Shown here: in pieces, positions 1 through 64,000 of the stretch | Layout of the letters: the number at the start of each line of letters is the position of its first letter | How positions within the stretch are numbered: the stretch's first letter is position 1 | IMG/VR virus record: IMGVR_UViG_3300020192_000008 | Span: 32,001 to 96,000 of that record | Origin: a virus | DNA length: 64,000 bases | Reading direction: 5' to 3' (one strand) | The notes under the pieces: generated by a model | The model's database searches: none | Told to the model about the DNA's origin: nothing | Seen by the model: only the letters and a program-made list of their open reading frames with translations | Translations under genes and position numbers: made by a program

Positions 1-442
1 TGGTCTGGAAGTCTCCCGTGCCCACCGTCTTGACGACGAAGGCAGTCGTACCGAAGACAACCGCCAGAGCTTCAGTCACGCCAGCCAGAGCGAACGCCCT
101 GTTGATCTGCGCGACCATGGAAGCGGGGGTGATGCTCGAGCCCGACAGGGTCACCGTGACATCTGGCCCGTGGTTGATCGACAGCACCAGCGTCAGGCCG
201 TCCAGACCGCCGTAGACGGGGGGCGAACCACCCGCTGCGTCAGCGCTGAACATAGCCGGAAGGCTGATGAGTGAGCTGCTGTTGAGTTGACTGCCGCCCG
301 CCGAAGACGGGACAACAACATCAACGATCTGCCTGCACAGGCCAACGATGCAGGGCACCAGGGTGGGTACCACAATAGTCGGACTCGTGGTCCTGAACTT
401 CTGAGTAACCTCTACCCCAGGGCGTGCGAGTTCTGCCGCCAT
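1..442 (-). CDS. Probable tail sheath protein, N-terminal part (runs off left edge)
   Basis: Not in the ORF track. ATG at 442 is preceded by AAGGAG and the frame is open to the edge (MAAELARPGVEVTQKFRTTSPTIVVPTLVPCIVG...). The PGVxV N-terminus is typical of contractile sheath proteins, and it follows the neck/tail-completion candidates. Confidence 0.6.
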   Translation of the reverse strand, partial: MAAELARPGVEVTQKFRTTSPTIVVPTLVPCIVGLCRQIVDVVVPSSAGGSQLNSSSLISLPAMFSADAAGGSPPVYGGLDGLTLVLSINHGPDVTVTLSGSSITPASMVAQINRAFALAGVTEALAVVFGTTAFVVKTVGTGDFQT

Positions 443-458
443 TGTGGTCTCCTTTTAG

Positions 459-1382
459 TCACACCTTGAACGTACCCGAGACAGAGTCCGACGAAGTCGA
501 TTCTTCCACGGTCTCTTGCTCTATGGGAAGAACACCACCAGTCTTACGAGGCAGAACTAGACGAGAGTTCGGCCTCGCAGGACGTACGGTGAGTGTCTTT
601 GCGGGGTTGCGTGGATCTGGAATCCTGCGCAAACCATCATCGTTAGAAGTACCCCTAAGGGTGGGATAGGTCTCGTTCTGTTGAAACGAGGGGTTGTGTA
701 TCCCAGCCGGGTTGTATTCCTGTTGAACACTTTGTAGAGCAGCCCTTGCCGCTTGATCGAACTGGATGCCGATGTTCTGAAGGATCTGAGCGGCCAGCGG
801 AGCGACCCTTGTCGTGCGCTGAAACTGGAAGGGGCTCTGGACAGAGGTAACGTACCACTCATCCGCTGAATCCCCAGCGACGACAGAGCCAGCAGGAGAA
901 GGAGAAGACACTACAAAGTTTCTTCCTATCTCGAAGAAGCCGCTTTGCATGAGTAGATCTCGGTGCGCCCAGATCATCTCAGCAATGACCCATGCGAGTT
1001 GTTCACTCACCAGGTCAACGCGAGAACAACAGTTGATGCTCATCGTGCCAGGCACGAGGATCGTCTTCGTCTTCGCACCAGTGTTGAACTGGTACGAGAG
1101 CATGTCGTCGATCCCGAAGTTGTACGACTGCACGGGACCACGAGTGAAGTTGATGGCGGGGCGTGAGCCGATGCGCCTGAGATGGATCGGGTTCTCGTCT
1201 GTGATGACGACCTCGGTCCTCTCTTCATCCTCGTCCCAGTGATAGCCGCTGCCAACCGGAGCAGCCTTGAACAGCCCCTGAACGAACGCTGCGTACAACG
1301 TGCGTACATGCTGAAGGGGCGTGTACTTGAAGGTGCTAACCGGAAGTTCATCAACCTCGTTTCCTGGAATCTTCGAGGACAC
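459..1382 (-). CDS. Virion structural protein, probable tail completion/terminator protein
   Basis: 307-aa ORF with GTG start. Lies between neck candidate and sheath; RPAINFTRG motif. Function is inferred from synteny. Confidence 0.45.
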   Translation of the reverse strand: MSSKIPGNEVDELPVSTFKYTPLQHVRTLYAAFVQGLFKAAPVGSGYHWDEDEERTEVVITDENPIHLRRIGSRPAINFTRGPVQSYNFGIDDMLSYQFNTGAKTKTILVPGTMSINCCSRVDLVSEQLAWVIAEMIWAHRDLLMQSGFFEIGRNFVVSSPSPAGSVVAGDSADEWYVTSVQSPFQFQRTTRVAPLAAQILQNIGIQFDQAARAALQSVQQEYNPAGIHNPSFQQNETYPTLRGTSNDDGLRRIPDPRNPAKTLTVRPARPNSRLVLPRKTGGVLPIEQETVEESTSSDSVSGTFKV

Positions 1383-1689
1383 GTCTCATCTCCTCCGACT
1401 GCCGAGCCTGGTGCAGAGCGTACGCTAGTCCGCTCGCACCACCCAGCAGGGGGGCTGCGACCGACAAGTACTTCTTCGGGATGCCAGGGGTTTTGGTGAT
1501 GTGCCCGTACAGCTTATCAGCCAGATGTGCGCCTCCTGCACCGGCCAACGTACCGACAGCCATGCCCCCAAGACCCGCCCCAGCGACCTCCAGGTTCTTA
1601 CGCATGGGGGACTTCTCCTCCACGCCGGCGATCTTGAGCAAGGACTCTCCGTGTACTGGGAGGTAGTCGAGAAGAAAGGGCAGGCTCAT
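1351..1689 (-). CDS. Small glycine-zipper virion protein
   Basis: 112 aa, with LLKIAG (KxA motif) and two Gly/Ala-rich hydrophobic segments. Confidence 0.6.
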   Translation of the reverse strand: MSLPFLLDYLPVHGESLLKIAGVEEKSPMRKNLEVAGAGLGGMAVGTLAGAGGAHLADKLYGHITKTPGIPKKYLSVAAPLLGGASGLAYALHQARQSEEMRRVLEDSRKRG

Positions 1690-2585
1690 TTGTCTGGGTC
1701 CGTGTACGTGGTGGGGTACAGGGAGAAGATACCGGGGATCTCTTCTCGCTCGAACGTCTCGAGGTTCATCGGGTTGGTGAAGTTCCTAGAGGGGCTAAGC
1801 GCCAGGTCCTTCAGCTCTTCCTGCAGGTTGATCGGGAAGGCGTACTCCACGTCTGAGGTGGGGATCTCATGGAGCTGTATCTCGTAGTGAACTGGGCTGC
1901 GGCCATGCTCAGTCTGGTTCACCGAGACCACACGCCACCGCTTGTTCTCCGCCTCGATGACCACATCCCTCGGCTTGAGCGGGCCGAAGTAAGCAACGCG
2001 GGCGTTGTTGTTCTGCTGCTGGGTGGGACCCGTGGCCGAGTTCTGTTCTCCCAGCATATCGTTGGTGTCGATCTGCATCCAGAGCTCGATGGGGCTCAGG
2101 TACCCACGGATGAAGCCCGTGTCGAAGCAGGTACGACAGCCTTGGCAGGTGCGCTTGGCCAGCGTCTTGTTCCACCGGGGGCAGCGCTGACCGAACGTAC
2201 GAACAGGTAGCAGCCACACCCTGCGCCCTGCAAACTCTCGCATCAGCAGCTGGAAGTGACGGCGGAGTTCGAGGGCCATGAGGTCAGCGTCTGGCTGAAC
2301 ATCAACGGGACCGAACTCCTCCGTCTCCTCCGTACTCTTCTTCGTGACGACGATCTTGTACTGGAGCTGGCGAGACGTGTGGAACGAGGGCTTCTGCCGG
2401 TCGAGGAAGAGGTACCTGTCCTCGAACGGAATGCTGATCGCCTCCCAAGGCCCGGCCATCGACTCCGACCTGAGGACTTGCAGGGTGTAGTCGAGGACAT
2501 CTTCAGAAGTGTCTTCGATCTCCCACGAGACCTCGTTGTAGTCGACGTCGAGTGACCGGACCTTGAGTTGGGCGATCTTGAGCAT
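1686..2585 (-). CDS. Probable neck/head-closure protein with Cys cluster
   Basis: 299 aa with an N-terminal Ig/FN3-like beta pattern and C..CxGCxxCFxTGF..GY motif. Located in the head-tail joining region; TGATG-coupled to the upstream gene. Confidence 0.45.
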   Translation of the reverse strand: MLKIAQLKVRSLDVDYNEVSWEIEDTSEDVLDYTLQVLRSESMAGPWEAISIPFEDRYLFLDRQKPSFHTSRQLQYKIVVTKKSTEETEEFGPVDVQPDADLMALELRRHFQLLMREFAGRRVWLLPVRTFGQRCPRWNKTLAKRTCQGCRTCFDTGFIRGYLSPIELWMQIDTNDMLGEQNSATGPTQQQNNNARVAYFGPLKPRDVVIEAENKRWRVVSVNQTEHGRSPVHYEIQLHEIPTSDVEYAFPINLQEELKDLALSPSRNFTNPMNLETFEREEIPGIFSLYPTTYTDPDK

Positions 2586-4177
2586 CAGGCGCTCGCAGCC
2601 TCAGGCTGAGCGTGAATGCCCGTGCGCTTCACGTCCATGAGATGAGACGACAGGTCCTTGTTACTGAAGCCGGCTGCACGACCCGTGTCCTTGATGCGCT
2701 TGTTCACGCCTGCCTTGAGAGCCTCAGCCACGCTCAAGCCAGGGGCCTTCTTCGCAATCCGGCGGGCGTCATGCGCGATGTGCCCGCCCAGGCCGATGGC
2801 ACCACCAGCTGCACCACCAAGCAGGCCGTGACCGATCGCCTTGCCCACGCTGCCATCAGGACCCGACATGCCTTCAGCTGCCCCGCCTGCAGCACCAACA
2901 GCCGCCCCGATGAGGGCCGGCTTGTTCTTCAGCAGACCCTTACCCAAACCACCAGCGACTCCTCGCACAGTGGCCATGTCGAGGGCCATCTTCGCCATGT
3001 CGCTGCGGGCCATCATCCGGCCCATCTGGTCAGCCGATGCGAACTTCTCACGGCTCACCATGTTCAGCGCCATGCTGGCCTTGGCCATCTGCGGAACGCC
3101 GCCCATCATTCCGCCCATCGCCCCGGTCATCGCCTGACGAGCTCGGCCCCACAGGCCCTTTGCTGCGCCGGCGACTGCCTGACCCGCACCCTGCAGCATG
3201 CCTTGCTGAGGAGCTGGGCGTGCAGGTGCTGCGGCCGGTGCAGGAGCACCGCCACCACCGAAGAAGCTTGCTGCTGCGGGGTGAGGTGCCGGTGCCGGAC
3301 CCCCGCCGCCACCGAAGAAGCTCGCAGCCGCAGGGTGGCTAGCCGCCGGAGAAGACGGGGCGTTATGAAGAGCATCAGGACTGCGAGGCTGAGGAGCAGC
3401 CCCCAACCGACCCATGGTGCTGTCCATCTGCTTGGTGTAGTGGCTGTCTATCTTCGCTTGAAACTGCTGAGGGGAGACGTTGAAGACCGACTTGGCGTGG
3501 TCGAGCGCACTGTTGGCGGGTTGGAAGGGAGCTGTCCGTGATGCCGGAGCTGCCGCGGCTGCAGCAGGAGCTGCTGCCGGAGCTGCCTTTGCAACGCCCC
3601 TACCCGTAAAGCCTCCGCGACCCCCCATGCCGCCTACGCGGCTACCGAAGCTGGCTCCACCGAAACCGAAGGAGACCTTGTCCATCCCTGCAAGGATGTG
3701 GGCGATCTTCGGGTTGGCAGACATGCCTGGGTCACCGGCCGGAGGGGGCGGGGGCGGAGCACCCTGGTCTGGCGGCGGAGGCCCGCCGGGATCTTCACCG
3801 CCTTCACCACCACCCGACTCCATCTCCATGAGCTTGAGATCGAGCATCTTCTTCTGGAGACGAAGGCTGTCCATCGTCTTCCAGTGAGACTGAGTGTCTT
3901 CCATCTGCCTCTTCTGCAGGTCAGCCACGTCCGCCTCGAGCTCCTGACGCTCGAGCGCAATGGCCTCCTCGAAGAGAGGCGTGTCCTTGAACTTCTCGAT
4001 CCACTCGTGGCTGCCACTACCAGAGTCGCAGTTGAGCATCGACGAGAGCTTCAGCTGCCCTGAAGCGATCTTCTCGAGGGTGCCCACTGGGAGCCGCTTG
4101 ATGAGCGAGACGATCTGCTCGTCCTGCCCGGCCTGCATGCTTTGGTCGTATGCGACCTTCAGGAACTCGTTCAGCAT
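2585..4177 (-). CDS. Putative internal head protein (KxA motifs, low complexity, glycine zippers)
   Basis: 530 aa with LKVAY, EKIAS, EKFAS and AKMAL motifs, Pro/Gly-rich linkers and a C-terminal GAAVGAAGG zipper. Confidence 0.65.
   Translation of the reverse strand: MLNEFLKVAYDQSMQAGQDEQIVSLIKRLPVGTLEKIASGQLKLSSMLNCDSGSGSHEWIEKFKDTPLFEEAIALERQELEADVADLQKRQMEDTQSHWKTMDSLRLQKKMLDLKLMEMESGGGEGGEDPGGPPPPDQGAPPPPPPAGDPGMSANPKIAHILAGMDKVSFGFGGASFGSRVGGMGGRGGFTGRGVAKAAPAAAPAAAAAAPASRTAPFQPANSALDHAKSVFNVSPQQFQAKIDSHYTKQMDSTMGRLGAAPQPRSPDALHNAPSSPAASHPAAASFFGGGGGPAPAPHPAAASFFGGGGAPAPAAAPARPAPQQGMLQGAGQAVAGAAKGLWGRARQAMTGAMGGMMGGVPQMAKASMALNMVSREKFASADQMGRMMARSDMAKMALDMATVRGVAGGLGKGLLKNKPALIGAAVGAAGGAAEGMSGPDGSVGKAIGHGLLGGAAGGAIGLGGHIAHDARRIAKKAPGLSVAEALKAGVNKRIKDTGRAAGFSNKDLSSHLMDVKRTGIHAQPEAASA
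3233..3337 (-). repeat. Imperfect 54-nt tandem duplication encoding HPAAASFFGGGG(G/A)PAPA twice
   Basis: His codons at 3335-3337 and 3281-3283. The protein repeat is conserved with synonymous differences. Confidence 0.8.
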
Positions 4178-4184
4178 CTCGCCC

Positions 4185-5696
4185 TCACTTCTTTCCGCGA
4201 CCCAGGATGTTCATGACGTCTTTGCCGAAGTGACCTCCGGCAGCCCCACTAACCGCGCCCATTCCAGCACCAATGGCCGTCGAAGCACCAGGGTGCTGCT
4301 TCGAGAAGTCCGCCATCCCAAGCCTCGCCTTTGACTGGGCAAGACTCAGAGACTCGGCAAACGACCGACTATCACCCTTGCTTTCGAGACCTTTGACCTT
4401 GTTCTTCAGGTCATCACCACCGCTGAACTGCTGGGCGTAACCAAGCCCACCACCGGCAAGAGCACCCAAGGCACCCCCAAGCAACTGCTCCTTCGAGACG
4501 CTGCCCATCTTCTGCTCACCACCTGGGGGAGCTGCTGGAGGAGGCGCTGCGGGGGGCTGACCTTGAGAAGCATCCTGTGGCGGTGCTTCTGCAGGAGGTG
4601 CCGCCGCCGGCGGAGCCCCACCAGGTGGCGCACCTTCAGGGGGTGGCCCACCTTGCGATGGGTTCTGAGGAGGCTGCGCTGCTGCATCCGCCGGGGCTTG
4701 CTGGTCCTGAGCCCCTGACTCCACGCCAGCTTCCTGGGTCGTGGCTGGAGGGGGAGGCTGCTGAGCCAGCTGCATGAGCGACTGCCGCATGGCCTGCATC
4801 GAGTCACGCATCTGGGCGGTGAGGCCCTGCTGCTGAATGAGCTCGTTGGAAGAAGCGAGTGTGCGCTGCATGGCCGACGTAGCAGCGGCCTGCGCTGCTT
4901 GAGCCGACTGCATGGCCTGCTGCTGAACCTGCTGAGCCTGCTGCATGCTGCTGTCGACGGTCTGCTGCAGCTGCTGGCTCTGCTGCGTCACCTGGTCGAG
5001 CTGCTGCTGCATGCCTTGGATCTGCTGGTCCTTGGACTGAGCTTCCTGCGAGGCCTGCTGGAACTTCTCCTTGTAGAACTCGCTTTGAGCCTGCTCAGCC
5101 CCGTCCGAACCAGCCTGCTCAGCAGCGAGGTACTGGCTGATGTCGCCCTGGGCACCGCCGGTGAGCTCGTCGAAGGCGCGCTTGAGCATCGCCGACGCCT
5201 TCTCGTGGTTCTTCTTGTAGGCGTAGGCATCTGCTTCACCGCCCACGTCCTTGCCGGCCTTACCACCAAGGTGCTGACCAAGAGCCGCTGCGGCTACCGT
5301 CGACAGGGCTCCGCCCTTGCCATGCTTGTGAGCTGCGTAGCCAGCACCGGCGCCCCCACCCAGACGACCCACCATCTCGAGCGCACGTTCGGCCCGAGTG
5401 TGGTCGTGGTGCTCGAACTTGGCCGCAAGAGAAGCCGTAGCCCGGCGCTTGCCAGTCTCGTACTCCTCATCTGAGGCGAGCTTGGTTCCGAGCTGCGTGG
5501 TGTAGTCGACACCCTCAGGGGTGTACGTCTTGGCCGGCAGACCGTTGAGCATCTGCAGCATGCGCTCGGAGTGGTAGCCCTCTGTGCCAGGCAGAACCTT
5601 CTCTGCGTAGGCAGGGGCTGCCTGCTTGACCATCAAGAAGTAAGCGGCTGCTTCTTCGAGAGGCAGTCCTTTGGAGAACATGTCGTCGAAGGTCAT
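4185..5696 (-). CDS. Putative internal head protein (Gln-rich coiled coil, glycine zippers, KxA motifs)
   Basis: 503 aa with VKQAA, TKLAS, EKASA and LKRAF motifs and a long Q-rich helix. Confidence 0.65.
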   Translation of the reverse strand: MTFDDMFSKGLPLEEAAAYFLMVKQAAPAYAEKVLPGTEGYHSERMLQMLNGLPAKTYTPEGVDYTTQLGTKLASDEEYETGKRRATASLAAKFEHHDHTRAERALEMVGRLGGGAGAGYAAHKHGKGGALSTVAAAALGQHLGGKAGKDVGGEADAYAYKKNHEKASAMLKRAFDELTGGAQGDISQYLAAEQAGSDGAEQAQSEFYKEKFQQASQEAQSKDQQIQGMQQQLDQVTQQSQQLQQTVDSSMQQAQQVQQQAMQSAQAAQAAATSAMQRTLASSNELIQQQGLTAQMRDSMQAMRQSLMQLAQQPPPPATTQEAGVESGAQDQQAPADAAAQPPQNPSQGGPPPEGAPPGGAPPAAAPPAEAPPQDASQGQPPAAPPPAAPPGGEQKMGSVSKEQLLGGALGALAGGGLGYAQQFSGGDDLKNKVKGLESKGDSRSFAESLSLAQSKARLGMADFSKQHPGASTAIGAGMGAVSGAAGGHFGKDVMNILGRGKK

Positions 5697-5699
5697 CGA

Positions 5700-6164
5700 T
5701 CACTCCTGGCAGATGGCCACGTGGGCGTTGTCGGGGGTCGTGTAAGCCTGCACCAGGAAGGGGGCAGCAGGAGCCACATAGGCGTTGCCGTAGACCAGCC
5801 CCACCACATGCCCATCTGCTGCACCATCGAAGCCGAGGTAGGCGCGAGCTGGTTCAGCTACAGCTGACCCGATGTCGACCCCGTTGGTAGGAACCGCCTC
5901 CCTGATGACCAGACGTCCATGGATGAGAGAGACATTCAGGCCAGCAACAGCCGCTTCGATCTGCGCTTTGATCTCCCCAAAGGGAAGAATGCTGTCGCCG
6001 CTGGTGCTTGGAAGGAAGGTCACCGAGCCGGCGGGGGTCGTGAAGGTGGCCGTCAGGCCAACGAGCCCGGCCAGGCCAGCGCTGCCGACCTGGGCTCCAA
6101 CGATGGCGCCGTTCAGGTGCAGCTCCATCTCGGCGATCGACTGGAACTTGTAGATCTTCAGCAT
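5700..6164 (-). CDS. Hypothetical virion protein
   Basis: 154 aa with GAGG RBS, in the structural operon. Confidence 0.6.
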   Translation of the reverse strand: MLKIYKFQSIAEMELHLNGAIVGAQVGSAGLAGLVGLTATFTTPAGSVTFLPSTSGDSILPFGEIKAQIEAAVAGLNVSLIHGRLVIREAVPTNGVDIGSAVAEPARAYLGFDGAADGHVVGLVYGNAYVAPAAPFLVQAYTTPDNAHVAICQE

Positions 6165-6173
6165 GGCTTGTCC

Positions 6174-6686
6174 TCAGTAACCAAAGCTCGCGTAGCTCTG
6201 GTTCGTTGACCAGTACTCAGAGTGAACGCCAGAATAGGCCGAGTTGAACATGGCACCAATGTTCATGGCCACCTTGACCTTCAGCTTCATCTGCTCTGTC
6301 GTAGACTGGAACTTCTGCAACCATCCCATCAGTTGAGGCGTCTTGTCGTTGACCCCGACGGTGATGTTGCCGTTCGTGTAGTTGATCTGGTTGCGAGTCT
6401 GCAGAAGACCCACGCTCTCGATGAGAGAGCAGCAGGTCATGCGCAGAAGAAGGGCCTGCTGGTTCATCCCCAGCATCCCTTCCAAGGAAGTGGTTCCCAG
6501 GAAGGGGGGCGTGCCATTGAAGTCACTGAGGGCATCGAGAATGGCCCAGGCAATCTGCCTGTCTGTGTTCTCGACACCCGCTGTGAGCCGATTGAGCTCA
6601 GGGAAGTCTCGAAGGTAGTTGCGGGTCATCTGAATGAAGGCCCGCGACATCGCACTCATCCCCGGGATGCCCTGAAGCGTCTCCAT
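6174..6686 (-). CDS. Probable head-tail adaptor (neck 1) protein
   Basis: 170-aa helical protein (ALSDFNGTPP) downstream of the capsid gene. Function is inferred from synteny. Confidence 0.45.
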   Translation of the reverse strand: METLQGIPGMSAMSRAFIQMTRNYLRDFPELNRLTAGVENTDRQIAWAILDALSDFNGTPPFLGTTSLEGMLGMNQQALLLRMTCCSLIESVGLLQTRNQINYTNGNITVGVNDKTPQLMGWLQKFQSTTEQMKLKVKVAMNIGAMFNSAYSGVHSEYWSTNQSYASFGY

Positions 6687-6687
6687 G

Positions 6688-6921
6688 TCAGCCCCTCTTC
6701 TTCTGTTCCTTCTTCACCACGTAGCTCGGTGGAAGGACGTTGACCGAGGCCATGCCGTCCTTCACGTACCCACGAAGAGCTCTTCGGACCTGGTCGGAGT
6801 CCTGCACCTCACAGCCCTCCCCTGGGTTGATGACCCAGCGGTGAACGATGATGGGCTGGTTCGACAGGCCTCGCTCCTTGAGCGCGGGCGTCTCGACGTC
6901 CGTCAGGTTGAAGATCTTCAC
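6688..6921 (-). CDS. Hypothetical protein
   Basis: 77 aa, GTGA-coupled to the upstream gene. Confidence 0.6.
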   Translation of the reverse strand: MKIFNLTDVETPALKERGLSNQPIIVHRWVINPGEGCEVQDSDQVRRALRGYVKDGMASVNVLPPSYVVKKEQKKRG

Positions 6922-7397
6922 CGGTTCTTCTTACCCTGGTGATGCTTGGGCAGGTCGTTCGTCGTCCTCTCGGACGGGAAGTCGATGGGAACGTCGATCG
7001 CAGCATCCGGAGGAGCCACGGGCATCGAGAAGTCGAAGGGTACCGGCTCGTCTTGGAGCAGAGGGCCCTTGAGCGTGGGCAGAACAGGATCGTTCTGGAC
7101 GCAGTCGACCTTCATGTCGGGAGCCTTGGGCTCGACAGAAGGGCTGGCTTCGAGTGTCTCGACATCGAAGGGGCGAAGGTCGAGGGTCGTGACCTCGAGT
7201 GTCCCACTCTTCACGCCGGCGCGGATCTCCTCGAGGTGAGTGAGAAGCATCTCCTCGTTGAGCTTCAGCGGCCTGCCACGGATGAGCCGGTGGTTGGCGT
7301 TGAGGACGTAGATACAGAGACCCTGGTGGGAGGCACGCGCTGCCCGGAGGTTGCGGTTAGCAATCGACCTGGAAGCATTATGCAGAAGTAGATCCAT
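6918..7397 (-). CDS. Hypothetical protein
   Basis: Start moved to ATG 7397 (MDLLLHN), which has an AGGAG RBS. The track's longer start lies inside the terminator hairpin. Confidence 0.65.
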   Translation of the reverse strand: MDLLLHNASRSIANRNLRAARASHQGLCIYVLNANHRLIRGRPLKLNEEMLLTHLEEIRAGVKSGTLEVTTLDLRPFDVETLEASPSVEPKAPDMKVDCVQNDPVLPTLKGPLLQDEPVPFDFSMPVAPPDAAIDVPIDFPSERTTNDLPKHHQGKKNR

Positions 7398-7411
7398 GAG
7401 TTTTGTCTCCT

Positions 7412-7453
7412 GAAAGCCAAAGGGCGCCGGCACCACCCGGCACCGGCGCCCTT
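7412..7453 (-). terminator. Intrinsic terminator after major capsid gene
   Basis: Inverted repeat AAGGGCGCCGG (7420-7430)/CCGGCGCCCTT (7443-7453), followed on the minus strand by TGGCTTTC. Confidence 0.65.
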
Positions 7454-7481
7454 CGTCCTGGCTAGGACCAGCCTACCAGAC

Positions 7482-8603
7482 TCAGTAGGTCGTGATCTGC
7501 GGGAACCGCAGGCCCTGCTCGACCTTGTTGTTCACGGCGCCGATCGCATCCTCGGAGACCGGGATGAAGTTCTGCAGCAGCGAGTTGCTGTCCGTCACGG
7601 GGTTCGCATCGCCCGAGTACAGCTCGAGCTTGCGGACGGCCGCGATGTTGATCACGCCCATGCCGATGTCTTCCCAGGCCTGGAACGTGATGACGTTCGC
7701 GATCTTGTCGATGTAGAACTTCGTGTTGTTCAACACGTAGAACTTCCCGAAGAACTCAGGCTTGGTGAAGCAGTAGATGTTGCCCGGACGGAGGATGTCC
7801 GTCTTGATCGTGCGGATGTACGCACGGCCGAGCAGCGTGTTGTACTTGTAGCCATCGACCGTGGTCTCCGACTGCAGACGATCGCCGAAGTCCTCGACCG
7901 TCCACTGCAGGAGATCGTCCCAGTCGGTCTCCGTCATCAGCAGACGCTCAGCCCGCAGGCGGTTGCCGTCGAGCATCTTGAACAGGTTCACGATGTCGGG
8001 GCGCTGCACGGGGCGAACCACCGCGTTGTTGGCACCAGCCGTACGCGCGAGCTCACCCTTGCGGATCGAGAACTCGGCAACGGTGCCAGCGTTCGTGCTG
8101 GTGTAGTTGAGGGCAGTGGGGGTACCACCGTTGGCCTCGGTCTGAAGCGCTTGGCAAGCCGCCTCGATGTGGATCGTGAACTCGCGGTCCTCGATCTCCT
8201 GGATGTCCTTCACCGAGTTCTCCTCGATGATCTTCGTGATCGGCATCTCGTAGGCGAGCAGCTCCTGCTCGGTCTTCTGGAAGACCTCCGAGGCGATCGT
8301 GAAGAAGGCAATCTCTGCCTTCGGACCACGGATGAACCGTGCCGTGGGCTGGCCACGGAAGCTGATGCTCATGGCACGCGAGCGGGGCTCGACGTCCACG
8401 ATCTTCACCAGGGTGTCATGGTTGACGGACCGCTGACAGTCCGTGCGGGTGACCTGCTCCGGCGGCAGAACCTTGCGGGCGTAGCTGACTTCGCGCAGAC
8501 GGTCACGGATGTACGAACCGCCGTACTCCGCCACCTTCTCGCGACCTTCAGCCGACCCGAGCTTCGCCGTGAAGAGCTCATTCAGAACTCGTGCGGGGAC
8601 CAT
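7482..8603 (-). CDS. Major capsid protein (HK97-fold, probable)
   Basis: 373 aa with strong AAGGAG RBS and highly biased codons, followed by a terminator. Gene order is protease, scaffold, decoration, MCP. EKVAE near the N-terminus is a possible cleavage site. Confidence 0.8.
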   Translation of the reverse strand: MVPARVLNELFTAKLGSAEGREKVAEYGGSYIRDRLREVSYARKVLPPEQVTRTDCQRSVNHDTLVKIVDVEPRSRAMSISFRGQPTARFIRGPKAEIAFFTIASEVFQKTEQELLAYEMPITKIIEENSVKDIQEIEDREFTIHIEAACQALQTEANGGTPTALNYTSTNAGTVAEFSIRKGELARTAGANNAVVRPVQRPDIVNLFKMLDGNRLRAERLLMTETDWDDLLQWTVEDFGDRLQSETTVDGYKYNTLLGRAYIRTIKTDILRPGNIYCFTKPEFFGKFYVLNNTKFYIDKIANVITFQAWEDIGMGVINIAAVRKLELYSGDANPVTDSNSLLQNFIPVSEDAIGAVNNKVEQGLRFPQITTY

Positions 8604-8636
8604 ATTAGTTCTCCTTGTCCTTCTTCTTCTGGCAGC

Positions 8637-9194
8637 TCAGGTCGTGCCGTTACGGACGGCCCAACCCTGCATGAAACGCAGCTGACCGCTCGAGGGCAGC
8701 TTGGTGACGTATCCGACGACCGGGCCGTTGCTCGCGTAGCTCGAGCCGACGAGGCCCGAGAACTTGCGCGTGCCGCCCTCGGCCAGAGCGAGCGTGATGG
8801 TGCACACGCGCAGCGGCTGGAACAGCGTGGTGATGGCAGCGCCACCAGCCGCGCTCGACGCATCGTAGATGCGGGTGTTCCACTCGTACTGACCGAGCAT
8901 CAGCACGGGAACCTTCTTCTCGGCCGACGCCTGGATGTCGTACCGACCACGCTCAGCCCACAGGGGCATCGCGATGACAGTGGCCAGGGCGTCAGCAACG
9001 GTGACGTCGGTGGCGCGCTTGGCCTTGCCCTGCGAAGTACCCGGAGTCGAGTCGAGTGTGAGCCATTCGCCGTCGACAAGGCAAAGGGCGTTCATGGGGT
9101 TGACCAGCGTCGCATCAGCGAGCATCCAGTCACGACGGTGAGCCAGGTTGACGTCAGTCACAGGCTCGAAGTTGACCCTCTGGACAGTGGACAT
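8637..9194 (-). CDS. Probable capsid decoration/cement protein
   Basis: 185 aa, beta-rich, immediately upstream of MCP, with AGGAGA RBS. Confidence 0.5.
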   Translation of the reverse strand: MSTVQRVNFEPVTDVNLAHRRDWMLADATLVNPMNALCLVDGEWLTLDSTPGTSQGKAKRATDVTVADALATVIAMPLWAERGRYDIQASAEKKVPVLMLGQYEWNTRIYDASSAAGGAAITTLFQPLRVCTITLALAEGGTRKFSGLVGSSYASNGPVVGYVTKLPSSGQLRFMQGWAVRNGTT

Positions 9195-9232
9195 AGTATC
9201 TCTCCTGTTGAACTAGGCTTGGCTTCGAGCCG

Positions 9233-9604
9233 TAAGCCGATGGTTCCGTGAAGGAACCGAATGAAGTCGGACGCCCCTTCGGGCGCCTGCGTGTCGTTGT
9301 TACCGCCGACCAGATGGCCGATCTTCTCGCCCATGTTCGGGCCCACGAGATCAACCGCCGCAGCGATCTTCTCGAGCTTGCCCTCCTCGGCCGCCTTCTC
9401 CATCTGGGCGACTAGGCTCTCGTAGGGGACATCCGACTGGATGCCCTTCTCGTGCATCGCCGAAGCGACCTTCTCGGCCTCTTCGTGACGCATGCGGGCC
9501 TGGGCTTCCTTCTTCCAGAAGTCCCTTTCCCCGGCGAGTTGGGTGATCGCGGAAGCGCTCTTGGTGAGGAGGTCCTGGACCTGCGCGCTGCTCAGCTTGT
9601 TCAT
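9233..9604 (-). CDS. Small helical scaffold-like protein; ends at TTA (9233-9235)
   Basis: ATG 9604 with GGGGAG RBS; EKVAS, EKAAE and EKIAA motifs. In-frame TTA follows ...FLHGTIG. Reading it as Leu runs through the next gene's RBS and start. Confidence 0.65.
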
Positions 9605-9606
9605 GT

Positions 9607-11064
9607 TCAGCACTCCCCGCCGTCGAAGGCGTTCTTCTCGCGCCTGGGCGAATCTTTGCGCGTCTCTTTGTCCGCCTCGGAGGCGATCTTCTGGAGAAGC
9701 ATCTGGGCTGCCGCTTGCGCCGTCTGGTCAGAGGCGAGCTTGTGGCCAGCCTCTCCCGAGTGGGCGAACGCCTGCTGCAGCGTGGTGTCGGTGGCCTGCG
9801 TGAGAGCAGGCTCGTTGAAGTACTTGCCCAGCTCCGCTTTGCGGAGGCTGTAAGCCGAGTTGCGCTTGAGGTTGATGGCCGCCTCGTTCGAGGAGATCAT
9901 CGAGGTCTGGCTGCCGTAGCCGCCGGCGACAGGCTGACCGCCAGGCTCACCCGAGGCAGACGACTGGGGAGGCGTTGCCGCACCGCCGCCAGAGATCTGA
10001 GCCGGGTTGATGGCGTCTTCTGCCTGCTTGCGGAGACCGATGAGAGCATTGGCGAGAGACGCGCTCGCTGCCTTCTCCTCGGGCATCTCTTCATGGCGAG
10101 CGTTGAACGCCGTGTGGCCACCGAGAGCGCCAAGTGCGGTGTTGAGACCAACGCCGCCCTTGAGTGCGCCCATCGCAGCTTCACGAAGGTTGCCAGCACC
10201 CTGCATGCCCCGAAGAGCACCGATTGCCGAACCACCGAGAGCACCACGAGCAGCTGCGCCATCAGCCGAGTCAGCTCCGTAGCCGGCAAGAGCACCAGCC
10301 CCGCCGTATGCGAGACCCTTGCCGAGACCAGCAGCGGCACCACCGAGACCACCGAGTGCAGCTCCACCAGCTCCGCCCATGGCACCACGGCCAAGCATCG
10401 AAGCCTCGCTGCCCATCAGTCTCTCACCAAGAGCGCTGCCTGCTCCGCCCATGGCACCGAGGGCGCCACCTGCGAGAGCTCCACCACCAGCCCCGAGAGC
10501 GGCAGTCGTACCAGCTGAACGCATCACCGCGTTACGGAGACGCTCCGAGTCTTCCATCGCCTCTGGGTCTTCTTCCGCAACCTTCGACAGGGCGCGAGCA
10601 ACCTTCAGCTTCGCCGATGCGGTCTTGCCGCCACCGGAGAGAGCTGTCTGCTGCTGACCAGAACCGCCGGGGGGCGAGTCCATGGTGTTCTGCATCTGGT
10701 TGGCAGGGCCCGTGTTGGACGCCTGCATCCCCGGGTTCATCGGGGGCTGAGCGTGACCCTTGCCCTGGCCACCGGGGCCGGGGGGAGACTCACCACTCGT
10801 CGACTGGGAGACAGCGAGCGCGTTCGGGCCGGTACCAGGACCGATGTCCGAAGCCTGCTTGATCTGACCAGCCGCCCAGGCACATGCCTCCGCCAGCTTC
10901 TCAGCGTAGTCGGTGGGGATGCTCTGGTTGTCCTGCGTGTTGATGGGGGCAGCGGAAGCAGTCTTCTCGTGCCGAGCTGCCTCTGAGCGAACCATCCGCT
11001 CAGTAGCCCCTGCCATCGCTTCCTTGACGAGGTCTTGGAGCAGACCGCGATTGTGGGTTGGCAT
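9607..11064 (-). CDS. Putative scaffold/internal head protein with glycine-zipper insert
   Basis: 485 aa with at least 9 KxA motifs (EKTAS, EKLAE, IKQAS, GKTAS, SKVAE, EKAAS, RKQAE, HKLAS, QKIAS). Confidence 0.65.
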   Translation of the reverse strand: MPTHNRGLLQDLVKEAMAGATERMVRSEAARHEKTASAAPINTQDNQSIPTDYAEKLAEACAWAAGQIKQASDIGPGTGPNALAVSQSTSGESPPGPGGQGKGHAQPPMNPGMQASNTGPANQMQNTMDSPPGGSGQQQTALSGGGKTASAKLKVARALSKVAEEDPEAMEDSERLRNAVMRSAGTTAALGAGGGALAGGALGAMGGAGSALGERLMGSEASMLGRGAMGGAGGAALGGLGGAAAGLGKGLAYGGAGALAGYGADSADGAAARGALGGSAIGALRGMQGAGNLREAAMGALKGGVGLNTALGALGGHTAFNARHEEMPEEKAASASLANALIGLRKQAEDAINPAQISGGGAATPPQSSASGEPGGQPVAGGYGSQTSMISSNEAAINLKRNSAYSLRKAELGKYFNEPALTQATDTTLQQAFAHSGEAGHKLASDQTAQAAAQMLLQKIASEADKETRKDSPRREKNAFDGGEC

Positions 11065-11110
11065 TATTGATTCCTCTGAAGAAGTAGAGCGACGGTGGGG
11101 GGAGGTGGAG

Positions 11111-11140
11111 GAAGGGGCCGGGCTTTCACCCGGCCCCCTC
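11111..11140 (-). terminator. GC-rich hairpin with GAAA loop, weak terminator or processing site
   Basis: GGGGCCGGG (11114-11122)/CCCGGCCCC (11129-11137). The tail is C/U-rich rather than poly-U. Confidence 0.45.
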
Positions 11141-11148
11141 CTGGTCGA

Positions 11149-12003
11149 TCACTCGTTCCAGGTGACCGGGTAGCCGGCAGCCTCGAGCAGCTCGATCGAG
11201 CGGACATCAACCGCCGACTCGAGGTCGGGAGCCGAAGCCACCTTCACGCTGTCGCTCTCCGAGACGCCGAGGGTCAGCACCGAGAAGACACGCTGAGCGG
11301 CCTCGTCGGCATCCCAACCAGCCGACGCGGCCTTCTCGACCGCCAGCTCACTGGCCAGATCGTCGAGAGCCGAGCCCTCTTTGACCTTGTCGTGAACCTT
11401 CTTCGCGCCGTAGGCCGCACCGCCAGCAGCTGCTGCACCAGCGGCGTGAATAGCTGCACCAACCGCCTTGGACTTGCCCTCACTCGCTTTCCAGCCGGCC
11501 TTGTGGGACGTGCGGTCGGCTGCGTTCATCGCACGGCGACCAGTGGCCTCCATGTGCGTGGAGACCCCCTCGCTGACCCTCTTGCCGATGTGGCTGAGAG
11601 GCGCCTTGAGGCGATCGATGAACTTCGATCCGTCTGCTGGGGCCTTGCCGGCGATCTTGGTGAGCTCCTGGACGTAGGCATGAGCCATCACGCGACCGAG
11701 GTAGTCGGCTTCGGCAACCTTCGCCATGGCCTCCTTCTTCTCCTCGTGCTCTTCCTTCGCCTTCTCGACCTTCTCCTCTTTCTCCTCTTTCTCGCCCTCG
11801 TCCTCGGCGAGCTTGTTCATGTTCTCGACCCACTGGCCGTAGATGCCACGAACCTGGGCATCGGGCATCGAGTTGAGGTCGAGGCCATTGGCCTCTGCCG
11901 TCTTGACGAAGAGGTCGACGGAAGCGTCCTTCTCGAAGGCTTCCTGCTGGGCGCTGGAGTTGCCGGTTCCGTAGTGGGCGGCGAGGAGTTCGTTCATGCT
12001 CAT
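11149..12003 (-). CDS. Probable capsid scaffolding protein
   Basis: 284 aa with an acidic/charged helical tract (EGEKEEKEEKVEK) and many KxA motifs, directly downstream of the protease. Confidence 0.55.
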   Translation of the reverse strand: MSMNELLAAHYGTGNSSAQQEAFEKDASVDLFVKTAEANGLDLNSMPDAQVRGIYGQWVENMNKLAEDEGEKEEKEEKVEKAKEEHEEKKEAMAKVAEADYLGRVMAHAYVQELTKIAGKAPADGSKFIDRLKAPLSHIGKRVSEGVSTHMEATGRRAMNAADRTSHKAGWKASEGKSKAVGAAIHAAGAAAAGGAAYGAKKVHDKVKEGSALDDLASELAVEKAASAGWDADEAAQRVFSVLTLGVSESDSVKVASAPDLESAVDVRSIELLEAAGYPVTWNE

Positions 12004-12093
12004 GGTGGTGTCCCTTGGTTCTTGATCAGTTGAGGATTACGCGCTGCGTGTTCCTCGAGGGGGAACCCCTCTCCACGCCGGCTTTCGCCCGAG

Positions 12094-13743
12094 TTACAGA
12101 AGGCCCCCGTAGATGTCAGCGCCCAACTCGTCCCAGAAAGCGTCCCGCAGATAGTGGACCGTGAGGGGAGTGAAGAGCTGATCAACTGGTGCCGACGCCA
12201 GCTTACTGAACTCACTACCCCTTGGGGCAGATGCGTTCAGAAGTCCTTGTGCGCCGCTCACCAGATCCATGAGAGTTGTTCGGTACCCGTTGTAGGCAGC
12301 TCCTATCTTACGCAGCACTTCTGAGGGATGGGAAGAAGAGGCCCTCTTCTCACCCCCGTCGCTCTTCTTCATCACAAGTACACGATGCTCAATCGCAGGC
12401 GCGAGAGCAGAGCGTGATTCCATGAGAGGGAGAAGAAGTCTTGCAAGTGAAGGAAGGAAGGAAGCGTGGCCGAGAGACATACTCTCAGTATCTTTCGATC
12501 TGGGGAAGACGATGTTCCGACGATCAAAGTCGTCAGCCATGTCTCTCCGTCCGATCTGAATCAAGACGATACGCTGAAACTCCCTGGGACGAAGAACGAT
12601 GCCCAAACCACCAGAAGTAGACAGGGAGCTGGGCAGGTCATGTTTCCCGAGTGCATCAAGCACATCATCAGGCAAATCTTCTTCTTCTCTCGACAGAGTG
12701 GCCACCGCCTTGCCAGCGAACTGGCTCGGCACAATGTCCTTGATGATCTCACTCTTCTTGAGCTTCGCGTCCTTGTATTGGAACGCTTCCTTGAAGATTG
12801 ACTCGTTGAGAGAAGCCGTCTTTTCCCCAACGGTCATCTCGTCGTAGCCGAGCTTCTCCGCCTCATAGGCAGAAGAGCCGAACGAATAGACGCGCCCCTC
12901 AGACGCGATCTTCATCATCGTCTTGGCTGTCTTGTCAGCCCCGATGAAGACGAAAGAGATGTCGAAGAACTTCGGGAAGTCGTTGTAGACGTACACCTTC
13001 CGGCCATCGGCCAGAATCTTGTTCATCTGATTGCGAGCGTGCTCGCAATAGTCCTTCCGAGTGATCGACACGCCCCGGATAGGGGTCTTCTTATGGATGG
13101 CGAGGATGGCCTGGCCCGGAGACGCGTGCTTCTTCGGGTCGAAGGTGGCAGCCGCCTCGTGGTACCGCTTCCAATCGAGGCAGATGGAGCACGTATCGAA
13201 GGGCACCTTGCAGCCCATCGAGACATCCGGAAACATGCCCTGGCTGAGCTTGTCCCAGACCTGCGTGCCCCCGTACTCCTGGCACTTGAGCTTATCGACC
13301 CGAGTAACGAGCTCGACGCGCTTGAGCCTCGGGTGCCAGACAGCCAGCTCCACCTCACCGAAGGCGCGGCCTGCGTCCTTGTTGCGATGGTGGGCGTAGG
13401 GGTGGGCTGAATAGAAGGTCGGGTAGCCGTACGCCCAATCCTTCGCCTTGATCTTGTCGAGCAAAGGGTTGCCCGTCCAATCATCAGGGCGATGGATCAG
13501 GGCAGCTTCTGGGAAGTGATCGCCGTTGACATTGGAGCCGAAGAACTCTCCGGCCCCCATGGCATTGACGAGGTTGTACGCTGCATCATTCCGGGGCCTG
13601 AGCGACTCGATATACTTGACGACGTCAGGAAGAAGTGTGGCTGATGCGGTCTTCTCGAAGTACGCATCAGACGCTTTGTTGAAGAGCGGGATGACCGTTG
13701 GGCCAGTCTCGCTCTCACCCCAGTATGTGCAGAGCTTGTACAT
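12094..13743 (-). CDS. Prohead maturation protease
   Basis: 549 aa with NGDHF, HH.NKD..RAFG, DVSMGC.V...CSIC and FFDISFVFIGAD motifs, matching the His/Ser HK97-type prohead protease layout. KxA sites flank the domain. Ends at TAA. Confidence 0.75.
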   Translation of the reverse strand: MYKLCTYWGESETGPTVIPLFNKASDAYFEKTASATLLPDVVKYIESLRPRNDAAYNLVNAMGAGEFFGSNVNGDHFPEAALIHRPDDWTGNPLLDKIKAKDWAYGYPTFYSAHPYAHHRNKDAGRAFGEVELAVWHPRLKRVELVTRVDKLKCQEYGGTQVWDKLSQGMFPDVSMGCKVPFDTCSICLDWKRYHEAAATFDPKKHASPGQAILAIHKKTPIRGVSITRKDYCEHARNQMNKILADGRKVYVYNDFPKFFDISFVFIGADKTAKTMMKIASEGRVYSFGSSAYEAEKLGYDEMTVGEKTASLNESIFKEAFQYKDAKLKKSEIIKDIVPSQFAGKAVATLSREEEDLPDDVLDALGKHDLPSSLSTSGGLGIVLRPREFQRIVLIQIGRRDMADDFDRRNIVFPRSKDTESMSLGHASFLPSLARLLLPLMESRSALAPAIEHRVLVMKKSDGGEKRASSSHPSEVLRKIGAAYNGYRTTLMDLVSGAQGLLNASAPRGSEFSKLASAPVDQLFTPLTVHYLRDAFWDELGADIYGGLL

Positions 13744-14282
13744 AAGGGGCCCTGACCGCCCTTGTTGTTGCGGCGCTGGTAGGGCTTGGCGACGACCTTG
13801 GGCTTGAGCGACTCGGCGAACGAGTTACCTGCGTGCTCACCACCCCTACGCCACGAATCAGCCATGGGGGACTTGAACTTGTCGGAGGCCGACAGGCTCT
13901 CGGTGAGGATGCCACCGGCTGACATGGGGTTGTCGGCCATGCGGCGCAGATAGGTCCCGGCGACGATCGGGTCCTTGGCGAAGTTCGGATTCATGTTCCG
14001 AAGCGACGAGTACATCTGGTTGAACATCTTCGGGTCGCGCTCGTGATGCTCATGCAGGTCCGGGTTCAGTTCCAAGATCTGCTTGAAGTCGTGCGACTTG
14101 GTGGCCGCATCGTAGATCTTGCCAGCGGCCATGCCGGCGCCGGCGAAGGCAACTCCGGCAGCAGCCATCCCAAGACCCTGCGTCATCGCATGGCCGAAGC
14201 CCTTGGCAGCTTCACCACCGAAGGCGACCTTCTCCTGGGGCTCGCCGTACTGGGCGTAGAAGTCATCGAGGGGGTTAGACAT
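13743..14282 (-). CDS. Virion protein (179 aa); ends at TTA overlapping the protease ATG
   Basis: EKVAF plus a hydrophobic segment. In-frame TTA at 13743-13745 forms TTATG with the next start. Confidence 0.65.
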
Positions 14283-15478
14283 CAGCCGCCTCCGCTCTGG
14301 AGCATCTGCTCGAGGTAGTTGTGCTCTTGCGTCCCAGGGATGGCGGCCAGCGTTTGGTACTTCGCCTTCTGGAACGTGGGGTCGTACTTGAGGTTCCGGC
14401 GGTAGGCCTCGTGGGCCAAGACAGCGGGGGCAGCGACAGCGCCGACTTGGGCTGCAGTGCCGAAGCCCTGGCCTTTGCCCTTACCCATGAGCACTTCACC
14501 GACAGCCCTGCCCCCCTTGCCCGCGTACTCGACGCCCTTCTTGGCAGCGTTGACGCCCTTCATGAGCAGGCCTTCACTGGCTGCTCGCTTCACGAAGGAG
14601 GTGAGCACGTCGAGGTTGTCCTTGACGTAGTCGCGCTCTGTTCGGAGGGAGGCCACCTTGGTCAGCACTTCGCAGTAGTCCTGGAAGTCTTTGATCAGAG
14701 GGTGCTCGGGGTTGGGGTTACCAACCGAGGCCGTCTTCTCGATCGACTCGACCATGTCTACCTGCGAGCGGAAGACACCGTTCTCCATCAGCTCCGGGAG
14801 GACCTGACGGAAGGCGACCTTCACGTACTCACCCGTAGGCGCGAAGTTCTCCCAGATCTGAGCGACCTCGCCGAGGCTGTGACCAGAGAGGGCAGCCTGC
14901 TTGACGTTGTAGAAGTTCCTCGTTCGGAGGTCGTCGTACATCGTCTCGAGGCCGGAGATATGAGCGGTCAGGCTCTCGTAGGAGGAGGCGAGCTTGTCGC
15001 GCAGGGCAATAGCATCACCGAGGGGGTTCTCGTCTGGCAGGGCACTGGCCTCCTTGCCGAACATGTCCTCGAGCTCTCGCTCATGAAAACGCGATGCCTT
15101 CTTCTCCTTGGCAGGAGGGGGCTGGCTGTAGTCGCTCGAGCCACGGCTGAAGTGGGCAACGCCGGCGCTCTTGTTGAGCTCCTGCAGAACGTACCCAGGG
15201 CTCGCCGGCTCCTGGCCGCCGAAGTCCACGACCTTGTGGCCAGCCTCGCCGGCTTTGGAGAACTCGGTGAGGTAGGCGTCCGTGTTGGCGAACTCAACAA
15301 CACGCTTGATCTGTTCGGCCGACAGACTCGCTGTCTTCACGGTCTGTACGACCGCCTCGTTGAGAGTGGAGTATCGCCCCTCGGACCAGCGCGCAGCCGC
15401 GTGCTTGCCCAGAACCTGGAGCTGCTCGCCGTCCATTCGGCGAGCCTTCATCTGCTGCAGCAAACCGTGGTCTGACAT
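14282..15478 (-). CDS. Putative internal head protein
   Basis: 398 aa with about 10 KxA motifs and AAGGAG RBS. First gene of this minus-strand unit. Confidence 0.65.
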   Translation of the reverse strand: MSDHGLLQQMKARRMDGEQLQVLGKHAAARWSEGRYSTLNEAVVQTVKTASLSAEQIKRVVEFANTDAYLTEFSKAGEAGHKVVDFGGQEPASPGYVLQELNKSAGVAHFSRGSSDYSQPPPAKEKKASRFHERELEDMFGKEASALPDENPLGDAIALRDKLASSYESLTAHISGLETMYDDLRTRNFYNVKQAALSGHSLGEVAQIWENFAPTGEYVKVAFRQVLPELMENGVFRSQVDMVESIEKTASVGNPNPEHPLIKDFQDYCEVLTKVASLRTERDYVKDNLDVLTSFVKRAASEGLLMKGVNAAKKGVEYAGKGGRAVGEVLMGKGKGQGFGTAAQVGAVAAPAVLAHEAYRRNLKYDPTFQKAKYQTLAAIPGTQEHNYLEQMLQSGGG

Positions 15479-15514
15479 TCACTGCTCCTTCAAGAATCCG
15501 TTACAAGAAGTACC

Positions 15515-16210
15515 ATGGATAAAAAACTCATGGGAAGCTGGCCCCGGCTGGTCTCCGTGCTGGAAGCAGCCGAGATGCTTTCGGTTTCTGTCGATCAAGT
15601 CCATCGCTGGAACCGGGATGGTCTACTAGAGGCTGAGTACCCAGAGGGAAGAAGAGGGGGGAAGTACTTCCAGACGGAAGACATCCAGACCCTCATAGAA
15701 GCTCGGGCCAGCAAGACGCTCTCTGACCATGATGTGAAGATTCTAGCCCTTCAGTCTCTGGTCTCCTCCAAGAGGGCAGAACGAAAACTCGATGAGCTGC
15801 TTGGGATGCTCGGTGTTTCGGACGTGAAGCTCGGTACCTCGAGGGAGGAGGTCTTGGCTTTCTTCGTCGAGGTAGAGGACGAGATCAAGGAGGGTGAGCC
15901 GCTCCTACCCGAGGAGGCGATCGGCTGGGCCAAGCGGATGCTGGGCATCACCGAGGAGTACCTGGAGCTAGTGAAGGAGCACACGTTCATGCTCGAGCCC
16001 TGGGTCCCGTACATGCAGCTCTCCAAGAAGCTGCACGACAAGTTCCCAGCAGGGCAGGCAGGGGCCTACCTCTCTCACGCCATCCGTAATCTTCGGCACA
16101 CGGCGTACTTCTACGTGCGTCGGGCGGATGGGGTGAGAGAGGCGACGAAGCGCTTTCCCGAGGGTGGCGTGACGAGCCAGCTCCTCGGGATCATGTTTCC
16201 GAAGAGCTAA
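15515..16210 (+). CDS. MerR/excisionase-type HTH DNA-binding protein
   Basis: LVSVLEAAEMLSVSVDQVHRWNRDGLL...F..EDI is a typical MerR/HTH_17 signature. Lone plus-strand gene in the virion module; the start may be ATG 15530. Confidence 0.7.
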   Translation: MDKKLMGSWPRLVSVLEAAEMLSVSVDQVHRWNRDGLLEAEYPEGRRGGKYFQTEDIQTLIEARASKTLSDHDVKILALQSLVSSKRAERKLDELLGMLGVSDVKLGTSREEVLAFFVEVEDEIKEGEPLLPEEAIGWAKRMLGITEEYLELVKEHTFMLEPWVPYMQLSKKLHDKFPAGQAGAYLSHAIRNLRHTAYFYVRRADGVREATKRFPEGGVTSQLLGIMFPKS

Positions 16211-19108
16211 CCCTTGGTTCGTTGGCCCCGAGTAACCGCCGAGGTTGGGGCCACCGCTCCGAGCGTTCTCTTTCTTCGGGGTGATGATGTCCGGCCTGGG
16301 GTGGATGATCATCGAGCCAACGAAGCAGTAGATGATAGAGTGCAACGCATCATCAGGCCGATCGGGCCTGTGCTGGTACTGGATCATGTGAAGAGACTGG
16401 TTGTACTCTGTGAAGATGTTCAGGATGTCTTGCCCGAACGGCTCACGGAACTCTTCCCACCTGGGGAACATGATCTGCTTGCGCTTGATGGCCGTGAAGA
16501 CATCGCTCACGACTTCCGTCTTGTGCACCTTCCAACGCTGCAGCTTACCGTCCCACTCGACCTTCTTCTTGTTACGGGCCATGTACTGGAAGCGGTGCAC
16601 GCGCTGGGTGCCGAAGCGACGGATCAAGTAGGCGTTGTTGTTGAAGCCACCGCCGTAGTCGCACCCGATGATGCGGACGTTGTACGCATGCAGGATGCGC
16701 TTGATCTTCTCGAGCTGGATCTCAGGGTCCGTGTCTTCACCCGTGAAGCGGTGGATGAAGAAGATCTTGAACTTCATCCCGTCGTAGTAGCCGAGACTCA
16801 TGACCGTGTAGCTGTTCTCGCCCGTGTTACCTTGGTACGCGATGCTTCCGTTACGCTCTGTGACGATGTACCCCGAAGGCACGGCGCAGCAGTACACCTT
16901 GCCCGCATAGGGGACGTGCTTCACCGCCGTGGAGGGGGTGTTGAACTGGTAGTCTCGGCCCTCCGACCACAAGGCTCTCCAGCGCGTCTTCCGGTTCCCC
17001 TCCGCAGGCTTGTGCAGCTTCACGGAGCACCGAAGACCGAGCTTTATGCAGATCTCCTGGAAGTCCTCGCACAGCCCTTTTGACGTCGAATAGAAGGCCC
17101 CTCCTGTGCAGCCCTCCCGAGGGTCCGTGTAACCGTCTCCGTCTACCAGGGCCTGAAACAAGATCCGAAGCTGCCTTTGGCCGAGGCCGAGGAACTCCCG
17201 TGGGATACGCTTCTCGTCCCCTTCGACCCCTACGTTCTGGGCGTACCACGCCCAGTACTGCTTGCCGTAAATGGTCCAGTTGACGTCCCCAGTCTTTGGG
17301 TTCGGGAACGCCTTGAACGAGACCCCCACCCGGTCGAGAGACGCCTGCATCTTGAGGTAGGTCTCGTGGTTGACCGTCTCCCTCTGCGACATCTTGAGGC
17401 AGGACGGGCGGCCCCCATCAAAGCAGACCCCGCCCTCTGTCACGAGATAGCCGAGTAGCTCCAACCAGTCGTCCATGGGGACGGTCTTGTCCTCAGAGCC
17501 CTTGTACCCAGGGCTCGTCGGCAGCCCCGGCAGCGTGAAGGCCTGCTTCTCCTCTCCTTGCCAGTCGACGTAGCCCACGAACTTGACGTTGCCGCCCCGT
17601 TCTACGAGTTCGCCCGCCGACTCGGTGAGCCACCGCTCTCCCTGGGAAGTCCCGACACGCATGCGGTGCGTATGGGTGATCATCAGATCGAGCCCCCCCT
17701 TGGTCTCGAAGTGTAGAAGTGGCTGGTCCCAGTCGCGTACCGTACGAACCTTCGGAGCCACGAAGGTCATCGCACGCGTTTCTGGATCCCACTGGGCTAC
17801 CTTGTCTTCGTCGGTGAGATCACAGAAGTACTTGAAGCCAGACTGCGTAAGAATGCGTGTCTTGTCATCGTGACAGCCCCAGTCGATGCCAGCGAAGATG
17901 TTGCCGGCGGTAGCCGTCTTGCGGATCTTCTCGAGGGCCGTGGGGTGCATCGTCAGCTTGGGGTCGCATGACTCCTTCAGCTGGCCCATGGTGATGGGCC
18001 GGAGGCCTGAGTCGTAAGACATCCCCAAGACTTCGTTGTAGAACTTGTCGCGGGGGTACCGCTCGTAGTCGAGCAGGATTTCCTCCCACGACCGCCAAGG
18101 CACCATCAGCTGGGGGATGCGGTAGCTCTCGAAGACCCCGTCACGGACCTGGTTGATCCACTTCGAGTCCTTGTGCATGGGGTCGATCTTCCCCCCGCAC
18201 TTCTCGCAGATGAGGCTCTTCTTACCGATGTTCTTCTCGCAGAGGATGTTCCAGTGCCGGCCAGCACCGCCACCAACGGAGGACCCGCAGTGGTCGCACG
18301 GCACCATCCACTCACCCTGCGTCGACATCGGGCGGCCCTTGGCCACGCCTGACCGGTAGAACTCGATGGGGTTGTCGAGCCCTTTGGGTGTGCCGGCGTA
18401 GATGAAGCGCTTGAACTTCTCCGGAGCGTGGCTTGTGCACTGCTCGATGACGGGGATGTTGTCGGCGAGAATGTCTTGGAGCTCGTCGAGGGTGAGCAGC
18501 CAGGCTGGGATGCCTCGGGTACGGTCGGCGTTGAGGAACGCATACCTCAAGGTGATCTTCGCCCGGTTGACGAACTGCTTCTCGAAGATGTTCTGCGACA
18601 GCATGGTCGTCGTGAACGTCTTCAAGACCTGGCTCGTCTCGATGGGCTCCTTGATACGGTCGACCGAGAAGACCTTCGTCTGCGTGGCTGACGGGCTCAC
18701 GTACAGCGTCTTGTACGCCGGCACGACGCACGAGTACGAGAGCATGATGTTGCCGATCATGGTCGACTTCTCGACCTGCCGGCCACAGAACAGGAGCACG
18801 CGCCTGGCTGGGGTGTTGTAGGGGCGGCGCATGTGCCGACGCCCCTCAAACGTGAAGTTCTCGTACCCCATACCGTCCTGCCGAGGCATCCGGAAGGCGA
18901 ACTCGGTGAACTGGCTGGGCAGGACAGCGGGGATCTTGACCGCTGCCCTGCGCTTCTCCTCTATCTCCCAGAAGTCCTCGAAGGGCTCTGGCTCAGGGAG
19001 CCAGGGCTTGCCGTTGTGCATCCTTCGGAGTTCTTCGTCTGTGAACTCTTCAGGCTCGAGGTCCTCTTCAGAAGGGACCGTGACGGGGTCAGGCTGGAAG
19101 CTGCTCAC
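16208..19108 (-). CDS. terL: Terminase large subunit (lambda GpA-like) with intein; ends at TTA
   Basis: GRQVEKST (Walker A variant), LTLDELQD (Walker B), GTP motif, CxxC...CxxC, GIDWG nuclease motif and C-terminal PDDALH. In-frame TTA at 16208-16210. Confidence 0.85.
16826..17875 (-). mobile_element. Intein with LAGLIDADG homing endonuclease in TerL (350 aa)
   Basis: Junctions GIDWG|CHDDKTRILT ... NGSIAYQGN|TGEN. Block B THTHRM; LAGLIDADG motifs LLGYLVTEGG and FQALVDGDG. Confidence 0.88.
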
Positions 19109-19527
19109 AGGCTCTTGATCTTCGCTTCGATGGCTTCGTCGAGCTTCTCGAGGAACTTGTCAGCGTAAGCATCGAGGTCGAGGATGTGCCCGAAGCCATC
19201 AGCCTGAAACCACCAAGAGTCGACTTCTTGCGTGTAGGCCGCACGCAGCCGTGGGTAGGCTGCGTTGAAGAACTCCATGGACGCATCCGAGAGCACCTCG
19301 GGGAAGAGGTACCTCCAGTAGTACCCCACCCTCGCGCCCAGATGCTGGATGTCTTTCACCTGGTAGAAGTGGAAGATAAGGCTTCCCTCGTGGATGCAGA
19401 CTTCTCCGATGAAGGTCGTGTAGTCCTCGACCTTACGGAAGGTCTTCGCCCTCACCCCCTGCTCCTCCTCCATCGAGAGGCGACCCTTCGCTTCCGTCTC
19501 CGTCATCTGCTCCGGCTGGTAGTTCAT
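19105..19527 (-). CDS. Hypothetical protein
   Basis: Up to 140 aa, GTGA-coupled to terL. The true start may be a later Met. Confidence 0.6.
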   Translation of the reverse strand: MNYQPEQMTETEAKGRLSMEEEQGVRAKTFRKVEDYTTFIGEVCIHEGSLIFHFYQVKDIQHLGARVGYYWRYLFPEVLSDASMEFFNAAYPRLRAAYTQEVDSWWFQADGFGHILDLDAYADKFLEKLDEAIEAKIKSL

Positions 19528-20443
19528 GGTGTTCCTCGAGGAGGTTCATATCCATCGTGTGGTTGCCCTGCGTCACGTCATCGACGAAGGGCAGCTCAGC
19601 CGTGTCGTTACGAAGGGCGATGGAAGCAAGCTGCTCCCTGAGATCCTCGTCTGGCTTGACGATGGCTTCCAACGTGTCGGTGATCTTGGCGACACCGTTG
19701 GTGTAGTTGATGTACTTTTCCGAATCCTTCGGACCGTTGTTGTACGCCGACTCGAACGCTCTGAGGGCACCGATGTACCTGCCTGCTTCAAGAATCTTGG
19801 CCAAGTCGAGCTTGGAAGGCATCGTCCCAAGACGCATCTGGGACAGCAGGGCTGATAGAGGCGAGAAGGGCAGGTCAGCTGCAGTCCTTCTGGCATCTGT
19901 GTAGAACGCGCGCTTGAGCGAGTCGTGCTGGCTGCGAATGCCCTCTTCAGTGTGGCTGGCTACCTGGTCTACCTCGAACTGCAGAAGAGCTCGCATCTCG
20001 GTAGAGTCGAGCAGGTCCACATCCCAGAAGAAGAACTTGTAGCGGGCTACCTCCTGCTCGGTGCAGGCGAAGCCCTTCTGCCTGGTGAGGGCGTGGGCGA
20101 TAGCAGCAGGCGGGGCCGATGAGAGAATCATCGCCTCGGTGAACTCTTTGATCCTCGGCGACTTGAGGATGCCCATGGCACCCATCACCGACTGGTCTGG
20201 ATGGAAGAGCGTGTAGAGCCCGTTCTTCAGTAGCCACCGCACAGACAAGGGATGGTTCTTGTCGTGCGGGAAGAACTGAGGAGGAGGCTTGAGCTCTCCA
20301 CGCAGACGATCGAGGTACCAGAAGCCCAGACTGGAGATCTGAGCGAACTGGCACATCACGATGATCTGATCGTTCGTGTACTTCTTGCCATGGCAGAGCA
20401 GGTACTTGAGGTACCTCTCTGCCGGCGAGCGCCTGATGATCAC
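19433..20443 (-). CDS. Hypothetical protein, candidate terminase small subunit
   Basis: 336-aa helical protein just upstream of terL, GTG start. Function is inferred from position only. Confidence 0.45.
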   Translation of the reverse strand: MIIRRSPAERYLKYLLCHGKKYTNDQIIVMCQFAQISSLGFWYLDRLRGELKPPPQFFPHDKNHPLSVRWLLKNGLYTLFHPDQSVMGAMGILKSPRIKEFTEAMILSSAPPAAIAHALTRQKGFACTEQEVARYKFFFWDVDLLDSTEMRALLQFEVDQVASHTEEGIRSQHDSLKRAFYTDARRTAADLPFSPLSALLSQMRLGTMPSKLDLAKILEAGRYIGALRAFESAYNNGPKDSEKYINYTNGVAKITDTLEAIVKPDEDLREQLASIALRNDTAELPFVDDVTQGNHTMDMNLLEEHHELPAGADDGDGSEGSPLDGGGAGGEGEDLP

Positions 20444-20450
20444 CTAAGGC

Positions 20451-22628
20451 TAACGCCTGCTGGAACGCCAGCGTCTTGAGACCCTCGATGACATCCTCGA
20501 GGTACTTCACGCACTTCTCGAGAGGGCCCTGGGGGATTTTCGAGAGCCCGAGCCTCGACGACATCAGCAGCTCACAGAGCTTCGCCTGCGTGCTGTTGAT
20601 CTCCGGCAGGTAGGAGACGAACGTGTGGATGTTCTCGGGGTTCACGAAGCCGATGGAGAGGATCGTGTCGACCGAGGTGGGGTCGGGGATGAAGGCCGCC
20701 TCCTTGAAGAGGTTGCGCTTGAGGTCGAAGGCGGGGCTCGAAGCGAGCTTCTCCTGGGACTTCCTGCGCGAGGCCATCTTCACCGACTCGGCAGGCTGGA
20801 TGTGCCGGCCCACCCGGACGTCGACCGGCATGCCATGGGCAATCGCCTGGGCAAGCTTCGTCTGGGCGTAGCCGAGGTCTGTACCCAGGCCACCCAACAG
20901 GAAGAGCGAGTCGTCGAACGACAGGAAGTGCTTCTCGTCAGACGCCAGCTTGTCGATGGGGAAGCCCTCGAACGAGAAGCTGTTGACGCCCCCCGCCCTC
21001 ACGGTCACCGAAGCAAGCTTCCGCTGGGCGTGCGCCACCTTGTTCCCGCCCTCAGGGGCGCTCACCAGGACAACGCTTTCGGCCTTGCCCATGCCCATCC
21101 ACTTGTAGTCCTTGGGCAGGAGGAACGTACCCTCATCAGCCTGGGTGGGCTTCTGGATGTTGGGCTGCAGAGAGACTGTGCACTCGCGACCATCGTAGGT
21201 CTCGACGTGCAGCTTCTGCTCCCCGTCCGTGACCTTCCCCTTGATGGTCATGGGGATGGTCGCCTCTGTCTCGTCACCACTCTGACGAACGAACACGCCG
21301 GTGCCCGTGGGGGAACCGAACATGAGCTCGCCGTTGGTGCTCTGCAGGCTACCGGCGATCTCCGGCTGCACAGCCGCCGCCGACCCGTTCGTGAACAGGG
21401 CGATGGGCAGAACTGTGCCGTCGAGGTCAGTCAGGTTGGGGAATACGAGCCCCATCATCTCGGTGCCCTCCTCGTTCTGCACCTTGTACGTGCCGAACTC
21501 GGTGATGGGCTTGAGGTCTGCCAGCGGGGCGCCTTCACCCACGGCATCGTCAGTGACGGTGACCGAGCCATGCTCATCGGCATCCTGGGCGAGCTTCACC
21601 CCGAAGTGCTTGATGATGTCGCCTCGGCTGACGGAGTGAGCCTCCTTGACCTGCCAGTACTTGTGGTTCGCCTCCTTGACCCGGTAGCCCACGTTCTCCT
21701 TCGAGACCTGGATGACCGAGGGGCGGATGGCGCTCTCCATCGAGGAAGCCACCTTCTCGCTGGTCACCTGGTTGGTGTTCCAGATCTTGTTGATGGAGGG
21801 GAGGGTGGCGTGGGCGTTCTTCACGTACGCCTGTTGAACCCCAACGTCCTTCATCTCGTGGGCGAAGGAAGTAAGGTCGGAGCTCAGTGCTGTCGGAAGG
21901 ATGGCCTCGAGCAGAGAGGCTGACTTCTCCACACCAGTCAGGTCATGACCCGAGGTCTTGAGGTCAGACTCGTTCGGGTCCTTCTTGAAGCCCTTGAGCT
22001 TCTTGGCATCGACACCAAGCACCTTCGACAGGCGCTCTGCGAACTGCGCCTTGTTCTTGTCTTCGGCCGTCTTGGTCTCAACGTGCAGCTGCTCACGCAG
22101 GTAGTACTCGAGATCTGAGCTGGTCTTGCCCATCATCCCGCCGGCGCCACCCATGCCGCTGCCATCCCGGTGGGGCGGGTAGATCTGACTGGCCATCGAC
22201 GTGTCACCTGGCGTCTTGCTGGTGACATCGAAGGTCTGTGGGCGGAAGAGGGCTTCCTTCAGACGCCGCTCGGTGAGGGGAAGAACCTTCGAGTCACCAG
22301 TAACGATGAGGTCGAGGGGCTGAAGCTTCTTGTCCTTGACCACCACCGGGATGCGAACCGACTTCACGCCCACGGCGTCCTTGGCCTGGTCGCTTGCGCC
22401 TTGCTGCAGCTCGGTCTTGTTGGAGATCTCAATGTGGCCGAATGCAAAGCCACGCTCACCATCGATTCGATCCATCACCGTGTGAGGCTCGAAGTCCGAG
22501 ATGAAGGGGATCTGCTTGTACGCTTCCTGCAAGATCTCCTGCGACCACTGGTTCGGGTCTTCAGGAAGAACAGTCTCAGCGGCCGTCTTCTGGATCGGCA
22601 GGATGGAGTCGAGGTAGAGGTTCGTCAT
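20451..22628 (-). CDS. Large virion protein with many KxA motifs (725 aa); ends at TTA
   Basis: Two in-frame TTA codons (20451-20453, 20445-20447) lie just before the next GTG start at 20443. The standard code gives a ~500-nt overlap. Confidence 0.7.
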
Positions 22629-22638
22629 CGTTCTTCTC

Positions 22639-23292
22639 TCAGGTTCCTGTCGCCAGGGTGGCCTTCATGGCTGCCCATGCGGTTGGGCTCTTAGTAACGA
22701 GAATAATACCGGAGCATACCTCGGTAGGGGCAATGCTGTACGGGCCGTAAGAAAGGCCTCCGGTGAAGCTACCGCTGATCGACGAGCCAGCTGAAGACAG
22801 CATTACGTCCTCGAACGAGAGCAAGAACACCGGTCCTGCGCTCAGGCTTGCGGCCAGTTGAGCTGCAAAAGACACGGCCGGAAGCTTCACTGCAAGAGAG
22901 CCCTGGATGAGTGCTTCAAGTCCGCCGATCTGAATGGCAAGAGCTGCAGCCAGGGAAGCCATGGCGGAGATCTGCCCAGTGGCTTCAACAGAGATGGTCG
23001 GGATAGCGCCCGATAGAGCCAGGGCAATCTGAGCTTGTAGAGCTGCGATGCCAGCGAGAGCAATCTGAAACCCGAGGAACGGGTTGGAGATGTTCAAGCC
23101 GATGTCAAAGCTTGCCTGCAGGGCTGCTGAGAGCTGCGCCTGGAAGTTGGCCTGCAGGGCCCCAAGACCCAGTGAGCCAAACAGGGCGAAGTCGATCTGA
23201 GCAAGCAACGGGTTCAGGGCCAGGAGAGATGCCTGGGCTGACACGTTGATGGAGCCCAAGGGGGCAGCGAATATGACGCCGTTGTAAGCCAT
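22639..23292 (-). CDS. Ala/Leu-rich hydrophobic protein, probably baseplate-associated
   Basis: 217 aa with almost no charged residues; follows the spike gene. Confidence 0.5.
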   Translation of the reverse strand: MAYNGVIFAAPLGSINVSAQASLLALNPLLAQIDFALFGSLGLGALQANFQAQLSAALQASFDIGLNISNPFLGFQIALAGIAALQAQIALALSGAIPTISVEATGQISAMASLAAALAIQIGGLEALIQGSLAVKLPAVSFAAQLAASLSAGPVFLLSFEDVMLSSAGSSISGSFTGGLSYGPYSIAPTEVCSGIILVTKSPTAWAAMKATLATGT

Positions 23293-23295
23293 GGT

Positions 23296-24492
23296 TCAAA
23301 CGAGGCACGATGCTTCGCCCGTGAGGATCATCCCGAAGAGAACAAGGGGAGGACTTCCAGGAACGGGTACTGGCGTAAAGGGGAAAGTGAGTTGCACCAA
23401 TGCCCCCTGAGCAGCCACGGGCTTGGAGCCCTTGCCCAGGCGAACAATGCTTCCCTTGACGTGGGCCAGAGCTCCGCCATCGAGAACCATACCGTTCTTG
23501 GCCTTCATCAAGATCTGATTCTCGCTCTCGAGAGTCAGGTCTTCTTTGCTCTTGATGTAGATCTTCTTCTTCGAGGTGAGAGCCACGTTGCCCTGCGCCC
23601 TGAGGAAGACGCCACCAGCCTTGTCGAAGAAGAACCTCATGACAACCTTGTCACGGGTCTTGTTGTCGATGGGGTCCCCTGTGTCTGCGTTGAATCCCTT
23701 GGGGGCTATCACGCACTCAACCACGATCTGCTCCTTACCGATGCTGAGCAAGTCGAGCAGGCCCTGCTCACCACCATCACCCGATGGCTCGATGATGGGG
23801 TCATGAATCTTGCCCACCTTCACCCGAACATCTGCCTCTTCATCATTGGCCAGGATGCGAAAGGTGTGGGTGTACTCGCTGGGTAGGTCCTGGTAAGCCG
23901 GGCCTTCTTGGATGCCCCAAAGAACAGACCCACCGTGGTTGTGGTGGGCATAGTTCTTCGTCATCTGCATCAACGTATCGGTGAGCGGGATGTAGATGCT
24001 CTGGCAGATCTCCGAGCAGCCGATCTGCAATACACCGCCCCGATGAAGGATAACGAAGTTGCCATCCCTCGTACGGAACCAGATGTCACCCGGCTTGGCC
24101 TTGGGCCTACCCCCTGAGAAAGTCGCGCTAGTCGAGCTCTTGTTCGGCTGGTTGTTCGACTGCGTTCCCTTGGGCGCGTCCGGAGCTGCCTGGTCGTTGT
24201 ACTCAACCGGCATGATGAACGAGCTCACGTAAGGGGGTGAGCTGTCGGAGGGGACGGTGACCATGCACTTGGCACCAACCTCGGGGAAGACGTAAGCGCC
24301 CTCCCCGTTGTTGTAGTGCAAGTACATGCTGCCTACTTGGATGCCAGCAAACCTATGCCGGTCGAACTGGCTGATGACATCCACCGTCCAGTTCGCCAGG
24401 TTGACGCCGACGATCTTCCCTTGAAGAACGTACGACTCAACGTTCCCCTCCATGAAGGTGAACGAGGTGCGGAAGCGTTGGATGCCTTGCAT
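23296..24492 (-). CDS. Baseplate central spike (gp5/gpV-like)
   Basis: N-terminal OB-fold-like pattern (PEVGAKCMV), beta-repeat C-terminal half and a tip-like end (RLG..SKPVA..G...G.I.TG). Confidence 0.55.
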   Translation of the reverse strand: MQGIQRFRTSFTFMEGNVESYVLQGKIVGVNLANWTVDVISQFDRHRFAGIQVGSMYLHYNNGEGAYVFPEVGAKCMVTVPSDSSPPYVSSFIMPVEYNDQAAPDAPKGTQSNNQPNKSSTSATFSGGRPKAKPGDIWFRTRDGNFVILHRGGVLQIGCSEICQSIYIPLTDTLMQMTKNYAHHNHGGSVLWGIQEGPAYQDLPSEYTHTFRILANDEEADVRVKVGKIHDPIIEPSGDGGEQGLLDLLSIGKEQIVVECVIAPKGFNADTGDPIDNKTRDKVVMRFFFDKAGGVFLRAQGNVALTSKKKIYIKSKEDLTLESENQILMKAKNGMVLDGGALAHVKGSIVRLGKGSKPVAAQGALVQLTFPFTPVPVPGSPPLVLFGMILTGEASCLV

Positions 24493-27400
24493 CAGTAGCT
24501 GTGCTCCGACACGTTCTCGAGGTGCTTGTAGCCAGGCAGCTTCGACTGGTTCTTGTTCAGACCAAACTCAGCGCCGTAGGCAATCGCGGGGATCGGGTGG
24601 CTGCCGTGCAAGTTGCTCTTCGACCGCATGGCTGCGCCCTCGGCGATGGTGTCGCGGAGGTTGCGGTGCTGCAGCTTCGCCATCCAGTCTTCCTGCAGTT
24701 CGAGGGGCATCATGTTGACGCCCTTCAGAACAGGGGTGTGCTCGATGGGCTTCTTGCCCGCTTTGGCCAGGTCGTTGTTCATCTTCTGCACCATGCTCAG
24801 GGGCTGGAACTCGCCGCGCAGAATGCCCTCTGAGTCCCCAGGATGCACGACCTTCGTGAGGTTTGACATGGCTTTGACGACTACTTCGACATGGCGGCGC
24901 TTGATGCCCTCGTCCTTGTAGAGGGAGTACATCTCGCTTACGAGGTGGTTCTGCACCTTGTCGATGGAGCCAGTGGCCTTGTAGAGGTCGTGCGGGTTGA
25001 GCACGGTTCGGTGGGGGTCGGACAGAGACTGCCCAGCCTCGATGTGGTCACCGATCTTGGGGGGCGCCCAGCTGAGCAGGTTCTCCTGGCCTGGCAGCAG
25101 GTGGTGCAGAGGCATGCCTGTCTGGTCCTTGCCGACATGGTGAGGGCGCTTGCCGACCCACACGTTCACGCCCGTCGCTGTGTTCTCCACCTTCTCCACC
25201 TTGCCCGAGACCATGGCCAGGGAGGCCGCGTTGGGGATCTTCTGGGGGAGCATGGCGAGCTGCTCGAAGCGGCCGAAGCCCGACACAGCGGCTGAGGCAC
25301 CACCGGCGACACCGCCAGTGTGGAACTCCTTCATGGTGAGCTGCACGGCTCGCTCACCGAGCGTGTGGCTTGAGAGCACCCCGATGTTGTCGCCGATGTT
25401 GTGCATGTGGCCAGTTGAAGACAGGCCTACGCACTTCTGGCAGATGCCCTTCTCATGCTCACACCGCAGCGGGCTACGCACCACGATCTTGGCATTCTTA
25501 TCGGCGGCCTTGATCTGCGCGACCTTGTCGGGGGTGAGCAGCTCCCCGGCCTTGATGTGTACGTGCCCAGCCTTGAAGTCGGAAGCCAGCAGGCGATCGT
25601 GTACATCCTTCTCGTTGATGTGCAGAGAGATGCCCCTGGTCGTCCCGCAGTCGGGCTGGGTCACGAGGATGTCCATCGTGTTGTTCTGCAGCAGCTTGGA
25701 CATGTAGCCAGGTTCCTGGGTCTCCTGAACCTTCATGACCGAGCCCCTGCGAGCTCCGTGCATCTGCGTCCAGTACCCGGCCATATCGAGGCCTTCGGAG
25801 TAGCTCTTCGTAACAGGCAGCGGGATGACCCTGTTGTTCGCGTCCGTGAGCAGCATGGGCGCAATCTTCATCTGCTTGTACTGAGCCCACGACGGCTTAG
25901 CCCCAGCCTTGTACATGATGTACAAGTTGTCCATCTTCTTGTCGGCTTCGATCTTGTGGGCGTCGCCGATCTCCTTGTCGGCCTTCATGTAGATGTCAAC
26001 GATACGACGCTCCTTGTCGTTCTTGTTGACCCTACTAGCCCGAACAGCATCCGCCTCCTTGTGAGCGCCGACGAGCACCTTGTCTCGACCGATCTTGTCC
26101 GTCTGGAAGTCGGCAAGAGAGAGCGTGTGCATGCCCGTGGGTACGAAGATGTTCTTCTTCGGATCGTTGATGTTGTGAACACCAACGTTAGGCATGGGCA
26201 CGGTCACCGTGCCGAAAGCCGAGTGGTTGCCCACGTCCTTCAACATGTTGACTGACTTGTCGAACTGATCCTTGTGGTCTTTGCCGAGCTTGGTGAGCAG
26301 TGACTCAAGGCCCTTCTTATCGATACGCATCTCCAGGTTGTGGAGAAGGTCTGCTTGCATGCCGAGCGGCATGGTAGTAGCGAGAAGAACCCGGCCAGCG
26401 GTCGTCTTCTTACCGTTGAGAGAGACCACGTCGTTGTAGTGGAACTTGCCCCCTCGCACGGCGTCAAGGATGTCGCCAGGAGTCTTGAACGTATGGCTCG
26501 TTTCTTTACCAACCATCGAAAGCTTGTAGAGCCCGATGGCCGAGTCGAGGGTGGGGATGAACGCCACCCGCCCCGTGTTCTCCATGAAGATATTGTTCGA
26601 CGGCTTCATGCGGTGCGCTTCGGCAACCGCGTCCCTGTGGATGGGGACGAAGACGCTCATGGTGTCTCCGTCGAAGTCGGCGTTGAACCCACCGCAGACA
26701 AGCGGATGGATCTTGATGGCGTTGCCCTCTACACGCTTAGCCTGAAATCCCTGCACGTTGTACTTGTGAAGGGCGGGGTCACGCTTGAGCAGGATAGGTC
26801 GCTCTTCCATCACGGAGTCGAGGGCCTTGATGACGCTGGGATGATCTTTCTTCGTAAGGAGCTTCTGCGCGTCGAGAGGGTTCGATGCCGCACCCATCTC
26901 CTGAAGCTTCTTGACGATGAAGGGGCGAAACAGATCAAGCGCGTGGTCCTTCGGGAGACCGACCTCATCAAGCCCCAGCGAGGGCTCTGGGACGATGGTC
27001 GAGCGCATGGTCAGGTCCTGCCGCTTCTGGACGACGGACTTCTGGAAGTACCCGTTCTTCGGGGAGGCACCGGAAATCTGATGAAGGAGCCCCTTGTGCT
27101 TTGCCTGAGCGTAGGGGACGTGTATCCCGATGACAGCCTTGACGCCGTCGTAGTAGTTCTGACGAAGCTCCTTCTTCATCTCGTCGGTCAAGTGCCGCGC
27201 CAGCGTCGGGTCCTTGAGCTTATCGTTGACAAGGGCGAACTCCGAGTACAGCTGGTTGATGTCGGCGTACTTGATGTTGCCATCAGCCATCGGGGACGCC
27301 GGCCGAAGGACTGGTGGGATGATGGGCATCTTCGTCATTACGTAGGCTTCTGATGCGCCTACGCCCAACTGATCGAGAGCCCTGAGGTACTTCACCTTCT

Positions 27401-30400
27401 TCAAGACCGGGTCAACCTTGGCCATGGGAACGGAGTTGAGCTCCTTCATCCCGGCGGCCAGGTCCTTCTTCACGTCGACCTTCGAGAGCAGGTGCTGGAT
27501 GGCCCGACCACCGGTGTGGGCTGCGTCCTTGAGCTCGACGATCTTCCCCTGGTGGTTGATGCCCGACTCGCCGTGAACGATGGCGTCGAAGTCCTTCTGG
27601 GTCAGGCCCGTGAGACTGCGGATGGGGGCCTCGAACACTGGGTTCGGCACCGGCTCTGCGAGATCGATGTGGCTCCACTTGATGCCGCCGTGCCCACCGG
27701 TGAGCTTCTCATCAAAGAGACCACCAGGCCTGGGCTTGAGCTCACCGGACTTGTCGACCTTGGCTTCGAGGCGTTCAGCTGGCTTGGGCAGGGCCCTGCC
27801 AGCCGAGAGCTCCATCACATGCTTGTCCGTCAGGGGCGAGAGGATGAGCTCGTGGCCCTTCTTCTCGATGTTCACCCCTGAGCCCTTGAGCATGTCCTCG
27901 AACTTCTTGAAGGCGAAGGTGCTCTTGGGCGTGGGCAGAGGAGCGCCTGTCTGGATGGCGTTCCACACCTGCAGGTGCTGGCTTGGCCACTTCTTGCTCT
28001 CGTTGGTCTGGGGGTCTTCACCCTCCCCCTTCCACGTCTGCATCTCCCGGATGTTCGCCTTCGCCCCGTGGGCAAGCAGGGCGTACATACCGAGTGAACC
28101 GATGCGCTGACCTGAGCCGGGCTGCAGGTTCTGGTCATAGCGGTCACGGTTGGGTTGACCTGGAAGGCCCATGCCCGAAGCCACGGTGACCTTCTTGTCG
28201 ACCTGGTGAACCAGCTTGAGGATGTGCTGGTGACCCGTCATGGCATGCCCCAGTGATTGCCCCGTGACCGGGTCGATGAGCTCCTCGGTGTCGTGCAGGC
28301 CGTGGCTCTTCAGCTCCGCCTGCACCTTCGCCACCATGTCGACGTCCTTCTGAAAGGCCTGAACGACGTAGGGCTTACCCGTCTTGATGGCGATCTTCGA
28401 CGCTGCCGTCTCGAGCAGTTGGCTCACATTCATACGACCAGGCACGCCCGTGGGGTTGAGCGCTACCTCGATGGGCTTGCCATCCTTGCTGTGGGGCATC
28501 TCATGGTCGGGCAGAACCATGGTGACAATGCCCTTGTTGCCGTACCGACCGGCGAGCTTGTCGCCTGACTGCATGGGCTCGTGCGTCTTGACGTGTACCT
28601 GCAGGCCACCCTTGCCATTGGTGACAGAGACAACTTCCCCCTCAACCTCTCCCTCCCAGCGCAGGGACTTGTCGGCATGGCTGCCGGCCAGAGACTTGCG
28701 GATGGCCGAGACACCCGTCCTGTCCTTGAGCTCGAAGGGCTTCATGGCCAGGGCCAGGGGATCTCCAGGGGTGACCTTGGAGCCAACCTTGATGACGCCG
28801 TCGTCACCGAAGTTGACCAGCTGCTCCTTCTTGTAGACCCCGGGGTGTTGGATCTGAAACTTGCGGGTGCTCAGGATGGTGTCGGTGTCGACGGGCACCG
28901 TGTGCTTGTGCAAGTGCATCGAGGCGAGCTTCTTGGAAGCCGTCTCGCTGATGACAACGCCGTCCTCGAAGTTGTACCCCTTGAAGGGGATGAAGGCGAC
29001 GCGCAGGTTTGAGCCAAGCGCGAGAACGCCATCCTTCGAGTAGTTGGTGTCAGCGACTGTCTCGCCCTTCTTCACCTTGTCACCCACCTTCACAAGAGCG
29101 CTCGAGTGGAGCACGCTCTTCGTGTCATTGGTCGGGTAGTGGTTGTAGAGAGGGACGTCGTGCTTGTCGCCGTTCTTGTCCTTGATGACGATGTTGTCAG
29201 CGTGGATTGAATGCACGACACCATCAGCCGTTGCTTGGTGCGAAGCCTGGCTGCCAAGCACGGCCTCGAAGCTCTGAAGGCCTGGCGTGTAGACGCCGGT
29301 GCCCACCTGAACGAGAGGCGCTTCTCGGTTGACGAGGGAGATAGACTGCTCGATGTGGCGGGTGGCCATCGACACGCGGTTGCCCGAGCAGTTGTTCATG
29401 AACGGCACGAGGTTCGATGTCATGTTGAACACCTGGCTCGAGTGCTTCATGACGTAGTGGGCATCCTTGAAGGGGATGGGGCCCATGTCGTTGTCGTCTT
29501 GGGCGGCCTGCACCGTCTTGCTCAGTGGGACCGGCTTGCCGTTCTCCCACTTCACCTGGTCTGCCAGCACCACGCTTGACTTCATGAACAGAGCAGGGGG
29601 GACCAAGTCCATCTTGCCCGTCTTGAGGTTGTACAGGGGGACAACAGGATCGTTACCCAGCTTCCGTACACCGAGAGGCAAGCGCAACGTCACGCCAGTC
29701 TTCGAGCCTTCGGGCGTGTTCACGGGATCGAGAAAGCCGAAGTGGCTCTTGTTGAGCATCTTCGCTTCGTTGGTGACAGCCTGCTCACTCTGGATGCCGC
29801 CCGAACCCATGATGGTAGTCTGCATTGCAGAGCTCATCATCTCGACCGGGTTGATCTGAGAAGCCACACGAGCTGCAGAGTTCTTGTGGAACGACTGCTT
29901 GATCGGCTCGTTGAACATCTCGAGCTTTACGATCTCCCTGATGTCGCTCTTCGAGTTGATGTTCCTCGATGCCTTCATGGCGATGGTTCGACCAGCCGCC
30001 TTGATCTTGTCGTGGGCGAAGTCTCCAGCTGAACGCAGGTCCTTGAAGATGAGGCTGTCCCGGTCATCCTCTGGGTGACCCGCCTGCACCTTGAGCATCT
30101 TCTGCGTCGCCAGGTGCAAGGCCTCACCACTCACGTGATCGATGGGCTTGCCCAGCGTGACGGACGTAGCGTCAGTACGCATCTTCGAGTTCTGCATCGC
30201 CTCGAAGAAGTGCGTCTCAGCAACCTCCTTCGAGATAGGTGCCTCTTTGCGGTCTGACTTGTAGAAGCGCTCGAGCGTACCGGCGGCACCACGGGCATTC
30301 TTGTTGGCCGCGAAGATCTCTTTGCCCCAGCTCTTCTCGAGATCGTCGTCAGAGATGCCCATCGTCTTGATGAGCGGATAGAGCGGCAGTTTGCTCTTGT

Positions 30401-30872
30401 TGTACTCCATGTAGAACTGCTTCGACTTCTCATCGAAGAGCACATCGAATGGAGCCTTGCCCTGAACGTTGAAGCGTGTCTCGAGCTCACCGTTCTGACG
30501 ACGACGCGTGTAGGCACCGGGCTTGAGTTGCCACTGATTGTCGACCTGGTACTCCTGCCCATCCATGATGTAGGAGTAGCGCTGAGTCTGACGGGGGATC
30601 TCCGCGATGCGTACGCGGCGTTGATCCACCACTTTGCCAGTGGCGTTATCAACGAGACGCATGTGCCCGTAGACTGGAGCAGAGAAGCTGCCGCCGTTGA
30701 TCTTCGCCTTGTGTTGGACCCTCAAGTCATCGGGGTGTAGCTCATCCTTTACTTCAAGCTTGTCAAGGTGAAGGGTCTGCACCTTCCCCTTCATAGGGAA
30801 GTTCGTCTGGATGCCTTCCAGCGTTCTATCGCGGAAGTGCTCGAACGCTTCTTGAGGGTCTAGATGAGCCAT
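24492..30872 (-). CDS. rpoBC: Phage-encoded RNA polymerase, fused beta-beta' single polypeptide (2126 aa)
   Basis: Beta motifs DPVNTPEG, GYNFEDG, GDKLAGRYGNKG, NPTGVPGRMN and GQRIG. Beta' motifs GGLFDE, RSTIVP, KRDPALH, catalytic NADFDGD, GERAVQLTMKEFHTGG and RHVEVVV. No stop between the halves. Confidence 0.95.
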   Translation of the reverse strand: MAHLDPQEAFEHFRDRTLEGIQTNFPMKGKVQTLHLDKLEVKDELHPDDLRVQHKAKINGGSFSAPVYGHMRLVDNATGKVVDQRRVRIAEIPRQTQRYSYIMDGQEYQVDNQWQLKPGAYTRRRQNGELETRFNVQGKAPFDVLFDEKSKQFYMEYNKSKLPLYPLIKTMGISDDDLEKSWGKEIFAANKNARGAAGTLERFYKSDRKEAPISKEVAETHFFEAMQNSKMRTDATSVTLGKPIDHVSGEALHLATQKMLKVQAGHPEDDRDSLIFKDLRSAGDFAHDKIKAAGRTIAMKASRNINSKSDIREIVKLEMFNEPIKQSFHKNSAARVASQINPVEMMSSAMQTTIMGSGGIQSEQAVTNEAKMLNKSHFGFLDPVNTPEGSKTGVTLRLPLGVRKLGNDPVVPLYNLKTGKMDLVPPALFMKSSVVLADQVKWENGKPVPLSKTVQAAQDDNDMGPIPFKDAHYVMKHSSQVFNMTSNLVPFMNNCSGNRVSMATRHIEQSISLVNREAPLVQVGTGVYTPGLQSFEAVLGSQASHQATADGVVHSIHADNIVIKDKNGDKHDVPLYNHYPTNDTKSVLHSSALVKVGDKVKKGETVADTNYSKDGVLALGSNLRVAFIPFKGYNFEDGVVISETASKKLASMHLHKHTVPVDTDTILSTRKFQIQHPGVYKKEQLVNFGDDGVIKVGSKVTPGDPLALAMKPFELKDRTGVSAIRKSLAGSHADKSLRWEGEVEGEVVSVTNGKGGLQVHVKTHEPMQSGDKLAGRYGNKGIVTMVLPDHEMPHSKDGKPIEVALNPTGVPGRMNVSQLLETAASKIAIKTGKPYVVQAFQKDVDMVAKVQAELKSHGLHDTEELIDPVTGQSLGHAMTGHQHILKLVHQVDKKVTVASGMGLPGQPNRDRYDQNLQPGSGQRIGSLGMYALLAHGAKANIREMQTWKGEGEDPQTNESKKWPSQHLQVWNAIQTGAPLPTPKSTFAFKKFEDMLKGSGVNIEKKGHELILSPLTDKHVMELSAGRALPKPAERLEAKVDKSGELKPRPGGLFDEKLTGGHGGIKWSHIDLAEPVPNPVFEAPIRSLTGLTQKDFDAIVHGESGINHQGKIVELKDAAHTGGRAIQHLLSKVDVKKDLAAGMKELNSVPMAKVDPVLKKVKYLRALDQLGVGASEAYVMTKMPIIPPVLRPASPMADGNIKYADINQLYSEFALVNDKLKDPTLARHLTDEMKKELRQNYYDGVKAVIGIHVPYAQAKHKGLLHQISGASPKNGYFQKSVVQKRQDLTMRSTIVPEPSLGLDEVGLPKDHALDLFRPFIVKKLQEMGAASNPLDAQKLLTKKDHPSVIKALDSVMEERPILLKRDPALHKYNVQGFQAKRVEGNAIKIHPLVCGGFNADFDGDTMSVFVPIHRDAVAEAHRMKPSNNIFMENTGRVAFIPTLDSAIGLYKLSMVGKETSHTFKTPGDILDAVRGGKFHYNDVVSLNGKKTTAGRVLLATTMPLGMQADLLHNLEMRIDKKGLESLLTKLGKDHKDQFDKSVNMLKDVGNHSAFGTVTVPMPNVGVHNINDPKKNIFVPTGMHTLSLADFQTDKIGRDKVLVGAHKEADAVRASRVNKNDKERRIVDIYMKADKEIGDAHKIEADKKMDNLYIMYKAGAKPSWAQYKQMKIAPMLLTDANNRVIPLPVTKSYSEGLDMAGYWTQMHGARRGSVMKVQETQEPGYMSKLLQNNTMDILVTQPDCGTTRGISLHINEKDVHDRLLASDFKAGHVHIKAGELLTPDKVAQIKAADKNAKIVVRSPLRCEHEKGICQKCVGLSSTGHMHNIGDNIGVLSSHTLGERAVQLTMKEFHTGGVAGGASAAVSGFGRFEQLAMLPQKIPNAASLAMVSGKVEKVENTATGVNVWVGKRPHHVGKDQTGMPLHHLLPGQENLLSWAPPKIGDHIEAGQSLSDPHRTVLNPHDLYKATGSIDKVQNHLVSEMYSLYKDEGIKRRHVEVVVKAMSNLTKVVHPGDSEGILRGEFQPLSMVQKMNNDLAKAGKKPIEHTPVLKGVNMMPLELQEDWMAKLQHRNLRDTIAEGAAMRSKSNLHGSHPIPAIAYGAEFGLNKNQSKLPGYKHLENVSEHSY

Positions 30873-30933
30873 CTTTGTGTCTCTGGTGAGGGTACTCCAC
30901 GCGCAAGAGTCGGTGCAAGGTACGCTTTTTCAG

Positions 30934-30942
30934 CGGCATAAG
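30934..30942 (+). promoter_or_regulatory. Candidate phage promoter element CGGCATAAG
   Basis: In the divergent intergenic region. Identical 9-mer at 57020-57028 and related GGGATAAAG at 40554-40562. Confidence 0.35.
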
Positions 30943-30987
30943 GACTTTGATTGGGCACTAGCGCTCAGTCTCAAGGAGATGCGAAGC

Positions 30988-31080
30988 ATGAGCGACAAGA
31001 AAGAGCCAACCAAGGGAAAGTCCTTCGAGAAGAAGGTCGAAGAACTCTACGGAAGCGCAGGAGCAAAGAAGAAGACCTGA
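30988..31080 (+). CDS. Small Lys-rich peptide (30 aa)
   Basis: AAGGAG RBS; MSDKKEPTKG...; TGATG-coupled to the next ORF. Confidence 0.5.
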   Translation: MSDKKEPTKGKSFEKKVEELYGSAGAKKKT

Positions 31081-31259
31081 TGTTCGCGGTCTTCCTAACC
31101 GGGGCCATCGCCGGCTTCTTCAACGGCGTGTACCTGTGGGCGACCACGAAACTTCGTTATGCTGATTCACCCATTCCTGCAGAAAGAGAAGCTGAGGGTA
31201 CACCAGGGAACGAGGCTCCTCCAGGAGACTCTGGGCCTGGTCGGCAGGGCCCTGTTTGA
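31080..31259 (+). CDS. Small membrane protein (59 aa)
   Basis: Hydrophobic N-terminus MFAVFLTGAIAGFFNGVYLW; TGATG coupling; overlaps the next ORF. Confidence 0.4.
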   Translation: MFAVFLTGAIAGFFNGVYLWATTKLRYADSPIPAEREAEGTPGNEAPPGDSGPGRQGPV

Positions 31260-31752
31260 TCCGCTAGAGAAGTCGAGACTCTGGCAGATAGAAGCCCTGT
31301 TCGCCCCTATCGCCGGCCGTACTTTGGGGGGAGTACGTGCCAAACTAGTTGATGAAAAGAACTTCGTCACCTTCATCAACCAAATGGATCTAGAGGTACT
31401 CCTTGGGCTAGTGAAGCCTGGGATGAAGTGCCACTGGTCTGGCAGATCGTACTCAGGCCCAGGTGACCGGGACTGGTACGGCTTGTGTGTCGACGATGAC
31501 GACCTGATCGACGATCTCTACGGCCGTGAACTCATGCTCAGATCTGAATACAACTATCAGAGGCTGCCTGAGGGTCTAGAGATATACCGCCGAGTACACC
31601 ACGAAGAGAAGGTCGACAAAGAAGAACTCCATCTTCTCATCGGCGATTACGACAGAGAGACAGGCGTCTGCCCCGATCCTCGGATGGAGACCATCGAGAA
31701 CCGGTGGGTTCGGGCAGACAGCACGAGGGTCATATGGGAGGCCATTTTCTAA
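31159..31752 (+). CDS. Hypothetical protein
   Basis: 197-aa ORF ending at TAA. Confidence 0.6.
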   Translation: MLIHPFLQKEKLRVHQGTRLLQETLGLVGRALFDPLEKSRLWQIEALFAPIAGRTLGGVRAKLVDEKNFVTFINQMDLEVLLGLVKPGMKCHWSGRSYSGPGDRDWYGLCVDDDDLIDDLYGRELMLRSEYNYQRLPEGLEIYRRVHHEEKVDKEELHLLIGDYDRETGVCPDPRMETIENRWVRADSTRVIWEAIF

Positions 31753-32327
31753 GGCTTCTCCCGGGTGCACAGGACGACGAGGAAGAGACCGTCAGTGACG
31801 CTGAGCCTGAGTTCGACTCAGGCCAGCGTTGCTCTATCTGCGGCGAAGCCCTCCTCCTCACCGAGGAGGTCTTCTGTCTTGAGCTCAGGCAAGCCTGGGT
31901 TGAAGGCGGCGAGCTGCAGACCTTCCCCCTTCTTGACGCCGACGGAGAACCGGAGTTCACCTCGTACATCTTTCACTTCGAGTGCTGGGAGAGCGCTACG
32001 CATGAGCTCGGAGAACAAGTCGAGGACATCCCAGCCCTCACTTCCCTCGAGAAGCTTCTCGAATGCACGGAGTGTGGCAACAGCATCACTGCCTGGGACC
32101 CGTACTGCGCCGTCACCTTTGGAGAACTACATGCCTCCAAAAGGCGACCGTCTGGAGCGCCGGCGGTTCACTTCACGGGCCTATCGAGGCCACTTCCGCT
32201 CTGCTTGGTCTGCGTGGCCAGGCTGATCGATGAATGTTTCGACGACTGGGAAGACGGCGTCATGGAGCGTCTTCCGATGATTGAACACCTGTACCAACAG
32301 TACATCGCCGGAGAACAAGAAGAATGA
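31734..32327 (+). CDS. Double zinc-finger-like protein
   Basis: CSIC...HFEC and CTEC...CLVC tandem modules; ATGA-coupled to the MoxR gene. Confidence 0.55.
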   Translation: MGGHFLRLLPGAQDDEEETVSDAEPEFDSGQRCSICGEALLLTEEVFCLELRQAWVEGGELQTFPLLDADGEPEFTSYIFHFECWESATHELGEQVEDIPALTSLEKLLECTECGNSITAWDPYCAVTFGELHASKRRPSGAPAVHFTGLSRPLPLCLVCVARLIDECFDDWEDGVMERLPMIEHLYQQYIAGEQEE

Positions 32328-33580
32328 GCGTATCTCTCGAGACCATCCTCTCCACGTCCTTCCTCGTCCCCCTCGGGGACCCGCTCAAGCCCAACTGCTA
32401 CTGGGGCCTGAACGTCATGCTCTGGGGCAGCCCCGGCATCGGCAAGAGCGCACGCGTCAGGTCTGCTGCCGCCAAGGCGGGTCTGCCCACCGAGGTTGTC
32501 ATCGCCGCAACGCGCCAGCCCGAGGACGTGTCGGGCGCTGCCTTCCCCGACGGCCAGGGCGGCGTGAACATCAAGACCCTGCTGCCAGGCGTCCAGCGCC
32601 TCATCAAGGACGAGCAGGGCGTGCTCTTCCTCGACGAGCTCTCCTGCGCCAGGCCCGCTGTGCAGGCAGCCTTCCTCGGCGTCGTACTCGATCGCAGGGT
32701 CGGTGACGACATGCTGCCCCCAGGCATCCGCGTTCTCGCTGCTGCCAACCCCCCCGAAGAAGCCGCCGGCGGCTGGGACCTCGAGCCCCCCATGGCCAAC
32801 CGGTTCTGCCACGTCAACGTCCCCGCCCCCGTCGTTGCCGAGTGGACGGCCTGGTTCCTCAGCCAGTCGAGCGGCAGGGTCGAAGACGTCGAGATGGGTG
32901 AGAAGAAGGTCCAGGAAGGCTGGGGTGAGAACTGGCCGGCTGTGCAGGGCCTCGTCTCAGGCTTCCTGCAGGACCGCTCGTCGGCTCTCTACAGCATGCC
33001 CAAGGAGGGCTCGAAGGACCGCTCGAGGGCCTGGCCTTCCCCACGCACCTGGGAGATGGCCGCTCGCAGCATGGCCACCGTGCGCTGCCTCTTCCCCCTG
33101 CCCACCGGCAAGCCCCTCTCCGATGAGCAGAAGAAGGAGCACGCTCGCAAGACCGCTACCCACGACATCCTCATGTCCACCCTGCTCGAGGGCTGCATCG
33201 GTCGCGGCGTTGCCGCTGAGTTCATCAACTGGGTCAAGGCAGCTGACCTCCCCAGCCCCTCCGATGTCCTCAAGTTCGGCTACGTCGTCGACAAGCGCCG
33301 GCTCGACATCGCCATGGCTGCCTACAGCTCCATGATCTCCTACGTCCTCACCAAGCCCACGCGCGATGAGAAGGTCGCCCTCGCCTCCCTCGCCTGGACC
33401 CGACTCCATGAGCTCAGCAAGCAGGGCCTGGCCGACATGGCCATCCCCAACATCCAGGCCATGATCTCCAACGACCTCGGCACCCGCGCTGGCAAGAAGG
33501 AAGTGAACGATGCCATGCGGCCTCTGCTCATGGACTTCATCAAGCGCGGCCTCGAGAAGTACATGATCGAGGATAAGTGA
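32324..33580 (+). CDS. MoxR-like AAA+ ATPase
   Basis: GSPGIGKS Walker A, LFLDE Walker B, AAANP sensor, PMANRF arginine finger and SPRTW. Confidence 0.88.
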   Translation: MSVSLETILSTSFLVPLGDPLKPNCYWGLNVMLWGSPGIGKSARVRSAAAKAGLPTEVVIAATRQPEDVSGAAFPDGQGGVNIKTLLPGVQRLIKDEQGVLFLDELSCARPAVQAAFLGVVLDRRVGDDMLPPGIRVLAAANPPEEAAGGWDLEPPMANRFCHVNVPAPVVAEWTAWFLSQSSGRVEDVEMGEKKVQEGWGENWPAVQGLVSGFLQDRSSALYSMPKEGSKDRSRAWPSPRTWEMAARSMATVRCLFPLPTGKPLSDEQKKEHARKTATHDILMSTLLEGCIGRGVAAEFINWVKAADLPSPSDVLKFGYVVDKRRLDIAMAAYSSMISYVLTKPTRDEKVALASLAWTRLHELSKQGLADMAIPNIQAMISNDLGTRAGKKEVNDAMRPLLMDFIKRGLEKYMIEDK

Positions 33581-34885
33581 ATGGCTCTCTCTTCCTCCCT
33601 CTCCTCAACTGAGCGCGCTGAAACGCTCATGGCTGAGGCTCGGGCCCTCATCCACAAACAAACCCCCTACCTGATGAGCCTCGTCTACTCATTCATCCCC
33701 AGGGAAGCTCCCGAGCTCCAGACCATGGGCATCACCAAGGGGCTCGTCCTGTACTACGGCCCCGAGTGGCTGCTCAAGTGCACGCCAGAACAGGTTGCTG
33801 CTGCTCTCGTTCATGAGTGCCTGCACATCCTGCGAGACCACCTGCCTCGCATCGCTGCATGCGCTGACAAGGAGAAGGGCAACGTCGCCGCCGACCTGGC
33901 CATCAACCCGGCCGTCGAGGAGATGAAGTACAAGCTGCCTCACGGCGTCTTCCCCAAGGACTTCAAGCTCCCCAACGAGCTCACCCTGGGGGAGTACTAC
34001 GACAAGATCCCCGCCTCCGCGATGGACAAGATGCGGCAGGGTCAAGGCCAAGGTCAGGGCCAAGGCACCCCCGGCAAAGGCCCCCCAGGCCAGGGCCAAG
34101 GGATGGGTATCGGCAGCGGCTCTTGCGGGGGTATCGCCGGCAACGCCGATGACCAAGAGTTCGAGGACGCCCTCGATCAAGAGCTGGGCGGCAAGACCGA
34201 GACGGAAGTCAAAGCCGCTCGGAACAAGACGATCGACAGCATCAAGAAGTGGGCTGAGGCAAAGGGCCGGGGCAATATGCCTGGCTCCTTCCAACAGTTC
34301 ATCGACATGGACCTGAATGAAGCGGCTCATGTGCCGTGGCAGCAGGTCCTCAAGTCCGTCCTCAAGCGCTGCTGCGGTCGTCTCGAATCGGGTGGTCAAG
34401 ACTTCTCTCGGACCCATCCGTCCAAGCGAAGCTACGCCCGGGGGATGATCATCCCAGGCATGGTCGACTACCAGCCGGAGGTCGCGTTCATCCTCGATAC
34501 CTCGGGGTCCATGAGTGACAAGGACATCCAGGAGTGCTTGCGGGAAGCCATCGGCGTCTTGAAGTCACTCAACATCGAGACAGCCTGGCTTCTGCAGGCT
34601 GACATGTCCGTTGCCACGGCCCCGAAGAAGGTTCGTGTCAAAGACATCAAGGCTGGTCTCACCATCCACGGCCGTGGTGGGACTGACTTCGATGACGCCT
34701 TTCGCAAGGTCGACAGGCTCAAGCCGAGGCCAGACCTGGTGATCTATCTCACCGACGGTGACGGTGGCGTCACCTACCAGCCGAAGATGGAAGTCATCTG
34801 GTGTCTTGTGAGCAACCACAGAACAACAGCACCTGCTTCCTGGGGGTACCCCGTCTTCGTAAGGCAAGATGAACATGGTAGGTAA
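33581..34885 (+). CDS. Metallopeptidase-VWA domain protein (DUF2201-like)
   Basis: HECLH HExxH, ADLAIN, MIDAS DTSGS, GRGGTDF and YLTDG; adjacent to MoxR. Confidence 0.85.
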   Translation: MALSSSLSSTERAETLMAEARALIHKQTPYLMSLVYSFIPREAPELQTMGITKGLVLYYGPEWLLKCTPEQVAAALVHECLHILRDHLPRIAACADKEKGNVAADLAINPAVEEMKYKLPHGVFPKDFKLPNELTLGEYYDKIPASAMDKMRQGQGQGQGQGTPGKGPPGQGQGMGIGSGSCGGIAGNADDQEFEDALDQELGGKTETEVKAARNKTIDSIKKWAEAKGRGNMPGSFQQFIDMDLNEAAHVPWQQVLKSVLKRCCGRLESGGQDFSRTHPSKRSYARGMIIPGMVDYQPEVAFILDTSGSMSDKDIQECLREAIGVLKSLNIETAWLLQADMSVATAPKKVRVKDIKAGLTIHGRGGTDFDDAFRKVDRLKPRPDLVIYLTDGDGGVTYQPKMEVIWCLVSNHRTTAPASWGYPVFVRQDEHGR

Positions 34886-34889
34886 AACC

Positions 34890-35066
34890 ATGGACATCGA
34901 TGACTTGATCGACGCGGCGAGAGTTCACGGGGAGCAGTCGGAAGCTGAACATGAGCTAGGAGACCTGCAGACGATTCTGCGGGCCTGCTGGGAGATCATG
35001 GACAGCGGACAGAAGCGTGAGCTGGTAGAGGAGTTCGAGGAACTCGTCGACGAGTGGCAGGAGTGA
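34890..35066 (+). CDS. Small acidic hypothetical protein
   Basis: MDIDDLIDAARVHGE..., 58 aa, followed by a terminator. Confidence 0.6.
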   Translation: MDIDDLIDAARVHGEQSEAEHELGDLQTILRACWEIMDSGQKRELVEEFEELVDEWQE

Positions 35067-35070
35067 GATG

Positions 35071-35104
35071 AAGAAGGGGCCCGATAAGGCCCCTTCTTTT
35101 AGCT
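35071..35104. terminator. Intrinsic terminator between convergent genes
   Basis: AAGAAGGGGCC/GGCCCCTTCTT stem followed by TTAGCT. Confidence 0.8.
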
Positions 35105-35110
35105 CCTACT

Positions 35111-37132
35111 TCAGACTGCTGCCTGAGCTCTCCTGGGGGGAAGCTTCTCGGGCAATGGCGTCATGTTGACGGCGGGTTGAGCTGCCTGTCCCGGGCCTGT
35201 GGCGATGCCCATCTTGGCGAGCATCTGCCGGACCATGTCTGCGAGTTCGGGGCTTTGCGCTTCGAGGTTCGAGAGAGCTGCCTGCTGTTGGTCAGCGGGC
35301 ATGCTGGAGATCATCTGGGCTTGCTGGTAGGCGATGGTGGGCAGGTCCATCTGTCCGCCTGGGGGCATCTGCTGGCCGGCGTTGAGGGGGGATTGGGTCT
35401 GGCTCATGGGGTCAGGCTGGCCACCCTGGGGGTTGGCTTGTGATTGCTGGCCTGGCGACTGACCCGGGGCTGCCTCGGCCGGCATGCCCTGCTCTTGCCC
35501 GCCTGGGGTGCCTTGACCCATGGCGTCTTGTCCGCCTGGCTCTCCAGGGGCAGGGCCCTGGGCCATGTCCTGCTGTTGAGCCTGTTGCGCCTTGGCCTGG
35601 TACTTCCCCATGATGAGCTGCTGCTGACCTTGAAGGTCTGCCGTAGCAAGCTGCTGAGCCCGGGTAGCCTCGATACGGCTGGCCGTCTCTTTCTTCATGA
35701 TGGCGTTCTCCTCTTCCTGAGAGAGGTCAGCGTCAGCAAGAAGGGTGGTGTCGGAGATCTTCTGGCCCTGGTTGAGCTGGAAGAGGTAGGCCTTGCGCTG
35801 CAGGTCGTCGGCCATCTTGAAGGGCTTGAACCTGATGTTCACCTTCGGCCATTGCATGAAGGCGGCGACCTCGTTCATCACCCACTTGACCATGGCCTTG
35901 TGGCGCAGGATGTAGCCGATGAACGCGTTCTCGAGCATCCGCATCGACACGTTCGTGCCGGCGTAACTCATGCCGCCGAGGAGGAACTCCCTCGGCACAC
36001 CCATGCCCGTGATGATCTGCTCCGACCACTGCTGGATTTCTCCAGTGAGGAGGAGAGCCCGTCCATCGCCGCCCACGGTCTGGTTGCCGAGGGGCAGAGG
36101 CATGATGGGGATGTAGTTCTGGTCCCACCTCCACTTCGCAATCTCACCGGCGACGTGCTCACGCCACTCGACCAGGTTGATGGTGGTGTAGGGGTCTGAA
36201 GTACCCGAGCCTGCCTGAGGGAACAGGATGCGCAGAGGGACAATGTGCTCGAGGAGGATGGCCTCCTGCGCTTTCTTCATCACCTGCAGGTAGAAGACGT
36301 CCTTGAGGACGGGCATGAGCAGGGGGATGCCCCAGCCACGGTCTTGTGTTGCCAGGGTAGGCCGGCGCAGGTGGAAGAAGTTGTCCTTGGAGAAGACAAT
36401 GCCCTTCGCTTCTTTCAGCGCCGCAATGAAGACCTGCGGCACTCCTTCAACGACTTCCTTCTTGCCGATGAGGATGTCGTTCTTCACCTGCGGAGGGATC
36501 GTATAGAAGTAGGTGTACTCCCCGGTGACGTCGTTGTACTGGACCTCGACGTCTTCAGGGTTCCACCTGATGAGCTTGATGCCTGCGGCGTTGCGGATGT
36601 AGAAGTCCTGCGCAACGGCGTCAGCTGTGGTGCCGCACTTGGGGCACGTCATCCGGAAGGCGTAGTTGGTGATGACCCAGCTGTTGCGGGTCTTCTTGGC
36701 AGGGGCCGAGAACTGGCAACTCGAGCACTTGAGGTACTTGGTGAACGGGTAGCTGATCGACACCATCCCGTTGCCGTAGCAGTTGTAGTCGAGGCCAACC
36801 TCGATCTGAAACGCACGGTAGCGCAGGTGGTCCTGGAAGTAGTCGGTCCACTTCCGCACGACTTCCGGGTCTTCGTGATCGATGATGAGGTCAGTGACAG
36901 GGTACTCACTGAGCTTGAACACCGTCGCGTTGATGAGCGGGTTCGTCAGGAAGTAGTACCGGCACCACTGGAACATCTTCTTCATCGTCTGCGGCAGCCA
37001 TGTCTGCGCGACGTCAAAGAAGGGGCTGGGGTAGCTGACGCTATTCGCCATAGCCCCCTGCATCCTGCCCCGGGACATTGTCCTCATCCCAGGACCCGCC
37101 CCACCACCACCCGGATTACCGATCATACTCAT
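35111..37132 (-). CDS. Portal protein
   Basis: 673 aa with YFLTNPLIN, DYNCYGNG, FFHLRR..GWGIP and I.TGMGVP.EFL.GG..YA portal-type motifs, a CxxC...CxxC insert and a Q/P-rich tail. Confidence 0.75.
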   Translation of the reverse strand: MSMIGNPGGGGAGPGMRTMSRGRMQGAMANSVSYPSPFFDVAQTWLPQTMKKMFQWCRYYFLTNPLINATVFKLSEYPVTDLIIDHEDPEVVRKWTDYFQDHLRYRAFQIEVGLDYNCYGNGMVSISYPFTKYLKCSSCQFSAPAKKTRNSWVITNYAFRMTCPKCGTTADAVAQDFYIRNAAGIKLIRWNPEDVEVQYNDVTGEYTYFYTIPPQVKNDILIGKKEVVEGVPQVFIAALKEAKGIVFSKDNFFHLRRPTLATQDRGWGIPLLMPVLKDVFYLQVMKKAQEAILLEHIVPLRILFPQAGSGTSDPYTTINLVEWREHVAGEIAKWRWDQNYIPIMPLPLGNQTVGGDGRALLLTGEIQQWSEQIITGMGVPREFLLGGMSYAGTNVSMRMLENAFIGYILRHKAMVKWVMNEVAAFMQWPKVNIRFKPFKMADDLQRKAYLFQLNQGQKISDTTLLADADLSQEEENAIMKKETASRIEATRAQQLATADLQGQQQLIMGKYQAKAQQAQQQDMAQGPAPGEPGGQDAMGQGTPGGQEQGMPAEAAPGQSPGQQSQANPQGGQPDPMSQTQSPLNAGQQMPPGGQMDLPTIAYQQAQMISSMPADQQQAALSNLEAQSPELADMVRQMLAKMGIATGPGQAAQPAVNMTPLPEKLPPRRAQAAV

Positions 37133-37133
37133 G

Positions 37134-38216
37134 TCACGTGCCCTCCGGCGCAGGGTAACCCGGAGGAGGCAGAACGCCTCGAATCTTCTTCTGCACCTTG
37201 TCTACCGCTCCACCAAGGGCTCCGCCGGCAGCGTTGAGCCCTGTGCCGAGGAGCATCTGGCTACCCATGGGCAAGGGAGAAAGCAGGGTGCCGCCCACGG
37301 CCCCAGCAAGGCTTGAACCAATGTGACGCGCCCTCGAGCCTGTACCGTCGTCTTCTGAAGACGCATTGATGGCCAGGTCAGCGATCGGCATGCCGATGGT
37401 GAGCGCCTTCATGGCTGGTGATGTGCCATGCCACTGGTCACCGAGGGTCTTCTTGAGGGTGTCGAGACGCTGGCCTGGTGTAGACAGACCTCGGATGACA
37501 CCGGGCAGACTGGTCAGTCCTGCTTCTTCTGCAGCATGCCCAGCCATGTATGACTTGCCCTGGTCTGCGGCCTGAGCTCGCAGCTTGTCTACATGAAGCT
37601 GGTCGATCAAGTCTTTAGGGCTCTTCTTATTGAAGCCCATGAAGCCACTAGGCGGTTCAATCTTGGCCTCTTCAAAAGACTTACCGATCGATTTGTCCGC
37701 TGATGCGGCTGCTCTCTCGGCATCGTTCCACCCCTTGAGTCGGGGGGCTGCGCCCATGCCGATGGAGCCAAGGCCTTCCTTGGGCGTGGCACCCGTGAGG
37801 CCATGGATCTGCCGCTGACCGAAGTTGGCGAAGGTGTTGACCCCCTTCGTGTTGGTCAGAGCCACACGCGCCTTCTCCGCCATCTCTGGGGCAATGGCCC
37901 CAGCCCCGGCTCCAAGCAGCTTGCCGCCCAGAGCTCCAACGCCGGCGCCCACAACAGCGCCCTTGGCGCCGCTGGTCAGGCCAGCCGAGAGGGCAGAGCG
38001 GGTGTCGGCTCCTTGCTCTTTGGCGTCCTTGTAGCCTCGGTAGCCTTTGACCCCTGCACCAACGAGAGCGCCAGCTCCCACCCCAACACCTCCCATAGCG
38101 CCGCCCAAACCAAGAGCGGAAGCCACGCGAGGGTTCTTGATGACGTCGAAGTAGCCCGCATGTTTCTTGAGCTCGTCACGGAAGCCCTCAAGTACGTCCG
38201 AAGTGATGTAGTCCAT
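37134..38216 (-). CDS. Glycine-zipper virion protein
   Basis: 360 aa with an FRDELKKHAG leader and several GxxxG hydrophobic helices. Confidence 0.6.
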   Translation of the reverse strand: MDYITSDVLEGFRDELKKHAGYFDVIKNPRVASALGLGGAMGGVGVGAGALVGAGVKGYRGYKDAKEQGADTRSALSAGLTSGAKGAVVGAGVGALGGKLLGAGAGAIAPEMAEKARVALTNTKGVNTFANFGQRQIHGLTGATPKEGLGSIGMGAAPRLKGWNDAERAAASADKSIGKSFEEAKIEPPSGFMGFNKKSPKDLIDQLHVDKLRAQAADQGKSYMAGHAAEEAGLTSLPGVIRGLSTPGQRLDTLKKTLGDQWHGTSPAMKALTIGMPIADLAINASSEDDGTGSRARHIGSSLAGAVGGTLLSPLPMGSQMLLGTGLNAAGGALGGAVDKVQKKIRGVLPPPGYPAPEGT

Positions 38217-38982
38217 GGCCCACCAGAGGGAGTTGAGAGCGAAGAAGAAGCCGACTGTGGTCGAGAGCCTTCTCGACGCGCAGCATACGCCGGAGCTGCT
38301 CGCCTTCGACTGAGTCTTCGCTTGGTTCTTGACCTGATGCTTTCACACCGGGCCAGCGCTTCTTTATATCTTCCACATCCAGGGGGAAACCCTCGACGTC
38401 GGGCTGAGCAAAGCTGATGGGAGAAGAGACGACGAGCAGACCGTCGAACTTCACAGACTGCCGAGCGAACTCTTCAACCTCTGAAGACCAAGGGACGTCA
38501 TCTCGTATGCGGTTGGAGATGTCGACGGCAATGGAGATGTCCATGGCCGTGGGGGCCTGCATGATGTCGAAGTCCGGGAACATTCCGTTGAGGGCAACGG
38601 TGCACCAGGAGAAGACTTCCCACCGCTCCCAGAAGGTATCGACGAGGTGCAGCGTCTTGCACGCCATCACCTTCTGGAGGTTGATGTCACTACTTCCACC
38701 AAAGTCCCGGTTGATGTGGGCCTCTAGCGTCTCAGGTTCCCAAGTAAGCCATTCGACCCCGTACTTCTGGAGGAGGGAGAGATCGAGGGCGATGGGATGG
38801 GCATCGGGGTGACGGAAGAGGTTCTGCCGGGTCACCTGACCCGGCTGCCCTTCTACCCTTGCCTTGGGCTCTTCATCCTTGTCGCCGAAGACTTCGAGCT
38901 CCTCTGTCGGATCTTCTGGCAGGTCTTTCGACGCCAGCTTGACCCGACCACGGATGATGTCGAGCAGCTCGTCAGCGTCCAT
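38188..38982 (-). CDS. Hypothetical virion protein
   Basis: 264 aa with VKLAS near the N-terminus; TGATG-coupled. Confidence 0.6.
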   Translation of the reverse strand: MDADELLDIIRGRVKLASKDLPEDPTEELEVFGDKDEEPKARVEGQPGQVTRQNLFRHPDAHPIALDLSLLQKYGVEWLTWEPETLEAHINRDFGGSSDINLQKVMACKTLHLVDTFWERWEVFSWCTVALNGMFPDFDIMQAPTAMDISIAVDISNRIRDDVPWSSEVEEFARQSVKFDGLLVVSSPISFAQPDVEGFPLDVEDIKKRWPGVKASGQEPSEDSVEGEQLRRMLRVEKALDHSRLLLRSQLPLVGHGLHHFGRT

Positions 38983-40499
38983 CAGATGTTCTGCTCCGAC
39001 CCTGGTGCGTTCTCGGTGGCCATGCGGATGATCATCTTCTTCTGATCTACCGGCAAAGACTTGTAGATGGCAATGGGGTCCTTGATGAACTCATTGGCCA
39101 TGTCACCACCGAAGATGCCCTTGACCTGCTTGTACTCGGTGGCAGCGAAGGCAGCGAGCTGTTTGCCCGTGACGTACAGGTTGCCGATGATGTCACTGAA
39201 CTCCTCGACCGAGTCTTCATCCGACGCCGTCTTCACCTGACCGTAGGTCGAGTAGAAGGGGTCGTAGACAGCCTCGTCGTAGAGGTGGTCGATGCCGGCG
39301 ATCTTGTCGAACTCACCGAGAAGACCACGCAGCAGCTCGGGGTCGATCTTGCCGTAGTAGCCCGCCACCTTCTGGAGCAGGACGGCCTTCTCATCGGAGT
39401 CGAGGACGTTGCGGCGCATGTCGATGGCGGCCTGGAACTCGCTTGGTGAGGCGAGCTTCTCCGAGCCGTACTTCATGATGTTGACGGGCAGCATGACCCG
39501 CATGTCTCGCGCCCGCTTGACCAGGTTCGAGCAGTACTCGTGCCGGTCGCCTGGCTCGAGACGCTCACCGTACTCCTCGAAGTAGGCGCTCGCCTGCTTG
39601 ACCTGCTCATAGCTATCGAGCGGGTAGCGGCTGCCGAGGGCGTAGTGCGTGGCCCTCAGCTCTTCAGACCGAACAGATGCCTCCTTGTGGGTCACATCCA
39701 CGTGGGGCTCCATGTTCTTCATCTGCGGCTGCGAGGGAGGCTGCGCGCTGTACTGGCCGTTGGGGTTGCCTGGATCGGGGGCGTCATCGTTCGAGTGACC
39801 GGGGACCTTGCGGCCCATGGTCGTTGCCGCCGTCTTCTGCACAGCAGCAAGCGAAGACTTGGCGCCCTCTCCCTTACCCATCGAGGCGCTCAGGGGCATG
39901 GTGCTCGAGCCGGTGAGCTCGCCCTGCTTACCCATGAACGAGTGCAGGTCTGGCATGCCAGCCACCGCGTCATGGCTTGCCTCCTCCAGGTGCGAGAGGT
40001 TCTTGCCGACGTTGGATGCCGTCCCCTTGATGAGGCTCGGCATGGCCGCGTACTGAATGAGCTTGAGCGGGTCTTTGGCGAGGCTCGTGGCCTTGCTCTC
40101 GATGTACCTGCCGCCCATACGAGCCGCGCCGCCCGCCAGGCCTGCCACCTTCTCGAGCTCCTCGGGTACATCGAGCTCGTACCACTCGCAGGCGATCTTC
40201 AGGTTCTCGGCCGTCTTGACTTGCGCCTCGACGGGGAGCTTCTCTGCGTTCTTCAGGAAGTACAGCACCGAGAGGGCGGTGTTGCCCTCATCGACGCAGG
40301 CAAACTTCCGGAGCTTCTCTTCACCGTTGATCATGACGAGCGCGAAGGCATCGTCAGGCAGGTGGTCGAGACTCTCTGGTGACAGGCCAGAGGCCTGCTT
40401 CACGAAATCTGGGACGATGTTGGAGGTAGGGAACATGCCCTTGAAAAGAGTCCCACCGACATCGTCATAGAAGTCGAGGACAAGGCCGCTAGTACGCAT
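38982..40499 (-). CDS. Putative head/internal protein with many KxA motifs
   Basis: 505 aa with AAGGAG RBS and about 10 KxA motifs. First gene of the portal operon. Confidence 0.65.
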   Translation of the reverse strand: MRTSGLVLDFYDDVGGTLFKGMFPTSNIVPDFVKQASGLSPESLDHLPDDAFALVMINGEEKLRKFACVDEGNTALSVLYFLKNAEKLPVEAQVKTAENLKIACEWYELDVPEELEKVAGLAGGAARMGGRYIESKATSLAKDPLKLIQYAAMPSLIKGTASNVGKNLSHLEEASHDAVAGMPDLHSFMGKQGELTGSSTMPLSASMGKGEGAKSSLAAVQKTAATTMGRKVPGHSNDDAPDPGNPNGQYSAQPPSQPQMKNMEPHVDVTHKEASVRSEELRATHYALGSRYPLDSYEQVKQASAYFEEYGERLEPGDRHEYCSNLVKRARDMRVMLPVNIMKYGSEKLASPSEFQAAIDMRRNVLDSDEKAVLLQKVAGYYGKIDPELLRGLLGEFDKIAGIDHLYDEAVYDPFYSTYGQVKTASDEDSVEEFSDIIGNLYVTGKQLAAFAATEYKQVKGIFGGDMANEFIKDPIAIYKSLPVDQKKMIIRMATENAPGSEQNI

Positions 40500-40604
40500 C
40501 TGATGGGCTCCTTCTTCTTGTTCTTCTAGAACGGCAAGACTAGGCCGACCTCGGGGATAAAGGAAACGAGGGGCGGAACCTATCTCTGCTCCGAGGAGAA
40601 TACC

Positions 40605-41216
40605 ATGGCGGATGAGACACCACCTTGCTTTGGCAAGGAGTGGGATGGCAACAACTCAGAGTGCCGGGGCGGCTACGAGCACGGCTACATCAACCCTATC
40701 AACGGGTCGAACTCGAGAGATCAGTGCATCTTCTTCCGGTCTTGCGGGGCCCATACGCAGGCGGCCCGCGTGGGTCAGGCCCGCCTGGTTCCCACCCAGA
40801 ACCTCGTGAGGCTGCCGCCGGCGGCGCCCTCGGCGCCGGTGCAGGCACCGATGCAGACGATGGCCACGCAGTTTGGCCAGGTGCAGCAACAGCAGCGTCC
40901 GCTGCCACCACAGGCGCCAGTGCCTCAGCCCGTTTACCAGCAGCAACAGCAGCCGATGGTGCAGCAGGTGCCTTACGGCTACCAGCAGATGCAGCCGGTG
41001 AACTACCAGATGCCCGGGTACCTGACGACGCCGCAGATGCAGCAACCGAACGAGTCCTTCGCTTCGATGCTGGCGAAGAACCTGATGCGTTCGATGGCCA
41101 AGGCTGCCGGGCACAGCTTCAGCCACGTCTTCGACGTCACGCCTTTGGGCGACATCTGGGGCGGCGGCAACAACGGCAACAACCAGGGGGGACAGGGAAA
41201 CCCCGGGGGGAAGTAG
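40605..41216 (+). CDS. Cys-motif, Gln/Pro-rich hypothetical protein
   Basis: GAGGAG RBS, N-terminal C..C..C..C cluster and Q/P-rich centre. Confidence 0.65.
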   Translation: MADETPPCFGKEWDGNNSECRGGYEHGYINPINGSNSRDQCIFFRSCGAHTQAARVGQARLVPTQNLVRLPPAAPSAPVQAPMQTMATQFGQVQQQQRPLPPQAPVPQPVYQQQQQPMVQQVPYGYQQMQPVNYQMPGYLTTPQMQQPNESFASMLAKNLMRSMAKAAGHSFSHVFDVTPLGDIWGGGNNGNNQGGQGNPGGK

Positions 41217-41248
41217 ACCTTCGCCACCCTCAAGGGTAGAGATCGACC

Positions 41249-42949
41249 ATGCGTCTTGTGAAGCGCGAGCCTGACAGGGGGTACCTGGATTCACACCTCT
41301 GGGTACCCAAGTCCCTCATCAACGTTGAGGGTACGAAGAACACCCTCTCGTTCAAGTTCGAGAACGAGAAGGGTGAGCGTTACGTCTTCCTCTATGAGGA
41401 GACAGAGCATCACCTCATTGTGCCGCGTGCCTTCTGGAAGCCCGGAGATCTTGAGTTCCCCGTCGTTGACTGCAGGCCGCTGAGCTACCCGCACATCGAT
41501 GTAACAAGCAAGATCGTCCTGGACCTGAAGAACCCGGGCAAGACGCTGCAACGAGACGCGGTCAACGCCCTCCTCAAGGCTGAGGGGGGCGTGTTGCAGT
41601 TGGCCTGCGGTAAGGGAAAGACCGTATGTGCCCTTGAACTACTTGCCCTCATCAAGCAGCCGACGGTCATCGCCGTAGACAACAACCAACTACTCAGCCA
41701 ATGGCTCGAAGAGATCCACAAGTGGCTCGTCGTACCAGGGGGCGTGGAAGTAGTAAGGGGGTCGAAGGGGGACTGGAACAAGAGCATCATCCTCACGACG
41801 TACAAGACGCTGGGGGATATATCTGATTCTCTACCTCCCGAGATTCGGGCCCGCTTCGGTCTCTTCATCGGTGACGAGGGCCATCACATAGCAGCCCCCA
41901 CGTACTCGAGAGCAGCGGGCTTGTTCTTCGGCAAGAGGATCGCCCTGACGGCCACGCCTGAGCGGGTAGACGGGATGCACGTCATCACCGACTTCCACAT
42001 CGGCACCGTGCTCTACAAGGACCTCATCCAGGAGCTGCGACCGAGGATCTGCTTCGTCTGGACTGGCTTTCAAGTAGATCCGCTTGACCGCTCTGTGGCC
42101 AGCGAAGTCTGCGACATCAACGGAGAGTTGCACCTCTCCAAACTCGCTACCTTCTTCGGCAGGTGGAGAGAACGGCTTGAGTTCCTCATCGGTGAGTTCA
42201 GGAAAGCTGAAGCCGTGGGCCGGCGCATCCTTGTGCTCTCGAACTCTATCGAGGAGCTTGTGGGTCTGCTTGCTCTATGGAACAAGGAGCCAGAGCTGTA
42301 CTTCGAGAAGCCCAAGGTCACGCCGCAAGACGTGGGTGAGACGCTACCTCCTGTGGAAGTAGACGAGCGAAGGATTCGCCATCTCACGGGGAAGTACCAC
42401 GAGCTGAAGAAGCTTCTGCAGAGCAATCTCAACCCTGCCAAGAAGCACCAGACACAGCTCATGTTCGATGGGGTCTCCAAGGAGCTCAAGCAGCACGAGG
42501 TCTGGAAGAAGGTCTCGGCTGAAGAGACGCGAAGGTTCAGGGTGTACATCGAAGGGGTGCTTAGCAAGCCCAGCAACGCCGGCGTGATGATGGGGTCGAT
42601 GAAGCCCGACCAGCGGCAGCACGTTCTGAAGACGAAGCAGATCGTGTTCGCCATCACGAAGTACGGGCGAGAGGGGCTAGATAACCCAGATCTCGATACG
42701 GTCTTTACGTGCGAGCCGATGAGCCAACGGAACGGCTTGCAGCAGTTCATGGGTCGTGTTCTAAGGAACAAGGCGGGCAAGAAGTCTCCGCTGGTTGTGA
42801 TCTTCGAGGACGACATCGGCCCCATGAAGGGCATGTGCGAGAACCTCCGTCGACACCTACGTACATGGCCGGTAGAAGAGGGGGGGCCGTATGAGTTTGA
42901 GTTCGTCGGTCACCCAAAGAAAGGGATCAAGAAACCATGGCTGATCTGA
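41249..42949 (+). CDS. Superfamily 2 helicase (XPB/UvsW-like)
   Basis: CGKGKT, DEGHH, TATP, EGLD and QFMGRVLR motifs. Confidence 0.88.
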   Translation: MRLVKREPDRGYLDSHLWVPKSLINVEGTKNTLSFKFENEKGERYVFLYEETEHHLIVPRAFWKPGDLEFPVVDCRPLSYPHIDVTSKIVLDLKNPGKTLQRDAVNALLKAEGGVLQLACGKGKTVCALELLALIKQPTVIAVDNNQLLSQWLEEIHKWLVVPGGVEVVRGSKGDWNKSIILTTYKTLGDISDSLPPEIRARFGLFIGDEGHHIAAPTYSRAAGLFFGKRIALTATPERVDGMHVITDFHIGTVLYKDLIQELRPRICFVWTGFQVDPLDRSVASEVCDINGELHLSKLATFFGRWRERLEFLIGEFRKAEAVGRRILVLSNSIEELVGLLALWNKEPELYFEKPKVTPQDVGETLPPVEVDERRIRHLTGKYHELKKLLQSNLNPAKKHQTQLMFDGVSKELKQHEVWKKVSAEETRRFRVYIEGVLSKPSNAGVMMGSMKPDQRQHVLKTKQIVFAITKYGREGLDNPDLDTVFTCEPMSQRNGLQQFMGRVLRNKAGKKSPLVVIFEDDIGPMKGMCENLRRHLRTWPVEEGGPYEFEFVGHPKKGIKKPWLI

Positions 42950-43347
42950 TTCAGTTGCCCAAGGCAGCACAAGGCAAAGAGTCCGTGAACATCGACCAGT
43001 GGTGCATCGCCACCAACGGGCCCACGAAGTTCTTGGCCTGGTTCGACTGCTCCAAGGAGATGCTGCTGGAGCTCATCAAGGAAGGGGAGGTCGTGGTCTT
43101 CAACCTCGCTTTCGACTTCATGTCGCCGCTGCGGATGGCTGGTCCTGGCCGGTACGCTCGCGACCCCGTGGTGATGCCGTACGACTTCACCTCTGCTCCT
43201 ACGAACATCTACATGCTCGTGCAGACGATCGCGTTCTGCGTGGACATGCAAAAGGAGGACAAGAAGACGTATAAGGAGATCGTCGAGCAGACCCTAGAAC
43301 TGACTCGCCGCATGAAGCTGCAGCAGGAGTCGGGCATCCAGCTCTGA
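42937..43347 (+). CDS. Hypothetical protein
   Basis: 136-aa ORF within the operon. Confidence 0.6.
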   Translation: MADLIQLPKAAQGKESVNIDQWCIATNGPTKFLAWFDCSKEMLLELIKEGEVVVFNLAFDFMSPLRMAGPGRYARDPVVMPYDFTSAPTNIYMLVQTIAFCVDMQKEDKKTYKEIVEQTLELTRRMKLQQESGIQL

Positions 43348-43355
43348 GGTCAAAC

Positions 43356-44216
43356 ATGGTGGACTTCCGCAAGACGCTCCCCGTCCTTCAAGAGGAATGG
43401 GAAGACTGCACGAAGTGCTTCCTTGGAGAGAGACGAGCCGCCATGCGTGGCTCGTTTGTCTTTGGGGAGGGCTACAACAGGGGCATCCTTTTCCTTGGAG
43501 AAGGCCCTGGACGAGAAGAAGAACGAGAAGGCAGGCCCTTCGTGGGACCTGGCGGGGTACTGCTCCGGGCAGTCTTGGAGAAGTACAACTTCGACAACTG
43601 CTTCTTCACCGACATCGTTGCCTGCCGGTCCTGCGAACCGATGCTCGATGCTGACGGCAAGCAGGTGATGGGCAAGAGCTGGAAGGGCAAGCCTCCTGAG
43701 CCCGAGTTCAGGGACAAGCTGCCGATACCGACGGAGATCGAGGCCTGTAATCCCAGGCTATTCGAGACGATCTATCTCGCAGACCCCATCGTCATCGTTC
43801 CTCTCGGTCCTGTTGCAGCTCAGGCGTTGCTTGGCAGGCCGGTGCAGATGGGTGAGCGGGGCAAGCCCGCTGTTCTTCGCCTCCCCGGGGCGACGTACCG
43901 AGCTGAGCTCACAGAGAAGAAGAACCAGTGGCTACGGCGCACAGGCGAAGGTATGCGGCAGCCGGTCAGTCAGAACTTGGTCGAGTACCTTGTTCTGCCG
44001 ACCTACCCCACCTACTTCGTTCTGCGCAAGGAAGGAGACTCAGGCAAGGGCAGTCCGATGCACCTGTTCGTCTCCGACATCAAGCTCGCCATCGCTCTCT
44101 TCAACCGGTACCAGAACGATGCTCTGGGTGTACCGATGACCGCACAAGAAGTACAGACGTCATCCGACGAGGCAGAAGAGTTTGCCAAGGGGTACATCTA
44201 TGAAAACCAAGACTGA
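43356..44216 (+). CDS. Family-4 uracil-DNA glycosylase-like protein (divergent)
   Basis: CTKC.L Fe-S motif, GEGPG.EE...G.PFVG, IVAC, EIEAC and PLG..A. Confidence 0.8.
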   Translation: MVDFRKTLPVLQEEWEDCTKCFLGERRAAMRGSFVFGEGYNRGILFLGEGPGREEEREGRPFVGPGGVLLRAVLEKYNFDNCFFTDIVACRSCEPMLDADGKQVMGKSWKGKPPEPEFRDKLPIPTEIEACNPRLFETIYLADPIVIVPLGPVAAQALLGRPVQMGERGKPAVLRLPGATYRAELTEKKNQWLRRTGEGMRQPVSQNLVEYLVLPTYPTYFVLRKEGDSGKGSPMHLFVSDIKLAIALFNRYQNDALGVPMTAQEVQTSSDEAEEFAKGYIYENQD

Positions 44217-44622
44217 AGAAGTCCCGCACGAAGTGAAAGAGTTCCTTGAGGCTCAGGACCGCATCATCCGCTACCGGGAGGCTCACCCCGATGTCTTCGA
44301 GACGTACGAGGAGCTTGCCTCCACGTACAACGACAAGCTCGAGGCAGCTGACAAGGTCGTCCGGGGCGGGGCGCTGAGCGTGGGGCCCTTCGAGAAGTAC
44401 CAGGTCCAGAACAGCTACGACGCCGACAAGCTGTTCGAGGAAGTGGGTATGGAGAAGTTCCTGGCCATGGGTGGCACCATCAAGACGAAGGCTGTCTACG
44501 AGGTGGACCCCAACCGCCTCAAGGCCGCCATTGCTCAGGGCACTGTGCCAGCTGACGTGGTGAAGAAGGTGCACAAGGAGACACCGAAGTACCACAAGCC
44601 ACAGAAGCTGGTGGTCAGGTGA
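44200..44622 (+). CDS. Hypothetical protein
   Basis: ATG 44200 (MKTKTEEV), strongly biased codons. Confidence 0.65.
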   Translation: MKTKTEEVPHEVKEFLEAQDRIIRYREAHPDVFETYEELASTYNDKLEAADKVVRGGALSVGPFEKYQVQNSYDADKLFEEVGMEKFLAMGGTIKTKAVYEVDPNRLKAAIAQGTVPADVVKKVHKETPKYHKPQKLVVR

Positions 44623-44942
44623 GGACGGCGAAGTTCAACGCGCTCTCCGTCAAGGAGCTTTCTGCCAACTTCATCAGCTCTGACCCAGCGCTTGAGGGCA
44701 AAGCAGCCTTCGTCAGCACGCTGACGCAGAAGACGCATGGTCAGACCATTGGCAAGGTCTGGAGCAAGGACACCCTCGACTTGCTCACCCAGCTCAAGGC
44801 CTCGATGGAAGCAGACCTCGAGACGGTTCACTTCGCTGACGGGCCGACCAGTTCTTCCATCAACCAGCAACCTCGTCAGATCGACGAGGCTTTTGAGGGT
44901 GGGGGCATAGGCGAACACATCGGTGGTGAACGTCAAGTGTTA
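44619..44942 (+). CDS. Hypothetical protein; in-frame TTA at 44940-44942 (TGA four codons later)
   Basis: GTGA-coupled start; 107 aa up to TTA. Confidence 0.6.
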
Positions 44943-44997
44943 CCCCGATGTTGACAGCTTGAGGTGGCTCTTGCAGCGTTGCATCCACCTACCCAGG

Positions 44998-45024
44998 AAG
45001 CCAGGCCCTACCCGCCTGGCTTTT
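44998..45024 (+). terminator. Intrinsic terminator upstream of the DnaB-like gene
   Basis: AAGCCAGGC/GCCTGGCTT stem followed by TT. Confidence 0.55.
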
Positions 45025-45047
45025 CGTTACCCGCGCTCGGAGGATGA

Positions 45048-46430
45048 ATGGCTAGCAGCGAGCACCAGCTCATTTCCCTGATCATGAAGACAGGGGATTT
45101 GAAGACAGTACTCGAGTGGGGGATCACCGAAGACGATCTCCTGATGAACGACACGAACTCGGCGTTCAAGATCTTGATGTCGGTGTACACGAGCCCCGAT
45201 TCAAGGGGCGCTGTACTTGGGCCGTCATCAGCACTTGAGAGGTACCTGCCCGCGTGGCAGTTCGAGGTTGATGCGGGCATGACGCTCAACTTCCTTTGCA
45301 GCGAGGTGCGCAAGCGCAGGCTGTCGAAGGAGCTGAAACTCAAGGCACAGGCCTGCATCGAGTACGCAGACCTCAACCCTGAGGAGGCATTCAACCAGTT
45401 GAACGAGGCAGTGACCCTCTACCGCAACATCGATGCCGGCAAGTCAACAGACGTTGACCTGGCAACGGGCATGAAGAAGGTCATCGCGAAGTACAACAAG
45501 GCCAAGAACGGGCAGAGCATCGGCCGGTTCATGTGGCCTTGGAAGCCTCTGCAAGAGGCTACTGGTGGTGTGGCTGACGATGAGTTCGCCGTCTTCTACG
45601 GCAGGCCCAAGAGCATGAAGTCTTGGATCTTGATGTACCTCATCACCTTCGCCTTCGAGATGAACCAGAAGGTTCTCTTCTACACCAAGGAGATGACCGA
45701 CGAGCAGTGCTACCAGCGGATGGCCGCCATCATGGTCGGCGCTCTCTACCAGGACCTGCGCCTGGGCAAGCTGCCTGCCTTCCAGGAAGAGCAGCTGCAC
45801 GTCATCCAGCAGGTGGCCGAGGAGATGGCCTCGAAGAACAGGATGATCTGCCTCACGGCCAAGGACGTCGCTGGCAGGGACACCCCCAGCTGGCTGCGAG
45901 GCAAGATCGAGAAGTACCACCCCGACGTTGTCTTCGTCGACGGTCTGTACCTGATGAGCCCCGAGGCTCGCCGTAAGACGATGCAAGACCACGAGCGTGT
46001 TCGGGAGATCTCCCGTGACGTTCGACGCATCGTTCTCGAAGAGAAGGTCCCGCTGATGGCCACCATGCAGGCCAACCGGCAGGCAGCGAAGCACTCTGAA
46101 GGCAACCTTGATGAGATCGCCTTCTCTGACTCGCTCTCGCAAGACTGCACCATGGCTTGCCGGGTGATGTCCGACAAGCACCAGCCCACCATCAGCCTCG
46201 TGATGGCCGGCTCTCGTGAGTGGACGCTCGACGGGTTCCGGGTGCACGGCATCCCAGCGAGCAACTTCAGCTTCCACTCGGTTCTGACCAGCAAGGAGAT
46301 CGAACAGGTCAGGAAGAACGACGAAGAGGAGGACGAGCCGAAGGACAAGAAGCCCGTACGTCAGCCCCGCACGTTGGGGGCAGAGAAGCCTGCTCCCAAC
46401 TACAAGAAGACGCTCGAGAACATGCCGTTA
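45048..46430 (+). CDS. dnaB: DnaB-like replicative helicase; ends at TTA overlapping the primase ATG
   Basis: GGAGG RBS; GRPKSMKS Walker A, FVDGLYLM Walker B, MQANR and SDSLSQD. In-frame TTA at 46428-46430. Confidence 0.82.
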
Positions 46431-47398
46431 TGGACAGGCACTCGGAGGTACTTGCTATCGCACAGAAGTACCTTCACAAGGTCAAGAAGAGCGGGCCAGA
46501 CAACGTCATGGCGTTCTGCCCCTTCCACGACAACGTGAACACCCCGGCGTTCACGATGTCGTTGACCAAGGGCATCTGGTTCTGTTTCTCATGCCACGCC
46601 AAGGGAACACTCAAGATGTTCCTCAAGGCGATGGGCATAGGCGAGGGTCTTGTTCAGACGCACTACGGCTCGCTCATCGACGCCCTACGCAAGAACGTAG
46701 ACCCGGCCTTTGATCCCAACAAGCCTGGGGTCATCTGCCAAGAGCCTCTCGACGAAGCCATCCTCGGGTTCTTTCACGAGTGCCCGATGGATCTAATCAA
46801 CGAGGGCTTCACCGAGGAAACCCTGCTCCACTTTGGGGTGGGGTTCGACAAGAAGCACAACCGCATCACGTACCCCATCCGAGACTTCACGGGGAACCTG
46901 GTCGGCATCAGCGGGCGCACTGTTACAGGTGCCTACCCGAAGTACAAGGTCTACGACCTGGAGTACAAGGACTTCGGTCTGGGCGTCTACCACACCGACA
47001 AGTCTCGGTACCTCTGGAACTCGAGCGAGGTCTACCCTCAAGTCTACTTCTCAAGGGGCGAGAAGGTCGTGCTCGTTGAGGGCTTCAAGGCCTGCATGTG
47101 GGCCTGGCAAGCGGGTATAAAGAATGTGCTAGCCCTTCTAGGCTCATCAATGTCAGCCCAACAGAAGTGGGTGCTTGAGCGTCTAGGCGCACCGGTGTAC
47201 CTCTGGCTAGACAACGACGACGCCGGCCGTAATGGCACGAAGAAGATTGGCGATGATCTGTCCAAGTCCTTGGACGTGTTTGTCATCGGCTACGAAGAAG
47301 CGCAACCGAGTGATCTCGCCCTTGAAGATGTCCAGAGTAAAGTCGCCTCCGCGACGGACTATCACCTGTGGGCAGTAAGAAAGTACCTGAAAGGTTTA
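46430..47398 (+). CDS. dnaG: DnaG-like primase
   Basis: CPFH...CFSC zinc finger, GR...KY, and TOPRIM motifs VEGF and DNDDAG. Starts at a TTATG and ends TTA TGA. Confidence 0.88.
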
Positions 47399-48555
47399 TG
47401 AACATGGGCTCCTACGGCAAGACTGATATGAAGAACGCCCCGACCACCTTCCGCCAGTCGGTGGCCAGCCAGCAGAAACAGAAGCCCGAGAAGACTGGTG
47501 CTGGCGGGGGGAACGTCCCCTACTTCGTCAACCAGTTCAAACCCTCGACGGAAGAGCCAGACGTGGTGCGCCTCCTCAAGGGGGAGTACCCGGTCCAGCT
47601 GGCTGGGCAGAACGGTGAGCTGGTCGAGCAGACGCTCGCCTACTACATCTACCGCGAGCACTTCGATGGCCGTACCAACAAGAGCGCCATCTGCTCAGCG
47701 GGACCGTTCGCGATGGACCGCAAGAAGCGCCAGCCCTGCGATGGCTGCGACATCTACTGGGAGGAGCGGTCTGCGGGCAAGAAGCAGAACAACCGCATGT
47801 CCAACCGGGAGATGTACGTCTTCTCGATGCTTCATCACGCCAACTACGTGAAGACCGAGCAGCTCGACCGCAACACCGGCGCCGTGAAGGTGAACGATGA
47901 CGGCCAGCCGTACATGAACTGGGTACGGATGATGGCCCACGAGCGTGGGAAGTTCGCTGGCAAGGAGATGAAGGACGCCAACGCCCTTCACTGGGCCATG
48001 GGCTTCAACCACTTCAACGTCATCCGCGAGTACGACAAGCAGATCGGCAAGTCGTGCAGGGCGTGTGGTGTGAAGGCTGGGCGCAAGGGCGCTCACGAGG
48101 TCGGGGTCAAGAGCGAGGCGTGGTGTTGCCAGGGCTGCGGGGAGGCGCTCATCGAGGTCGACTCAACGGAGCTGGCGCCCAAGCAGATCGACGAGATCAC
48201 GTCTGACGTGGTCGAGTGCGCTGTGTGCAAGCGTGTCGGCTACCTGCAGGAGATGGTGTCCTGCACCGAGTGCTCGGATGGAACGCGCTCGGAGATCTTC
48301 GACGTGGACCTGGAGGTTCAGCGGGTGAAGCCTGCTGATGGTGGCAACCAGACGGTGCTGGCCATTGTGGGCTGGGCGAACCCGCACCCCATCGACCCTC
48401 GGCATGTGGAGATTGCCAGGCCGCTGGAGCTGCCGAAGATCTACGCGCCTACCCCGCTCGAGCGTCAGCACGAGCTCTTCGGTAGCTCGGGGAGGCAGCC
48501 GGTCACCGCTGGCAGCAAGCCCTACGGCGGGCCTCCGACTCTCGGCGGCAAGTTA
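47398..48555 (+). CDS. Probable ssDNA-binding protein with Cys clusters; ends at TTA
   Basis: Lies between primase and polymerase, with a gp32-like H..C..C..C pattern. TTA 48553-48555 immediately precedes a terminator. Confidence 0.5.
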
Positions 48556-48559
48556 GCAA

Positions 48560-48598
48560 AAAGGGGGAGCGGGTGATGAGCCCGCTCCCCCTTTCTCT
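48560..48598 (+). terminator. Intrinsic terminator
   Basis: 14-bp stem AAAGGGGGAGCGGG/CCCGCTCCCCCTTT with a pyrimidine tail. Confidence 0.75.
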
Positions 48599-48630
48599 AT
48601 CTACCCTACCGCCTACCCGGAGCGCCCTAC

Positions 48631-51024
48631 ATGGCCTGGAAAGTCGATATCCCAGACGCAGAGTTTTACACCCTCCAAGACCCCCGTCTAGAGGCAATCG
48701 TTCGAGAGGTCTGCGATCAGAAGATCGTTGCCATCGACACCGAGACCACGGGTCTCATCATCTGGCGAGACATGCCCCTGTTCTGGTCCCTCTCTTGGGG
48801 ACGCCGGCGCATCTGCATGCCCGCTGACACGCTGCACAGGTTCATGTCGGCCTTCGAGGATTACGACAAGACCTGGGTCTTCGCCAACGCGAAGTACGAC
48901 ATGCACATCCTGGCTAACGTCGGCATCACCCTCAAGGGGAAGATCGTCGACACCCAGGTGATGCACTGCTTGCTCTACGAGGAGCAGCCACACCGACTCG
49001 ACTACATGGGCAAGCAGCTCCTGGGTTGGGAGTGGAAGGACATGTTCGATGGCTGGGACAAGCGCAAGCAGCCCAACATCGGCGACTTCATCATGGACCT
49101 GTACCGCAACGATCCACGCAAGCTCATCGAGTACGCGTCGAACGATGCCTACGGCACCATGCAGATATACGACAAGCTCAAGGTGGAGCTCGAAGAGTCG
49201 TGGGTCTACAGCCTCTACCCCGAGCACTACAAGACGCTCTGGGACATCTTCATCAAGACCGAGGCGCCGTTTACCAAGGTCCTGTGGAAGTGCGAGAGGG
49301 CAGGCATCTACGTAGACAAGGAGTTCCTCCTCACTCTCGAAGGGCCCGTGGCTAGGGAGATCAACGACCTGAAGAAGGAGCTGAACGCGCTCTACCAGGC
49401 GTATCAGCCGGGCGTCCTGTTCAACCCGAACAGCACCCTGCAGAAGCGCGACTGGTTCTTCAACTTCGAGGGTCTCAAGGCCGTGAAGCTGGGCAAGGCT
49501 GGGGCGAAGACGGGGGTACGCAACCCTTCATGCGACGCCGAGTTCCTTGACCACTACAAGGGCGAATCGAAGATGGCCAAGCTCCTCCTGAGGTTTGCCG
49601 AGCTCGACAAGCTGCACGGTACCTACCTGGTGGGCCTTCGAGAGTCAGACTCGATCGATAGCCAGGGCTTCATCCACACCCGGTACAACCAGGACGTGGC
49701 TCGTACAGGACGCCTGTCCTGCGTAGCCGGCTGGACGCCCGTTCGGACCACCCGTGGTGCCGTTGCCATGGAGAATATTCGACCGGGCGATTCTGTCTGG
49801 ACCCACAAGGGGCGTTGGCAGCAGGTGACGGCGTTCCTTCCGCAGGGAGAAAGGCACGTTTACGACGTTAGGCTTAGCAACGGGTATGTTTTGACGTGCA
49901 CAACCGACCACAGGCTGCTGCTCTCCGATGGGTGCACGTGGGCCACGATTGAGGAGGTGACTGATGGCGTTCTCGAAGACCTGGACCAGCAACCCGAAGA
50001 ACAACGCGCTCGACAACCTCGCGGTTGTGACGCGGCAGGGCCACAAGACCGTTCACTTCTTGCAGGTGAAGGACACGGGCTCGTTGTCGTTGAAGCGATC
50101 GACTATCGCGGCGTGCTTGAGGTCTACGACATCAGCGTAGACGGGGACGAGAGCTACGAAGCCTGCGGAGTATTCGCGCACAACTGCTCTGACCCGAACC
50201 TGCAGAACATGCCGAACCCTGAGCGGGACAAGTTCAAGACCCGCAAAGCGTTCCGCCCCAAGCCCAGCACGAAGCGCAAGCTGATTGCCGCCGACTATGA
50301 CCAGCTCGAGATGCGTCTTCTGGCTTGCGCTGCGATGGAGCCACCCATGATCGACATCTTCCTCCAGGGGAAAGACATCCACATAGGCAACGCTTCACTC
50401 GTCTTCGGACTGCCCTATGACGATATCAAGGCAGCGAAGGATAAGGAGAAGAACGAACTCAACGACTACGATCACACGTGCCTTCTTGCACGGCAGAACG
50501 TCAAGGCCATTGGTTACGGGCTCAACTACGGAATGAAGGAGTTCAAACTCGCTTCGGATCTGGGAATCCGTGTTGAGGAAGCCAAGGCCCTCATGGACAA
50601 GTATATGTCGGCTTATCCGGCTGTCGAGAGGTTCTTCGCAGAAGCTGTCGATAATGCTCGGATCACCGGGTACTCGTTCACCGTCATGGGGCGGAGGAGG
50701 TTCTTGCCGGAGATCATCTCCAGGAGAAACCAAGAGAGGAGCAAGGCAGAACGACAAGCGGGCAACTTTGAGATCCAAGGGTCAGCCGCTGACGTTGTAC
50801 GCATGGCGATGATCCTTCTGGATGACGCCCAGCTAGACAAGAGGTTCGACTGCATCATGCGCCTTCAGGTGCACGACGAGTTGGTCTTCGACTGCCCTGA
50901 AGAGACGCTCACTCCTGCGATGGGGGAGATCGTCGAGTGGATGGAGCATGCGCTTCACACCGACCTGCCGGTGCCCTTGAAGGTCTCGGCCAAGGCTGCC
51001 GACAACTGGGCGGACGCACACTGA
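48631..51024 (+). CDS. polA: Family A DNA polymerase (3'-5' exo + pol) with mini-intein
   Basis: DTETTG exo I, TGRLS..PNLQN, DYDQLEMR motif A, K...YG.NYG motif B and QVHDE motif C. Confidence 0.93.
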   Translation: MAWKVDIPDAEFYTLQDPRLEAIVREVCDQKIVAIDTETTGLIIWRDMPLFWSLSWGRRRICMPADTLHRFMSAFEDYDKTWVFANAKYDMHILANVGITLKGKIVDTQVMHCLLYEEQPHRLDYMGKQLLGWEWKDMFDGWDKRKQPNIGDFIMDLYRNDPRKLIEYASNDAYGTMQIYDKLKVELEESWVYSLYPEHYKTLWDIFIKTEAPFTKVLWKCERAGIYVDKEFLLTLEGPVAREINDLKKELNALYQAYQPGVLFNPNSTLQKRDWFFNFEGLKAVKLGKAGAKTGVRNPSCDAEFLDHYKGESKMAKLLLRFAELDKLHGTYLVGLRESDSIDSQGFIHTRYNQDVARTGRLSCVAGWTPVRTTRGAVAMENIRPGDSVWTHKGRWQQVTAFLPQGERHVYDVRLSNGYVLTCTTDHRLLLSDGCTWATIEEVTDGVLEDLDQQPEEQRARQPRGCDAAGPQDRSLLAGEGHGLVVVEAIDYRGVLEVYDISVDGDESYEACGVFAHNCSDPNLQNMPNPERDKFKTRKAFRPKPSTKRKLIAADYDQLEMRLLACAAMEPPMIDIFLQGKDIHIGNASLVFGLPYDDIKAAKDKEKNELNDYDHTCLLARQNVKAIGYGLNYGMKEFKLASDLGIRVEEAKALMDKYMSAYPAVERFFAEAVDNARITGYSFTVMGRRRFLPEIISRRNQERSKAERQAGNFEIQGSAADVVRMAMILLDDAQLDKRFDCIMRLQVHDELVFDCPEETLTPAMGEIVEWMEHALHTDLPVPLKVSAKAADNWADAH
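49720..50184 (+). mobile_element. Mini-intein in PolA (155 aa)
   Basis: Junctions TGRLS|CVAGWTPV ... VYDISV...FAHN|CSDPNLQN; block B CTTDH. Confidence 0.9.
49964..50140 (+). pseudogene. Remnant HNH endonuclease ORF nested in the +1 frame of the PolA intein
   Basis: GAGGAGGTG RBS. The 58-aa product MAFSKTWTSNPKNNALDNLAVVTRQGHKTVH... keeps the NN..DNL...H...H half of an HNH motif. Confidence 0.6.
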
Positions 51025-51134
51025 TGGCCAAGAAGAAGAGGAAGCATATGTATGGCCTTCCTGCGGGTTCAACAGTAACGAAGGAGCAGTGGGAGAGCGC
51101 TCTCCAGAAACACCGAACCTCAAAGGACGAGTAG
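51024..51134 (+). CDS. Small basic protein (36 aa)
   Basis: TGATG-coupled; MAKKKRKH...; abuts the next ATG. Confidence 0.5.
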   Translation: MAKKKRKHMYGLPAGSTVTKEQWESALQKHRTSKDE

Positions 51135-51476
51135 ATGAACAAGATCGCGCGCAAGTATGACCTGGACCAGCTCGTTGCGTCGCGACTAGGGCTAAAGCCG
51201 AAGGAGGTGAGGGGCATCACCAAGGTCTTCATAGAGGCCTTGATGGAGTCCCTTGCAGAGCTGAGCGAGGTCCACCTCGATGGCTTTGGCCAGTTTCACG
51301 TCACCAAGGAGGCGGCTCCGAGGGTGACCACCCTTACCCAGGGCACGCTCAAGCTTGGGGAGGGGAAGAAGATCGAGGTGCTCATCCCGCACAAGATGCG
51401 CGTACACTTCCGAAAGGCCCTGCCATTCCGTCGCCTACTTCAGGCGAAGCACGGCAAGGGTCAGAAGAAGGATTGA
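51135..51476 (+). CDS. HU/IHF-family DNA-binding protein
   Basis: V.LDGFGQF.V...IP...RV.FR....R pattern. Confidence 0.85.
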   Translation: MNKIARKYDLDQLVASRLGLKPKEVRGITKVFIEALMESLAELSEVHLDGFGQFHVTKEAAPRVTTLTQGTLKLGEGKKIEVLIPHKMRVHFRKALPFRRLLQAKHGKGQKKD

Positions 51477-51481
51477 GCACC

Positions 51482-51673
51482 ATGGACAAGTACGCTGTAG
51501 ACGAAGGCAAAGACCAGGAGCAGCTCGAGAAGGCGGCATCGCAAGGCTGCCCAAGCTGTGGAGCGCCCGCTGGGCAGCTTCAGCAGCATGGGTCAGTCTT
51601 GATATGCCCCCACTGTGGGTCTGCTCCGTTCGAGTCGAACGGGAGCTCACGTGGCAGGACAACCAGTCGATAA
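51482..51673 (+). CDS. Small zinc-ribbon protein
   Basis: CPSCG...CPHCG; contains EKAAS. Confidence 0.6.
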   Translation: MDKYAVDEGKDQEQLEKAASQGCPSCGAPAGQLQQHGSVLICPHCGSAPFESNGSSRGRTTSR

Positions 51674-52865
51674 CCGTAAGAGCGACATCAACACGATCGT
51701 TGCGAAGATCAACAAGGCCGCCAAGCGCACCATCATTGGTACGGCCGACAAGCTTCGTAACAGCTACTTCCTCCGCCGGCCGTCGGGCATCATGCAGCTC
51801 GACATAGACACCGGTGGGGGGCTGCCCGCTGGAGGTCTGGCCTGTGTGTCAGGCCTCGACGGCGCCGGCAAGACCCACCTCATGTACAAGTACATGGCCA
51901 TGCATCAGCGGATGTACGGCGATGAGGCAACGATAGCGCTTGCCTGCACTGAGGCGCCCATCGACCACTTCTACCTGCGGAAGCTGGGCATCATCGTCTC
52001 GGTGCCTGATGAGGCCATCGAGGAGCGGACGAAGTACCGCAAGGACCTTGGGTTTGCTCCCTTCACCAAGGAGGAGATCAAGGAGATGAAGCGGAGCGTG
52101 GGGTGCTTCTACCCCATCGTGGCCGACTACATGGAGCAGATGCTGGACGTGGTTCTCGAGCTTGTCTCGTGCGACCTCGTGAACATCATCGGCATCGACT
52201 CCATCACGGCAGCGCAGCCCAAGGCGTTCGCTGAGCTCGAGAAGATCGAGGAGGAGGCTCGTCAGGGCGCGCATGCCACGGCGCTCAAGAAGTTCCTCAT
52301 CGACTACTTCCCGATGACGGTCTCGTTCAACGAGGTCCCGAACAAGACGACCATCATCATGACGCAACAGATGGTCTCAAACCGGAAGAAGAGCGAAGCT
52401 CCCTCCTACATCCAGAAGTACCTGCCCGACAGCGTTCCTTCGATGGGCTCGCACAGCCTCAAGCACGGCAAGCTCATCGACATCCTGCTCACCAATGGTG
52501 CCGGTGAGAAGGAGAAGAACGAGACGGGTAAGAAGGAGACCAAGAGCAAGATGCTCGAGTGGGAGATCAAGAAGGGCAAGGCCGGCGTGCACGAAGGCGT
52601 GCGTGGCGAGTCCGAGTTCATCTTCGACGAAGGAGGCATCGACAACGCCCGCACCATCCTGGCCTCTGGCATCAAGTGCGGCTTCATCCAGGAAGCCTCG
52701 GGGCTCATCACGATCCTCGACCCCAAGACCAAGGAGCCCTCGCCCAAGGTCAACCGCATGCCGGCCAAGGAGTTCATCGCCATGCTCAACGATGACCCGA
52801 GGTTCGACGCCCAGGTAAGGGCGCACATCCTCGCTGAAGAAGGCATTCAGTGCCGCTTCGTGTGA
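51651..52865 (+). CDS. recA: RecA/UvsX-like recombinase
   Basis: SGIMQLDIDTGGGLP.G, GLDGAGKT and IGIDSI; GTG 51651 with GGGAG RBS. Confidence 0.85.
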   Translation: MAGQPVDNRKSDINTIVAKINKAAKRTIIGTADKLRNSYFLRRPSGIMQLDIDTGGGLPAGGLACVSGLDGAGKTHLMYKYMAMHQRMYGDEATIALACTEAPIDHFYLRKLGIIVSVPDEAIEERTKYRKDLGFAPFTKEEIKEMKRSVGCFYPIVADYMEQMLDVVLELVSCDLVNIIGIDSITAAQPKAFAELEKIEEEARQGAHATALKKFLIDYFPMTVSFNEVPNKTTIIMTQQMVSNRKKSEAPSYIQKYLPDSVPSMGSHSLKHGKLIDILLTNGAGEKEKNETGKKETKSKMLEWEIKKGKAGVHEGVRGESEFIFDEGGIDNARTILASGIKCGFIQEASGLITILDPKTKEPSPKVNRMPAKEFIAMLNDDPRFDAQVRAHILAEEGIQCRFV

Positions 52866-52866
52866 C

Positions 52867-53364
52867 ATGAAAACCATCAGGCTCGTCCCCCAGGTCAACG
52901 AGGCCGGGGACGTCCACCTGAAGGTCTCGGCTGTCGGCTTCCAAGATGACGAGGTAGGGCCCCTGGTCGATGGCCAGGAGCTCGTTGCCATCTTGGAAGA
53001 CGAGCCCGAACCGGGCAACAGGCACACGGCCAAGACTCTTCGTAAGCGAAGCACGAAGGCCGAGCGAGTCCTTGCCAAGCAGGTGGGCGGCAAACTCCAA
53101 CCCGGCTCAGGTTGCCTACCCAAGTACAAGAGCGATGTTCTTGTGAAAGGCAAGACACGCCTCGAACACAAGTTCACCCAGGCCAAGAGCTACACCCTGA
53201 AGTTCTATGACCTACTGAAGCTTCTCGGTGAATGCGAAGACGGGGAAGATCCAGTATTCGTCGTTGAGTTTCAAGAGCGAGGCACGCTCAAGACTCTGGC
53301 GAAGTATGCCATCGTCCCCTTCGAGGACTGGGAGAAAGCACATGACATCGATTCTGACGATTGA
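52867..53364 (+). CDS. PD-(D/E)XK Holliday-junction-resolvase-like nuclease
   Basis: E...AK..GG..QPGSG....KSDV......EHK motif. Confidence 0.65.
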   Translation: MKTIRLVPQVNEAGDVHLKVSAVGFQDDEVGPLVDGQELVAILEDEPEPGNRHTAKTLRKRSTKAERVLAKQVGGKLQPGSGCLPKYKSDVLVKGKTRLEHKFTQAKSYTLKFYDLLKLLGECEDGEDPVFVVEFQERGTLKTLAKYAIVPFEDWEKAHDIDSDD

Positions 53365-54169
53365 AGACTTCCTCAAGGCACCGGAAGAACAGAAGAAGCA
53401 GATCCAAGACGAGGCTGCTCAGATCTCCGTGAGCTTTGAAGAACACCTCGCCAAGGACAAGGGCGACTCGCACATCCGTGCCCCCGGCATCCACGCTTCT
53501 GAAGTGCATGGCTGCGAGAGAAAGATGGTCTACAGCCTTCTTGGTACCGAGCGCAAAGAGAAGCTCGACAACACCTGGAAGAAGCGCTTCATGGTTGGCC
53601 ACGCTCTCCACGCCATGCTCCAGACTCAGTTCGAGCAGATGGCAGGAGGGCCCTTCGTCTCCACCTTTCAGTCTGAGGTGAAGATCTCCCCTGAGCTCCA
53701 GCCTGTGGCAGCTGCATGGAACATCCAGTCCCATTGCGACGGCCTCTTTCAGCTGCGTCGCCCAGGCGAACCTGACCCCTTTGCTCGCGTCGTCCTGGAG
53801 ATCAAGACGGCGAGCCCAGGGGAGTACGACAAGCTCAAGGCTCCCAAGCCTGAGCACGTAGAGCAAGCGCACGTGTACATGGGGTGTCTCGATACGCCGT
53901 TCACATGGTTCCTTTACTGGAACAAGGGCAACCAGAACTACACGGGCAGCAACAACCCGAGCTTCTTCACTGTGTTCAACCCAGACACCTGGATGGGCCT
54001 GTTGAAGAAGTTCGAGCGTGGCCACATAGCGGCCGACACCAACCAGCTCCCTGACCGCCTCGAAGGCGTGGGGTGCGACTTCTGTGCGTTCTCCTGGACG
54101 TGTAAGCCCCAGTACCTGCAGCGCAGGAGTGGGACGCACGTTCCTCACGGCAGATGGGTAAGCAAATGA
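53342..54169 (+). CDS. Cas4/RecB-like exonuclease
   Basis: HASE..GC.R, G.ALH, CDG...EIKT, Q...YM and C-terminal CxxCxxxxxC. Confidence 0.78.
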   Translation: MTSILTIEDFLKAPEEQKKQIQDEAAQISVSFEEHLAKDKGDSHIRAPGIHASEVHGCERKMVYSLLGTERKEKLDNTWKKRFMVGHALHAMLQTQFEQMAGGPFVSTFQSEVKISPELQPVAAAWNIQSHCDGLFQLRRPGEPDPFARVVLEIKTASPGEYDKLKAPKPEHVEQAHVYMGCLDTPFTWFLYWNKGNQNYTGSNNPSFFTVFNPDTWMGLLKKFERGHIAADTNQLPDRLEGVGCDFCAFSWTCKPQYLQRRSGTHVPHGRWVSK

Positions 54170-54840
54170 CTGAAGGCAAGTCGATACGCATCCCGAGAAC
54201 ACTTGGCCCGGGTGGCCAGGTTATCGATCACCCTCCGGAAGAAGGACGCGGTCTCAAGGTCGACAAGGCAGCCCCTATCGGCGTCACAGCCGAGCAGAAG
54301 AAGTCTCTTCAAGAGCACTGGAACACCGCCAGTGAAAGCGAGAAGCTCTACGAGAAGGAAGGCTTCGGGGAGATCAAGAAGCCGACCTTCAACTGCCCTG
54401 AAGTTGATGAGCAGGTCGTCACCAACCCCGACAGCACCGAGTTCACCACCGTCTACGTTCACCTGCTCGGCTGGTACTCCTACTGCGCCGAGCTTCTCGC
54501 CAAGGTAGACGTCTACATCCTTCAGTACGAGAACCTCCTCGATGTACTGGGGGCTGAGACCCGTGACGTCGCTCGTAAGCAGCACGCTGAAGGCAAGAAG
54601 CCCACGGTCGACGAACTCAAAGACCGCCTTCTTCTCAACCCCCGCTACCTCGAGACCCTGCACGAGCTGCAGAAGTACCAGCAGCACAAGAAGCTGCTTG
54701 CGTCCCGCCTCGAATCCATCGATAGGAGCCTCAAGGTGATCTCCAGGCAGGTCACCATCAGGACCCTCGACATGGAAGCGCAGCGCACAGGCTCCAACCT
54801 CCCAGGACGCGGCTCACCCAACCGCTCTAGGTTCGGATGA
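54166..54840 (+). CDS. Coiled-coil protein, possible UvsY-like recombination mediator
   Basis: Helical, ends SRQVTIR. Function is inferred from recombination-gene context. Confidence 0.4.
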   Translation: MTEGKSIRIPRTLGPGGQVIDHPPEEGRGLKVDKAAPIGVTAEQKKSLQEHWNTASESEKLYEKEGFGEIKKPTFNCPEVDEQVVTNPDSTEFTTVYVHLLGWYSYCAELLAKVDVYILQYENLLDVLGAETRDVARKQHAEGKKPTVDELKDRLLLNPRYLETLHELQKYQQHKKLLASRLESIDRSLKVISRQVTIRTLDMEAQRTGSNLPGRGSPNRSRFG

Positions 54841-55280
54841 TTCGCCTCTCTGTCCCGTCGCTGCCCCCCTCTTCCAACAACGCCTACTTCAACAGGCCAG
54901 GAGGGGGCAGGTCCCTTACCAAGATCGGTGAGGGCTACAAGAACATCACCAAGGCGCATCTGCAGCAGAACTACCGAAGGGAGCTCATGGAGTTTCGGCC
55001 CAACAGGCCATACCTCATCGCAGTCACCTTCTACTTCCTCGACCTGCAGAACAAGACTTGGCCAAAAACAGCCGAGTCTCGGTATAAGCGACTTGACACA
55101 AGCAATAGGATCAAACTCCTAGAAGACGTGCTGAAGGACGTGAGCGGAGTCGATGACTCAAACACGCTCACGCTCATTCTCACAAAGACCATCGGTTCTC
55201 CTGAACGGACTGAGCTGGCCGTTTGGGACCTTGAGAAAGAAGAGAGCCCTTTCGATGTCCTCCTCAATACGCTCTTTTGA
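54837..55280 (+). CDS. RusA-like Holliday junction resolvase
   Basis: PPSSN..Y and D.SNRIKLLED.L......DD motif. Confidence 0.75.
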   Translation: MIRLSVPSLPPSSNNAYFNRPGGGRSLTKIGEGYKNITKAHLQQNYRRELMEFRPNRPYLIAVTFYFLDLQNKTWPKTAESRYKRLDTSNRIKLLEDVLKDVSGVDDSNTLTLILTKTIGSPERTELAVWDLEKEESPFDVLLNTLF

Positions 55281-55620
55281 GGAACTGCTCGGGGCCTGCA
55301 ACCACACCGAGCTGCACCAGATCTGCAGGCGTATGGACATCCATGTCAGACCGACCGCAAGCCGGGAAGACATGATCGACTACATCTGCGGGAATGATGA
55401 ACCCCCTCCGCCATGGCACGGCATCAATGCCTGGCGACATGCCCTCATGGGCTTCGTTCTCGACAACTGGGAACTCATACGTTCTCAGATCTCCTGCCCG
55501 GCTAAGTCTGGTGACCCGCGTGCCTGCTTCGGTTGTACCGATACGCAGGTGATGTTCTGTGTTGTCGACAATCACGACAACGAGTCTCTCATCCAGCTGC
55601 ACAAGAAGGATCAACCATGA
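55255..55620 (+). CDS. Cys-rich hypothetical protein
   Basis: 121 aa with an N-terminal Rho-N/HeH-like helix pair and CP.....C..C......C. Confidence 0.55.
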   Translation: MSSSIRSFEELLGACNHTELHQICRRMDIHVRPTASREDMIDYICGNDEPPPPWHGINAWRHALMGFVLDNWELIRSQISCPAKSGDPRACFGCTDTQVMFCVVDNHDNESLIQLHKKDQP

Positions 55621-56324
55621 ACGCTCCCGCAACCACGATGCCCAGCCCCGAGACCGCTCCCCGCACGCCCGAGGAGCTGACGAAGATGACCGTCTTCCTC
55701 CAGCGCAGGCTGGCCGAGCAGCTCAACTCGTCGGGCTTCCCGGTCTGGACGAGCGAGCCGGAGAAGACGGCCTTCATCACCGAGACCAGCGAGAAGCGCG
55801 GGATGATCTTGGCCGAGAAGCTGGCCGCCTTCGACAAGGCCCGTGGCGGTGCTCCCGCCGCTGCAGCTCCGGTGGCTACGGTGACCCCCATCACCCCGCC
55901 GACGGAGGCAACGCCGGCGCCCGCCACGGCCAGCAAGCGTCAGCCCAAGACGCAGGCGGCTGCACCTCCTCCGGCAGCTGCCCCCGCTGTCAGCGGTGAG
56001 CAGGGGGTGCTCTCGTCCGAGGTCGTCAACCTGCTCAAGACGGTCTCGACCGACCTGAAGAACCTGCACGGGATGACCGATGCGAGGATCGAAGGGGTGG
56101 AGAACCGTCTCGATGGCGGCAAACTCGTCACCAAGGGCGACCTCGTGGAGCTCAAGGACATGCTCACGGCGTCGATGCGCGTGCAGCAGGCCACGCTCGG
56201 GGTGCTCTGCCTGTTCGGGCAGGAGGTGCTCAAGGCCTCCACCCGTGACGTGATGGGTCCGGCGATCGAGGAGGCGAACAACGCCCTCGACGCTCTGGAG
56301 GAACTGGGCAAGGGAAAAGCATTA
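55617..56324 (+). CDS. Hypothetical protein (235 aa) ending at TTA; -1 frameshift product extends to TAA 56509
   Basis: AAGGA RBS and ATGA coupling. G_GGA_AAA at 56312-56318, TTA at 56322-56324 and hairpin at 56329-56353. Confidence 0.7.
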
Positions 56325-56507
56325 GCCAGACGCGGCCCTGGCCGGGCTGCGTCCCGCTGTCTTCTTCTGATGTCTTCCATCTCCCTGACGACCTTACCCA
56401 GGTCCCGACCGATGAGCTTGTACGAGCACTTGCCGCTTGCGGCGTGCGTCTCAAGGGCACGGTCACGAGGGAGCAGCTAGTTCAGACGGTCAAGCGTCTG
56501 AGCATCT

Positions 56508-56544
56508 AAAGACGGGGCCCTTCGGGGCCCCCTTCTTTTTAGCT
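56508..56544. terminator. Intrinsic terminator with UUCG loop
   Basis: GGGGCCC-TTCG-GGGCCCC then CTTCTTTTTAGCT, between convergent genes. Confidence 0.85.
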
Positions 56545-56545
56545 A

Positions 56546-57025
56546 CTACTTGGCTGCATGAAGAGCGAACGCGCCGAGGCTGACAGCCAGGGTGGTGGTG
56601 AGCACACCGAGGGCAGCCCCGAACCACACCGAGCTGTACCAAGGGGGGTTCTTGATCTCAGCCTCAAGCTCTTGAATCTTCGTCTGCTGCAGTGCGGAGC
56701 GGGTCTGGTAGTCCTGCGTGACGGCCGCGTATTTGTCCTTCTCAATCTGGAGGAGCTGCTTCACAAAGCCGACTTCCACCTCAGAGAGTTTCTTCTGCTG
56801 CTCGACGTCGATCTTGAGACGAAGCTTGTACTGCTGCAGCCAGTTAGCCCATCGAAGGGCCGTCTGCTGATCGAAAAGCTGCCCTGTGAAGGGCGACTTG
56901 TCTCCCTCTCGAACGGAGACGATCTTGTCCTCACCGGGGGGAATCGTCTGAACGTCCTGAGCTAGAGCTCGGGTCGTCATCGTGAGCAGGAGAAGGGGGA
57001 GCAAGAAGCGGGCTGATCTCGGCAT
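56546..57025 (-). CDS. Exported coiled-coil protein with C-terminal TM helix (spanin-like candidate)
   Basis: Signal peptide MPRSARFLLPLLLL...ALA, coiled coil, then PPWY and a hydrophobic tail. Confidence 0.55.
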   Translation of the reverse strand: MPRSARFLLPLLLLTMTTRALAQDVQTIPPGEDKIVSVREGDKSPFTGQLFDQQTALRWANWLQQYKLRLKIDVEQQKKLSEVEVGFVKQLLQIEKDKYAAVTQDYQTRSALQQTKIQELEAEIKNPPWYSSVWFGAALGVLTTTLAVSLGAFALHAAK

Positions 57026-57130
57026 AAGAGTGACGGTAGATCTATACCCCCCGATTGGCGAAGCCACGTCGGGCGATGACAGTAAATGCCCGTTGTAGGG
57101 CACAGAATCTGATCTACGTCAGGAGCAACC

Positions 57131-58087
57131 ATGATCGACACTCTCGTTTACCAAGGCACCGACATCTCTTTCGAGGCCGAGCAGCTCAACCTGACCGATA
57201 TGTGGCGGGCCGCTGGGGGCGACCTGTCCAAGCAGCCGGCCAAGTGGCGGGCGCTTCCCAGCGCTCAAGAGTTCATCACGCACGTGGCAGAGGTCATCCT
57301 CCGAAAATCAGAGGATGAGCTTTTTACCGTGATTCGTGGTGGTTTGACCCGCTTTTCGGCTACCTGGGCTCACTGGCAGATTGCCATGGCCTACGCGAAG
57401 TACCTCAGCGCCCCCTTTCACGCCTGGTGCAACGACGTGGTGAGGGCCCGCTTCGTCGAGTCCAAGGGGGCGTCTGTTCAGCTCCCGGAGACCATCGACT
57501 CGCCCATTCACCGCCTCGACAAGCTCGAGATCCAGGTGGACAAGCTCGTGAAGGCGGGTCGTATCACCGAGCTGCAAGCTCTCGACGCCATGACGCTCGC
57601 CATCAAGAAGGAGCTTGGCTACGACCTGACTGCCATCCCAACCCTCGAATACAAGCAGATCATCGCGAGCACCAGCAGCGTTCAGCTCTCTGGCCCTGCA
57701 GTGATCATCCCTCAGAAGGAGAAGAGGGGCACCTTCTCAGCCAGGCACCTGACCCGTGAGAACGGCCTGCCCTCTGGCTTCGTTACCGAGCTCGCAGCCA
57801 AGCTCGGTCTCATCGGCGATGAGAACTACACCGAGGCTGACGATCTCGGCTCCGCTCACCACGGGGCTATTGGCGTGAACTACCGCTACAACAAGGCGGC
57901 AGTCGAGGTCATGGTGCCCTACTTCAAGAAGTACAACGAGGCGAAGGACCTGCTCAAGGAGGCGAAGACCAAGAAGTTCGCTGAGGCAGCTCAGGCCCAG
58001 GTCCTCTCCACCATCACCGAGAAGGTGGGCACGGGGACGCTGACGTCGGCGACGACTATCTTCCACCCGACGAACGCCCCCAAATGA
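57131..58087 (+). CDS. KilA-N domain DNA-binding protein
   Basis: LNLTDMWRAAG, P..W..L, TWAHWQIA..YA.YLS..F..W; AGGAG RBS. Confidence 0.88.
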   Translation: MIDTLVYQGTDISFEAEQLNLTDMWRAAGGDLSKQPAKWRALPSAQEFITHVAEVILRKSEDELFTVIRGGLTRFSATWAHWQIAMAYAKYLSAPFHAWCNDVVRARFVESKGASVQLPETIDSPIHRLDKLEIQVDKLVKAGRITELQALDAMTLAIKKELGYDLTAIPTLEYKQIIASTSSVQLSGPAVIIPQKEKRGTFSARHLTRENGLPSGFVTELAAKLGLIGDENYTEADDLGSAHHGAIGVNYRYNKAAVEVMVPYFKKYNEAKDLLKEAKTKKFAEAAQAQVLSTITEKVGTGTLTSATTIFHPTNAPK

Positions 58088-58092
58088 ACTGA

Positions 58093-58150
58093 GGAGCTAG
58101 AAAAGAAGAAGGGCGGGTCTCTTACGAGGCCCGCCCTTTTCTTTAGCTCC
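58093..58150. terminator. Bidirectional intrinsic terminator
   Basis: AAGGGCGGGTCTC/GAGGCCCGCCCTT stem, with U-rich tails ending TAGCTCC on both strands. Confidence 0.85.
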
Positions 58151-58156
58151 TGCTTA

Positions 58157-58459
58157 TCAGGGCAGGTGAATCTCTTCGACGATCTCCCCCGCTGCGTTGA
58201 CCTTGTGCCAGACGGGGCAGAACCTCGGCCTTGCATGCCCGTCTGGCCAGGTCACGAACTCGTAGAACTCTGAGAGCTCTCTCACATACTCGGGGCTCAC
58301 GAGCTCGTCGTTGATCGCAAGATACCTGACCATGGTCGTGTACCCTGCCCCGTTGGTAGCGTTCTTCACAGCACCGAGGACGAGGTAGTACTCGCCCTTC
58401 TTGTGCTTGTGCAGGCCCTTGATGGGCATCTCTACTTCAAGGGTCTTGTCGTGTTCCAT
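58157..58459 (-). CDS. DUF1653-like small protein
   Basis: G.HKH.KG..Y.V.G......MV.Y...YVR...EF...RF pattern. Confidence 0.65.
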   Translation of the reverse strand: MEHDKTLEVEMPIKGLHKHKKGEYYLVLGAVKNATNGAGYTTMVRYLAINDELVSPEYVRELSEFYEFVTWPDGHARPRFCPVWHKVNAAGEIVEEIHLP

Positions 58460-58466
58460 TGTACTT

Positions 58467-60395
58467 CTATCTGACCGGGCAGGCACCCCCGGCGCAATCG
58501 TCGATGTCCAGTGTACCATCACGGGTCAACGTGGCTGTAGTGTCGATACCCCGGCTGAGTTCTTCAAACCGAGAACGGCTGATGCTCTCGTACGGCGGCT
58601 GGGTGTAGCCGTGCTCTGTCGGAAGAACTGACGTGCTCTTCAGACGAGGCGCGTACTCACGCAGACAATCCGCAAGCTCCTTGGGATTGTCTTTGTTGAA
58701 CGAGATGGTGCTCGAGACAGCGTTGTCAGCCCAGTTGTCCTGGACCATGAGCTGCCTCTGGAACTGGTCCTTCACTGTCTCTGTCTGCACCGTGATGCGC
58801 GTGTGCTTGGCTTTCATGGGGAACATGAAGGCAAGCGTGCGACCGCTCTTGTCGTAGTTGCAGTACTCGAACGGCACGCCTGCCTCGACCAGAGCCACGG
58901 CCATCGCATCGTTCTGAGCGATGCGCGTACGACGGATGTAGTACTCATCGAAGGGGGCGTGCAGCCCGGGGGAGCTGCCGTTGAGCAGGCTGATGGTGCC
59001 CGAGGGCTTGACCGTGGTGACCGTCAGAGGCCGAGCTACCCCGAGGCTGTCGGCGTAGCTGTTGGCCTCTTCACGGACCACGCGGAAGTAACGCTGCAGA
59101 ACCTCAGCTGAGCAGGGGAAGTCGCAGATGCCCCCGATGCCCACGCCGATCCTCATGTTCTTGGTGCGGGTAGCTTCCGCCCTGGGCTCGTGCAGCACGT
59201 CGAGGCGCTGACGAATGCAGTAGCGAGCCACCAACTTGAATACATCTTCCACTGGCACAGAGCCGTCGCACATAGCCGGGAAGACCTCGGCCAGGTTGCA
59301 CGCCTCGAAGTCGTGGAGCAGCTGCTCGCCGCAGGGGTTGACCCCCATGGCCTCAGGGTCTGTCAGACGGCCCAGCACCAGGTTGAGGATGCCAGGCTCG
59401 CCGAAGCTGATGTTGTCGTTGACCAGGTTGTCCCAGTTGAAGTTGTCGAACTCGCTCCACTTGCGAAACACGAGCGAGTTGTTCGACGTATGACGGTGGC
59501 TCTCCACCGCCTTCCAGTCCTTCTTCGCGTCCCTGAACTCCTGGTCGTGTGGGTCACCCAGAGCGATGAGCGCGGACCTACGAACGTTGCCGCTCTTGAT
59601 GCACTTGCCGATGTGGTTGGTGACATCGAGGCAGTCGACTGAGCTCATCTTCCTGCCGGCTGCTGACCTCACGATAGCCCACACAGCCCGCAGCAGCTCG
59701 ACCAGGGGCCCAGGGCCCGAGGCGATGCCGCCGAAGGTCTTGATGAGCGAGCCACGGCACCGAACGTAGGAGACGTCGATGAACAGCGGCTTGCCCTCGA
59801 AGGCGTGCTTGAGGGTGAGAAGAAGGGCGTGCACCCAGCCCTGCCTCGAGTCGTCGACGAAGTAGTGGTTGTCCGGGTGCTTGGCAAGCTGCAGCTCGCC
59901 TTCCGTCTCGTTGGTATCCGGGTTCACTTCAACGAAGTCACCATGAGACTTCGAGCAGTGAACAGAGAGCTCAACAGCGTTGTTAGAGACGTATGGCAGA
60001 AGACCAATGTCCCCCAGGCCCACACCTACGCCGCCACCGAGCATGAGCATCTCAGCGACCCAGCCCCAGTCGTTGTAGTCGCGGATGGTCGCGTACCAGC
60101 AGTTGTAGCGAGCAGCCGCAGGGATGCCCGGCACGCCACCCGTCCACAGACCACGACCCGGAGGCAGGCCTTGCATCGTCCAGAAGACATGGAACAGAAG
60201 CTCCATCTCCTTCTGCGTTACCGAGGGATCGAGAGCGCAGTTGCCGATGACACAACGAAGTATCGTATCGGACCACACCTCCTTGTTCCTCGAGTACTTG
60301 TTCATGTACGTACTGCGGCTCATGAGATTCGGGAAGCAATCGCCGCGCTTGTAGTACGGCGCCAGAAACTCTTGAGTCAGACCCTTGGTGGCCAT
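58467..60395 (-). CDS. nrdJ: Class II (adenosylcobalamin-dependent) ribonucleotide reductase, monomeric type
   Basis: PPGRGLW, YNC, MLGGGVG, GNVRRSA, NPCGEQ, TTVKPSGT and C-terminal CAGGACP. Confidence 0.9.
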   Translation of the reverse strand: MATKGLTQEFLAPYYKRGDCFPNLMSRSTYMNKYSRNKEVWSDTILRCVIGNCALDPSVTQKEMELLFHVFWTMQGLPPGRGLWTGGVPGIPAAARYNCWYATIRDYNDWGWVAEMLMLGGGVGVGLGDIGLLPYVSNNAVELSVHCSKSHGDFVEVNPDTNETEGELQLAKHPDNHYFVDDSRQGWVHALLLTLKHAFEGKPLFIDVSYVRCRGSLIKTFGGIASGPGPLVELLRAVWAIVRSAAGRKMSSVDCLDVTNHIGKCIKSGNVRRSALIALGDPHDQEFRDAKKDWKAVESHRHTSNNSLVFRKWSEFDNFNWDNLVNDNISFGEPGILNLVLGRLTDPEAMGVNPCGEQLLHDFEACNLAEVFPAMCDGSVPVEDVFKLVARYCIRQRLDVLHEPRAEATRTKNMRIGVGIGGICDFPCSAEVLQRYFRVVREEANSYADSLGVARPLTVTTVKPSGTISLLNGSSPGLHAPFDEYYIRRTRIAQNDAMAVALVEAGVPFEYCNYDKSGRTLAFMFPMKAKHTRITVQTETVKDQFQRQLMVQDNWADNAVSSTISFNKDNPKELADCLREYAPRLKSTSVLPTEHGYTQPPYESISRSRFEELSRGIDTTATLTRDGTLDIDDCAGGACPVR

Positions 60396-60568
60396 CAGAA
60401 CCTCGCTGCGCAGAGACAGAAAAGCCGGGCATGGGCGTGGGAACCCAGCACGGCTCAGTGAATGATGCGGACTACTGCCTACCCCTCCCCCGTCCGTTTG
60501 CCGCGAGACGAGGGGAGAGACAGGAAGAAGCCCATCACGGTATCAGGCTAGCATGGGGTGTCTACCCC

Positions 60569-61183
60569 TCACGAAACCTTGCCCGTACGCACAGGTTCTT
60601 CTGCAGCCTTCTCATCGGGCTTTATGCGGGCGTGCGTGATGCCACGCTGCCCCTGATATTTGCCCTTGCGGTCTGCGTACGAAGTCCGTGGCTGTTCTCC
60701 CTCGAAGAAGAGCACCTGCATGATGCCTTCGCCCGGGTAGACCCGCACAGGGAGCCTCGTCCCGTTGGAGATTTCGATGGTGATGTGGCCCTCCCAGCCA
60801 GCCTCGAGCGGCGTCACGTTCACGTGGATGCCACAACGTGCGTAGGTGCTCTTACCGACGCACACCCCCGTCACGTTGCGAGGCATCTTGATGTACTCAA
60901 GGCTCGACGTCAGCGCGTAGCTGTTCGGAGGGATCTTGATGTAGTTCCCCTTCGAGGCCGTAACGGTACGGCACTGAAAGCAACCCGGATCGATGTTCTT
61001 CGGGTCGATCTCCCCGCAGTAGATGTCGGTGAAGATCTGCCAGTCTTGGCTTGCACGGATGTCGTAGCCGAAGCTGGTCTGCCCGTAGGAGATGACGCCT
61101 GCTTCGCAGAGGCCATCGTGGTAGGGCTCGATCATCTTCTGTTCGAGCGCCATCTTCTTGATCCAGTCGTCGTTCTTGATCAT
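60569..61183 (-). CDS. dcd: dCTP deaminase
   Basis: ISYG..SFGYD, GKSTYARCG, TPLEAGWEG, YPGEG..Q and KYQGQ. Confidence 0.93.
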   Translation of the reverse strand: MIKNDDWIKKMALEQKMIEPYHDGLCEAGVISYGQTSFGYDIRASQDWQIFTDIYCGEIDPKNIDPGCFQCRTVTASKGNYIKIPPNSYALTSSLEYIKMPRNVTGVCVGKSTYARCGIHVNVTPLEAGWEGHITIEISNGTRLPVRVYPGEGIMQVLFFEGEQPRTSYADRKGKYQGQRGITHARIKPDEKAAEEPVRTGKVS

Positions 61184-61193
61184 GGCGTGTTCT

Positions 61194-61547
61194 TCACGGT
61201 GGGAGGAAATATCTGACGCATGAAACCCGGCGTATTGAGGCGTTACACCTTCTGATGAGGTCAGCAGAGGCTGTAGCAAGAGCATCTCTTTCTAGTCGAG
61301 ACTCCTCTTTCAAACGAGGGATCTCGTACTCGATGTACATGCTCCAAGCGTAGGCCAGTCGCTCTTGGAACTTGTCGATCGTCTTCTGGGGGACGCCGTA
61401 GCCACCGTTGAGGATGGCGGTGATCGTACTCCAGTTCAGGCGCAGGATTCGGTTGAGGCGATAGTCGCCGGCGACACCGTGGACGAACGTGAGCGTTCTG
61501 TACGTCTTGAACAGGTTCTTACAGGTGACCTTGTCGAGCTTTCTCAA
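61194..61547 (-). CDS. Hypothetical protein, possible HTH
   Basis: 117-aa ORF in the operon; TTG start uncertain. Confidence 0.4.
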   Translation of the reverse strand: MRKLDKVTCKNLFKTYRTLTFVHGVAGDYRLNRILRLNWSTITAILNGGYGVPQKTIDKFQERLAYAWSMYIEYEIPRLKEESRLERDALATASADLIRRCNASIRRVSCVRYFLPP

Positions 61548-61759
61548 TCGAGCACCAGGGGAATGTGAGATGGCTTGGGGAAGTGGGAGATCCCCTTCAC
61601 AATCTCTTCAACGTATTGAAGAGACATCTTGGACATGCGCTTGCGGATGCGCTCTGCCGTTCTTGAGCTGATACCACCAAGTGGTCTCTCATCCTCTTGA
61701 GGAGAGCCTGCTCATAGTCGTAGAGCCGTCCTTGCCAGGGCTTGAGCTTCTTGGTCATG

Positions 61760-62113
61760 TAAGAAGGAGTTCACATCAGGGAAGCTGGGGTTGATCTTCG
61801 TGCCCGCGAATGAGTACTTCAAACCTTCTTCGATGACCCAGATGCTCAGGTCACCCAGCGCCTTGCGGATCTTGTAGAGACTCGACTTGCTCACCCCGTT
61901 GTTAGGTCCGTGATACCCCCGGGCCATCTCGAGGGTGATGGGCTGAATCTTGTACCGGTAGGTGAACTCGTAATAGGGACTGCCGCCAAGCTTCTTGATG
62001 GCCTCCCAGAGCTTCTCGTACGTCTCCTTGTCTTCGGCGCTGAGCCGGTACTTCTGCGAAGGCTTCACCTTCTTGGTGCCTTCGTAGAACCTGCGCAGTC
62101 TTCGGAGGCTCAT
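61760..62113 (-). CDS. Hypothetical basic protein; ends at TTA (61760-61762)
   Basis: ATGA-coupled start. The in-frame TTA is followed 1 nt later by ATG of a short ORF (MTKKLKPWQG...). Confidence 0.5.
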
Positions 62114-62319
62114 GGCATGGCTTTCCGAGCGTGAGGTTTGATGCGAGCTACTAGCTCAGCCCCCACTGTTGTACCGCTTTCTATCGAAGACCTGCGGGCC
62201 TCTGCAACGAGCTGTTCTACCTGCTGCAGACACCACTGGTAGGCGGGCTTTTCATACGCCCCGTCCTCGGCGATGGTCCGCTGTACGTGCCGTGCGTAAG
62301 CACGAAACTCGTGGGCCAT
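62110..62319 (-). CDS. Small hypothetical protein (MAHEFRAY...)
   Basis: 69 aa; C-terminal portion of the 243-aa track ORF. Confidence 0.5.
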   Translation of the reverse strand: MAHEFRAYARHVQRTIAEDGAYEKPAYQWCLQQVEQLVAEARRSSIESGTTVGAELVARIKPHARKAMP

Positions 62320-62866
62320 TGTGCTTCGCGTAGTAGATGACGTCCTTCCAGTCGCCGGTACGGAAGTAGTCCGTCTCGGCGTTGTACGGCTGCGCCCAGA
62401 CGATGCCGAGGCCATCAGGATGGTGGTCCATCCACTCGATGATGTGGCTCTCCTTGTCGTCAACGAGGATGTCCCCCTTGCAGACGTACTTGGCGTGGGT
62501 CTGGATGACCTTGTTCTGGCGGAAGCCGAAGTGCTTGTAGAGCCACTCGCCCCGCTCGTACGCCCAGTGCCGGCTGCTGTGAGGGGCCGTGACCACGTAG
62601 ACGTCAGCCACCTCAAGCAGCTTGGGGATGCCCTCGAGTGCGGCCTGGTAGGGCTCGATGCCAAGGACCACACCAGGCGTCTCGTGGATGTAGCCCCAGA
62701 AGTCCTTCTCGATGAGGTCCCCGTGCTTGCTGAACAGGTCCCACATGTCGAGCTCCTCTTCCTTGAGCTCCTTGCCCGTCTTCTCGGAGATCCATCCAAG
62801 GGCAAGCTTGACGAAGTTCGCCAGCACACCATCACAGTCAACCAGCACGCGCTTACGTGGTCCCAT
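62297..62866 (-). CDS. HAD-family 5'(3')-deoxyribonucleotidase; ends at TTA
   Basis: DCDGVL, VVTAP, W...HF, K....GDILVDD and PYN motifs; AAGGAG RBS. Confidence 0.85.
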
Positions 62867-62954
62867 CTTCAACTCCTTCTCCCAGCTTCTCTAGCTCGGC
62901 TTTCGCATCATCCATCTCTCGCTGAAACCACGGCTTGCTGTTTTCATCCGCCAT
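62853..62954 (-). CDS. Small acidic peptide (33 aa) starting in a TTATG overlap
   Basis: AAGGAG RBS 5 nt upstream; MADENSKPWFQREMDDAKAELEKLGEGVEDGTT; TAA stop. Confidence 0.55.
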   Translation of the reverse strand: MADENSKPWFQREMDDAKAELEKLGEGVEDGTT

Positions 62955-64000
62955 AACGACTCCTTGATGAGTGCGAAGTTGTGTTCACCGGGGATGGTCT
63001 TGCGATGCTGGACCCACCCCTGGACATTGCCCAGGAAGTGCGTGCAACGATCGACGTCTATCCACGCCTTGTTGAGCTCATCCCACTCGTAGACGGGCTG
63101 GTAGAACATCTCGAGCTCCTTCTCCGTCATGGGCCTGCACGGGTGCTCGAGGGGGCTCATGTGCCCAGGCTTCACGAGCCTGTCGTAGAGCTCGAGGTCC
63201 TTGGAGATGTCGCGCTTGCCATCGTGGGCGAGGGCAGAGACGCGGGCGCAGCGGGCTGCGGAGACCTTCACCAGCTCAAGCCGTACCTCAGTCGTCGTGT
63301 CGCTCCAGGAGTAGTAGCTTGCGTCGCCACCGTCGACGTACGGCAGGTGCCACTCACCGTGCTTGAGCTGCTTGGGCTCGCTCTTGTCGTAGACATCCTT
63401 CATCATCCCCGCGACCATCTGCATCTCGGGTTGAGCGTTGGGGTCGCAACGCAGGGCGAAGAAGTTGTCCCACTCGGTCGCGGTACAGATCACAGTCTGC
63501 CAGCCCCACGGCTCGAGCAGGCGGTTGGCATGCTGCTTGTGTACAGCGAGGTTGAACAGGCCCTGAGCTGCACGGACGCACGCATCAAGCGCATCCGTCC
63601 AGTGCTTGGACGCTTCGTGGTTGGAGAGCTCGCTCATGACCTCGGTTGCCTGCATCCCCTTCTGGTTCTTGGTGAAGGCGATGGGTACGAAGGGGTTGGC
63701 CTTGACGCGCTCGATGTTCTTCTCGACGGGGATGGCCCTCGAGGAAGCTGAGTTACGGCTGTTGTGCACGACGACCCCATTCGCGAGGAAGTTGGGGTAC
63801 TTCCCCACGATCTCGAGGTCGTAGGTTGGCTCTTGGCCCCGCGAGACGATCTCGTCGATCCGTGCGAGAGACCCGTACAGATACGTGCCGCCCTGCCAGC
63901 CCTGCTTCTCGTGCATCGCGCAGTGGCAGTCGTCGCACAAGAGCGTGACGTTAGTCTCTTCCAGAGCCAGAGAAGGATCCTGATGCACCGGAACGACGTG
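62954..64000 (-). CDS. thyX: Flavin-dependent thymidylate synthase, C-terminal part with intein; ends at TTA
   Basis: SRNSASSRAIP, HKQ.ANRLLEP, NFF.LR....AQPE, SAARCARVS and H.SPLEH motifs; 5' end lies beyond the window. Confidence 0.82.
63761..64000 (-). mobile_element. C-terminal part of an HNH-containing intein in ThyX
   Basis: H..PV...N..LLC..CH...H HNH motif, then TYDLEI...NFLANGVVVHN|S splice junction. Confidence 0.85.

Follow-up and report, generated by a model that had tools for sequence, protein, structure and literature searches.

This locus raises the question of whether TTA, a leucine codon, serves as a stop codon in a phage. The window, the whole 64,000-nucleotide stretch of DNA analyzed here, is bases 32001 to 96000 of phage contig G000 (107,272 bp, 60% GC), which is ~58% complete, with ~42% of the genome missing; the full genome of this uncultured soil/sediment phage would be high-GC and roughly 190 kb long. 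The initial annotation proposed that an in-frame TTA ends 12 genes in the window, and the 13 triplets that it listed are all present, in frame, and on the strand it named. The sites are as follows.

9233..9235, minus strand: TTA, end of a 123-aa head-module gene (9233-9604); strong
13743..13745, minus strand: TTA, end of a 179-aa gene (13743-14282), in a TTATG overlap with the prohead protease start; strong
16208..16210, minus strand: TTA, end of the large terminase gene TerL (16208-19108, 966 aa, LAGLIDADG insert); strong
20445..20453, minus strand: TTA GCC TTA, end of a 725-aa portal-like gene (20451-22628), with the second TTA at 20445; strong
44940..44942, plus strand: TTA, near the end of a 107-aa gene (44619-44942); ambiguous on its own
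46428..46430, plus strand: TTA, end of a DnaB-like helicase gene (45048-46430, 460 aa), in a TTATG overlap with the primase start; strong
47396..47398, plus strand: TTA, last codon of the primase gene (46430-47398), in GGT TTA TGA; uninformative
48553..48555, plus strand: TTA, near the end of a 385-aa zinc-finger gene (47398-48555); ambiguous on its own
56322..56324, plus strand: TTA, end of a 235-aa gene (55617-56324); strong
61760..61762, minus strand: TTA, end of a 117-aa gene (61760-62113); moderate
62297..62299, minus strand: TTA, end of an NT5C-type 5'-nucleotidase gene (62297-62866, 189 aa); moderate
62954..62956, minus strand: TTA, end of a 637-aa gene (62954 to beyond 64000, past the window end); moderate

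Gene calls on the entire contig with TTA set as a fourth stop give 118 genes and 33,557 codons. TGA ends 70 of these genes, TTA 18, TAA 16, and TAG 14, TTA closing ~15% (18/118), or one gene in seven. Sorted by frame, 18 TTAs close genes, 127 (60 plus 67) lie in the two other frames, and none is in frame within a gene, such that the claim that TTA elsewhere in genes is out of frame holds over the whole contig. The absence of internal TTA compares with ~93 expected by base composition over the 33,557 codons, and with ~5 expected from high-GC relatives, the latter figure being derived from non-user relatives with a GC content of at least 0.60 (about 25 internal TTAs per about 157,000 aligned codons). 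TTG, with 193 gene-internal uses, is a normal Leu codon. TTATG one-base stop/start overlaps are present five times, TGATG seven times, and TAATG not at all, and three convergent gene pairs have one triplet common to both genes, read as TAA on one strand and TTA on the other. About one-quarter of the TTA ends are followed within three codons by another TTA or a standard stop (47396, 20445-20453, and 44940).

The same behavior is seen when open reading frames are ignored and coding signal is scored over the 120 nt upstream and 120 nt downstream of every triplet. Of the 25 TTAs that share the frame of a coding signal upstream, only one continues in frame, in a weak antisense ORF of 29 codons. The frame-continuation fraction is 0.04 for TTA, compared with 0.05 for TAA, 0.05 for TGA, and 0.08 for TAG; for sense codons it is 0.34 to 0.76, except for AGA (0.13), a low score that reflects a Shine-Dalgarno effect for a codon that occurs 67 times within genes. 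The reading of TAG, TGA, or TAA as an amino acid, of the code 15 or code 4 type, is not indicated, as continuation at these is only 0.05 to 0.08. Genes with standard stops end where their orthologs do, in support of all three being kept as stops, as had been proposed.

Alignment of orthologs, a check suggested in the initial annotation, places stops on the TTA column for TerL, the 123-aa gene, and the portal-like gene, and within one to two residues of it for the helicase and the 235-aa gene. TerL stops at this column in 46 of 48 orthologs, with TTA itself at the same column in L052, and the C termini are ..GYTGPLYQG-TAG in relative G001 and ..GYSGPTNQG-TTA in the window. Readthrough of TerL would add 79 codons antisense through a convergent HTH gene (15515-16210, plus strand), for which the triplet at 16208..16210 doubles as the TAA stop. 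For the 123-aa gene, 48 of 63 orthologs stop at the exact TTA column; L056 and L057 share the TTA there and do not meet a standard stop for another 184 codons, and the readthrough tail in the window is 24 codons without coding signal. The portal-like protein ends at the same column in G001 (..LKTLAFTRS-TGA) and the window (..LKTLAFQQA-TTA), and its readthrough tail of 165 to 167 codons would cross the next gene, which has a GTG start at 20443. Readthrough of the 179-aa gene would extend 81 codons into the protease gene, and the G001 ortholog ends with TAA ahead of its own protease gene. Almost all of the 119 helicase homologs are 450 to 481 aa (the longest is 498), and the standard-code readthrough form would be 496 aa, with a 35-codon tail inside the primase gene; the C termini are ..EALANM-stop in G001 and ..TLENMP-TTA in the window. 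The 235-aa gene ends ..GKGKA-TTA, with its G009 ortholog (..GAGKG-TAG) ending two residues earlier, and its 51-codon tail is without coding signal. Neither an in-frame TTA at an internal column nor a homolog with a post-TTA tail, both named beforehand as findings that would count against a TTA stop, was found in this genome. The putative role of TTA as a gene-end signal is thus supported by homology, independently of the argument first made for it.

The proposal that all 12 genes end at TTA stands in part, with six strong sites (9233, 13743, 16208, 20451/20445, 46428, and 56322), three moderate, and three uninformative. Those at 61760, 62297, and 62954 are only moderate because their tails are short (14 to 20 codons) and lie in intergenic gaps. 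Coding signal ends at the TTA in the 117-aa gene (15-codon tail) and the 637-aa gene (20-codon tail), and no ortholog of either was found in the five complete relatives searched. The Pfam NT5C match covers residues 7 to 176 of the 5'-nucleotidase (14-codon tail), and the two orthologs aligned this far stop a few residues before and about two after the TTA column. The primase site fits both readings because TGA directly follows TTA, the A of which is also the A of the next gene's ATG. TGA is three codons past the TTA in the 107-aa gene, with a G001 ortholog of similar length, and six codons past it in the zinc-finger gene, with a G001 ortholog ending a few residues away. The view that reading TTA as Leu gives implausible tails applies at the strong sites, where neighbors would be overlapped by up to ~500 nt; six of the 12 genes have short tails that discriminate poorly individually. 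One TTA beyond the window, at genome position 26319, aligns with CTC, a Leu codon, in relative G002.

The phage belongs to a large clade of environmental phages of ~185 to 195 kb, most of which use TTA as a rare, ordinary Leu codon. G001, the TerL of which is 71 to 76% identical to that in the window, has internal sense TTA (e.g., L001:4860), and sense TTA inside genes of relatives implies that the code change is lineage specific. Many high-GC relatives have zero TTA use. The TTA-stop pattern is also present in L052, L056/L057, L060, and G004 (L008/L009), from at least four other metagenome data sets, and the gene regions aligned for these phages are free of TTA. Trees of MCP and TerL require at least two origins of TTA-stop, which argues against assembly error. 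A second user clade has odd tRNA-like genes, abnormal in the anticodon loop, that have no counterpart on G000, and G004 codes for a tRNA with anticodon CUA. We note that a metagenome-assembled genome, MAG G014, carries a copy of a TTA-stop phage contig, yet TTA is sense inside its Pfam domains and its release factors are canonical (RF2 motif SPF and RF1 motif PVT); either the binning is at fault or a TTA-stop phage can be carried by a host with the standard code.

Sequence and comparison together establish that the interiors of genes have been cleared of TTA, with predicted functional proteins ending at it, and that selection treats it as a putative ORF terminator, as the former stops farther downstream have disappeared and TTATG mirrors TGATG coupling. 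UUA is most likely a translation-end signal beside UGA, UAA, and UAG, a fourth stop codon, and we consider it highly probable that it ends these proteins in vivo. Searches of the 107 kb of G000 (~58% of the genome) gave no tRNA, tmRNA, Rfam family, or RF-1 or PCRF domain, so that the lack of a release factor or tRNA noted earlier for the window extends to the entire contig, and no RF domain was found on the related user records G004, G010, G011, G012, and G013. All of the phage records searched are fragments, and a missing release factor therefore carries little weight.

The explanation that we favor, and regard as probable when taken as a whole, is that UUA is a stop read by an RF2-type factor of widened specificity, likely the host's. 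GC pressure would first have pushed TTA close to extinction, and TTA would then have come back as a stop in a cell without a competing tRNA-Leu(UAA). The reader would be a bacterial-type class-I release factor of RF2 type, an idea that draws on the altered RF2 published for UUA stops in organelles with bacterial-type release factors (PMC12574857). It would belong most likely to the host, since the 107 kb of G000 have neither a release nor a rescue factor and no tRNA, although taken on its own, the assignment to a host release factor has a little less than an even chance of being right.

It is possible, if unlikely, that UUA is instead unassigned, with no tRNA to read it, whether lacking in the host or destroyed by the phage; ribosomes would stall and be rescued by ArfA/RF2, ArfB, or a tmRNA-like system, and no UUA-recognizing release factor would be needed. 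The complete absence of gene-internal TTA fits this, with the many high-GC relatives without TTA representing a codon-disappearance stage, as does the lack of a release factor on any phage record searched, and a nearby second stop or TTA at about one-quarter of the TTA ends could back up a slow signal. However, known rescue systems require truncated mRNA, tmRNA tags its product for degradation, and rescue would be a poor finish for TerL, portal, helicase, and 15 other proteins. Micrococcus luteus extracts reportedly stall at unassigned codons without peptide release, which also counts against it, and the TTATG coupling suggests orderly termination and restart.

Somewhat less likely still is that the phage codes for its own UUA-termination factor on the missing ~42% of the genome, such as a divergent release factor, a tRNA-like molecule, or an anticodon nuclease specific for tRNA-Leu(UAA). 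With G000 only ~58% complete there is room for such a factor, and it would double as a host shut-off because UUA-containing host mRNAs would stall. It would accommodate at least two origins within one phage clade otherwise reading TTA as Leu, the odd tRNA-like genes of the second user clade, the G004 tRNA with the CUA anticodon, and MAG G014, which keeps the standard meaning of TTA while carrying a user-type contig. The negative searches of G000 (RF-1/PCRF, tRNA, and Rfam) and of G004 and G010 to G013 (RF domains) weigh against it, all of these being fragments, as does the lack of a G000 counterpart for the odd tRNA-like genes.

UUA-linked bypassing has been proposed for actinophage terminase genes (PMC10732093), and TTA could similarly be a trigger for frameshifting or bypass of the Hau3 terminase type, or simply Leu, with real extended or fused products. 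We consider this very improbable, as the tails are unconserved, lack coding signal, and overlap neighbors by up to about 500 nt, while orthologs end at the TTA column with nothing split, and the codons preceding the TTA ends, when compared, have no common slippery or take-off pattern. Bypassing of the Hau3 type was specifically rejected, as homology goes no further than the TTA column, beyond which lies either unconserved sequence or an alternate frame of the next gene. The next gene at genome position 26319 is in the same frame, and a fusion protein is conceivable there. Least probable of all is a true TAA miscalled or misassembled as TTA, for although one base separates the two and the record is a metagenome assembly, the effect is frame specific (it spares 127 TTAs that are out of frame and 16 TAA stops), the TAA/TTA triplets shared within three convergent pairs could not arise from a TAA-to-TTA error, since altering the triplet destroys the partner's stop, the TTA column at position 26319 is a sense codon in relatives and not TAA, the pattern recurs in contigs of at least four other metagenome data sets, and the 496-aa helicase readthrough form is present on two contigs in a public protein collection.

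The mitochondrial code of Thraustochytrium is NCBI table 23. This was the only TTA stop cited in the initial annotation and is no longer the sole case (PMC12574857), but the accompanying statement that no sense-to-stop change is known in phages or bacteria agrees with our literature search, in which such changes were found only for organelles, and all the bacterial and phage code changes that it yielded make a stop or sense codon an amino acid. UUA is a stop in labyrinthulean mitochondria and peDinoflagellate plastids, for which an RF2 Ser204 substitution is proposed, and UUA/UUG are stops in the green-algal mitochondria of Marsupiomonadales and Pseudoscourfieldia, with an altered mtRF1a (PMC12574857). 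The phage resembles the UUA-stop organelles in the codon, the sense-to-stop direction, the retention of standard stops, the placement of UUA at homologs' stop positions and its absence inside genes, the lack of an encoded cognate tRNA (on a contig ~58% complete), and a translation system using bacterial-type RF1 and RF2. It differs in being a prokaryote virus of ~190 kb and 60% GC rather than a small AT-rich genome, in that the release factor is probably not encoded by the genome showing the change, and in a patchy distribution of the trait over close relatives, where it has at least two origins within a single phage clade. As in Marsupiomonadales and Pseudoscourfieldia mitochondria, where the change is tied to a modified class-I release factor, it is Leu to stop, but in the phage only TTA is affected and TTG stays Leu.

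Phages are known to recode stop codons, with TAG to Gln in code 15 and TGA to Trp in code 4 (bioRxiv 10.1101/2021.08.26.457843; PMC9523058). Our phage similarly has a probable nonstandard code that is patchy over its clade, with a CUA-anticodon tRNA in relative G004, but the direction is the opposite, sense to stop, and there is no suppressor tRNA on G000. In Streptomyces, UUA is a regulatory rare codon (bldA), and in the phage Hau3 terminase it is linked to translational bypassing (PMC10732093). There too UUA is very rare, in a high-GC setting, and exploited by a phage in a terminase gene, but it is inside a split gene with a short gap to pass, whereas here the protein is complete at UUA.

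These observations suggest that prokaryote-type translation outside organelles can change its set of stop signals, and the codon-disappearance route is traceable in living relatives, from TTA as Leu, to its loss, to stop. We tentatively suggest that a free-living soil/sediment bacterial lineage made UUA a stop through an altered RF2 or RF1 and loss of tRNA-Leu(UAA), that unrelated phages converged on this code, and that the clade described here entered this host group at least twice. If true, this would be the first sense-to-stop change in a cellular, nonorganellar translation system, and the phages point to a host factor, possibly an RF2 variant. Standard gene callers fuse or over-extend ~15% of the genes here, the helicase entry in public data carries 36 extra residues, and Codetta-type screens are blind to sense-to-stop codes (PMC9825746). 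TTA-stop may also hinder the movement of genes between phages and hosts.

TTA, ordinarily a leucine codon, behaves as a stop codon in the phage genome under study (G000), as the initial annotation proposed; the observation is confirmed, and its reading is supported by both frame statistics and homology. Each of the 13 TTA triplets reported exists, in frame, on the strand assigned to it. We trained a codon model on long open reading frames (ORFs) and used it to score the coding signal over the 120 nt on either side of every TTA, in all three frames and on both strands, independently of ORF boundaries. Upstream coding signal shares the frame of 25 TTAs, and at 24 of these it ends or shifts frame, the sole continuing TTA lying in a weak 29-codon antisense ORF. 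With 64 codons scored, continuation after an in-frame TTA is 0.04, alongside 0.05 for TAA, 0.05 for TGA, and 0.08 for TAG, and ranges from 0.34 to 0.76 for sense codons except AGA. AGA was considered as a second odd codon because it scores 0.13, but 67 AGAs lie inside genes, and Shine-Dalgarno-like words at the ends of genes account for the low score.

When genes are called with TTA beside TAA, TAG, and TGA, 118 genes occupy 94% of the contig and end in TGA (70), TTA (18), TAA (16), and TAG (14). Not one of the 33,557 codons of these genes is TTA, but the triplet is present out of frame, 60 times in one alternative frame and 67 in the other. Five TTA ends overlap the next start codon by one base as TTATG, a junction seen seven times as TGATG and never as TAATG. 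In three convergent pairs, both genes end on one shared triplet, read as TAA on one strand and as TTA on the opposite strand (genome positions 7990-7992, 21914-21916, and 48208), the last pair being:

Window 15515-16210 (plus) with 16208-19108 (minus): convergent pair in which the same three base pairs are TAA and TTA.

A swap of meaning between the two codons is ruled out by the continuation score, as TAA still acts as a stop. Frameshifting to a nearby stop was likewise rejected, with TTAG yielding a +1 TAG at 7 of the 18 sites and the TTATG and TTAC sites yielding none.

G000 is a linear contig of 107,272 bp with a GC content of 0.60, estimated by CheckV to be 58% complete; it forms one IMG/VR virus record, of which bases 32001-96000 make up the window. 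It codes for a DnaB-type helicase, a DnaG-type primase, an NT5C nucleotidase, and a large terminase (TerL) interrupted by a LAGLIDADG insert, together with the following:

Window 24492-30872 (minus): putative RNA polymerase of the fused beta/beta' type, a single protein of 2126 aa, TGATG-coupled into the virion operon.

The C-terminal 1002 residues of this protein are ~28% identical to bacterial and phage rpoC, and its sequence fits a fused beta/beta' RNA polymerase. The terminase insert is intein-like and spans approximately residues 425 to 760 (gene at window 16211-19108, minus strand); in the related phage G001 an insert lies elsewhere in the large terminase, within an open frame of 1395 aa. 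The G001 homolog of the prohead protease (L004:3-3659) aligns as three separated pieces, which suggests that it may carry inserts or introns absent from G000. IMG/VR contains 292 relatives of the major capsid protein (MCP), of which the best 80 are 74 to 87% identical, and complete relatives are 177 to 195 kb, some with direct terminal repeats. The nearest cultured kin by protein search are Salmonella phage Arash and Vibrio phages D69, D181, and D148 (26 to 29% MCP identity); a DNA search gave no DNA-level match to cultured phages.

Ortholog ends agree with a stop at TTA in several G000 genes. In G001 (IMGVR_UViG_3300045922_001133), the first comparison genome, whose TerL is 71 to 76% identical to that in the window, TerL ends in GYTGPLYQG-TAG versus GYSGPTNQG-TTA in the window, the portal-like protein in LKTLAFTRS-TGA versus LKTLAFQQA-TTA, and the helicase in EALANM-stop versus TLENMP-TTA; the ortholog of the 179-aa gene closes with TAA directly ahead of the protease gene. 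Over 80 MCP-centered loci and further loci, the stop falls on precisely the column of the window's TTA in 46 of 48 orthologs of TerL and in 48 of 63 of the 123-aa gene, and ends agree likewise for G000 genes with standard stops. In a large protein collection, nearly all of 119 homologs of the helicase are 450 to 481 aa long (longest, 498 aa). The window's own helicase is entered there as a 496-aa readthrough form from two contigs, and the TTA therefore stands in the public record. For the 235-aa gene, the G009 ortholog is two residues short of the TTA column, and the 117-aa and 637-aa genes have no orthologs in five complete relatives.

The sites differ in weight among the 12 genes originally listed. 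The case is strong at 9233, 13743, 16208, 20451 (with 20445), 46428, and 56322, from the positions at which orthologs end or from long junk tails that cross neighboring genes. It is only moderate at 61760, 62297, and 62954, where the tails run for 14 to 20 codons in intergenic gaps and ortholog evidence is weak or absent, and 47396 (TTA-TGA), 44940 (a 3-codon tail), and 48553 (a 6-codon tail) are uninformative.

At one TTA, genome position 26319, the next gene continues in the same frame:

Genome 25573-27507 (L012:5573-7507), outside the window: two virion genes in one frame, separated only by TTA and 12 codons.

Between the two genes, relatives carry TAA or TAA-TGA, and they share a TPF tail that is lost in G000, where the stretch after the TTA consists largely of A/T-ending, mostly rare codons and includes a GAGGG ribosome-binding site. 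The TTA column is a CTC (Leu) codon in the related phage G002. A TTA stop therefore need not descend from TAA, and the alignment leaves a slight probability that the two genes yield a fused product at this one site.

Several phage contigs from other IMG/VR records also end genes in TTA:

L052 (3300031772_000014): TTA occupies the TerL stop column and closes the gene ahead of MCP.
L056 and L057 (3300010338_002052 and 3300009711_000038): TTA-stop pattern.
L060 (3300033075_001295): TTA-stop pattern.
G004 (3300033075_001674): TTA-stop pattern, with a TTATG junction at L008:8911.

None of these five has TTA in the aligned parts of its genes. L056 and L060 (~20 kb each) have 5 to 6 TTA ends and no TAA stops; the counts in G000 are 16 TAA and 18 TTA. 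In a further relative, a gene other than TerL, with no assigned function, ends in TTA at G010:16384. It is very unlikely that the pattern is an artefact, because it is frame specific, TAA is still used as a stop, TAA-to-TTA error could not give rise to the shared TAA/TTA triplets, the TTA of one site aligns with a sense codon in relatives, and contigs from other metagenome data sets show the same pattern.

Unusual tRNAs are present in some relatives. Two or three clustered tRNA-like genes with abnormal anticodon loops characterize the second TTA-stop clade (L056:2280-2511, L060:1966-2165, L057, and the MAG contig L098); in one of them a GAAA tetraloop replaces the 7-nt loop, the others having loops of 9 to 17 nt. 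Outside this clade, the MCP-centered loci have no tRNAs in the stretch examined for each. G004 codes for a 74-nt tRNA with the amber suppressor-type anticodon CTA (L009:7887-7960), and TAG still acts as a stop in the 39 kb of G004 examined. G002, which does not use TTA as a stop, has a cluster (L010:286-521) of tRNA-Arg(TCT), a type I tRNA with anticodon GTA, and one with a 16-nt anticodon-loop insert.

TTA is an ordinary internal codon in many relatives (29 of 4,487 aligned codons in L024; 17 occurrences in L090), and G001 has one internal TTA (L001:4860), beyond which homology clearly extends. High-GC relatives that do not use TTA as a stop have ~25 internal TTAs in ~157,000 aligned codons, and several have none, including L020 and L018, the closest to G000 in trees. 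These two group with G000 in the TerL tree (98% support), nested in a 26-row clade (100% support) whose remaining members are non-users. The other TTA users are placed elsewhere, and the strongly supported TerL branches require at least two state changes, with which the MCP tree agrees. This distribution is what would be expected if the codon first disappeared and was then captured as a stop.

We favor a mechanism in which a release factor with widened specificity would read UUA in a cell without tRNA-Leu(UAA), because organellar UUA-stop systems use bacterial-type release factors. No RF-1 domain, PCRF domain, tRNA, tmRNA, or Rfam family was detected on the whole 107-kb G000 contig (58% complete), and no release-factor domains in nine related phage records searched, including G004, G010, G011, G012, and G013 (fragments). 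Such a factor would most likely be supplied by the host; the rival is a phage-borne factor encoded on the missing part of the genome. Alternatively, ribosomes may stall at an unassigned UUA and then be rescued.

One candidate for a host supplying a UUA-reading release factor was examined, the MAG G014, which holds a copy of an L056-type contig, and it was rejected as a TTA-stop host. Its own genes use TTA as sense, with one TTA within a GGDEF domain and another separating SLT from LysM domains, and its release factors are canonical (motifs SPF in RF2 and PVT in RF1). The code was judged here from domains and not by the coding score, under which TAG seemed to continue, yet ORFs tile under the standard code. 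The contig is therefore either misbinned or carried by a host with the standard code. Clade contigs L097 to L104 are in MAG bins named Edaphobacter, Deltaproteobacteria, Anaerolineales, Methanoregulaceae, Desulfatibacillum, and Gemmatimonadota; the bin names of these eight relatives span six phyla and point to no host, which favors wrong binning of the G014 contig. The ~190-kb phage contigs of the clade look to be widely mis-binned.

UUA is a stop codon in labyrinthulean mitochondria and peDinoflagellate plastids, with RF2 Ser204 substituted in each (PMC12574857), and UUA/UUG stops occur with an altered mtRF1a, again in organelles (PMC12574857). G000 shares with these the same codon and the same kind of change but is a phage. 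No case of sense-to-stop reassignment in a phage or bacterium emerged from full-text literature searches; Codetta is, by its own statement, unable to detect sense-to-stop changes (PMC9825746). UUA-linked bypassing has been proposed in Streptomyces phage Hau3 (PMC10732093), but there the gene goes on past the UUA, unlike in G000. A UUA stop in a phage is new within the literature searched. The only published precedents found for a UUA stop are organellar, and its use by a phage probably reflects prokaryote-type cytoplasmic translation.

Follow-up and report, generated by a model that had tools for sequence, protein, structure and literature searches.

The Thraustochytrium-type genetic code, in which UUA is a stop codon, bears the number 23 among the NCBI translation tables, and to our knowledge the only reports of a change from sense to stop concern mitochondria and, from 2025, plastids. 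All bacterial and phage code changes that we know of have turned a stop codon, or one sense codon, to another amino acid. In the part of the source available, UUA is described as a stop in labyrinthulean and Thraustochytrium mitochondria, UUA and UCA as stops in peDinoflagellate plastids, and UUA and UUG as stops in the mitochondria of Marsupiomonadales and Pseudoscourfieldia; the organelle UUA stops are explained by a substitution of Ser204 in RF2 or by an altered mtRF1a, and the plastid case is regarded by its authors as the first sense-to-stop change outside mitochondria (PMC12574857). The locus that we describe lies in a window of 64,000 nucleotides from IMG/VR virus record IMGVR_UViG_3300020192_000008, and it resembles these organelle codes, as far as the accessible text describes them, in that UUA is missing from coding sequence, stands where homologs have their stops and occurs beside the canonical stops, the comparative argument being the same. 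It differs in belonging to a tailed phage of bacteria, with a 107-kb record of 60% GC that is 58% complete by CheckV.

Phages such as the Lak and crAss-like phages are known to read TAG or TGA as an amino acid. The present case is similar in that the genome is misread by translation table 11 and in that a relative, G007, encodes an unusual tRNA whose anticodon matches the codon concerned; unlike these recodings, the change proceeds in the opposite direction, from sense to stop, and the window's genome yielded neither a suppressor tRNA nor a release factor. A further parallel is offered by Streptomyces, where the rare UUA codon exerts control (bldA), and by phage Hau3, for whose terminase UUA-triggered bypassing has been proposed in the available portion of the source (PMC10732093). 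There, as here, the system is rich in GC, UUA is used very rarely, and the sites that it marks in phage genes, the terminase included, are special ones, but in Hau3 as described in that portion the UUA falls within a single gene, ahead of a short gap that ribosomes are proposed to skip, whereas here the triplets are the natural ends of separate genes, with nothing to rejoin. We also considered the "TTA stop codon" of PMC10291192 and set it aside, as in the accessible part of that paper the phrase is a label by which antiSMASH flags rare TTA codons, and involves no code change. Our literature search, with most subscription journals outside its reach, found no report of UUA or TTA as a stop in bacteria or phages; published cases are confined to organelles.

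Overlaps of the TGATG, TAATG and ATGA types couple translation in bacterial and phage operons. The junction examined here has the same build, with the last base of the stop doubling as the A of the ATG that follows, and its relatives have TGATG, TAATG or NTGA in its place; the departure from canonical coupling is that the stop is TTA. We consider it quite probable that in this phage's cell UUA would end translation and not encode leucine, so that a 179-aa gene stops at TTA and a 549-aa gene starts at the overlapping ATG, and, as part of the same joint reading and with the same probability, that this TTATG would be functionally equivalent to the overlaps of the relatives (TGATG, TAATG and ATGA).

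The junction occupies positions 13741-13745, where CATAA on the plus strand reads TTATG on the minus strand, on which both flanking genes lie. The upstream gene (13746..14282, minus strand; GC3 0.83) begins with an ATG at 14282 and reaches in frame, as its codon 180, the TTA at 13743..13745, a putative terminator in whose place relatives have TGA, TAA or TAG. The 549-aa gene (12097..13743, minus strand) starts with the ATG at 13741..13743 and has a TAA stop at 12094-12096. Base 13743 is common to both triplets, as the initial annotation had stated of a shared A, and the pair is thus a stop/start overlap in the sense of a stop overlapping a genuine next start by 1-4 nt. Under table 11 the upstream ORF would run on to a TGA at 13497-13499 and encode 261 aa, which reproduces the 247-nt overlap given there (13743-13497+1). 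The likeness drawn to the TGATG junctions of the window stands at 2585, 14282, 24492 and 38982, which are real gene junctions, but not at 51024, where only a 36-codon ORF is opened. The nearest of these (14282..14286, minus strand) links a 398-aa gene to the 179-aa gene, with the same geometry and a canonical stop. A weak, Shine-Dalgarno-like AGGG motif (13750..13753, minus strand), putatively involved in initiation, stands 7-10 nt before the ATG. Its predicted duplex with a generic anti-Shine-Dalgarno sequence has -7.5 kcal/mol, and such signals are weak throughout the junctions compared (median -4.4 kcal/mol). With this motif ahead of the ATG, independent initiation of the 549-aa gene is possible.

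Beyond the TTA, the upstream frame would continue for 81 codons (13500..13742, minus strand) in the +1 frame of the 549-aa gene. This tail is non-coding in that frame: GC3 is 0.56 against 0.83 in the gene before it, GC2 is 0.70 against 0.45, and Ser, Arg, Thr and Pro together make up 0.57 of residues against 0.20, in agreement with the earlier description of it as junk-like. The 179-aa protein has 36 homologs at E<=0.001, mostly of 152-177 aa, which share a conserved core and vary in the length of the C-terminal tail; no family was found for it in Pfam or PHROGs. None of the homologs keeps the LCTSSAHTG extension, conservation of which had been named as evidence against termination at the TTA. 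In 12 tblastn alignments the similarity apparently crosses the TTA, but 11 of them pass through an in-frame stop in the relative and are therefore off-frame echoes of the conserved next gene; the twelfth (L063) has a longer tail of low similarity. Because the length of the C-tail varies among relatives, this gene does not allow a residue-by-residue alignment of the TTA (median offset from the relatives' ends +16 aa, 10th-90th percentile -25 to +101).

The junctions of the relatives bear out the expectation of TAATG or TGATG at this place. All 66 scorable related loci have a canonical stop (TGA, TAA or TAG), arranged as TGATG in nine (including L063, which has a mis-set start), as TAATG in three, as four-nucleotide NTGA overlaps in 16, and with spacers of 1-12 nt in 36 and of 20-24 nt in two. 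The stop thus lies between a 4-nt overlap and 24 nt before the next start, without a longer overlap at any locus, and at 12 of the 66 its third base is the first base of the start. A megablast of positions 12000-20000 against phage records gave no match, a scan of metagenome contigs yielded a single relative at 56% identity, and a scan of genome contigs with an alignment of the 549-aa gene yielded four contigs from metagenome-assembled genomes (MAGs).

These comparisons bear directly on the possibility that a hungry UUA codon triggers recoding, either by a -1 slip on C-CCC-TTA or by bypassing of the Hau3 type, fusing the 179-aa and 549-aa proteins. The C before the CCC in the P site would allow tRNA-Pro to re-pair perfectly in the -1 frame, which is the frame of the 549-aa gene, and in the accessible text UUA-linked bypassing is proposed for phage terminase genes (PMC10732093). 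We nevertheless judge this very improbable, as all 66 scorable relatives encode the proteins in two distinct genes that end with canonical stops, and none in one continuous frame. There is no landing codon in the vicinity that would match, the P-site codons at the other TTATG junctions (CCG, GGT, CTG, GTC and TCG) are not slippery, and a common slip motif is absent from the 16 other TTA ends of the genome.

On the other side of the junction, the N-terminus of the 549-aa protein is conserved from residue 1 as M-x-K-x-x-x-[FYH]...PLF...FEK in 20 of 20 homologs examined, and the overlapping ATG is a real start. Conservation of Met1, together with the junk-like tail and the canonical stops of all 66 relatives, supports the earlier proposal that the upstream gene functionally ends at the TTA. 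The 549-aa gene has no TTA codon, and relatives have up to seven inside the same gene; likewise, in one relative (L122) a TTA encodes the nearly invariant Leu76 of the upstream protein. As for its function, the 549-aa protein may be regarded as a candidate prohead protease: the gene sits between the terminase and the major head gene, a position that fits such a protease, and Atlas feature scores of 0.88-0.89 to the Peptidase S77, S78 and S80 clusters serve as leads only. The protein has no Pfam or PHROGs match, the profile of alignment A2 hit nothing in the PDB at E<=1, and an AlphaFold2 model built from 13 sequences has a mean pLDDT of 44, too low to use.

The pattern at the junction extends across the genome. 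When TTA is counted as a stop, 116 genes end with TGA in 67 cases, TTA in 17, TAG in 16 and TAA in 16, and the TTA-ended genes include those of the terminase, a DnaB-like helicase, primase and ThyX, so that both replication and structural genes are represented. Among 116 long ORFs of the standard code there are 19 in-frame TTA triplets, 18 of which either precede a likely start or coincide with a drop in GC3 from about 0.85 to 0.35-0.65; the one at genome position 7992 is ambiguous. In the 107 kb no TTA was observed that had clearly coding sequence both before and after it, nor was an in-frame canonical stop seen in this genome. Base composition predicts 97 in-frame TTA codons, and depletion as strong as that of the rarest other NNA codon would leave at least 28; the zero observed involves some circularity, as TTA was treated as a stop when the genes were called, and the non-circular support comes from the GC3 transitions around in-frame TTA and from homologous stop positions. 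In the relatives TTA occurs at 0.55 per 1000 codons and is distributed along the genes. At the terminase (63 hits), the gene at 9236-9613 (54 hits) and the gene at 20454-22628 (23 hits), the TTA of the window has a median offset of 0 aa from the relatives' stop, the alignments stopping at the residue before the TTA with a canonical stop directly after. UUA is therefore found here at homologous stop positions and is missing from the coding sequence proper, and the phage seems, by this comparative evidence, to use TTA as a fourth stop codon.

The sequence of the junction is natural and is not an assembly error. Two contigs from two further studies (X2 and X3) cover 13743-13745 without a difference there, and both differ from the window at 13722, 21 nt from the TTA; X2 has 9 substitutions and 1 deletion over 10.6 kb. 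In Illumina-based contigs from four runs in four microbial-mat studies, TTA is kept at 9233-5, 13743-5, 16208-10 and 20445-53 wherever these positions are covered; no RNA run is listed among those with this sequence. Other phages of the same family (L033/L065/L066, L061 and L034) also have TTA at homologous stops and none in the aligned gene bodies, and in a quick IQ-TREE tree the TTA-end phages fall in two clades, the members of which have no TTA in gene bodies. It is barely credible, then, that the TTA is an ordinary leucine codon of a 261-aa protein with a 247-nt overlap, that it is an artefact of sequencing or assembly, or that it arose by a fresh mutation of TAA. The 261-aa frame is indeed open under table 11, and one base change leads from TAA to TTA, but the tail is off-frame in composition and unconserved, the pattern is found at 17 gene ends with no TTA seen amid clear coding sequence, two other studies have the triplet in contigs that differ by SNPs close to it, and other phages of the family share the pattern.

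The overlap with a start codon is itself recurrent. TTATG is found at 6 of the 17 TTA ends, in five of which an open, coding-like ORF of 61-549 codons begins at the overlapping ATG. The frequency of TG after a TTA end (6 of 17) compares with a TG dinucleotide frequency of 0.067 (binomial P = 6e-4), and the same geometry is found at 14 of 101 canonical stops (P = 0.02). In G007, a distant and independent relative, TTATG occurs at 8 of 33 TTA ends, six of these opening ORFs. From this enrichment at real starts we infer that ribosomes may terminate and then reinitiate at TTATG. The overlap is the most mechanistically informative piece of the pattern, since it places TTA in an architecture that requires the ribosome to finish and let go.

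This consideration weighs on a reading in which UUA is unassigned, being read by no cognate tRNA and no release factor, with the stalled ribosomes rescued or slowly released by near-cognate recognition and the next gene started via AGGG. An unreadable codon would explain the TTA-free gene bodies equally well, the AGGG does stand 7-10 nt ahead of the ATG, and no gene for a release factor was found in five phage records or 106 proteins. Rescue by tmRNA, however, marks proteins for degradation, and 17 of 116 genes end in this manner, about as many as end with TAA (16), with the terminase, DnaB-like helicase, primase and ThyX among them. In addition, the AUG would be masked by a ribosome stalled on TTATG, but real starts show an enrichment of TTATG (5-6 of 17 TTA ends here, 6-8 of 33 in G007). 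We therefore hold it improbable that UUA is unassigned.

If UUA does act as a stop, the question arises whether the change belongs to the host or to the phage. A single MAG (G001) holds a related TTA-end contig (L066), a link that is based on binning only. Its release factors are ordinary, with the RF1 motif PVT and the RF2 motif SPF, and its bacterial genes use TTA internally, for example in the C-terminus of a MurA-like protein (in a sample of about 46,700 codons), and on these grounds we rejected it as a host with a changed code. Since it reads TTA as leucine, it is probably not the host; otherwise it would be a host of the standard code. In the phages, no RF-1 or PCRF domain was found in five records or 106 proteins, and no tRNA or Rfam RNA in the window's genome, the record of which is 58% complete and so leaves room for a phage-encoded factor; some 70% of the phage proteins fall in no family. 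G007, in which TTA ends are more numerous than in any other relative, encodes a tRNA with the anticodon UAA. This tRNA is 74 nt long, has a short variable arm and U37, scores 51 bits against RF00005, and from its anticodon could read UUA.

Some of these observations would fit a change imposed by the phage, through an unrecognisable factor of its own or through a driven loss of the host's UUA-reading tRNA, so that UUA terminates only in infected cells, with the tRNA of UAA anticodon as a possible switch. The large share of phage proteins without a family, the incomplete record, the tRNA of G007, and the MAG that holds a related TTA-end contig and yet reads TTA as leucine with a normal RF2 are all in keeping with this. 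Against it, the five phage records have no RF-1 or PCRF domain, the window's genome has no tRNA or Rfam RNA, and the MAG is joined to the phage by binning only. Moreover, TTA also ends replication genes, and early genes would need the factor before its synthesis. On balance, imposition by the phage appears decidedly improbable to us.

The favoured reading, termination at UUA with restart at the overlapping AUG, can be given a simple mechanism. The host would possess a release factor that recognises UUA and would lack the leucine tRNA of anticodon UAA, ribosomes terminating at UUA would restart at the overlapping AUG, which amounts to translational coupling, and the TTA ends may have derived from TAA by a single A-to-T change. 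We are evenly divided on a broader proposition, namely that an uncultured bacterial lineage of microbial mats and several large phages that infect it and encode RNA polymerases of their own have, by way of an altered release factor, a fourth stop in UUA, that this is the first sense-to-stop change outside organelles, and that termination at UUA is efficient enough to support reinitiation coupling like that at UGA.

If UUA is a stop, standard gene callers would mis-annotate about one in seven of this phage's genes, by false extensions, false overlaps and fused genes, and would do the same in at least three further phage lineages. A further prediction would be a host lineage in which the release factor is changed and a leucine tRNA is missing, two features that are open to search.

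The plus-strand CATAA at 13741–13745 is TTATG on the minus strand, the strand of both genes at this junction, where the initial annotation had placed a stop/start overlap. The upstream ORF begins with an ATG at 14282, in a TGATG that also contains the stop of a 398-aa gene, and has the TTA (13745..13743) as its codon 180; a 549-aa ORF starts from the ATG at 13743..13741. Under table 11 the upstream ORF reads on for 81 further codons to a TGA at 13497–13499, coordinates that bear out the 247-nt standard-code overlap proposed earlier. In the upstream frame, GC3 is 0.83 and GC2 0.45 on the 5′ side of the TTA; on the 3′ side GC3 is 0.56, GC2 is 0.70 and Ser, Arg, Thr and Pro make up 57% of residues, as expected when a GC-rich gene is read in its +1 frame. 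The tail called junk-like in the initial annotation is therefore off-frame in character, and homologs keeping its LCTSSAHTG extension were sought without success: it is absent from all 29 aligned homologs of the upstream protein.

The same junction was examined in 70 related loci (65 from IMG/VR, four MAG contigs and one metagenome), a set that includes several near-duplicates and two loci, L001 and L042, from one contig. Both genes are scorable in 66 of these, the other four being without one gene or its N-terminal alignment. The upstream gene ends in TGA, TAA or TAG in 66/66 scorable loci, and the predicted TGATG and TAATG junctions occur in nine (including L063, with a mis-set start) and three loci, respectively. 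A four-nt NTGA overlap is found in 16, a spacer of 1–12 nt in 36 and a spacer of 20–24 nt in two; in none of the 66 do the genes overlap by more than 4 nt. The N-terminus of the 549-aa protein, M-x-K-x-x-x-[FYH]...PLF...FEK, is common to 20/20 homologs from residue 1. Among 36 homologs of the upstream protein, the closest (56–64% identity) measure 161–168 aa, with their ends no more than about 20 residues from the TTA position. Twelve tblastn alignments apparently span the TTA. In 11 of them the relative has an in-frame stop at the junction, inside the aligned stretch, so that the similarity comes from the conserved next gene read out of frame; the remaining one (L063) involves a longer tail that is unrelated. 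A UUA-triggered slip or bypass yielding a fusion protein is highly improbable, as relatives have two separate genes and a re-pairable C-CCC context exists only at this junction. What this finding adds is a TTA that participates in a stop/start overlap at a conserved junction, where relatives have TGATG, TAATG or ATGA.

This TTA belongs to a genome-wide pattern. Under table 11, 116 long GC3-rich ORFs (34,150 codons) contain 19 in-frame TTA, their rarest codon, at a median relative position of 0.84; 12 of 13 other rare codons checked lie at 0.44–0.59. Each in-frame TTA is either 5′ of a likely start or at a fall in GC3 from about 0.85 to 0.35–0.65, genome position 7992 being ambiguous. With TTA taken as a stop, the 116 genes end in TGA (67), TTA (17), TAG (16) and TAA (16), and the in-frame TTA expected are 97 from position-specific base composition, or 28 if TTA were as depleted as the rarest of the other NNA codons, against an observed zero that is partly circular because TTA was used to define gene ends. 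For the terminase (63 matches) and the genes at 9236–9613 (54) and 20454–22628 (23), alignments of relatives run up to the residue preceding the window's TTA, with a canonical stop immediately after it in the relative (median offset 0). Judged from these alignments, the relatives' stop positions give non-circular support for TTA as a gene end. The terminases of relatives end exactly at the residue matching 16208–16210, a triplet shared by convergent genes as the TAA of a plus-strand MerR/HTH-like gene (15515–16210) and the TTA of the minus-strand terminase. A 725-aa minus-strand gene closes with a tandem TTA GCC TTA (20445–20453); the first of these TTA marks the end in relatives, with the start of the next gene 7 nt further on. 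In the relatives themselves TTA is an ordinary but rare sense codon, with 101 in 183,836 codons, spread along genes and with coding-like GC3 on both sides. Homologs of the 549-aa gene hold up to seven internal TTA, and in L122 the upstream protein itself has its nearly invariant Leu76 encoded by TTA.

The sequence also recurs in independent data. Five runs on microbial mats, each from a different study, contain a 10-kb stretch; one is the probable source, and four of the five were compared over 9001–21000. One run (X2) has a single contig over 10354–21000, with nine substitutions and one deletion, and two others (X3 and X4) cover 9001–21000 in part. Wherever contigs of these runs cover 9233–9235, 13743–13745, 16208–16210 and 20445–20453, they show no differences there, with the caveat that rare variants drop out of contigs. 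A loose end resembling an adapter points to short-read libraries of Nextera type. The flagged triplet is covered by X2 and X3, which share a strain difference 21 nt away: 13722 A>G replaces Trp8 with Arg in the 549-aa protein, as in L001, and is synonymous in the frame of the junk tail. That the TTA is plain leucine or an error has a negligible probability.

TG follows six of the 17 TTA ends, and five of the six overlapping ATG codons start a coding-like ORF (61, 225, 549, 322 and 385 codons; the sixth has 33). The 61-codon ORF looks ribbon-helix-helix-like by eye, and the 322-codon ORF is the primase, with a zinc-ribbon domain from residue 5. The 33-codon ORF (MADENSKPWF...) begins in the minus-strand TTATG closing a ThyX-like gene (62952–62956), and may be a small gene or chance. 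At 47396–47401 (plus strand), TTATGA holds the primase TTA, an in-frame TGA and, between them, the start of the 385-aa gene; with TTA directly before TGA, the primase end is uninformative on the meaning of TTA. The stop-then-TG geometry occurs at 10–12 of 67–69 TGA, 0/16 TAA and 2/16 TAG ends; TTATG is enriched against both dinucleotide frequency (P = 6e-4) and pooled canonical stops (P = 0.02). In G007, an independent and distant relative called in the same way over 140 of 162 kb, 33 of 140 genes end in TTA, eight as TTATG, six of which open ORFs. We infer from this enrichment, the best available argument on the point, that ribosomes finish at UUA. Stalling at an unassigned UUA is an unlikely alternative reading of the junction, where an AGGG 7–10 nt 5′ of the ATG (−7.5 kcal/mol with a generic anti-SD) makes independent initiation possible. 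The initial annotation's termination-reinitiation at UUA before a prohead protease thus stands as to gene end and geometry; reinitiation may follow, and the 549-aa product is a candidate, unconfirmed prohead protease.

Within the family, TTA at homologous stops together with no TTA in aligned bodies is seen in L033/L065/L066 (two ends), L061 (a terminase TTA end at the same position as the window's) and L034/G007; L027 probably also belongs to this group. In L013, L018, L019–23, L040 and others, all ends are canonical and about 3000 aligned codons contain 10–21 body TTA. In a quick maximum-likelihood tree built from the 549-aa protein, the window groups with L002, L005, L067 and L068, all lacking body TTA, in one starred clade; a second starred clade unites L065, L061 and L027 with L036 and L046, the latter two also without body TTA. 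The records of the window's closest relatives, G005 (L002; 13,600 codons) and G006 (L005; 25,300 codons), are almost free of in-frame TTA in bodies and at ends alike, with three each, every one in a junk-looking frame; these phages seem to avoid TTA but not to use it as a stop. The TTA-end trait follows lineages, and we read it as following hosts.

The source record (107,272 bp, 60% GC, CheckV completeness 58%; the window is its bases 32001–96000) is a large tailed phage. It encodes an intein-bearing terminase, a major head protein, a DnaB-like helicase, a primase, an intein-containing family A DNA polymerase, and RecA-like, RusA, ribonucleotide reductase and ThyX proteins. A 2126-aa fused beta/beta-prime multisubunit RNA polymerase (24495–30872, minus strand; Rpb2 domains 3 and 6, Rpb1 domains 2 and 5) has a terminal TGATG overlap. 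Inteins are common in the family: the terminase (16211–19108) has a LAGLIDADG-type insert, DNA polymerase A (48631–51021) an intein-splicing domain match, and homologs of the 549-aa protein in several relatives (L001, L007, L008, L013, L037, L043) inteins of about 370–450 aa, which the window's copy is without. The 107,272-bp record yielded no tRNA genes and no Rfam match.

The simplest account would be that the host translation system terminates at UUA. The published UUA stop cases described in PMC12574857 involve an altered organellar release factor (RF2 Ser204 or mtRF1a); no RF-1 or PCRF domain was found in the phage records searched. The MAG holding L066 (G001), with a related contig carrying TTA ends, has normal RF1 and RF2 motifs and 13 in-frame TTA in about 46,700 sampled codons, 11 inside bacterial genes and two end-type on the phage contig; either it is mis-binned or it shows that a standard host can carry a TTA-end phage. 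Termination imposed by the phage itself is quite improbable, and a tRNA in G007 (L098:9856–9929; 74 nt, 51 bits to RF00005) with anticodon loop CUUAAUC, hence anticodon UAA, keeps phage-driven or switchable reading alive. It is a genuine tRNA, but its shape is not that of a normal leucine tRNA: the variable arm is short, position 37 is U and the anticodon stem closes on a C-C mismatch. TTA-end relatives also carry a conserved cluster of odd tRNA-like genes (L093:272–503, also L033, L065, L066 and L027), one with a 4-nt anticodon loop in the Rfam alignment and one called His (anticodon ATG); in the L033 group an 82-nt 'Ala(TGC)' lies between them.

The closest known systems are organellar codes, alike in using UUA as stop, and ordinary stop/start-overlap coupling, alike in architecture. 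PMC12574857 describes its plastid case as the first outside mitochondria in which a sense codon became a stop, and our full-text literature search turned up no published case of UUA/TTA serving as a stop in bacteria or phages. The interest of the junction is that it forms part of a probable new genetic-code variant.

Follow-up and report, generated by a model that had tools for sequence, protein, structure and literature searches.

Where does the large terminase gene (TerL) of this phage end? The window, by which we mean the whole 64,000-nt stretch of DNA analysed here, comprises positions 32001–96000 of a 107,272-nt IMG/VR virus record (G000) from an uncultured phage; the record has a GC content of 60%, is 58% complete as judged by CheckV, and holds no tRNA gene anywhere in its 107,272 nt. 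Within the window, TerL converges on a gene for an HTH protein encoded on the opposite strand, and a first-pass annotation of this DNA had noticed that the TAA ending the HTH gene is, when read on the other strand, an in-frame TTA of the terminase. It had suggested that a TTA stop would let the two genes end on the same three bases, and that the terminase would otherwise run 243 nt antisense through its neighbour. The question is whether this TTA is read as leucine or as the end of the protein.

One triplet at the junction of TerL and the HTH gene

Reading both strands of the junction confirmed the geometry. The plus strand at 16205–16213 is AGC TAA CCC, with TAA the stop of the HTH ORF, and the frame of TerL, read along the minus strand, is CAA GGG TTA GCT (...N Q G L A...), with TTA as codon 967 (Table 1). 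Under translation table 11, the TerL ORF occupies 15968–19108 on the minus strand and meets its next stop only at the TAG at 15968–15970, which gives the antisense run its stated length (80 codons plus the stop). The argument that a simple TAA/TTA error could not rescue both genes also stood, in that a middle-base substitution never yields two canonical stops. Because TAA and TTA are reverse complements, one triplet can terminate two convergent genes, and because two stops of the standard code can share at most 2 nt, sharing of all 3 nt requires TTA to act as a terminator.

Table 1. Positions of the junction, the two genes that meet there, and the TTA codons considered as gene ends (window coordinates unless stated otherwise).
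Feature	Position	Strand	Evidence or context
HTH (HTH_17/MerR-like) gene, convergent on TerL	15515–16210	+	Pfam HTH_17 5.7e-6, MerR_1 6.6e-5
Shared triplet: HTH TAA (+) and in-frame TerL TTA (−), proposed UUA terminator	16208–16210	both	sequence and relatives' TerL stop aligned to this codon
15-bp hairpin in TerL-sense RNA, starting at the last Gly codon and containing the UUA	16174–16213	−	dG −24.8 kcal/mol, z −3.9
80-codon extension of the TerL ORF under table 11, antisense to the HTH gene	15968–16207	−	read as untranslated or unselected
TerL coding sequence, predicted to end ...GPTNQG	16211–19108	−	PF05876, phrog_675, homologs' QG end, GC3 0.845
Intein with LAGLIDADG-type homing endonuclease inside TerL	16823–17869	−	~aa 414–762, ~350 aa; weak PF14528 match at aa 648–719
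TTA GCC TTA closing the gene for the 725-aa protein; GTG of next gene (20443) immediate	20445–20453	−	relatives' stop aligned exactly to TTA codon 726
TTA at protein end, followed by RBS and ATG (9194) of next gene	9233–9235	−	aligned to the stop in G007 and G001; 0/0 vs G004; GC3 0.76 to 0.46
TTATG, A shared with the ATG of gene 12094–13743	13743–13745	−	GC3 0.73 to 0.56; table-11 tail of 81 codons
TTA three codons ahead of TGA	44940–44942	+	past alignment end: G004 stop 6, TTA 6, canonical stop 10 codons
TTATG, overlapping next ATG	46428–46430	+	past alignment end: relatives 20, TTA 26, canonical 56 codons
TTATGA, TTA abutting TGA	47396–47398	+	last Leu or stop, ambiguous
TTA before terminator-like hairpin, with table-11 TGA TGA in the loop	48553–48555	+	sequence context
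TTA followed by 51-codon table-11 tail	56322–56324	+	GC3 0.80 to 0.73, a weak drop; no homolog check
TTA C ATG junction with next gene	61760–61762	−	GC3 0.79 to 0.33
TTA at protein end	62297–62299	−	relative's stop 4, TTA 5, canonical 20 codons past alignment end; GC3 0.86 to 0.50
TTATG junction with next gene	62954–62956	−	GC3 0.84 to 0.65
Two further convergent pairs sharing TAA/TTA	7990–7992 and 21914–21916 of G000 (outside the window)		table-11 overlaps of 153 and 144 nt

The TerL protein matches PF05876 (GpA_ATPase, E=1e-11, above the cut-off) and phrog_675 (E=2e-52), and has a further match to PF17289 (E=0.004) that falls below the cut-off. As judged from sequence matches, it is a GpA-type large terminase, the criterion of an N-terminal GpA ATPase with a C-terminal RNase-H-like nuclease being met. 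Its start is uncertain, with two candidates: the GTG at 19108, and a site 29 codons downstream of it that the public gene call (1017 aa) uses. The phrog_675 match is split into two stretches, and the intein is missing from most TerL homologs (which are 600–625 aa long), with others carrying PF14528/PF14890. Some homologs contain one or two inteins and reach up to 1391 aa.

To place the C terminus, we searched with the C-terminal extein, found 208 TerL homologs, and compared the C-termini of the best 120. About 115 of these best 120 end in ...GPxxQG, and query-piece coverage of 72% corresponds to residue 966, just before the TTA. The codon following QG could be read at 74 IMG/VR loci, where it was TAG (44 loci), TGA (19) or TAA (8) at 71 of them, the non-canonical ones being the window (TTA), locus L077 (TTA), and one locus with a four-residue extension. 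A second set, made up of metagenome loci with a readable TerL end, contained 51 canonical stops and a single TTA, which lies on the same contig as L077. The alignment that the first-pass annotation had proposed, with an expected end near ...GPTNQG, thus places the homologs' end directly before the TTA. The observation that it had said would refute its reading, homologs that extend ~80 aa further, was also looked for; run-on proteins turned up only in P0004 and P0015 (Logan proteins that continue QG-L-E) and in G005, a relative discussed below, and all three have Leu after QG. For G005, this Leu is again encoded by TTA (GGG TTA CGA), opposite the TAA of its neighbour.

Could the open frame beyond the TTA nevertheless encode a genuine 80-residue tail, translated under the standard code antisense through the HTH gene after the TerL stop was lost? 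The long form is the one annotated by public gene callers, and P0004, P0015 and G005 run on too. The frame is open because the TerL and HTH frames are shadow frames, with codon position 3 of one opposite position 1 of the other, and a high-GC3 gene is expected to leave such an antisense frame open. However, more than 95% of ~200 homologs have a free ...QG end, and the codon bias of TerL is missing from the tail: GC3 in the TerL frame falls from 0.845 before the TTA to 0.605 in the tail, and the HTH frame over the same segment has a GC3 of 0.815. We found no counterpart of the tail in TerL homologs, except as the antisense of the HTH gene, and on this comparative evidence the putative tail is HTH coding sequence read backwards.

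The HTH gene adjoins TerL in ~55 related loci identified by blastp, and the C terminus of its product in the window lies within 0–2 residues of the ends of these homologs. In these relatives the same gene pair meets tail to tail without intergenic space, but the two stops share only 2 nt (CTAG, TTAG or TTAA), whereas the overlap in the window is the full 3 nt. In roughly half of the loci in which the HTH gene was found, its stop starts 1 nt before that of TerL (offset −1); an offset of 0, in which the whole triplet is shared, occurs only in the window and in L077. Of the 71 canonical TerL ends, 44 are TAG, which makes it the most frequent stop of this gene, though TGA leads across these genomes; this dominance of TAG at TerL ends appears to arise from the usual 2-nt overlap of the two stops, which forms the palindrome CTAG. 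The HTH protein also has a weak match to phrog_57, the terminase small subunit (E=7.5e-4), and may be a small terminase or a small-terminase-like DNA binder in an unusual convergent orientation.

The offset −1 arrangement bears on a second explanation, in which the window carries a 1-nt insertion, GG to GGG at 16211–16213, arising by error or recent mutation, and the true sequence is CAA GGT TAG. As the first-pass annotation had pointed out, a TAG does lie next to the TTA, in the +1 frame (GGGT TAG C). Removing one G would yield QG-TAG with the usual 2-nt overlap (TTAG/CTAA) and leave the HTH TAA intact, which is the geometry of roughly half of the loci with the HTH gene. However, the same 1017-aa TerL product is on record from both the JGI/IMG and the Logan assemblies (although probably from the same reads), and short-read errors do not typically fall in runs of only 3 bases. 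No other gene of the record appears frameshifted, G005 shares its TAA/TTA triplet in the same way without such a fix being available, and the remaining TTA sites would be left unexplained. On the assembled sequence alone, we consider this explanation very unlikely.

Folding of the junction RNA revealed a hairpin on the TerL-sense strand and a weaker one on HTH-sense RNA at the same position (dG −18.0 kcal/mol, z −2.65). The two could form a bidirectional 3′-end structure for both convergent transcripts, a possibility for which function and conservation are untested.

TTA at gene ends in the record and in its relatives

We surveyed in-frame TTA codons in 97 high-GC3 ORFs of the record (31,302 codons) and found only 20, of which 14 lay at 0.8 of the ORF length or beyond, 4 at 0.14 or before, and 2 at gene junctions; the 4 early ones probably lie upstream of the true starts. 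In the window, 10 of the 11 TTA codons (91%) lay in the final 20% of their ORF, compared with 16 to 44% for other rare codons. The two other frames of the gene bodies contained 35 and 35 TTA triplets, versus 2 in frame, and within 20,747 homology-covered codons of the record we found no TTA, bar read-through positions aligned to a stop. In-frame TTA is scarce in all of the relatives (0.06–0.7 per 1000), and its absence from gene interiors is on its own weak evidence. A general avoidance of the TTA trinucleotide was rejected because gene bodies contain TTA at normal levels in the other frames. AT-rich motifs at gene ends were likewise rejected as a cause, in that other rare A/T-ending codons are not enriched there and TTA matches the relatives' stops codon for codon.

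The context of the individual sites resembles that of gene ends. GC3 dropped after every TTA tested, and the junctions TTATG, TTACATG and TTAGGTG resemble stop-start coupling, with TTATG mirroring TAATG. The gene for the 725-aa protein closes with TTAGCCTTAGGTG, after which comes the GTG of the next gene; its product ends ...LAFQQA before the TTA, compared with ...LAFQKS and a stop in the relatives, GC3 is 0.85 before the TTA at 20451 and 0.38 after it, and the end of this gene in related loci is a canonical stop in 52 of 52. Three sites at which TTA precedes a canonical stop by 1–6 codons (47396, 48553 and 44940) are uninformative either way. At one of them (48553–48600, plus strand), a G+C-rich hairpin and then a run of T lie downstream of the TTA and look like an intrinsic terminator.

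Treating TTA as a stop changes the layout of the genome. The number of 3′ overlaps longer than 20 nt decreased from 19 to 12 (from 3038 to 1404 nt in total), with the control genome G004 nearly unchanged, and TTA would end about one gene in 6 (17 of 103, using a crude gene model). The record has three convergent overlaps, and all three were reduced to a single shared TAA/TTA triplet. With both the HTH C terminus and the TerL TTA matching the ends of their homologs, and with two further pairs arranged alike, the triplet sharing at 16208–16210, as inferred from these alignments, is more than chance.

For comparison with relatives we used six contigs, G001, G004, G005, G006, G007 and G008c137. 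G005 is IMGVR_UViG_3300031772_000014 (Ga0315288_10000170; 75,150 nt), which holds L077, L175 and L089–L092, and G008c137 is contig C137 of G008 (L102 and L190–L194; 91,785 nt), which is found in a Myxococcales MAG, shows 65% TerL identity and reads TTA as sense. Megablast against cultured-phage records gave no match, tblastn gave only relatives at 27–28% identity, and a single-sequence scan of IMG/VR did not find a close relative. Contigs from the same phage family have been binned with MAGs of Myxococcales, Burkholderiales, Deltaproteobacteria and Anaerolineales, and such binning offers weak hints to host range.

The relatives' stop aligned exactly to a TTA of the record in four genes (those for TerL and the 725-aa protein, the 9233 gene and the 44940 gene), and lay within a few codons of a TTA in four more, with the table-11 stop 10–168 codons further on. 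An automated test of ORFs running beyond the stop of their relatives was noisy, owing to upstream-gene alignments and natural length variation, and we used only its exact-codon result: TTA sat exactly at the stop in 3 ORFs of the record and 3 of G005, compared with 0 in G004, G001 and G008c137. In G004, G001, G006, G007 and G008c137, conserved stretches of the alignments instead place TTA opposite L, M, I, F or V, as exemplified by RNA polymerase, in which 16–18 of the following 20 residues are identical. Inferred from these alignments, TTA is an ordinary Leu codon in those five relatives. G005 behaves like the record, with TTA at the relatives' stops in TerL, RNA polymerase and two other genes, and its TerL and HTH genes likewise share a TAA/TTA triplet. 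On the TerL tree, G005 lies far from G000, which groups with P0002 and the P0004/P0015 pair (SH-aLRT 82), so two or more separate parts of the family carry the trait.

These comparisons also weigh against a genuine tail on TerL. Under the standard code, ~17 genes would each need to have lost a stop to TTA, in one case leaving a tail of 168 codons that crosses the following gene, and the exact coincidence of TTA with relatives' stops, seen in two unrelated lineages only, has a rough chance of ~2e-7 (based on 3 of 18 extended ORFs and a TTA frequency of 6e-4). We consider a translated tail very unlikely. A systematic TAA-to-TTA sequencing artefact was also rejected, because TTA ends and canonical TAA stops both occur on both strands, and because other contigs of the same metagenome series end canonically.

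The TAG in the +1 frame allows one more explanation, in which release occurs at ...QG by a hungry-codon slip rather than at UUA itself: at an unreadable or very slow UUA, the tRNA-Gly in the P site would slip from GGG to GGU and bring UAG into the A site. The shift of human mitochondrial ribosomes by −1 at AGA/AGG onto UAG is an analogy for such a slip to a stop. The CAA GGG TTA G of the window does place TAG in the +1 frame, such that the conserved QG end would result, 4 of the 11 listed TTA sites are TTAG, and the QG-L-E of P0004 and P0015 is compatible with TTA GAx, their DNA being unread. However, the GGG TTA CGA of the G005 terminase has no +1 stop, sites of the form TTATG, TTAC and TTACATG lack a stop in any nearby frame, G does not follow TTA more often than expected, and no upstream Shine-Dalgarno sequence at a prfB-like spacing was seen. 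Slippage fails to explain the genome-wide pattern and would be at best an added route at TTAG sites; as the explanation for the TerL end we regard it as quite unlikely.

UUA as a proposed terminator, its possible determinant and known systems

Returning to termination at UUA, we consider it likely that UUA acts as a translation terminator for this phage and its host and that TerL ends ...GPTNQG, with the caveat that release at UUA is inferred from DNA comparisons, in the absence of peptide, ribosome-profiling or read data. According to this proposal, the UUA at 16208–16210 would be the termination signal of TerL, and UUA would not be a leucine codon in G000 nor, independently, in G005. One triplet would stop both genes, read as TAA by the HTH gene (plus strand) and as TTA by TerL (minus strand). 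The suggestion that a TTA stop lets the two convergent genes end on one triplet is in this way supported, on the basis of the genome-wide comparison, but not proven. With slightly less confidence, we think it probable that UUA is a genuine fourth stop, used independently in at least one distant family member, and that TAA/TTA, as a palindromic and bidirectional stop, serves three convergent pairs, which would imply a bacterial or phage release mechanism that is as yet undescribed.

What might make UUA a stop? We searched for a phage-encoded determinant and rejected one within the available DNA. A release-factor domain (RF-1, PF00472) was not found in G000–G005 (with G000 58% complete), nor were tRNA genes found in these phage records, and no gene was common only to the two TTA-stop phages, G000 and G005, the records of both being incomplete (58% and 41%, respectively). 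Because the readable phage DNA contains no tRNA gene and no release-factor domain, we infer that the determinant may be borne by the host, as the lack of a UUA-reading tRNA and/or as a release factor of altered specificity, or may lie in the unsequenced 42% of the phage.

Changes from sense to stop have been described in organelles. UUA is a stop in Thraustochytrium mitochondria (NCBI table 23). UUR is a stop in Pycnococcus mitochondria and UCA/UCG in those of Sphaeropleales, and the mitochondrial release factors carry matching mutations (PMC6821328). As in those codes, the codon here has gone from gene interiors and appears at homologs' stops, the standard stops are kept, and the inference is comparative. 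Unlike the organelles, which have small genomes and their own tRNA sets, the system considered here is a ~185-kb dsDNA phage, presumably translated by a bacterial ribosome with RF1/RF2, and its determinant was not found. In full-text literature searches we found no UUA stop, no UUA release system and no other sense-to-stop change in bacteria or phages. Codetta makes no prediction of termination codons and so misses sense-to-stop changes (PMC9825746).

Two phage systems also offer comparisons. In phage stop-codon recoding, TAG or TGA is reported to be read as an amino acid (10.1101/2021.08.26.457843; PMC8629427). The likeness is that table-11 genes are mis-called and that the trait is restricted to certain lineages in a family. 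The difference is one of direction: a change from sense to stop gives over-long, overlapping ORFs instead of fragmented ones, and no suppressor tRNA or release-factor gene was seen in the available DNA. The closest precedent among phages for a UUA with a special role is translational bypassing. In the terminase of the Streptomyces phage phiHau3, UUA triggers a bypass of a 7–10-nt coding gap, after which homology resumes (PMC10732093). What that case has in common with ours is that the phage infects a high-GC host and that its large-terminase gene contains a UUA, otherwise very rare, which serves as a decoding signal and not as a plain Leu codon. However, homology of the TerL studied here stops at the UUA, which is the C terminus of the family, with nothing homologous after it among ~200 homologs; UUA-induced bypass was rejected at this site because homology does not resume downstream.

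Possible consequences

If UUA does terminate translation here, it would be, as far as literature searches show, the first sense-to-stop code change outside organelles, and some bacterial or phage codes would hold such a change in a form invisible to current screens. It would account for one triplet stopping genes on both strands, an arrangement disallowed by the standard code. For this phage, about one gene in 6, including the terminase and the 725-aa protein, would have been assigned a wrong C terminus and a false overlap, and the public call for TerL would be 51 residues too long. The biochemical question would then be what releases the peptide at UUA on a bacterial ribosome, and the presence of the trait in two distant family members and not in five others would provide a starting point from which to look for the hosts and the determinant.

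What the first reader, a model, noticed from the sequence alone, without database searches (positions are those of the whole stretch)
24492..30872. Single-chain, bacteria-like beta-beta' RNA polymerase inside the virion module
A streamlined 2126-aa fusion with intact NADFDGD is TGATG-coupled to the baseplate spike gene, suggesting late expression and possibly packaging (inference). The junction lies near ...MLKGSGVNIEKK-GHELILSPLT.... The N-terminal beta' zinc-binding domain is missing (GGLFDEKLTGG runs straight to WSHIDL), while the second zinc site (DCG, RSPLRC, CQKC) is retained. No alpha or sigma gene is visible in the window. Its motifs look much more like cellular RpoB/RpoC than the split, highly diverged phiKZ-type enzymes.
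Basis: partly seen in the sequence, partly recalled or inferred. Interest (0 to 1): 0.7.

Follow-up and report, generated by a model that had tools for sequence, protein, structure and literature searches.

The report
Single-chain phage RNA polymerase (beta-beta' fused)
An uncultured phage of roughly 185 kb encodes both large subunits of a bacterial-type RNA polymerase as one intact 2126-residue protein next to its tail-spike gene. Hundreds of related phages share this layout, which is barely described in print, and it probably lets the phage transcribe its genes without the host enzyme.

Summary
Window 24492-30872 (-) is one 2126-aa ORF, colinear with bacterial beta then beta'. All catalytic elements are intact. 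It lacks only the E. coli lineage-specific inserts and the beta' N-terminal zinc ribbon. It overlaps (TGATG) a gene that I confirmed by profile and fold to be a central baseplate spike.

It is not a recent capture. It is about 26% identical to E. coli and S. aureus RpoB+RpoC, which are 57% identical to each other. In a tree it falls outside a clade of 20 bacteria from eight or more phyla.

It belongs to a large uncultured phage lineage: 322 IMG/VR stretches, and 80 of 80 full-length loci are single ORFs. That lineage is sister to Salmonella phage Arash and Vibrio phages D69/D181, which share the fusion and the zinc-ribbon loss but carry the beta' C-terminal part as a separate gene.

In Arash, these proteins and a FliA-like sigma gave top signals in virion mass spectrometry, so packaging is plausible but unproven here. 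Complete relatives encode sigma-70-family factors, no alpha or omega, and only one such polymerase. The missing sigma here reflects an incomplete (58%) contig.

This scan had already found the same family on other genomes. I found no paper describing the full fusion.

The parts
24492..30872 (-). Single-chain beta-beta' RNA polymerase gene, 2126 aa
   Evidence: ORF and translation. Pfam beta and beta' domains. Colinear MAFFT alignment with E. coli RpoB+RpoC over 1994 columns.
27861..30872 (-). Beta module (about residues 1-1004): lobes, fork loop, flap, DPBB (GDKLAGRYGNKG, K772/K780), C-terminal clamp part
   Evidence: AF2 model has pLDDT 87.4 and pTM 0.81. The Foldseek top 50 are all bacterial beta chains, TMq 0.74-0.79. 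Motif alignment.
24495..27860 (-). Beta' module (about residues 1005-2126): clamp helices, lid/rudder, active site, bridge helix, trigger loop without SI3
   Evidence: PDB beta' sequences match at E about 1e-107 to 1e-90. Alignment.
27843..27875 (-). Beta/beta' junction (residues 1000-1010), essentially without a linker
   Evidence: The same junction occurs in Arash gp206, Vibrio D69_0261 and the three-piece variant P0152.
27681..27686 (-). Site where the beta' N-terminal zinc ribbon (E. coli 68-99) is missing (between residues 1063 and 1064)
   Evidence: The deletion is shared with Arash and D69.
26664..26684 (-). Mg-binding NADFDGD (residues 1397-1403)
25431..25649 (-). Second beta' zinc site (C1742, C1804, C1811, C1814)
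   Evidence: Invariant in 18 relatives. Aligned to E. coli C814/C888/C895/C898.
24490..24494 (-). TGATG stop/start overlap between the RNAP gene and the spike gene
   Evidence: 28 of 80 related loci also have a stop/start overlap here.
23296..24492 (-). Central baseplate spike (gpV/gp5/VgrG-like), 398 aa
   Evidence: Atlas leads. Profile hit to spikes in PDB, E 8e-4. AF2 pLDDT 80 and 22 Foldseek hits at E<=1e-3, those listed being spike or baseplate chains. A homologue is found in 71 of 83 loci, lying directly downstream of the RNAP in the loci inspected.
19947..23292 (-). Two conserved downstream genes of unknown function (217 aa and 893 aa) in the same operon
   Evidence: Synteny in 41 and 68 loci. 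No Pfam or PHROG family. Atlas gave no answer for the 893-aa protein.
30889..30918 (-). Conserved promoter-like element TTGCAC-N18-TACCCT ahead of the RNAP start
   Evidence: Recognisable in most of 16 relatives' upstream regions by inspection. Occurs once in the 107-kb contig. Fails a strict E. coli sigma-70 scan.
30916..30942 (+). Divergent sigma-28-like element CAAG-N16-GGCATAAG, pointing away from the RNAP
   Evidence: One of 6 such sites in the contig against 0.44 expected.
35111..37132 (-). Portal homologue (673 aa)
   Evidence: 29-31% identical to Arash gp204 (annotated portal) and Vibrio D181_0261, E about 1e-85. In those phages it sits just upstream of the RNAP.
15968..19108 (-). Large terminase subunit, with a possible LAGLIDADG insert
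   Evidence: phrog_675 at 2e-52, GpA_ATPase, Terminase_6C, weak LAGLIDADG_3.

Best explanation
Shown by sequence and fold. The ORF encodes the catalytic core of the phage's own bacterial-type multisubunit RNA polymerase, made as one chain. Beta is joined head-to-tail to beta' at the point where the two termini lie close together in cellular enzymes. Both double-psi barrels, the Mg site, bridge helix, trigger loop, flap and clamp helices are kept. The beta' zinc ribbon and the lineage-specific inserts are absent.

Shown by comparison. The fusion is the fixed state in a large lineage of 165-200 kb phages. Complete relatives have a single such polymerase, no alpha and no omega, but do encode sigma-70-family factors, including FliA/WhiG-like ones.

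Inferred.
- The covalent link replaces the assembly role of the alpha dimer.
- The enzyme works with phage sigma factor(s) on phage promoters.
- Its rifampicin pocket is altered, so it should be insensitive to the drug.
- It is made with virion parts as the first gene of the operon that continues with spike, 217-aa, 893-aa and later terminase genes.
- It is packaged and delivered with the DNA to start early transcription, as suggested for Arash.
For: Identity and integrity.

Fixed fusion: top 120 protein clusters are 56-69% identical and about 2120-2160 aa. 322 IMG/VR stretches. 80 of 80 full-length loci are single ORFs.

Not cellular: 26% identity to E. coli and S. aureus against 57% between those two. 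The best bacterial loci are at most about 30-32% identical. In the tree the family (99*) plus Arash/D69 (100*) lies outside the bacterial clade (100*).

One polymerase per complete genome. No alpha or omega.

Sigma: G001 and G002 have Sigma70_r3+r4 proteins of FliA/SigB-F-G type. Arash Gp10 is FliA/WhiG-like.

Sigma-28-like promoter set: 6 sites against 0.44 expected.

Virion link: TGATG coupling to the spike. Position between portal and terminase. In Arash virion mass spectrometry, Gp206 gave 3516 spectra (the highest), Gp216 1210 and sigma Gp10 467.

Rif pocket: D516S, H526S, R529Q, S531T in E. coli numbering.
Against: No experiment exists for this phage or its close relatives.

The Arash preparation was sucrose-gradient material in which 116 of about 270 proteins were detected, including ribonucleotide reductases. 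Its authors note possible carry-over.

Arash is only 30% identical to this protein.

No sigma gene lies in this 58%-complete contig.

The element ahead of the RNAP gene looks like a housekeeping TTGnnn-N18-TAnnnT promoter and is unique in the contig. Host-driven, non-late expression therefore cannot be excluded.

Use of host alpha or omega cannot be excluded from sequence.
Confidence: 0.6

Rival explanations
1. The enzyme is active and phage-specific but is not packaged. It is made during infection and serves only middle or late transcription. Host RNA polymerase, or an injected factor, starts the programme.
For: The element ahead of the gene resembles a generic TTGnnn-N18-TAnnnT promoter that a host holoenzyme could read. 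The Arash virion list is very long, and its authors allow for contamination by abundant proteins. Gene position next to virion genes says nothing directly about the protein's location.
Against: Arash Gp206 is the top mass-spectrometry signal, above the major capsid protein, and a sigma factor co-purifies at 100% coverage. Complete relatives carry only one polymerase set, unlike phiKZ, which separates virion and non-virion enzymes. The gene is tightly coupled to the spike gene across the lineage.
Confidence: 0.3
2. It is a recently captured host rpoB-rpoC that fused in the phage.
For: Full colinearity with bacterial beta and beta', and bacterial top hits in PDB by both sequence and fold.
Against: About 26% identity to E. 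coli and S. aureus against 57% between those two, which belong to different phyla. The best of 50 bacterial loci is at most about 30-32% identical. The family sits outside a starred clade of 20 bacteria from eight or more phyla. The fusion and zinc-ribbon loss are shared with phages only 30% identical.
Confidence: 0.03
3. It is a degenerate polymerase relic with a structural or non-catalytic role in the particle.
For: The zinc ribbon is lost and the Rif-pocket region is very divergent.
Against: The Mg-binding aspartates, the beta lysines (K772/K780), bridge helix, trigger loop and second zinc site are invariant or nearly so across 18-63 relatives that are 37-70% identical.
Confidence: 0.02

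Closest known systems
RNA polymerase of Salmonella phage Arash (Gp206 + Gp216; OQ632216; PMC10585845) and Vibrio phages D69/D181 (OZ195729, OZ196140)
   Same: The same beta/beta' junction fusion and the same loss of the beta' zinc ribbon. A portal gene lies upstream. These phages are the sister clade in the tree. Genomes are about 180-187 kb, with phage sigma factors. In Arash the proteins were found in virion preparations.
   Different: Only 30-31% identical. Beta' is cut after about residue 1495, so the enzyme has two chains (1525 + 606 aa). In D181 it is further interrupted by homing-endonuclease genes. The Mg motif reads AADYDGD and the trigger loop is degenerate. The Arash paper annotates Gp206 simply as 'beta subunit'; the word 'fused' does not occur in its text.
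mReC, multisubunit-RNAP-encoding Caudovirales (Weinheimer & Aylward 2020, PMC7481178)
   Same: Uncultured tailed phages whose beta/beta' can be aligned to cellular enzymes and branch outside cellular clades.
   Different: The part of the mReC table I read lists beta and beta' as separate proteins (about 1000-1400 and 900-1100 aa), and some contigs have two sets. Their capsid and terminase families (PF07068, PF03237) were not found here. An mReC-sized split pair (L157) does not group with this family.
phiKZ / AR9 virion and non-virion multisubunit RNAPs (review PMC7598289)
   Same: Phage-encoded two-barrel polymerases without alpha or omega. One set is packaged and injected.
   Different: Those are split into four or five polypeptides, come in two sets per genome, are very divergent, and use a phage-specific fifth subunit rather than a sigma-70-family factor (statements taken from the review, and from general knowledge). 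Here there is one chain and one set, and sigma-70-family genes occur in relatives.
crAss-like phage gp66-type single-chain virion RNAP
   Same: One giant polypeptide carrying both barrels. It is packaged (as cited in PMC7481178).
   Different: The crAss enzyme has no recognisable sequence similarity to COG0085/COG0086. This protein aligns to bacterial beta/beta' end to end.
Natural rpoB-rpoC fusions of Helicobacter and Wolbachia; engineered E. coli beta-beta' fusions
   Same: Same joining order and site (beta C-terminus to beta' N-terminus). They show that such a chain can be functional.
   Different: Those are ordinary cellular enzymes with alpha, omega, a zinc ribbon and lineage inserts. This is a phage enzyme about 26% identical to the bacterial RpoB/RpoC it was aligned with.

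Membership tests
Bacterial-type multisubunit RNAP large subunits (beta/RpoB + beta'/RpoC) | Beta double-psi barrel with the conserved lysines, and the Rpb2_6 domain | tested here: met
   PF00562 at 1.7e-58. GDKLAGRYGNKG with K772/K780 invariant.
Bacterial-type multisubunit RNAP large subunits (beta/RpoB + beta'/RpoC) | Beta' barrel with NADFDGD, bridge helix and trigger loop | tested here: met
Bacterial-type multisubunit RNAP large subunits (beta/RpoB + beta'/RpoC) | Overall beta fold, including lobes and flap | tested here: met
   AF2 pLDDT 87, with TMq 0.74-0.79 to bacterial beta chains.
Bacterial-type multisubunit RNAP large subunits (beta/RpoB + beta'/RpoC) | Beta' N-terminal zinc-binding domain | tested here: not met
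   E. coli 68-99 is absent.
Bacterial-type multisubunit RNAP large subunits (beta/RpoB + beta'/RpoC) | Partner alpha dimer and omega encoded alongside | tested here: not met
   No PF01000, PF01193 or PF01192 in this contig, two complete relatives, Arash or D69. Use of host alpha cannot be tested.
Bacterial-type multisubunit RNAP large subunits (beta/RpoB + beta'/RpoC) | Placement within Bacteria in a tree | tested here: not met
   Falls outside the starred bacterial clade (quick LG+G4 tree, no archaeal outgroup).
Arash / Vibrio D69-like phage RNAP clade | Beta C-terminus fused to beta' N-terminus, and zinc ribbon lost | tested here: met
Arash / Vibrio D69-like phage RNAP clade | Beta' C-terminal third encoded as a separate gene | tested here: not met
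   One ORF here and in 80 of 80 family loci, against 1525+606 aa in Arash.
Arash / Vibrio D69-like phage RNAP clade | Monophyly with Arash/D69 | tested here: met
   Sister groups joined at SH-aLRT 100.
mReC (PMC7481178) | Separate beta and beta' genes; T4-like capsid PF07068; terminase PF03237 | tested here: not met
phiKZ-type jumbo-phage RNAPs | Four or five split polypeptides, two sets per genome | tested here: not met
   PHROG matches to those families are only 1e-30 or weaker.
Virion-packaged RNA polymerases (functional class) | Protein present in purified particles and active at infection start | not testable with these tools
   Only indirect evidence: Arash mass spectrometry and gene linkage to the spike.

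The most novel reading that the evidence does not exclude
This lineage carries a self-sufficient, alpha- and omega-less, single-chain bacterial-type RNA polymerase. The enzyme is loaded into the capsid together with a FliA-like sigma factor and is ejected with the DNA. Infection would then be independent of host RNA polymerase from the first minute. The enzyme would represent a deep branch beside all bacterial RNAPs and would be a natural minimal form of the cellular transcription machine.
Probability: 0.35. Interest if true: 0.75.

Novelty: new variant of a known kind. Interest (0 to 1): 0.55.

Why it matters
If active on its own or with one sigma factor, this would be the simplest natural bacterial-type RNA polymerase: one gene, with no alpha and no omega.

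- It would be useful for structural work and for orthogonal transcription systems.
- It would test whether the alpha dimer is needed only for assembly.
- It would define a third solution for host-independent phage transcription, beside phiKZ-type split enzymes and crAss/N4-type giant enzymes, in an abundant and almost unstudied lineage of 165-200 kb phages.
- Because the protein aligns well to cellular enzymes, it is also a better marker than most phage genes for asking how old such phage polymerases are.

Tried and rejected
- Sigma in this contig: Sigma70_r2, r4 and r4_2 scans were all negative.
- A 22%-identity tblastn match of the D69 sigma at G000 103372-103944 lies inside an 830-aa ORF and was dropped.
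- The 231-aa ORF at 15515-16210 (+) has orthologues with faint Sigma70_r4 hits. It turned out to be an HTH_17/MerR-type protein beside the terminase, more likely a small terminase subunit than a sigma.
- Pfam and PHROG gave nothing for the spike, the 217-aa and 893-aa genes, or the portal homologue. The Atlas gave nothing usable for the 893-aa protein.
- A strict E. coli sigma-70 promoter scan found no site around the gene.
- I first read 'TCTTATGCC ... CTTGC' upstream of the RNAP as part of its own promoter. Read on the other strand, it fits a divergent sigma-28-like element.
- Literature searches for a described fully fused phage beta-beta' enzyme found none. The mReC tables list split genes only in the part I read.
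- I considered recent capture from a host and rejected it.
Full report
**The object.** The window is part of a 107,272-bp IMG/VR virus contig that CheckV rates 58% complete. G+C is about 60%. At 24492-30872 on the minus strand there is one ATG-to-TGA ORF of 2126 codons. Pfam finds the beta domains Rpb2_3 and Rpb2_6 at residues 336-897. It finds the beta' domains Rpb1_1 (weak), Rpb1_2 and Rpb1_5 at residues 1143-2017. PDB sequences of bacterial beta' match at E about 1e-107 to 1e-90. PHROG families of phiKZ-type subunits match only at 1e-30 or weaker.

**Anatomy against E. coli.** I made a MAFFT alignment with E. coli RpoB+RpoC, S. aureus RpoB+RpoC, Arash, Vibrio D69 and four family members. 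It is colinear over 1994 columns. These E. coli segments of 12 or more residues are absent:
- beta 5-23 and 401-419
- beta 224-340 (SI1), 938-1049 (SI2) and 1125-1178
- beta' 3-27
- beta' 68-99 (the zinc ribbon with its four cysteines)
- short beta' stretches at 130-142, 159-170, 553-569, 706-719 and 1389-1403
- beta' 948-1133 (SI3)

The large beta inserts and SI3 are known lineage-specific inserts (established knowledge). 'Streamlined' therefore mostly means 'without the E. coli extras', plus a real loss of the zinc ribbon.

These elements are kept:
- the beta barrel lysines (GDKLAGRYGNKG)
- the H1237-equivalent histidine
- flap and flap-tip region
- lid, clamp helices and rudder
- NADFDGD at residues 1397-1403
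- bridge helix
- the second zinc site (C1742, C1804, C1811, C1814)
- a bacterial-looking trigger loop (MKEFHTGG)

All of these are invariant or nearly so among 18 relatives that are 57-69% identical. The beta ones are also conserved among 63 relatives that are 38-70% identical.

The rifampicin-pocket positions D516, H526, R529 and S531 read S, S, Q and T. From this I infer insensitivity to the drug.

An AlphaFold2 model of residues 1-1010 has mean pLDDT 87.4 and pTM 0.81. It superposes on complete bacterial beta chains with TMq 0.74-0.79, and all top 50 hits are bacterial. The N-terminal third, which has no Pfam hit, therefore does form the usual lobes.

**The junction.** The beta C-terminal helix (...FEDMLKGSGVNIEKK) continues directly into the beta' N-terminal strand (GHELILSPLTD...). 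This is the joining order and site known from natural and engineered cellular fusions (established knowledge).

**Neighbours.** The stop codon overlaps the next start as TGATG. Pfam and PHROG find nothing for that 398-aa gene. A profile of 49 orthologues hits gp5/VgrG-type spikes in PDB at E 8e-4 and below. An AlphaFold2 model (pLDDT 80.4) gives 22 Foldseek matches at E<=1e-3. The matches listed at that level are central spikes or baseplate chains of contractile injection systems, T6SS, R2 pyocin, P2 gpV, phi812, P1, PhiTE and phi92.

Downstream follow two conserved unknowns (217 and 893 aa) and the large terminase. Upstream, beyond a divergent four-gene cassette (MoxR-type AAA ATPase plus DUF2201/VWA), lies a 673-aa homologue of the Arash portal. 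The major head protein is at 7482-8603. The polymerase gene therefore sits inside the particle-gene block.

**How widespread it is.** The large protein collection returns more than 120 clusters at 56-69% identity. Most are 2119-2163 aa, and a minority of 2400-2950 aa mostly carry intein or LAGLIDADG domains. IMG/VR holds 322 matching stretches. The best 80 are 37-68% identical and, unless cut by a contig end, colinear from residue 1 to about 2105-2126, on contigs up to 199 kb. Among 87 loci, 80 are full length and all 80 are single ORFs; the other 7 are cut by contig ends.

Gene order is conserved, including the spike homologue found in 71 of 83 loci. Six MAG contigs of phage size carry the same gene, with bins named Myxococcales, Anaerolineales, Desulfatibacillum, Deltaproteobacteria, Leptolyngbyaceae and one unnamed. 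The Myxococcales-binned one is 69% identical. I read these as binned phage contigs and at best weak host hints.

**Relation to cells and other phages.** The protein is 26.4% identical to E. coli and 25.8% to S. aureus, while those two are 56.7% identical to each other. The best true bacterial rpoBC loci reach about 30-32%.

I built a quick maximum-likelihood tree (44 rows, 2022 columns, LG+G4, SH-aLRT support):
- The 17 family rows form a clade (99).
- That clade is sister to Arash+D69 (100).
- The 20 bacteria from eight or more phyla form their own clade (100).
- Two other pairs of fused ORFs from MAG contigs sit on separate long branches.

The tree is unrooted, has long branches and uses a simple model. 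It shows 'not nested in sampled bacteria', not depth of origin.

Arash (gp206 1525 aa + gp216 606 aa) and Vibrio D69 (1527 + 609 aa) share the junction fusion and the zinc-ribbon loss but have the last third of beta' as a separate gene. D181 is further interrupted by homing-endonuclease genes. A three-piece variant (P0152: beta C-half plus beta' N-half) also keeps the junction. A few beta-only proteins at 31-37% identity exist. The one I inspected ends in a low-complexity tail right at the junction, so it may be a frameshift. The junction fusion therefore looks old within this super-clade, with later cuts elsewhere.

The published mReC phages list beta and beta' as separate proteins in the part of the table I read, and have other capsid and terminase families.

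**Partners.** No alpha (PF01000, PF01193) or omega (PF01192) is detectable in this contig, two complete relatives, Arash or D69, although the same searches ring in all 14 control genomes. Each complete genome has exactly one Rpb2_6 match.

No sigma is found in this contig. The complete relatives G001 and G002 have 281- and 367-aa proteins with Sigma70_r3 plus r4; the 281-aa one scores best against FliA/WhiG and SigB/F/G models. G006 has a clear FliA-like factor. Arash Gp10 is FliA/WhiG-like, and Arash gp196 and the D69 factor are RpoD/RpoS-like. All of these score below the curated cut-offs. In G001 the sigma gene lies at about 147 kb, while this contig's left end corresponds to about 156 kb of G001. 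The gene therefore most likely falls in the unassembled part.

**Promoter leads.** Most of the 16 relatives' upstream regions show, by inspection, TTGCAC-N18-TACCCT-like boxes ahead of the RNAP start. This pair occurs once in the contig and fails a strict E. coli scan.

On the other strand, CAA[AG]-N14-19-G[GC][GC]ATAAG occurs six times against 0.44 expected (maximum 2 in 50 shuffles), always on the plus strand. Four sites are at the contig's left end with a start codon 4-6 nt downstream. One is divergent from the RNAP (window 30916-30942), and one is at 57002-57028. The box resembles the sigma-28 -10 element GCCGATAA (established knowledge) and fits the FliA-like factors. This is a lead, not a demonstration.

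**Packaging.** The only experimental datum is from Arash. In sucrose-gradient particles, Gp206 gave the most spectra (3516), Gp216 gave 1210 and sigma Gp10 gave 467 at 100% coverage. However, 116 proteins were detected, and the authors allow for carry-over of abundant proteins. Together with the spike coupling and the single polymerase set, I rate packaging at about even odds.

**Prior notes.** This scan had already noted the same family on several other genomes, and follow-up agents reached similar conclusions. I re-derived the points I use here. Other first-reader notes propose TTA as a stop codon in this phage. I checked only that the RNAP ORF has no TTA codon among 183 leucine codons, which is weak evidence in a 60% G+C genome.

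**Verdict.** This is a real, intact and conserved gene. It is a fully fused variant of the little-studied Arash-type phage RNA polymerase, not a captured host gene. I found no published description of the full fusion.

Noticed in passing
G000 771-797, 1450-1476, 6711-6737, 7257-7282 (left of the window); window 30916-30942 (+) and 57002-57028 (+): Sigma-28-like promoter set CAA[AG]-N14-19-G[GC][GC]ATAAG: 6 sites against 0.44 expected. Four are followed by ATG or GTG within 4-6 nt, which suggests leaderless or near-leaderless early genes. A second repeated box, TACATCTTCCAC, lies about 27 nt upstream of three of them.
   Followed up: partly
window 15968-19108 (-): The large terminase is 1046 aa, with a weak LAGLIDADG_3 match at residues 648-719 between the ATPase and nuclease parts. 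This may be an intein or homing-endonuclease insert.
   Followed up: no
relatives P0003, P0027, P0041, P0058, P0075, P0090 and loci such as L005: Several RNAP orthologues are 2400-2950 aa and carry LAGLIDADG or intein-splicing Pfam domains. The fused polymerase is therefore a frequent intein host.
   Followed up: no
window 32324-34885 (+); L146 17640-20626: A MoxR-type AAA ATPase plus a DUF2201/VWA protein (phrog_1297 + phrog_1314) sits between portal and RNAP here. The same pair lies near a different fused RNAP lineage in a Nitrospirae-binned contig.
   Followed up: no
L125, L146, L154, L165 (MAG contigs from genome contigs): Other single-ORF beta-beta' proteins (2043-2306 aa, 25-28% identical, G+C 33-40%) occur in phage-like contexts and branch apart from this family. 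A phrog_7998 helicase-like gene follows three of them. The fusion may have arisen more than once.
   Followed up: partly
window 15515-16210 (+): A 231-aa protein with an N-terminal HTH_17/MerR-type domain, convergent with the terminase and conserved in relatives. It is probably a small terminase subunit or a regulator.
   Followed up: partly
window 24492-30872 (-): No TTA codon among 183 leucine codons of the RNAP, and only 2 TTA trinucleotides in any frame. Other first-reader notes propose TTA as a stop codon in this phage. I did not test that.
   Followed up: no
L112-L117 (genome contigs); G005: Phage-sized contigs carrying this RNAP are binned into MAGs named Myxococcales (69% identity), Anaerolineales, Desulfatibacillum, Deltaproteobacteria and Leptolyngbyaceae, plus one unnamed bin. 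One IMG/VR relative is flagged 'provirus'. These are possible host hints or binning artefacts.
   Followed up: no
L001 (Vibrio phage D181) 8001-15917: The D181 and D148 polymerase is broken into more pieces than in D69 by inserted homing-endonuclease genes and small ORFs.
   Followed up: no
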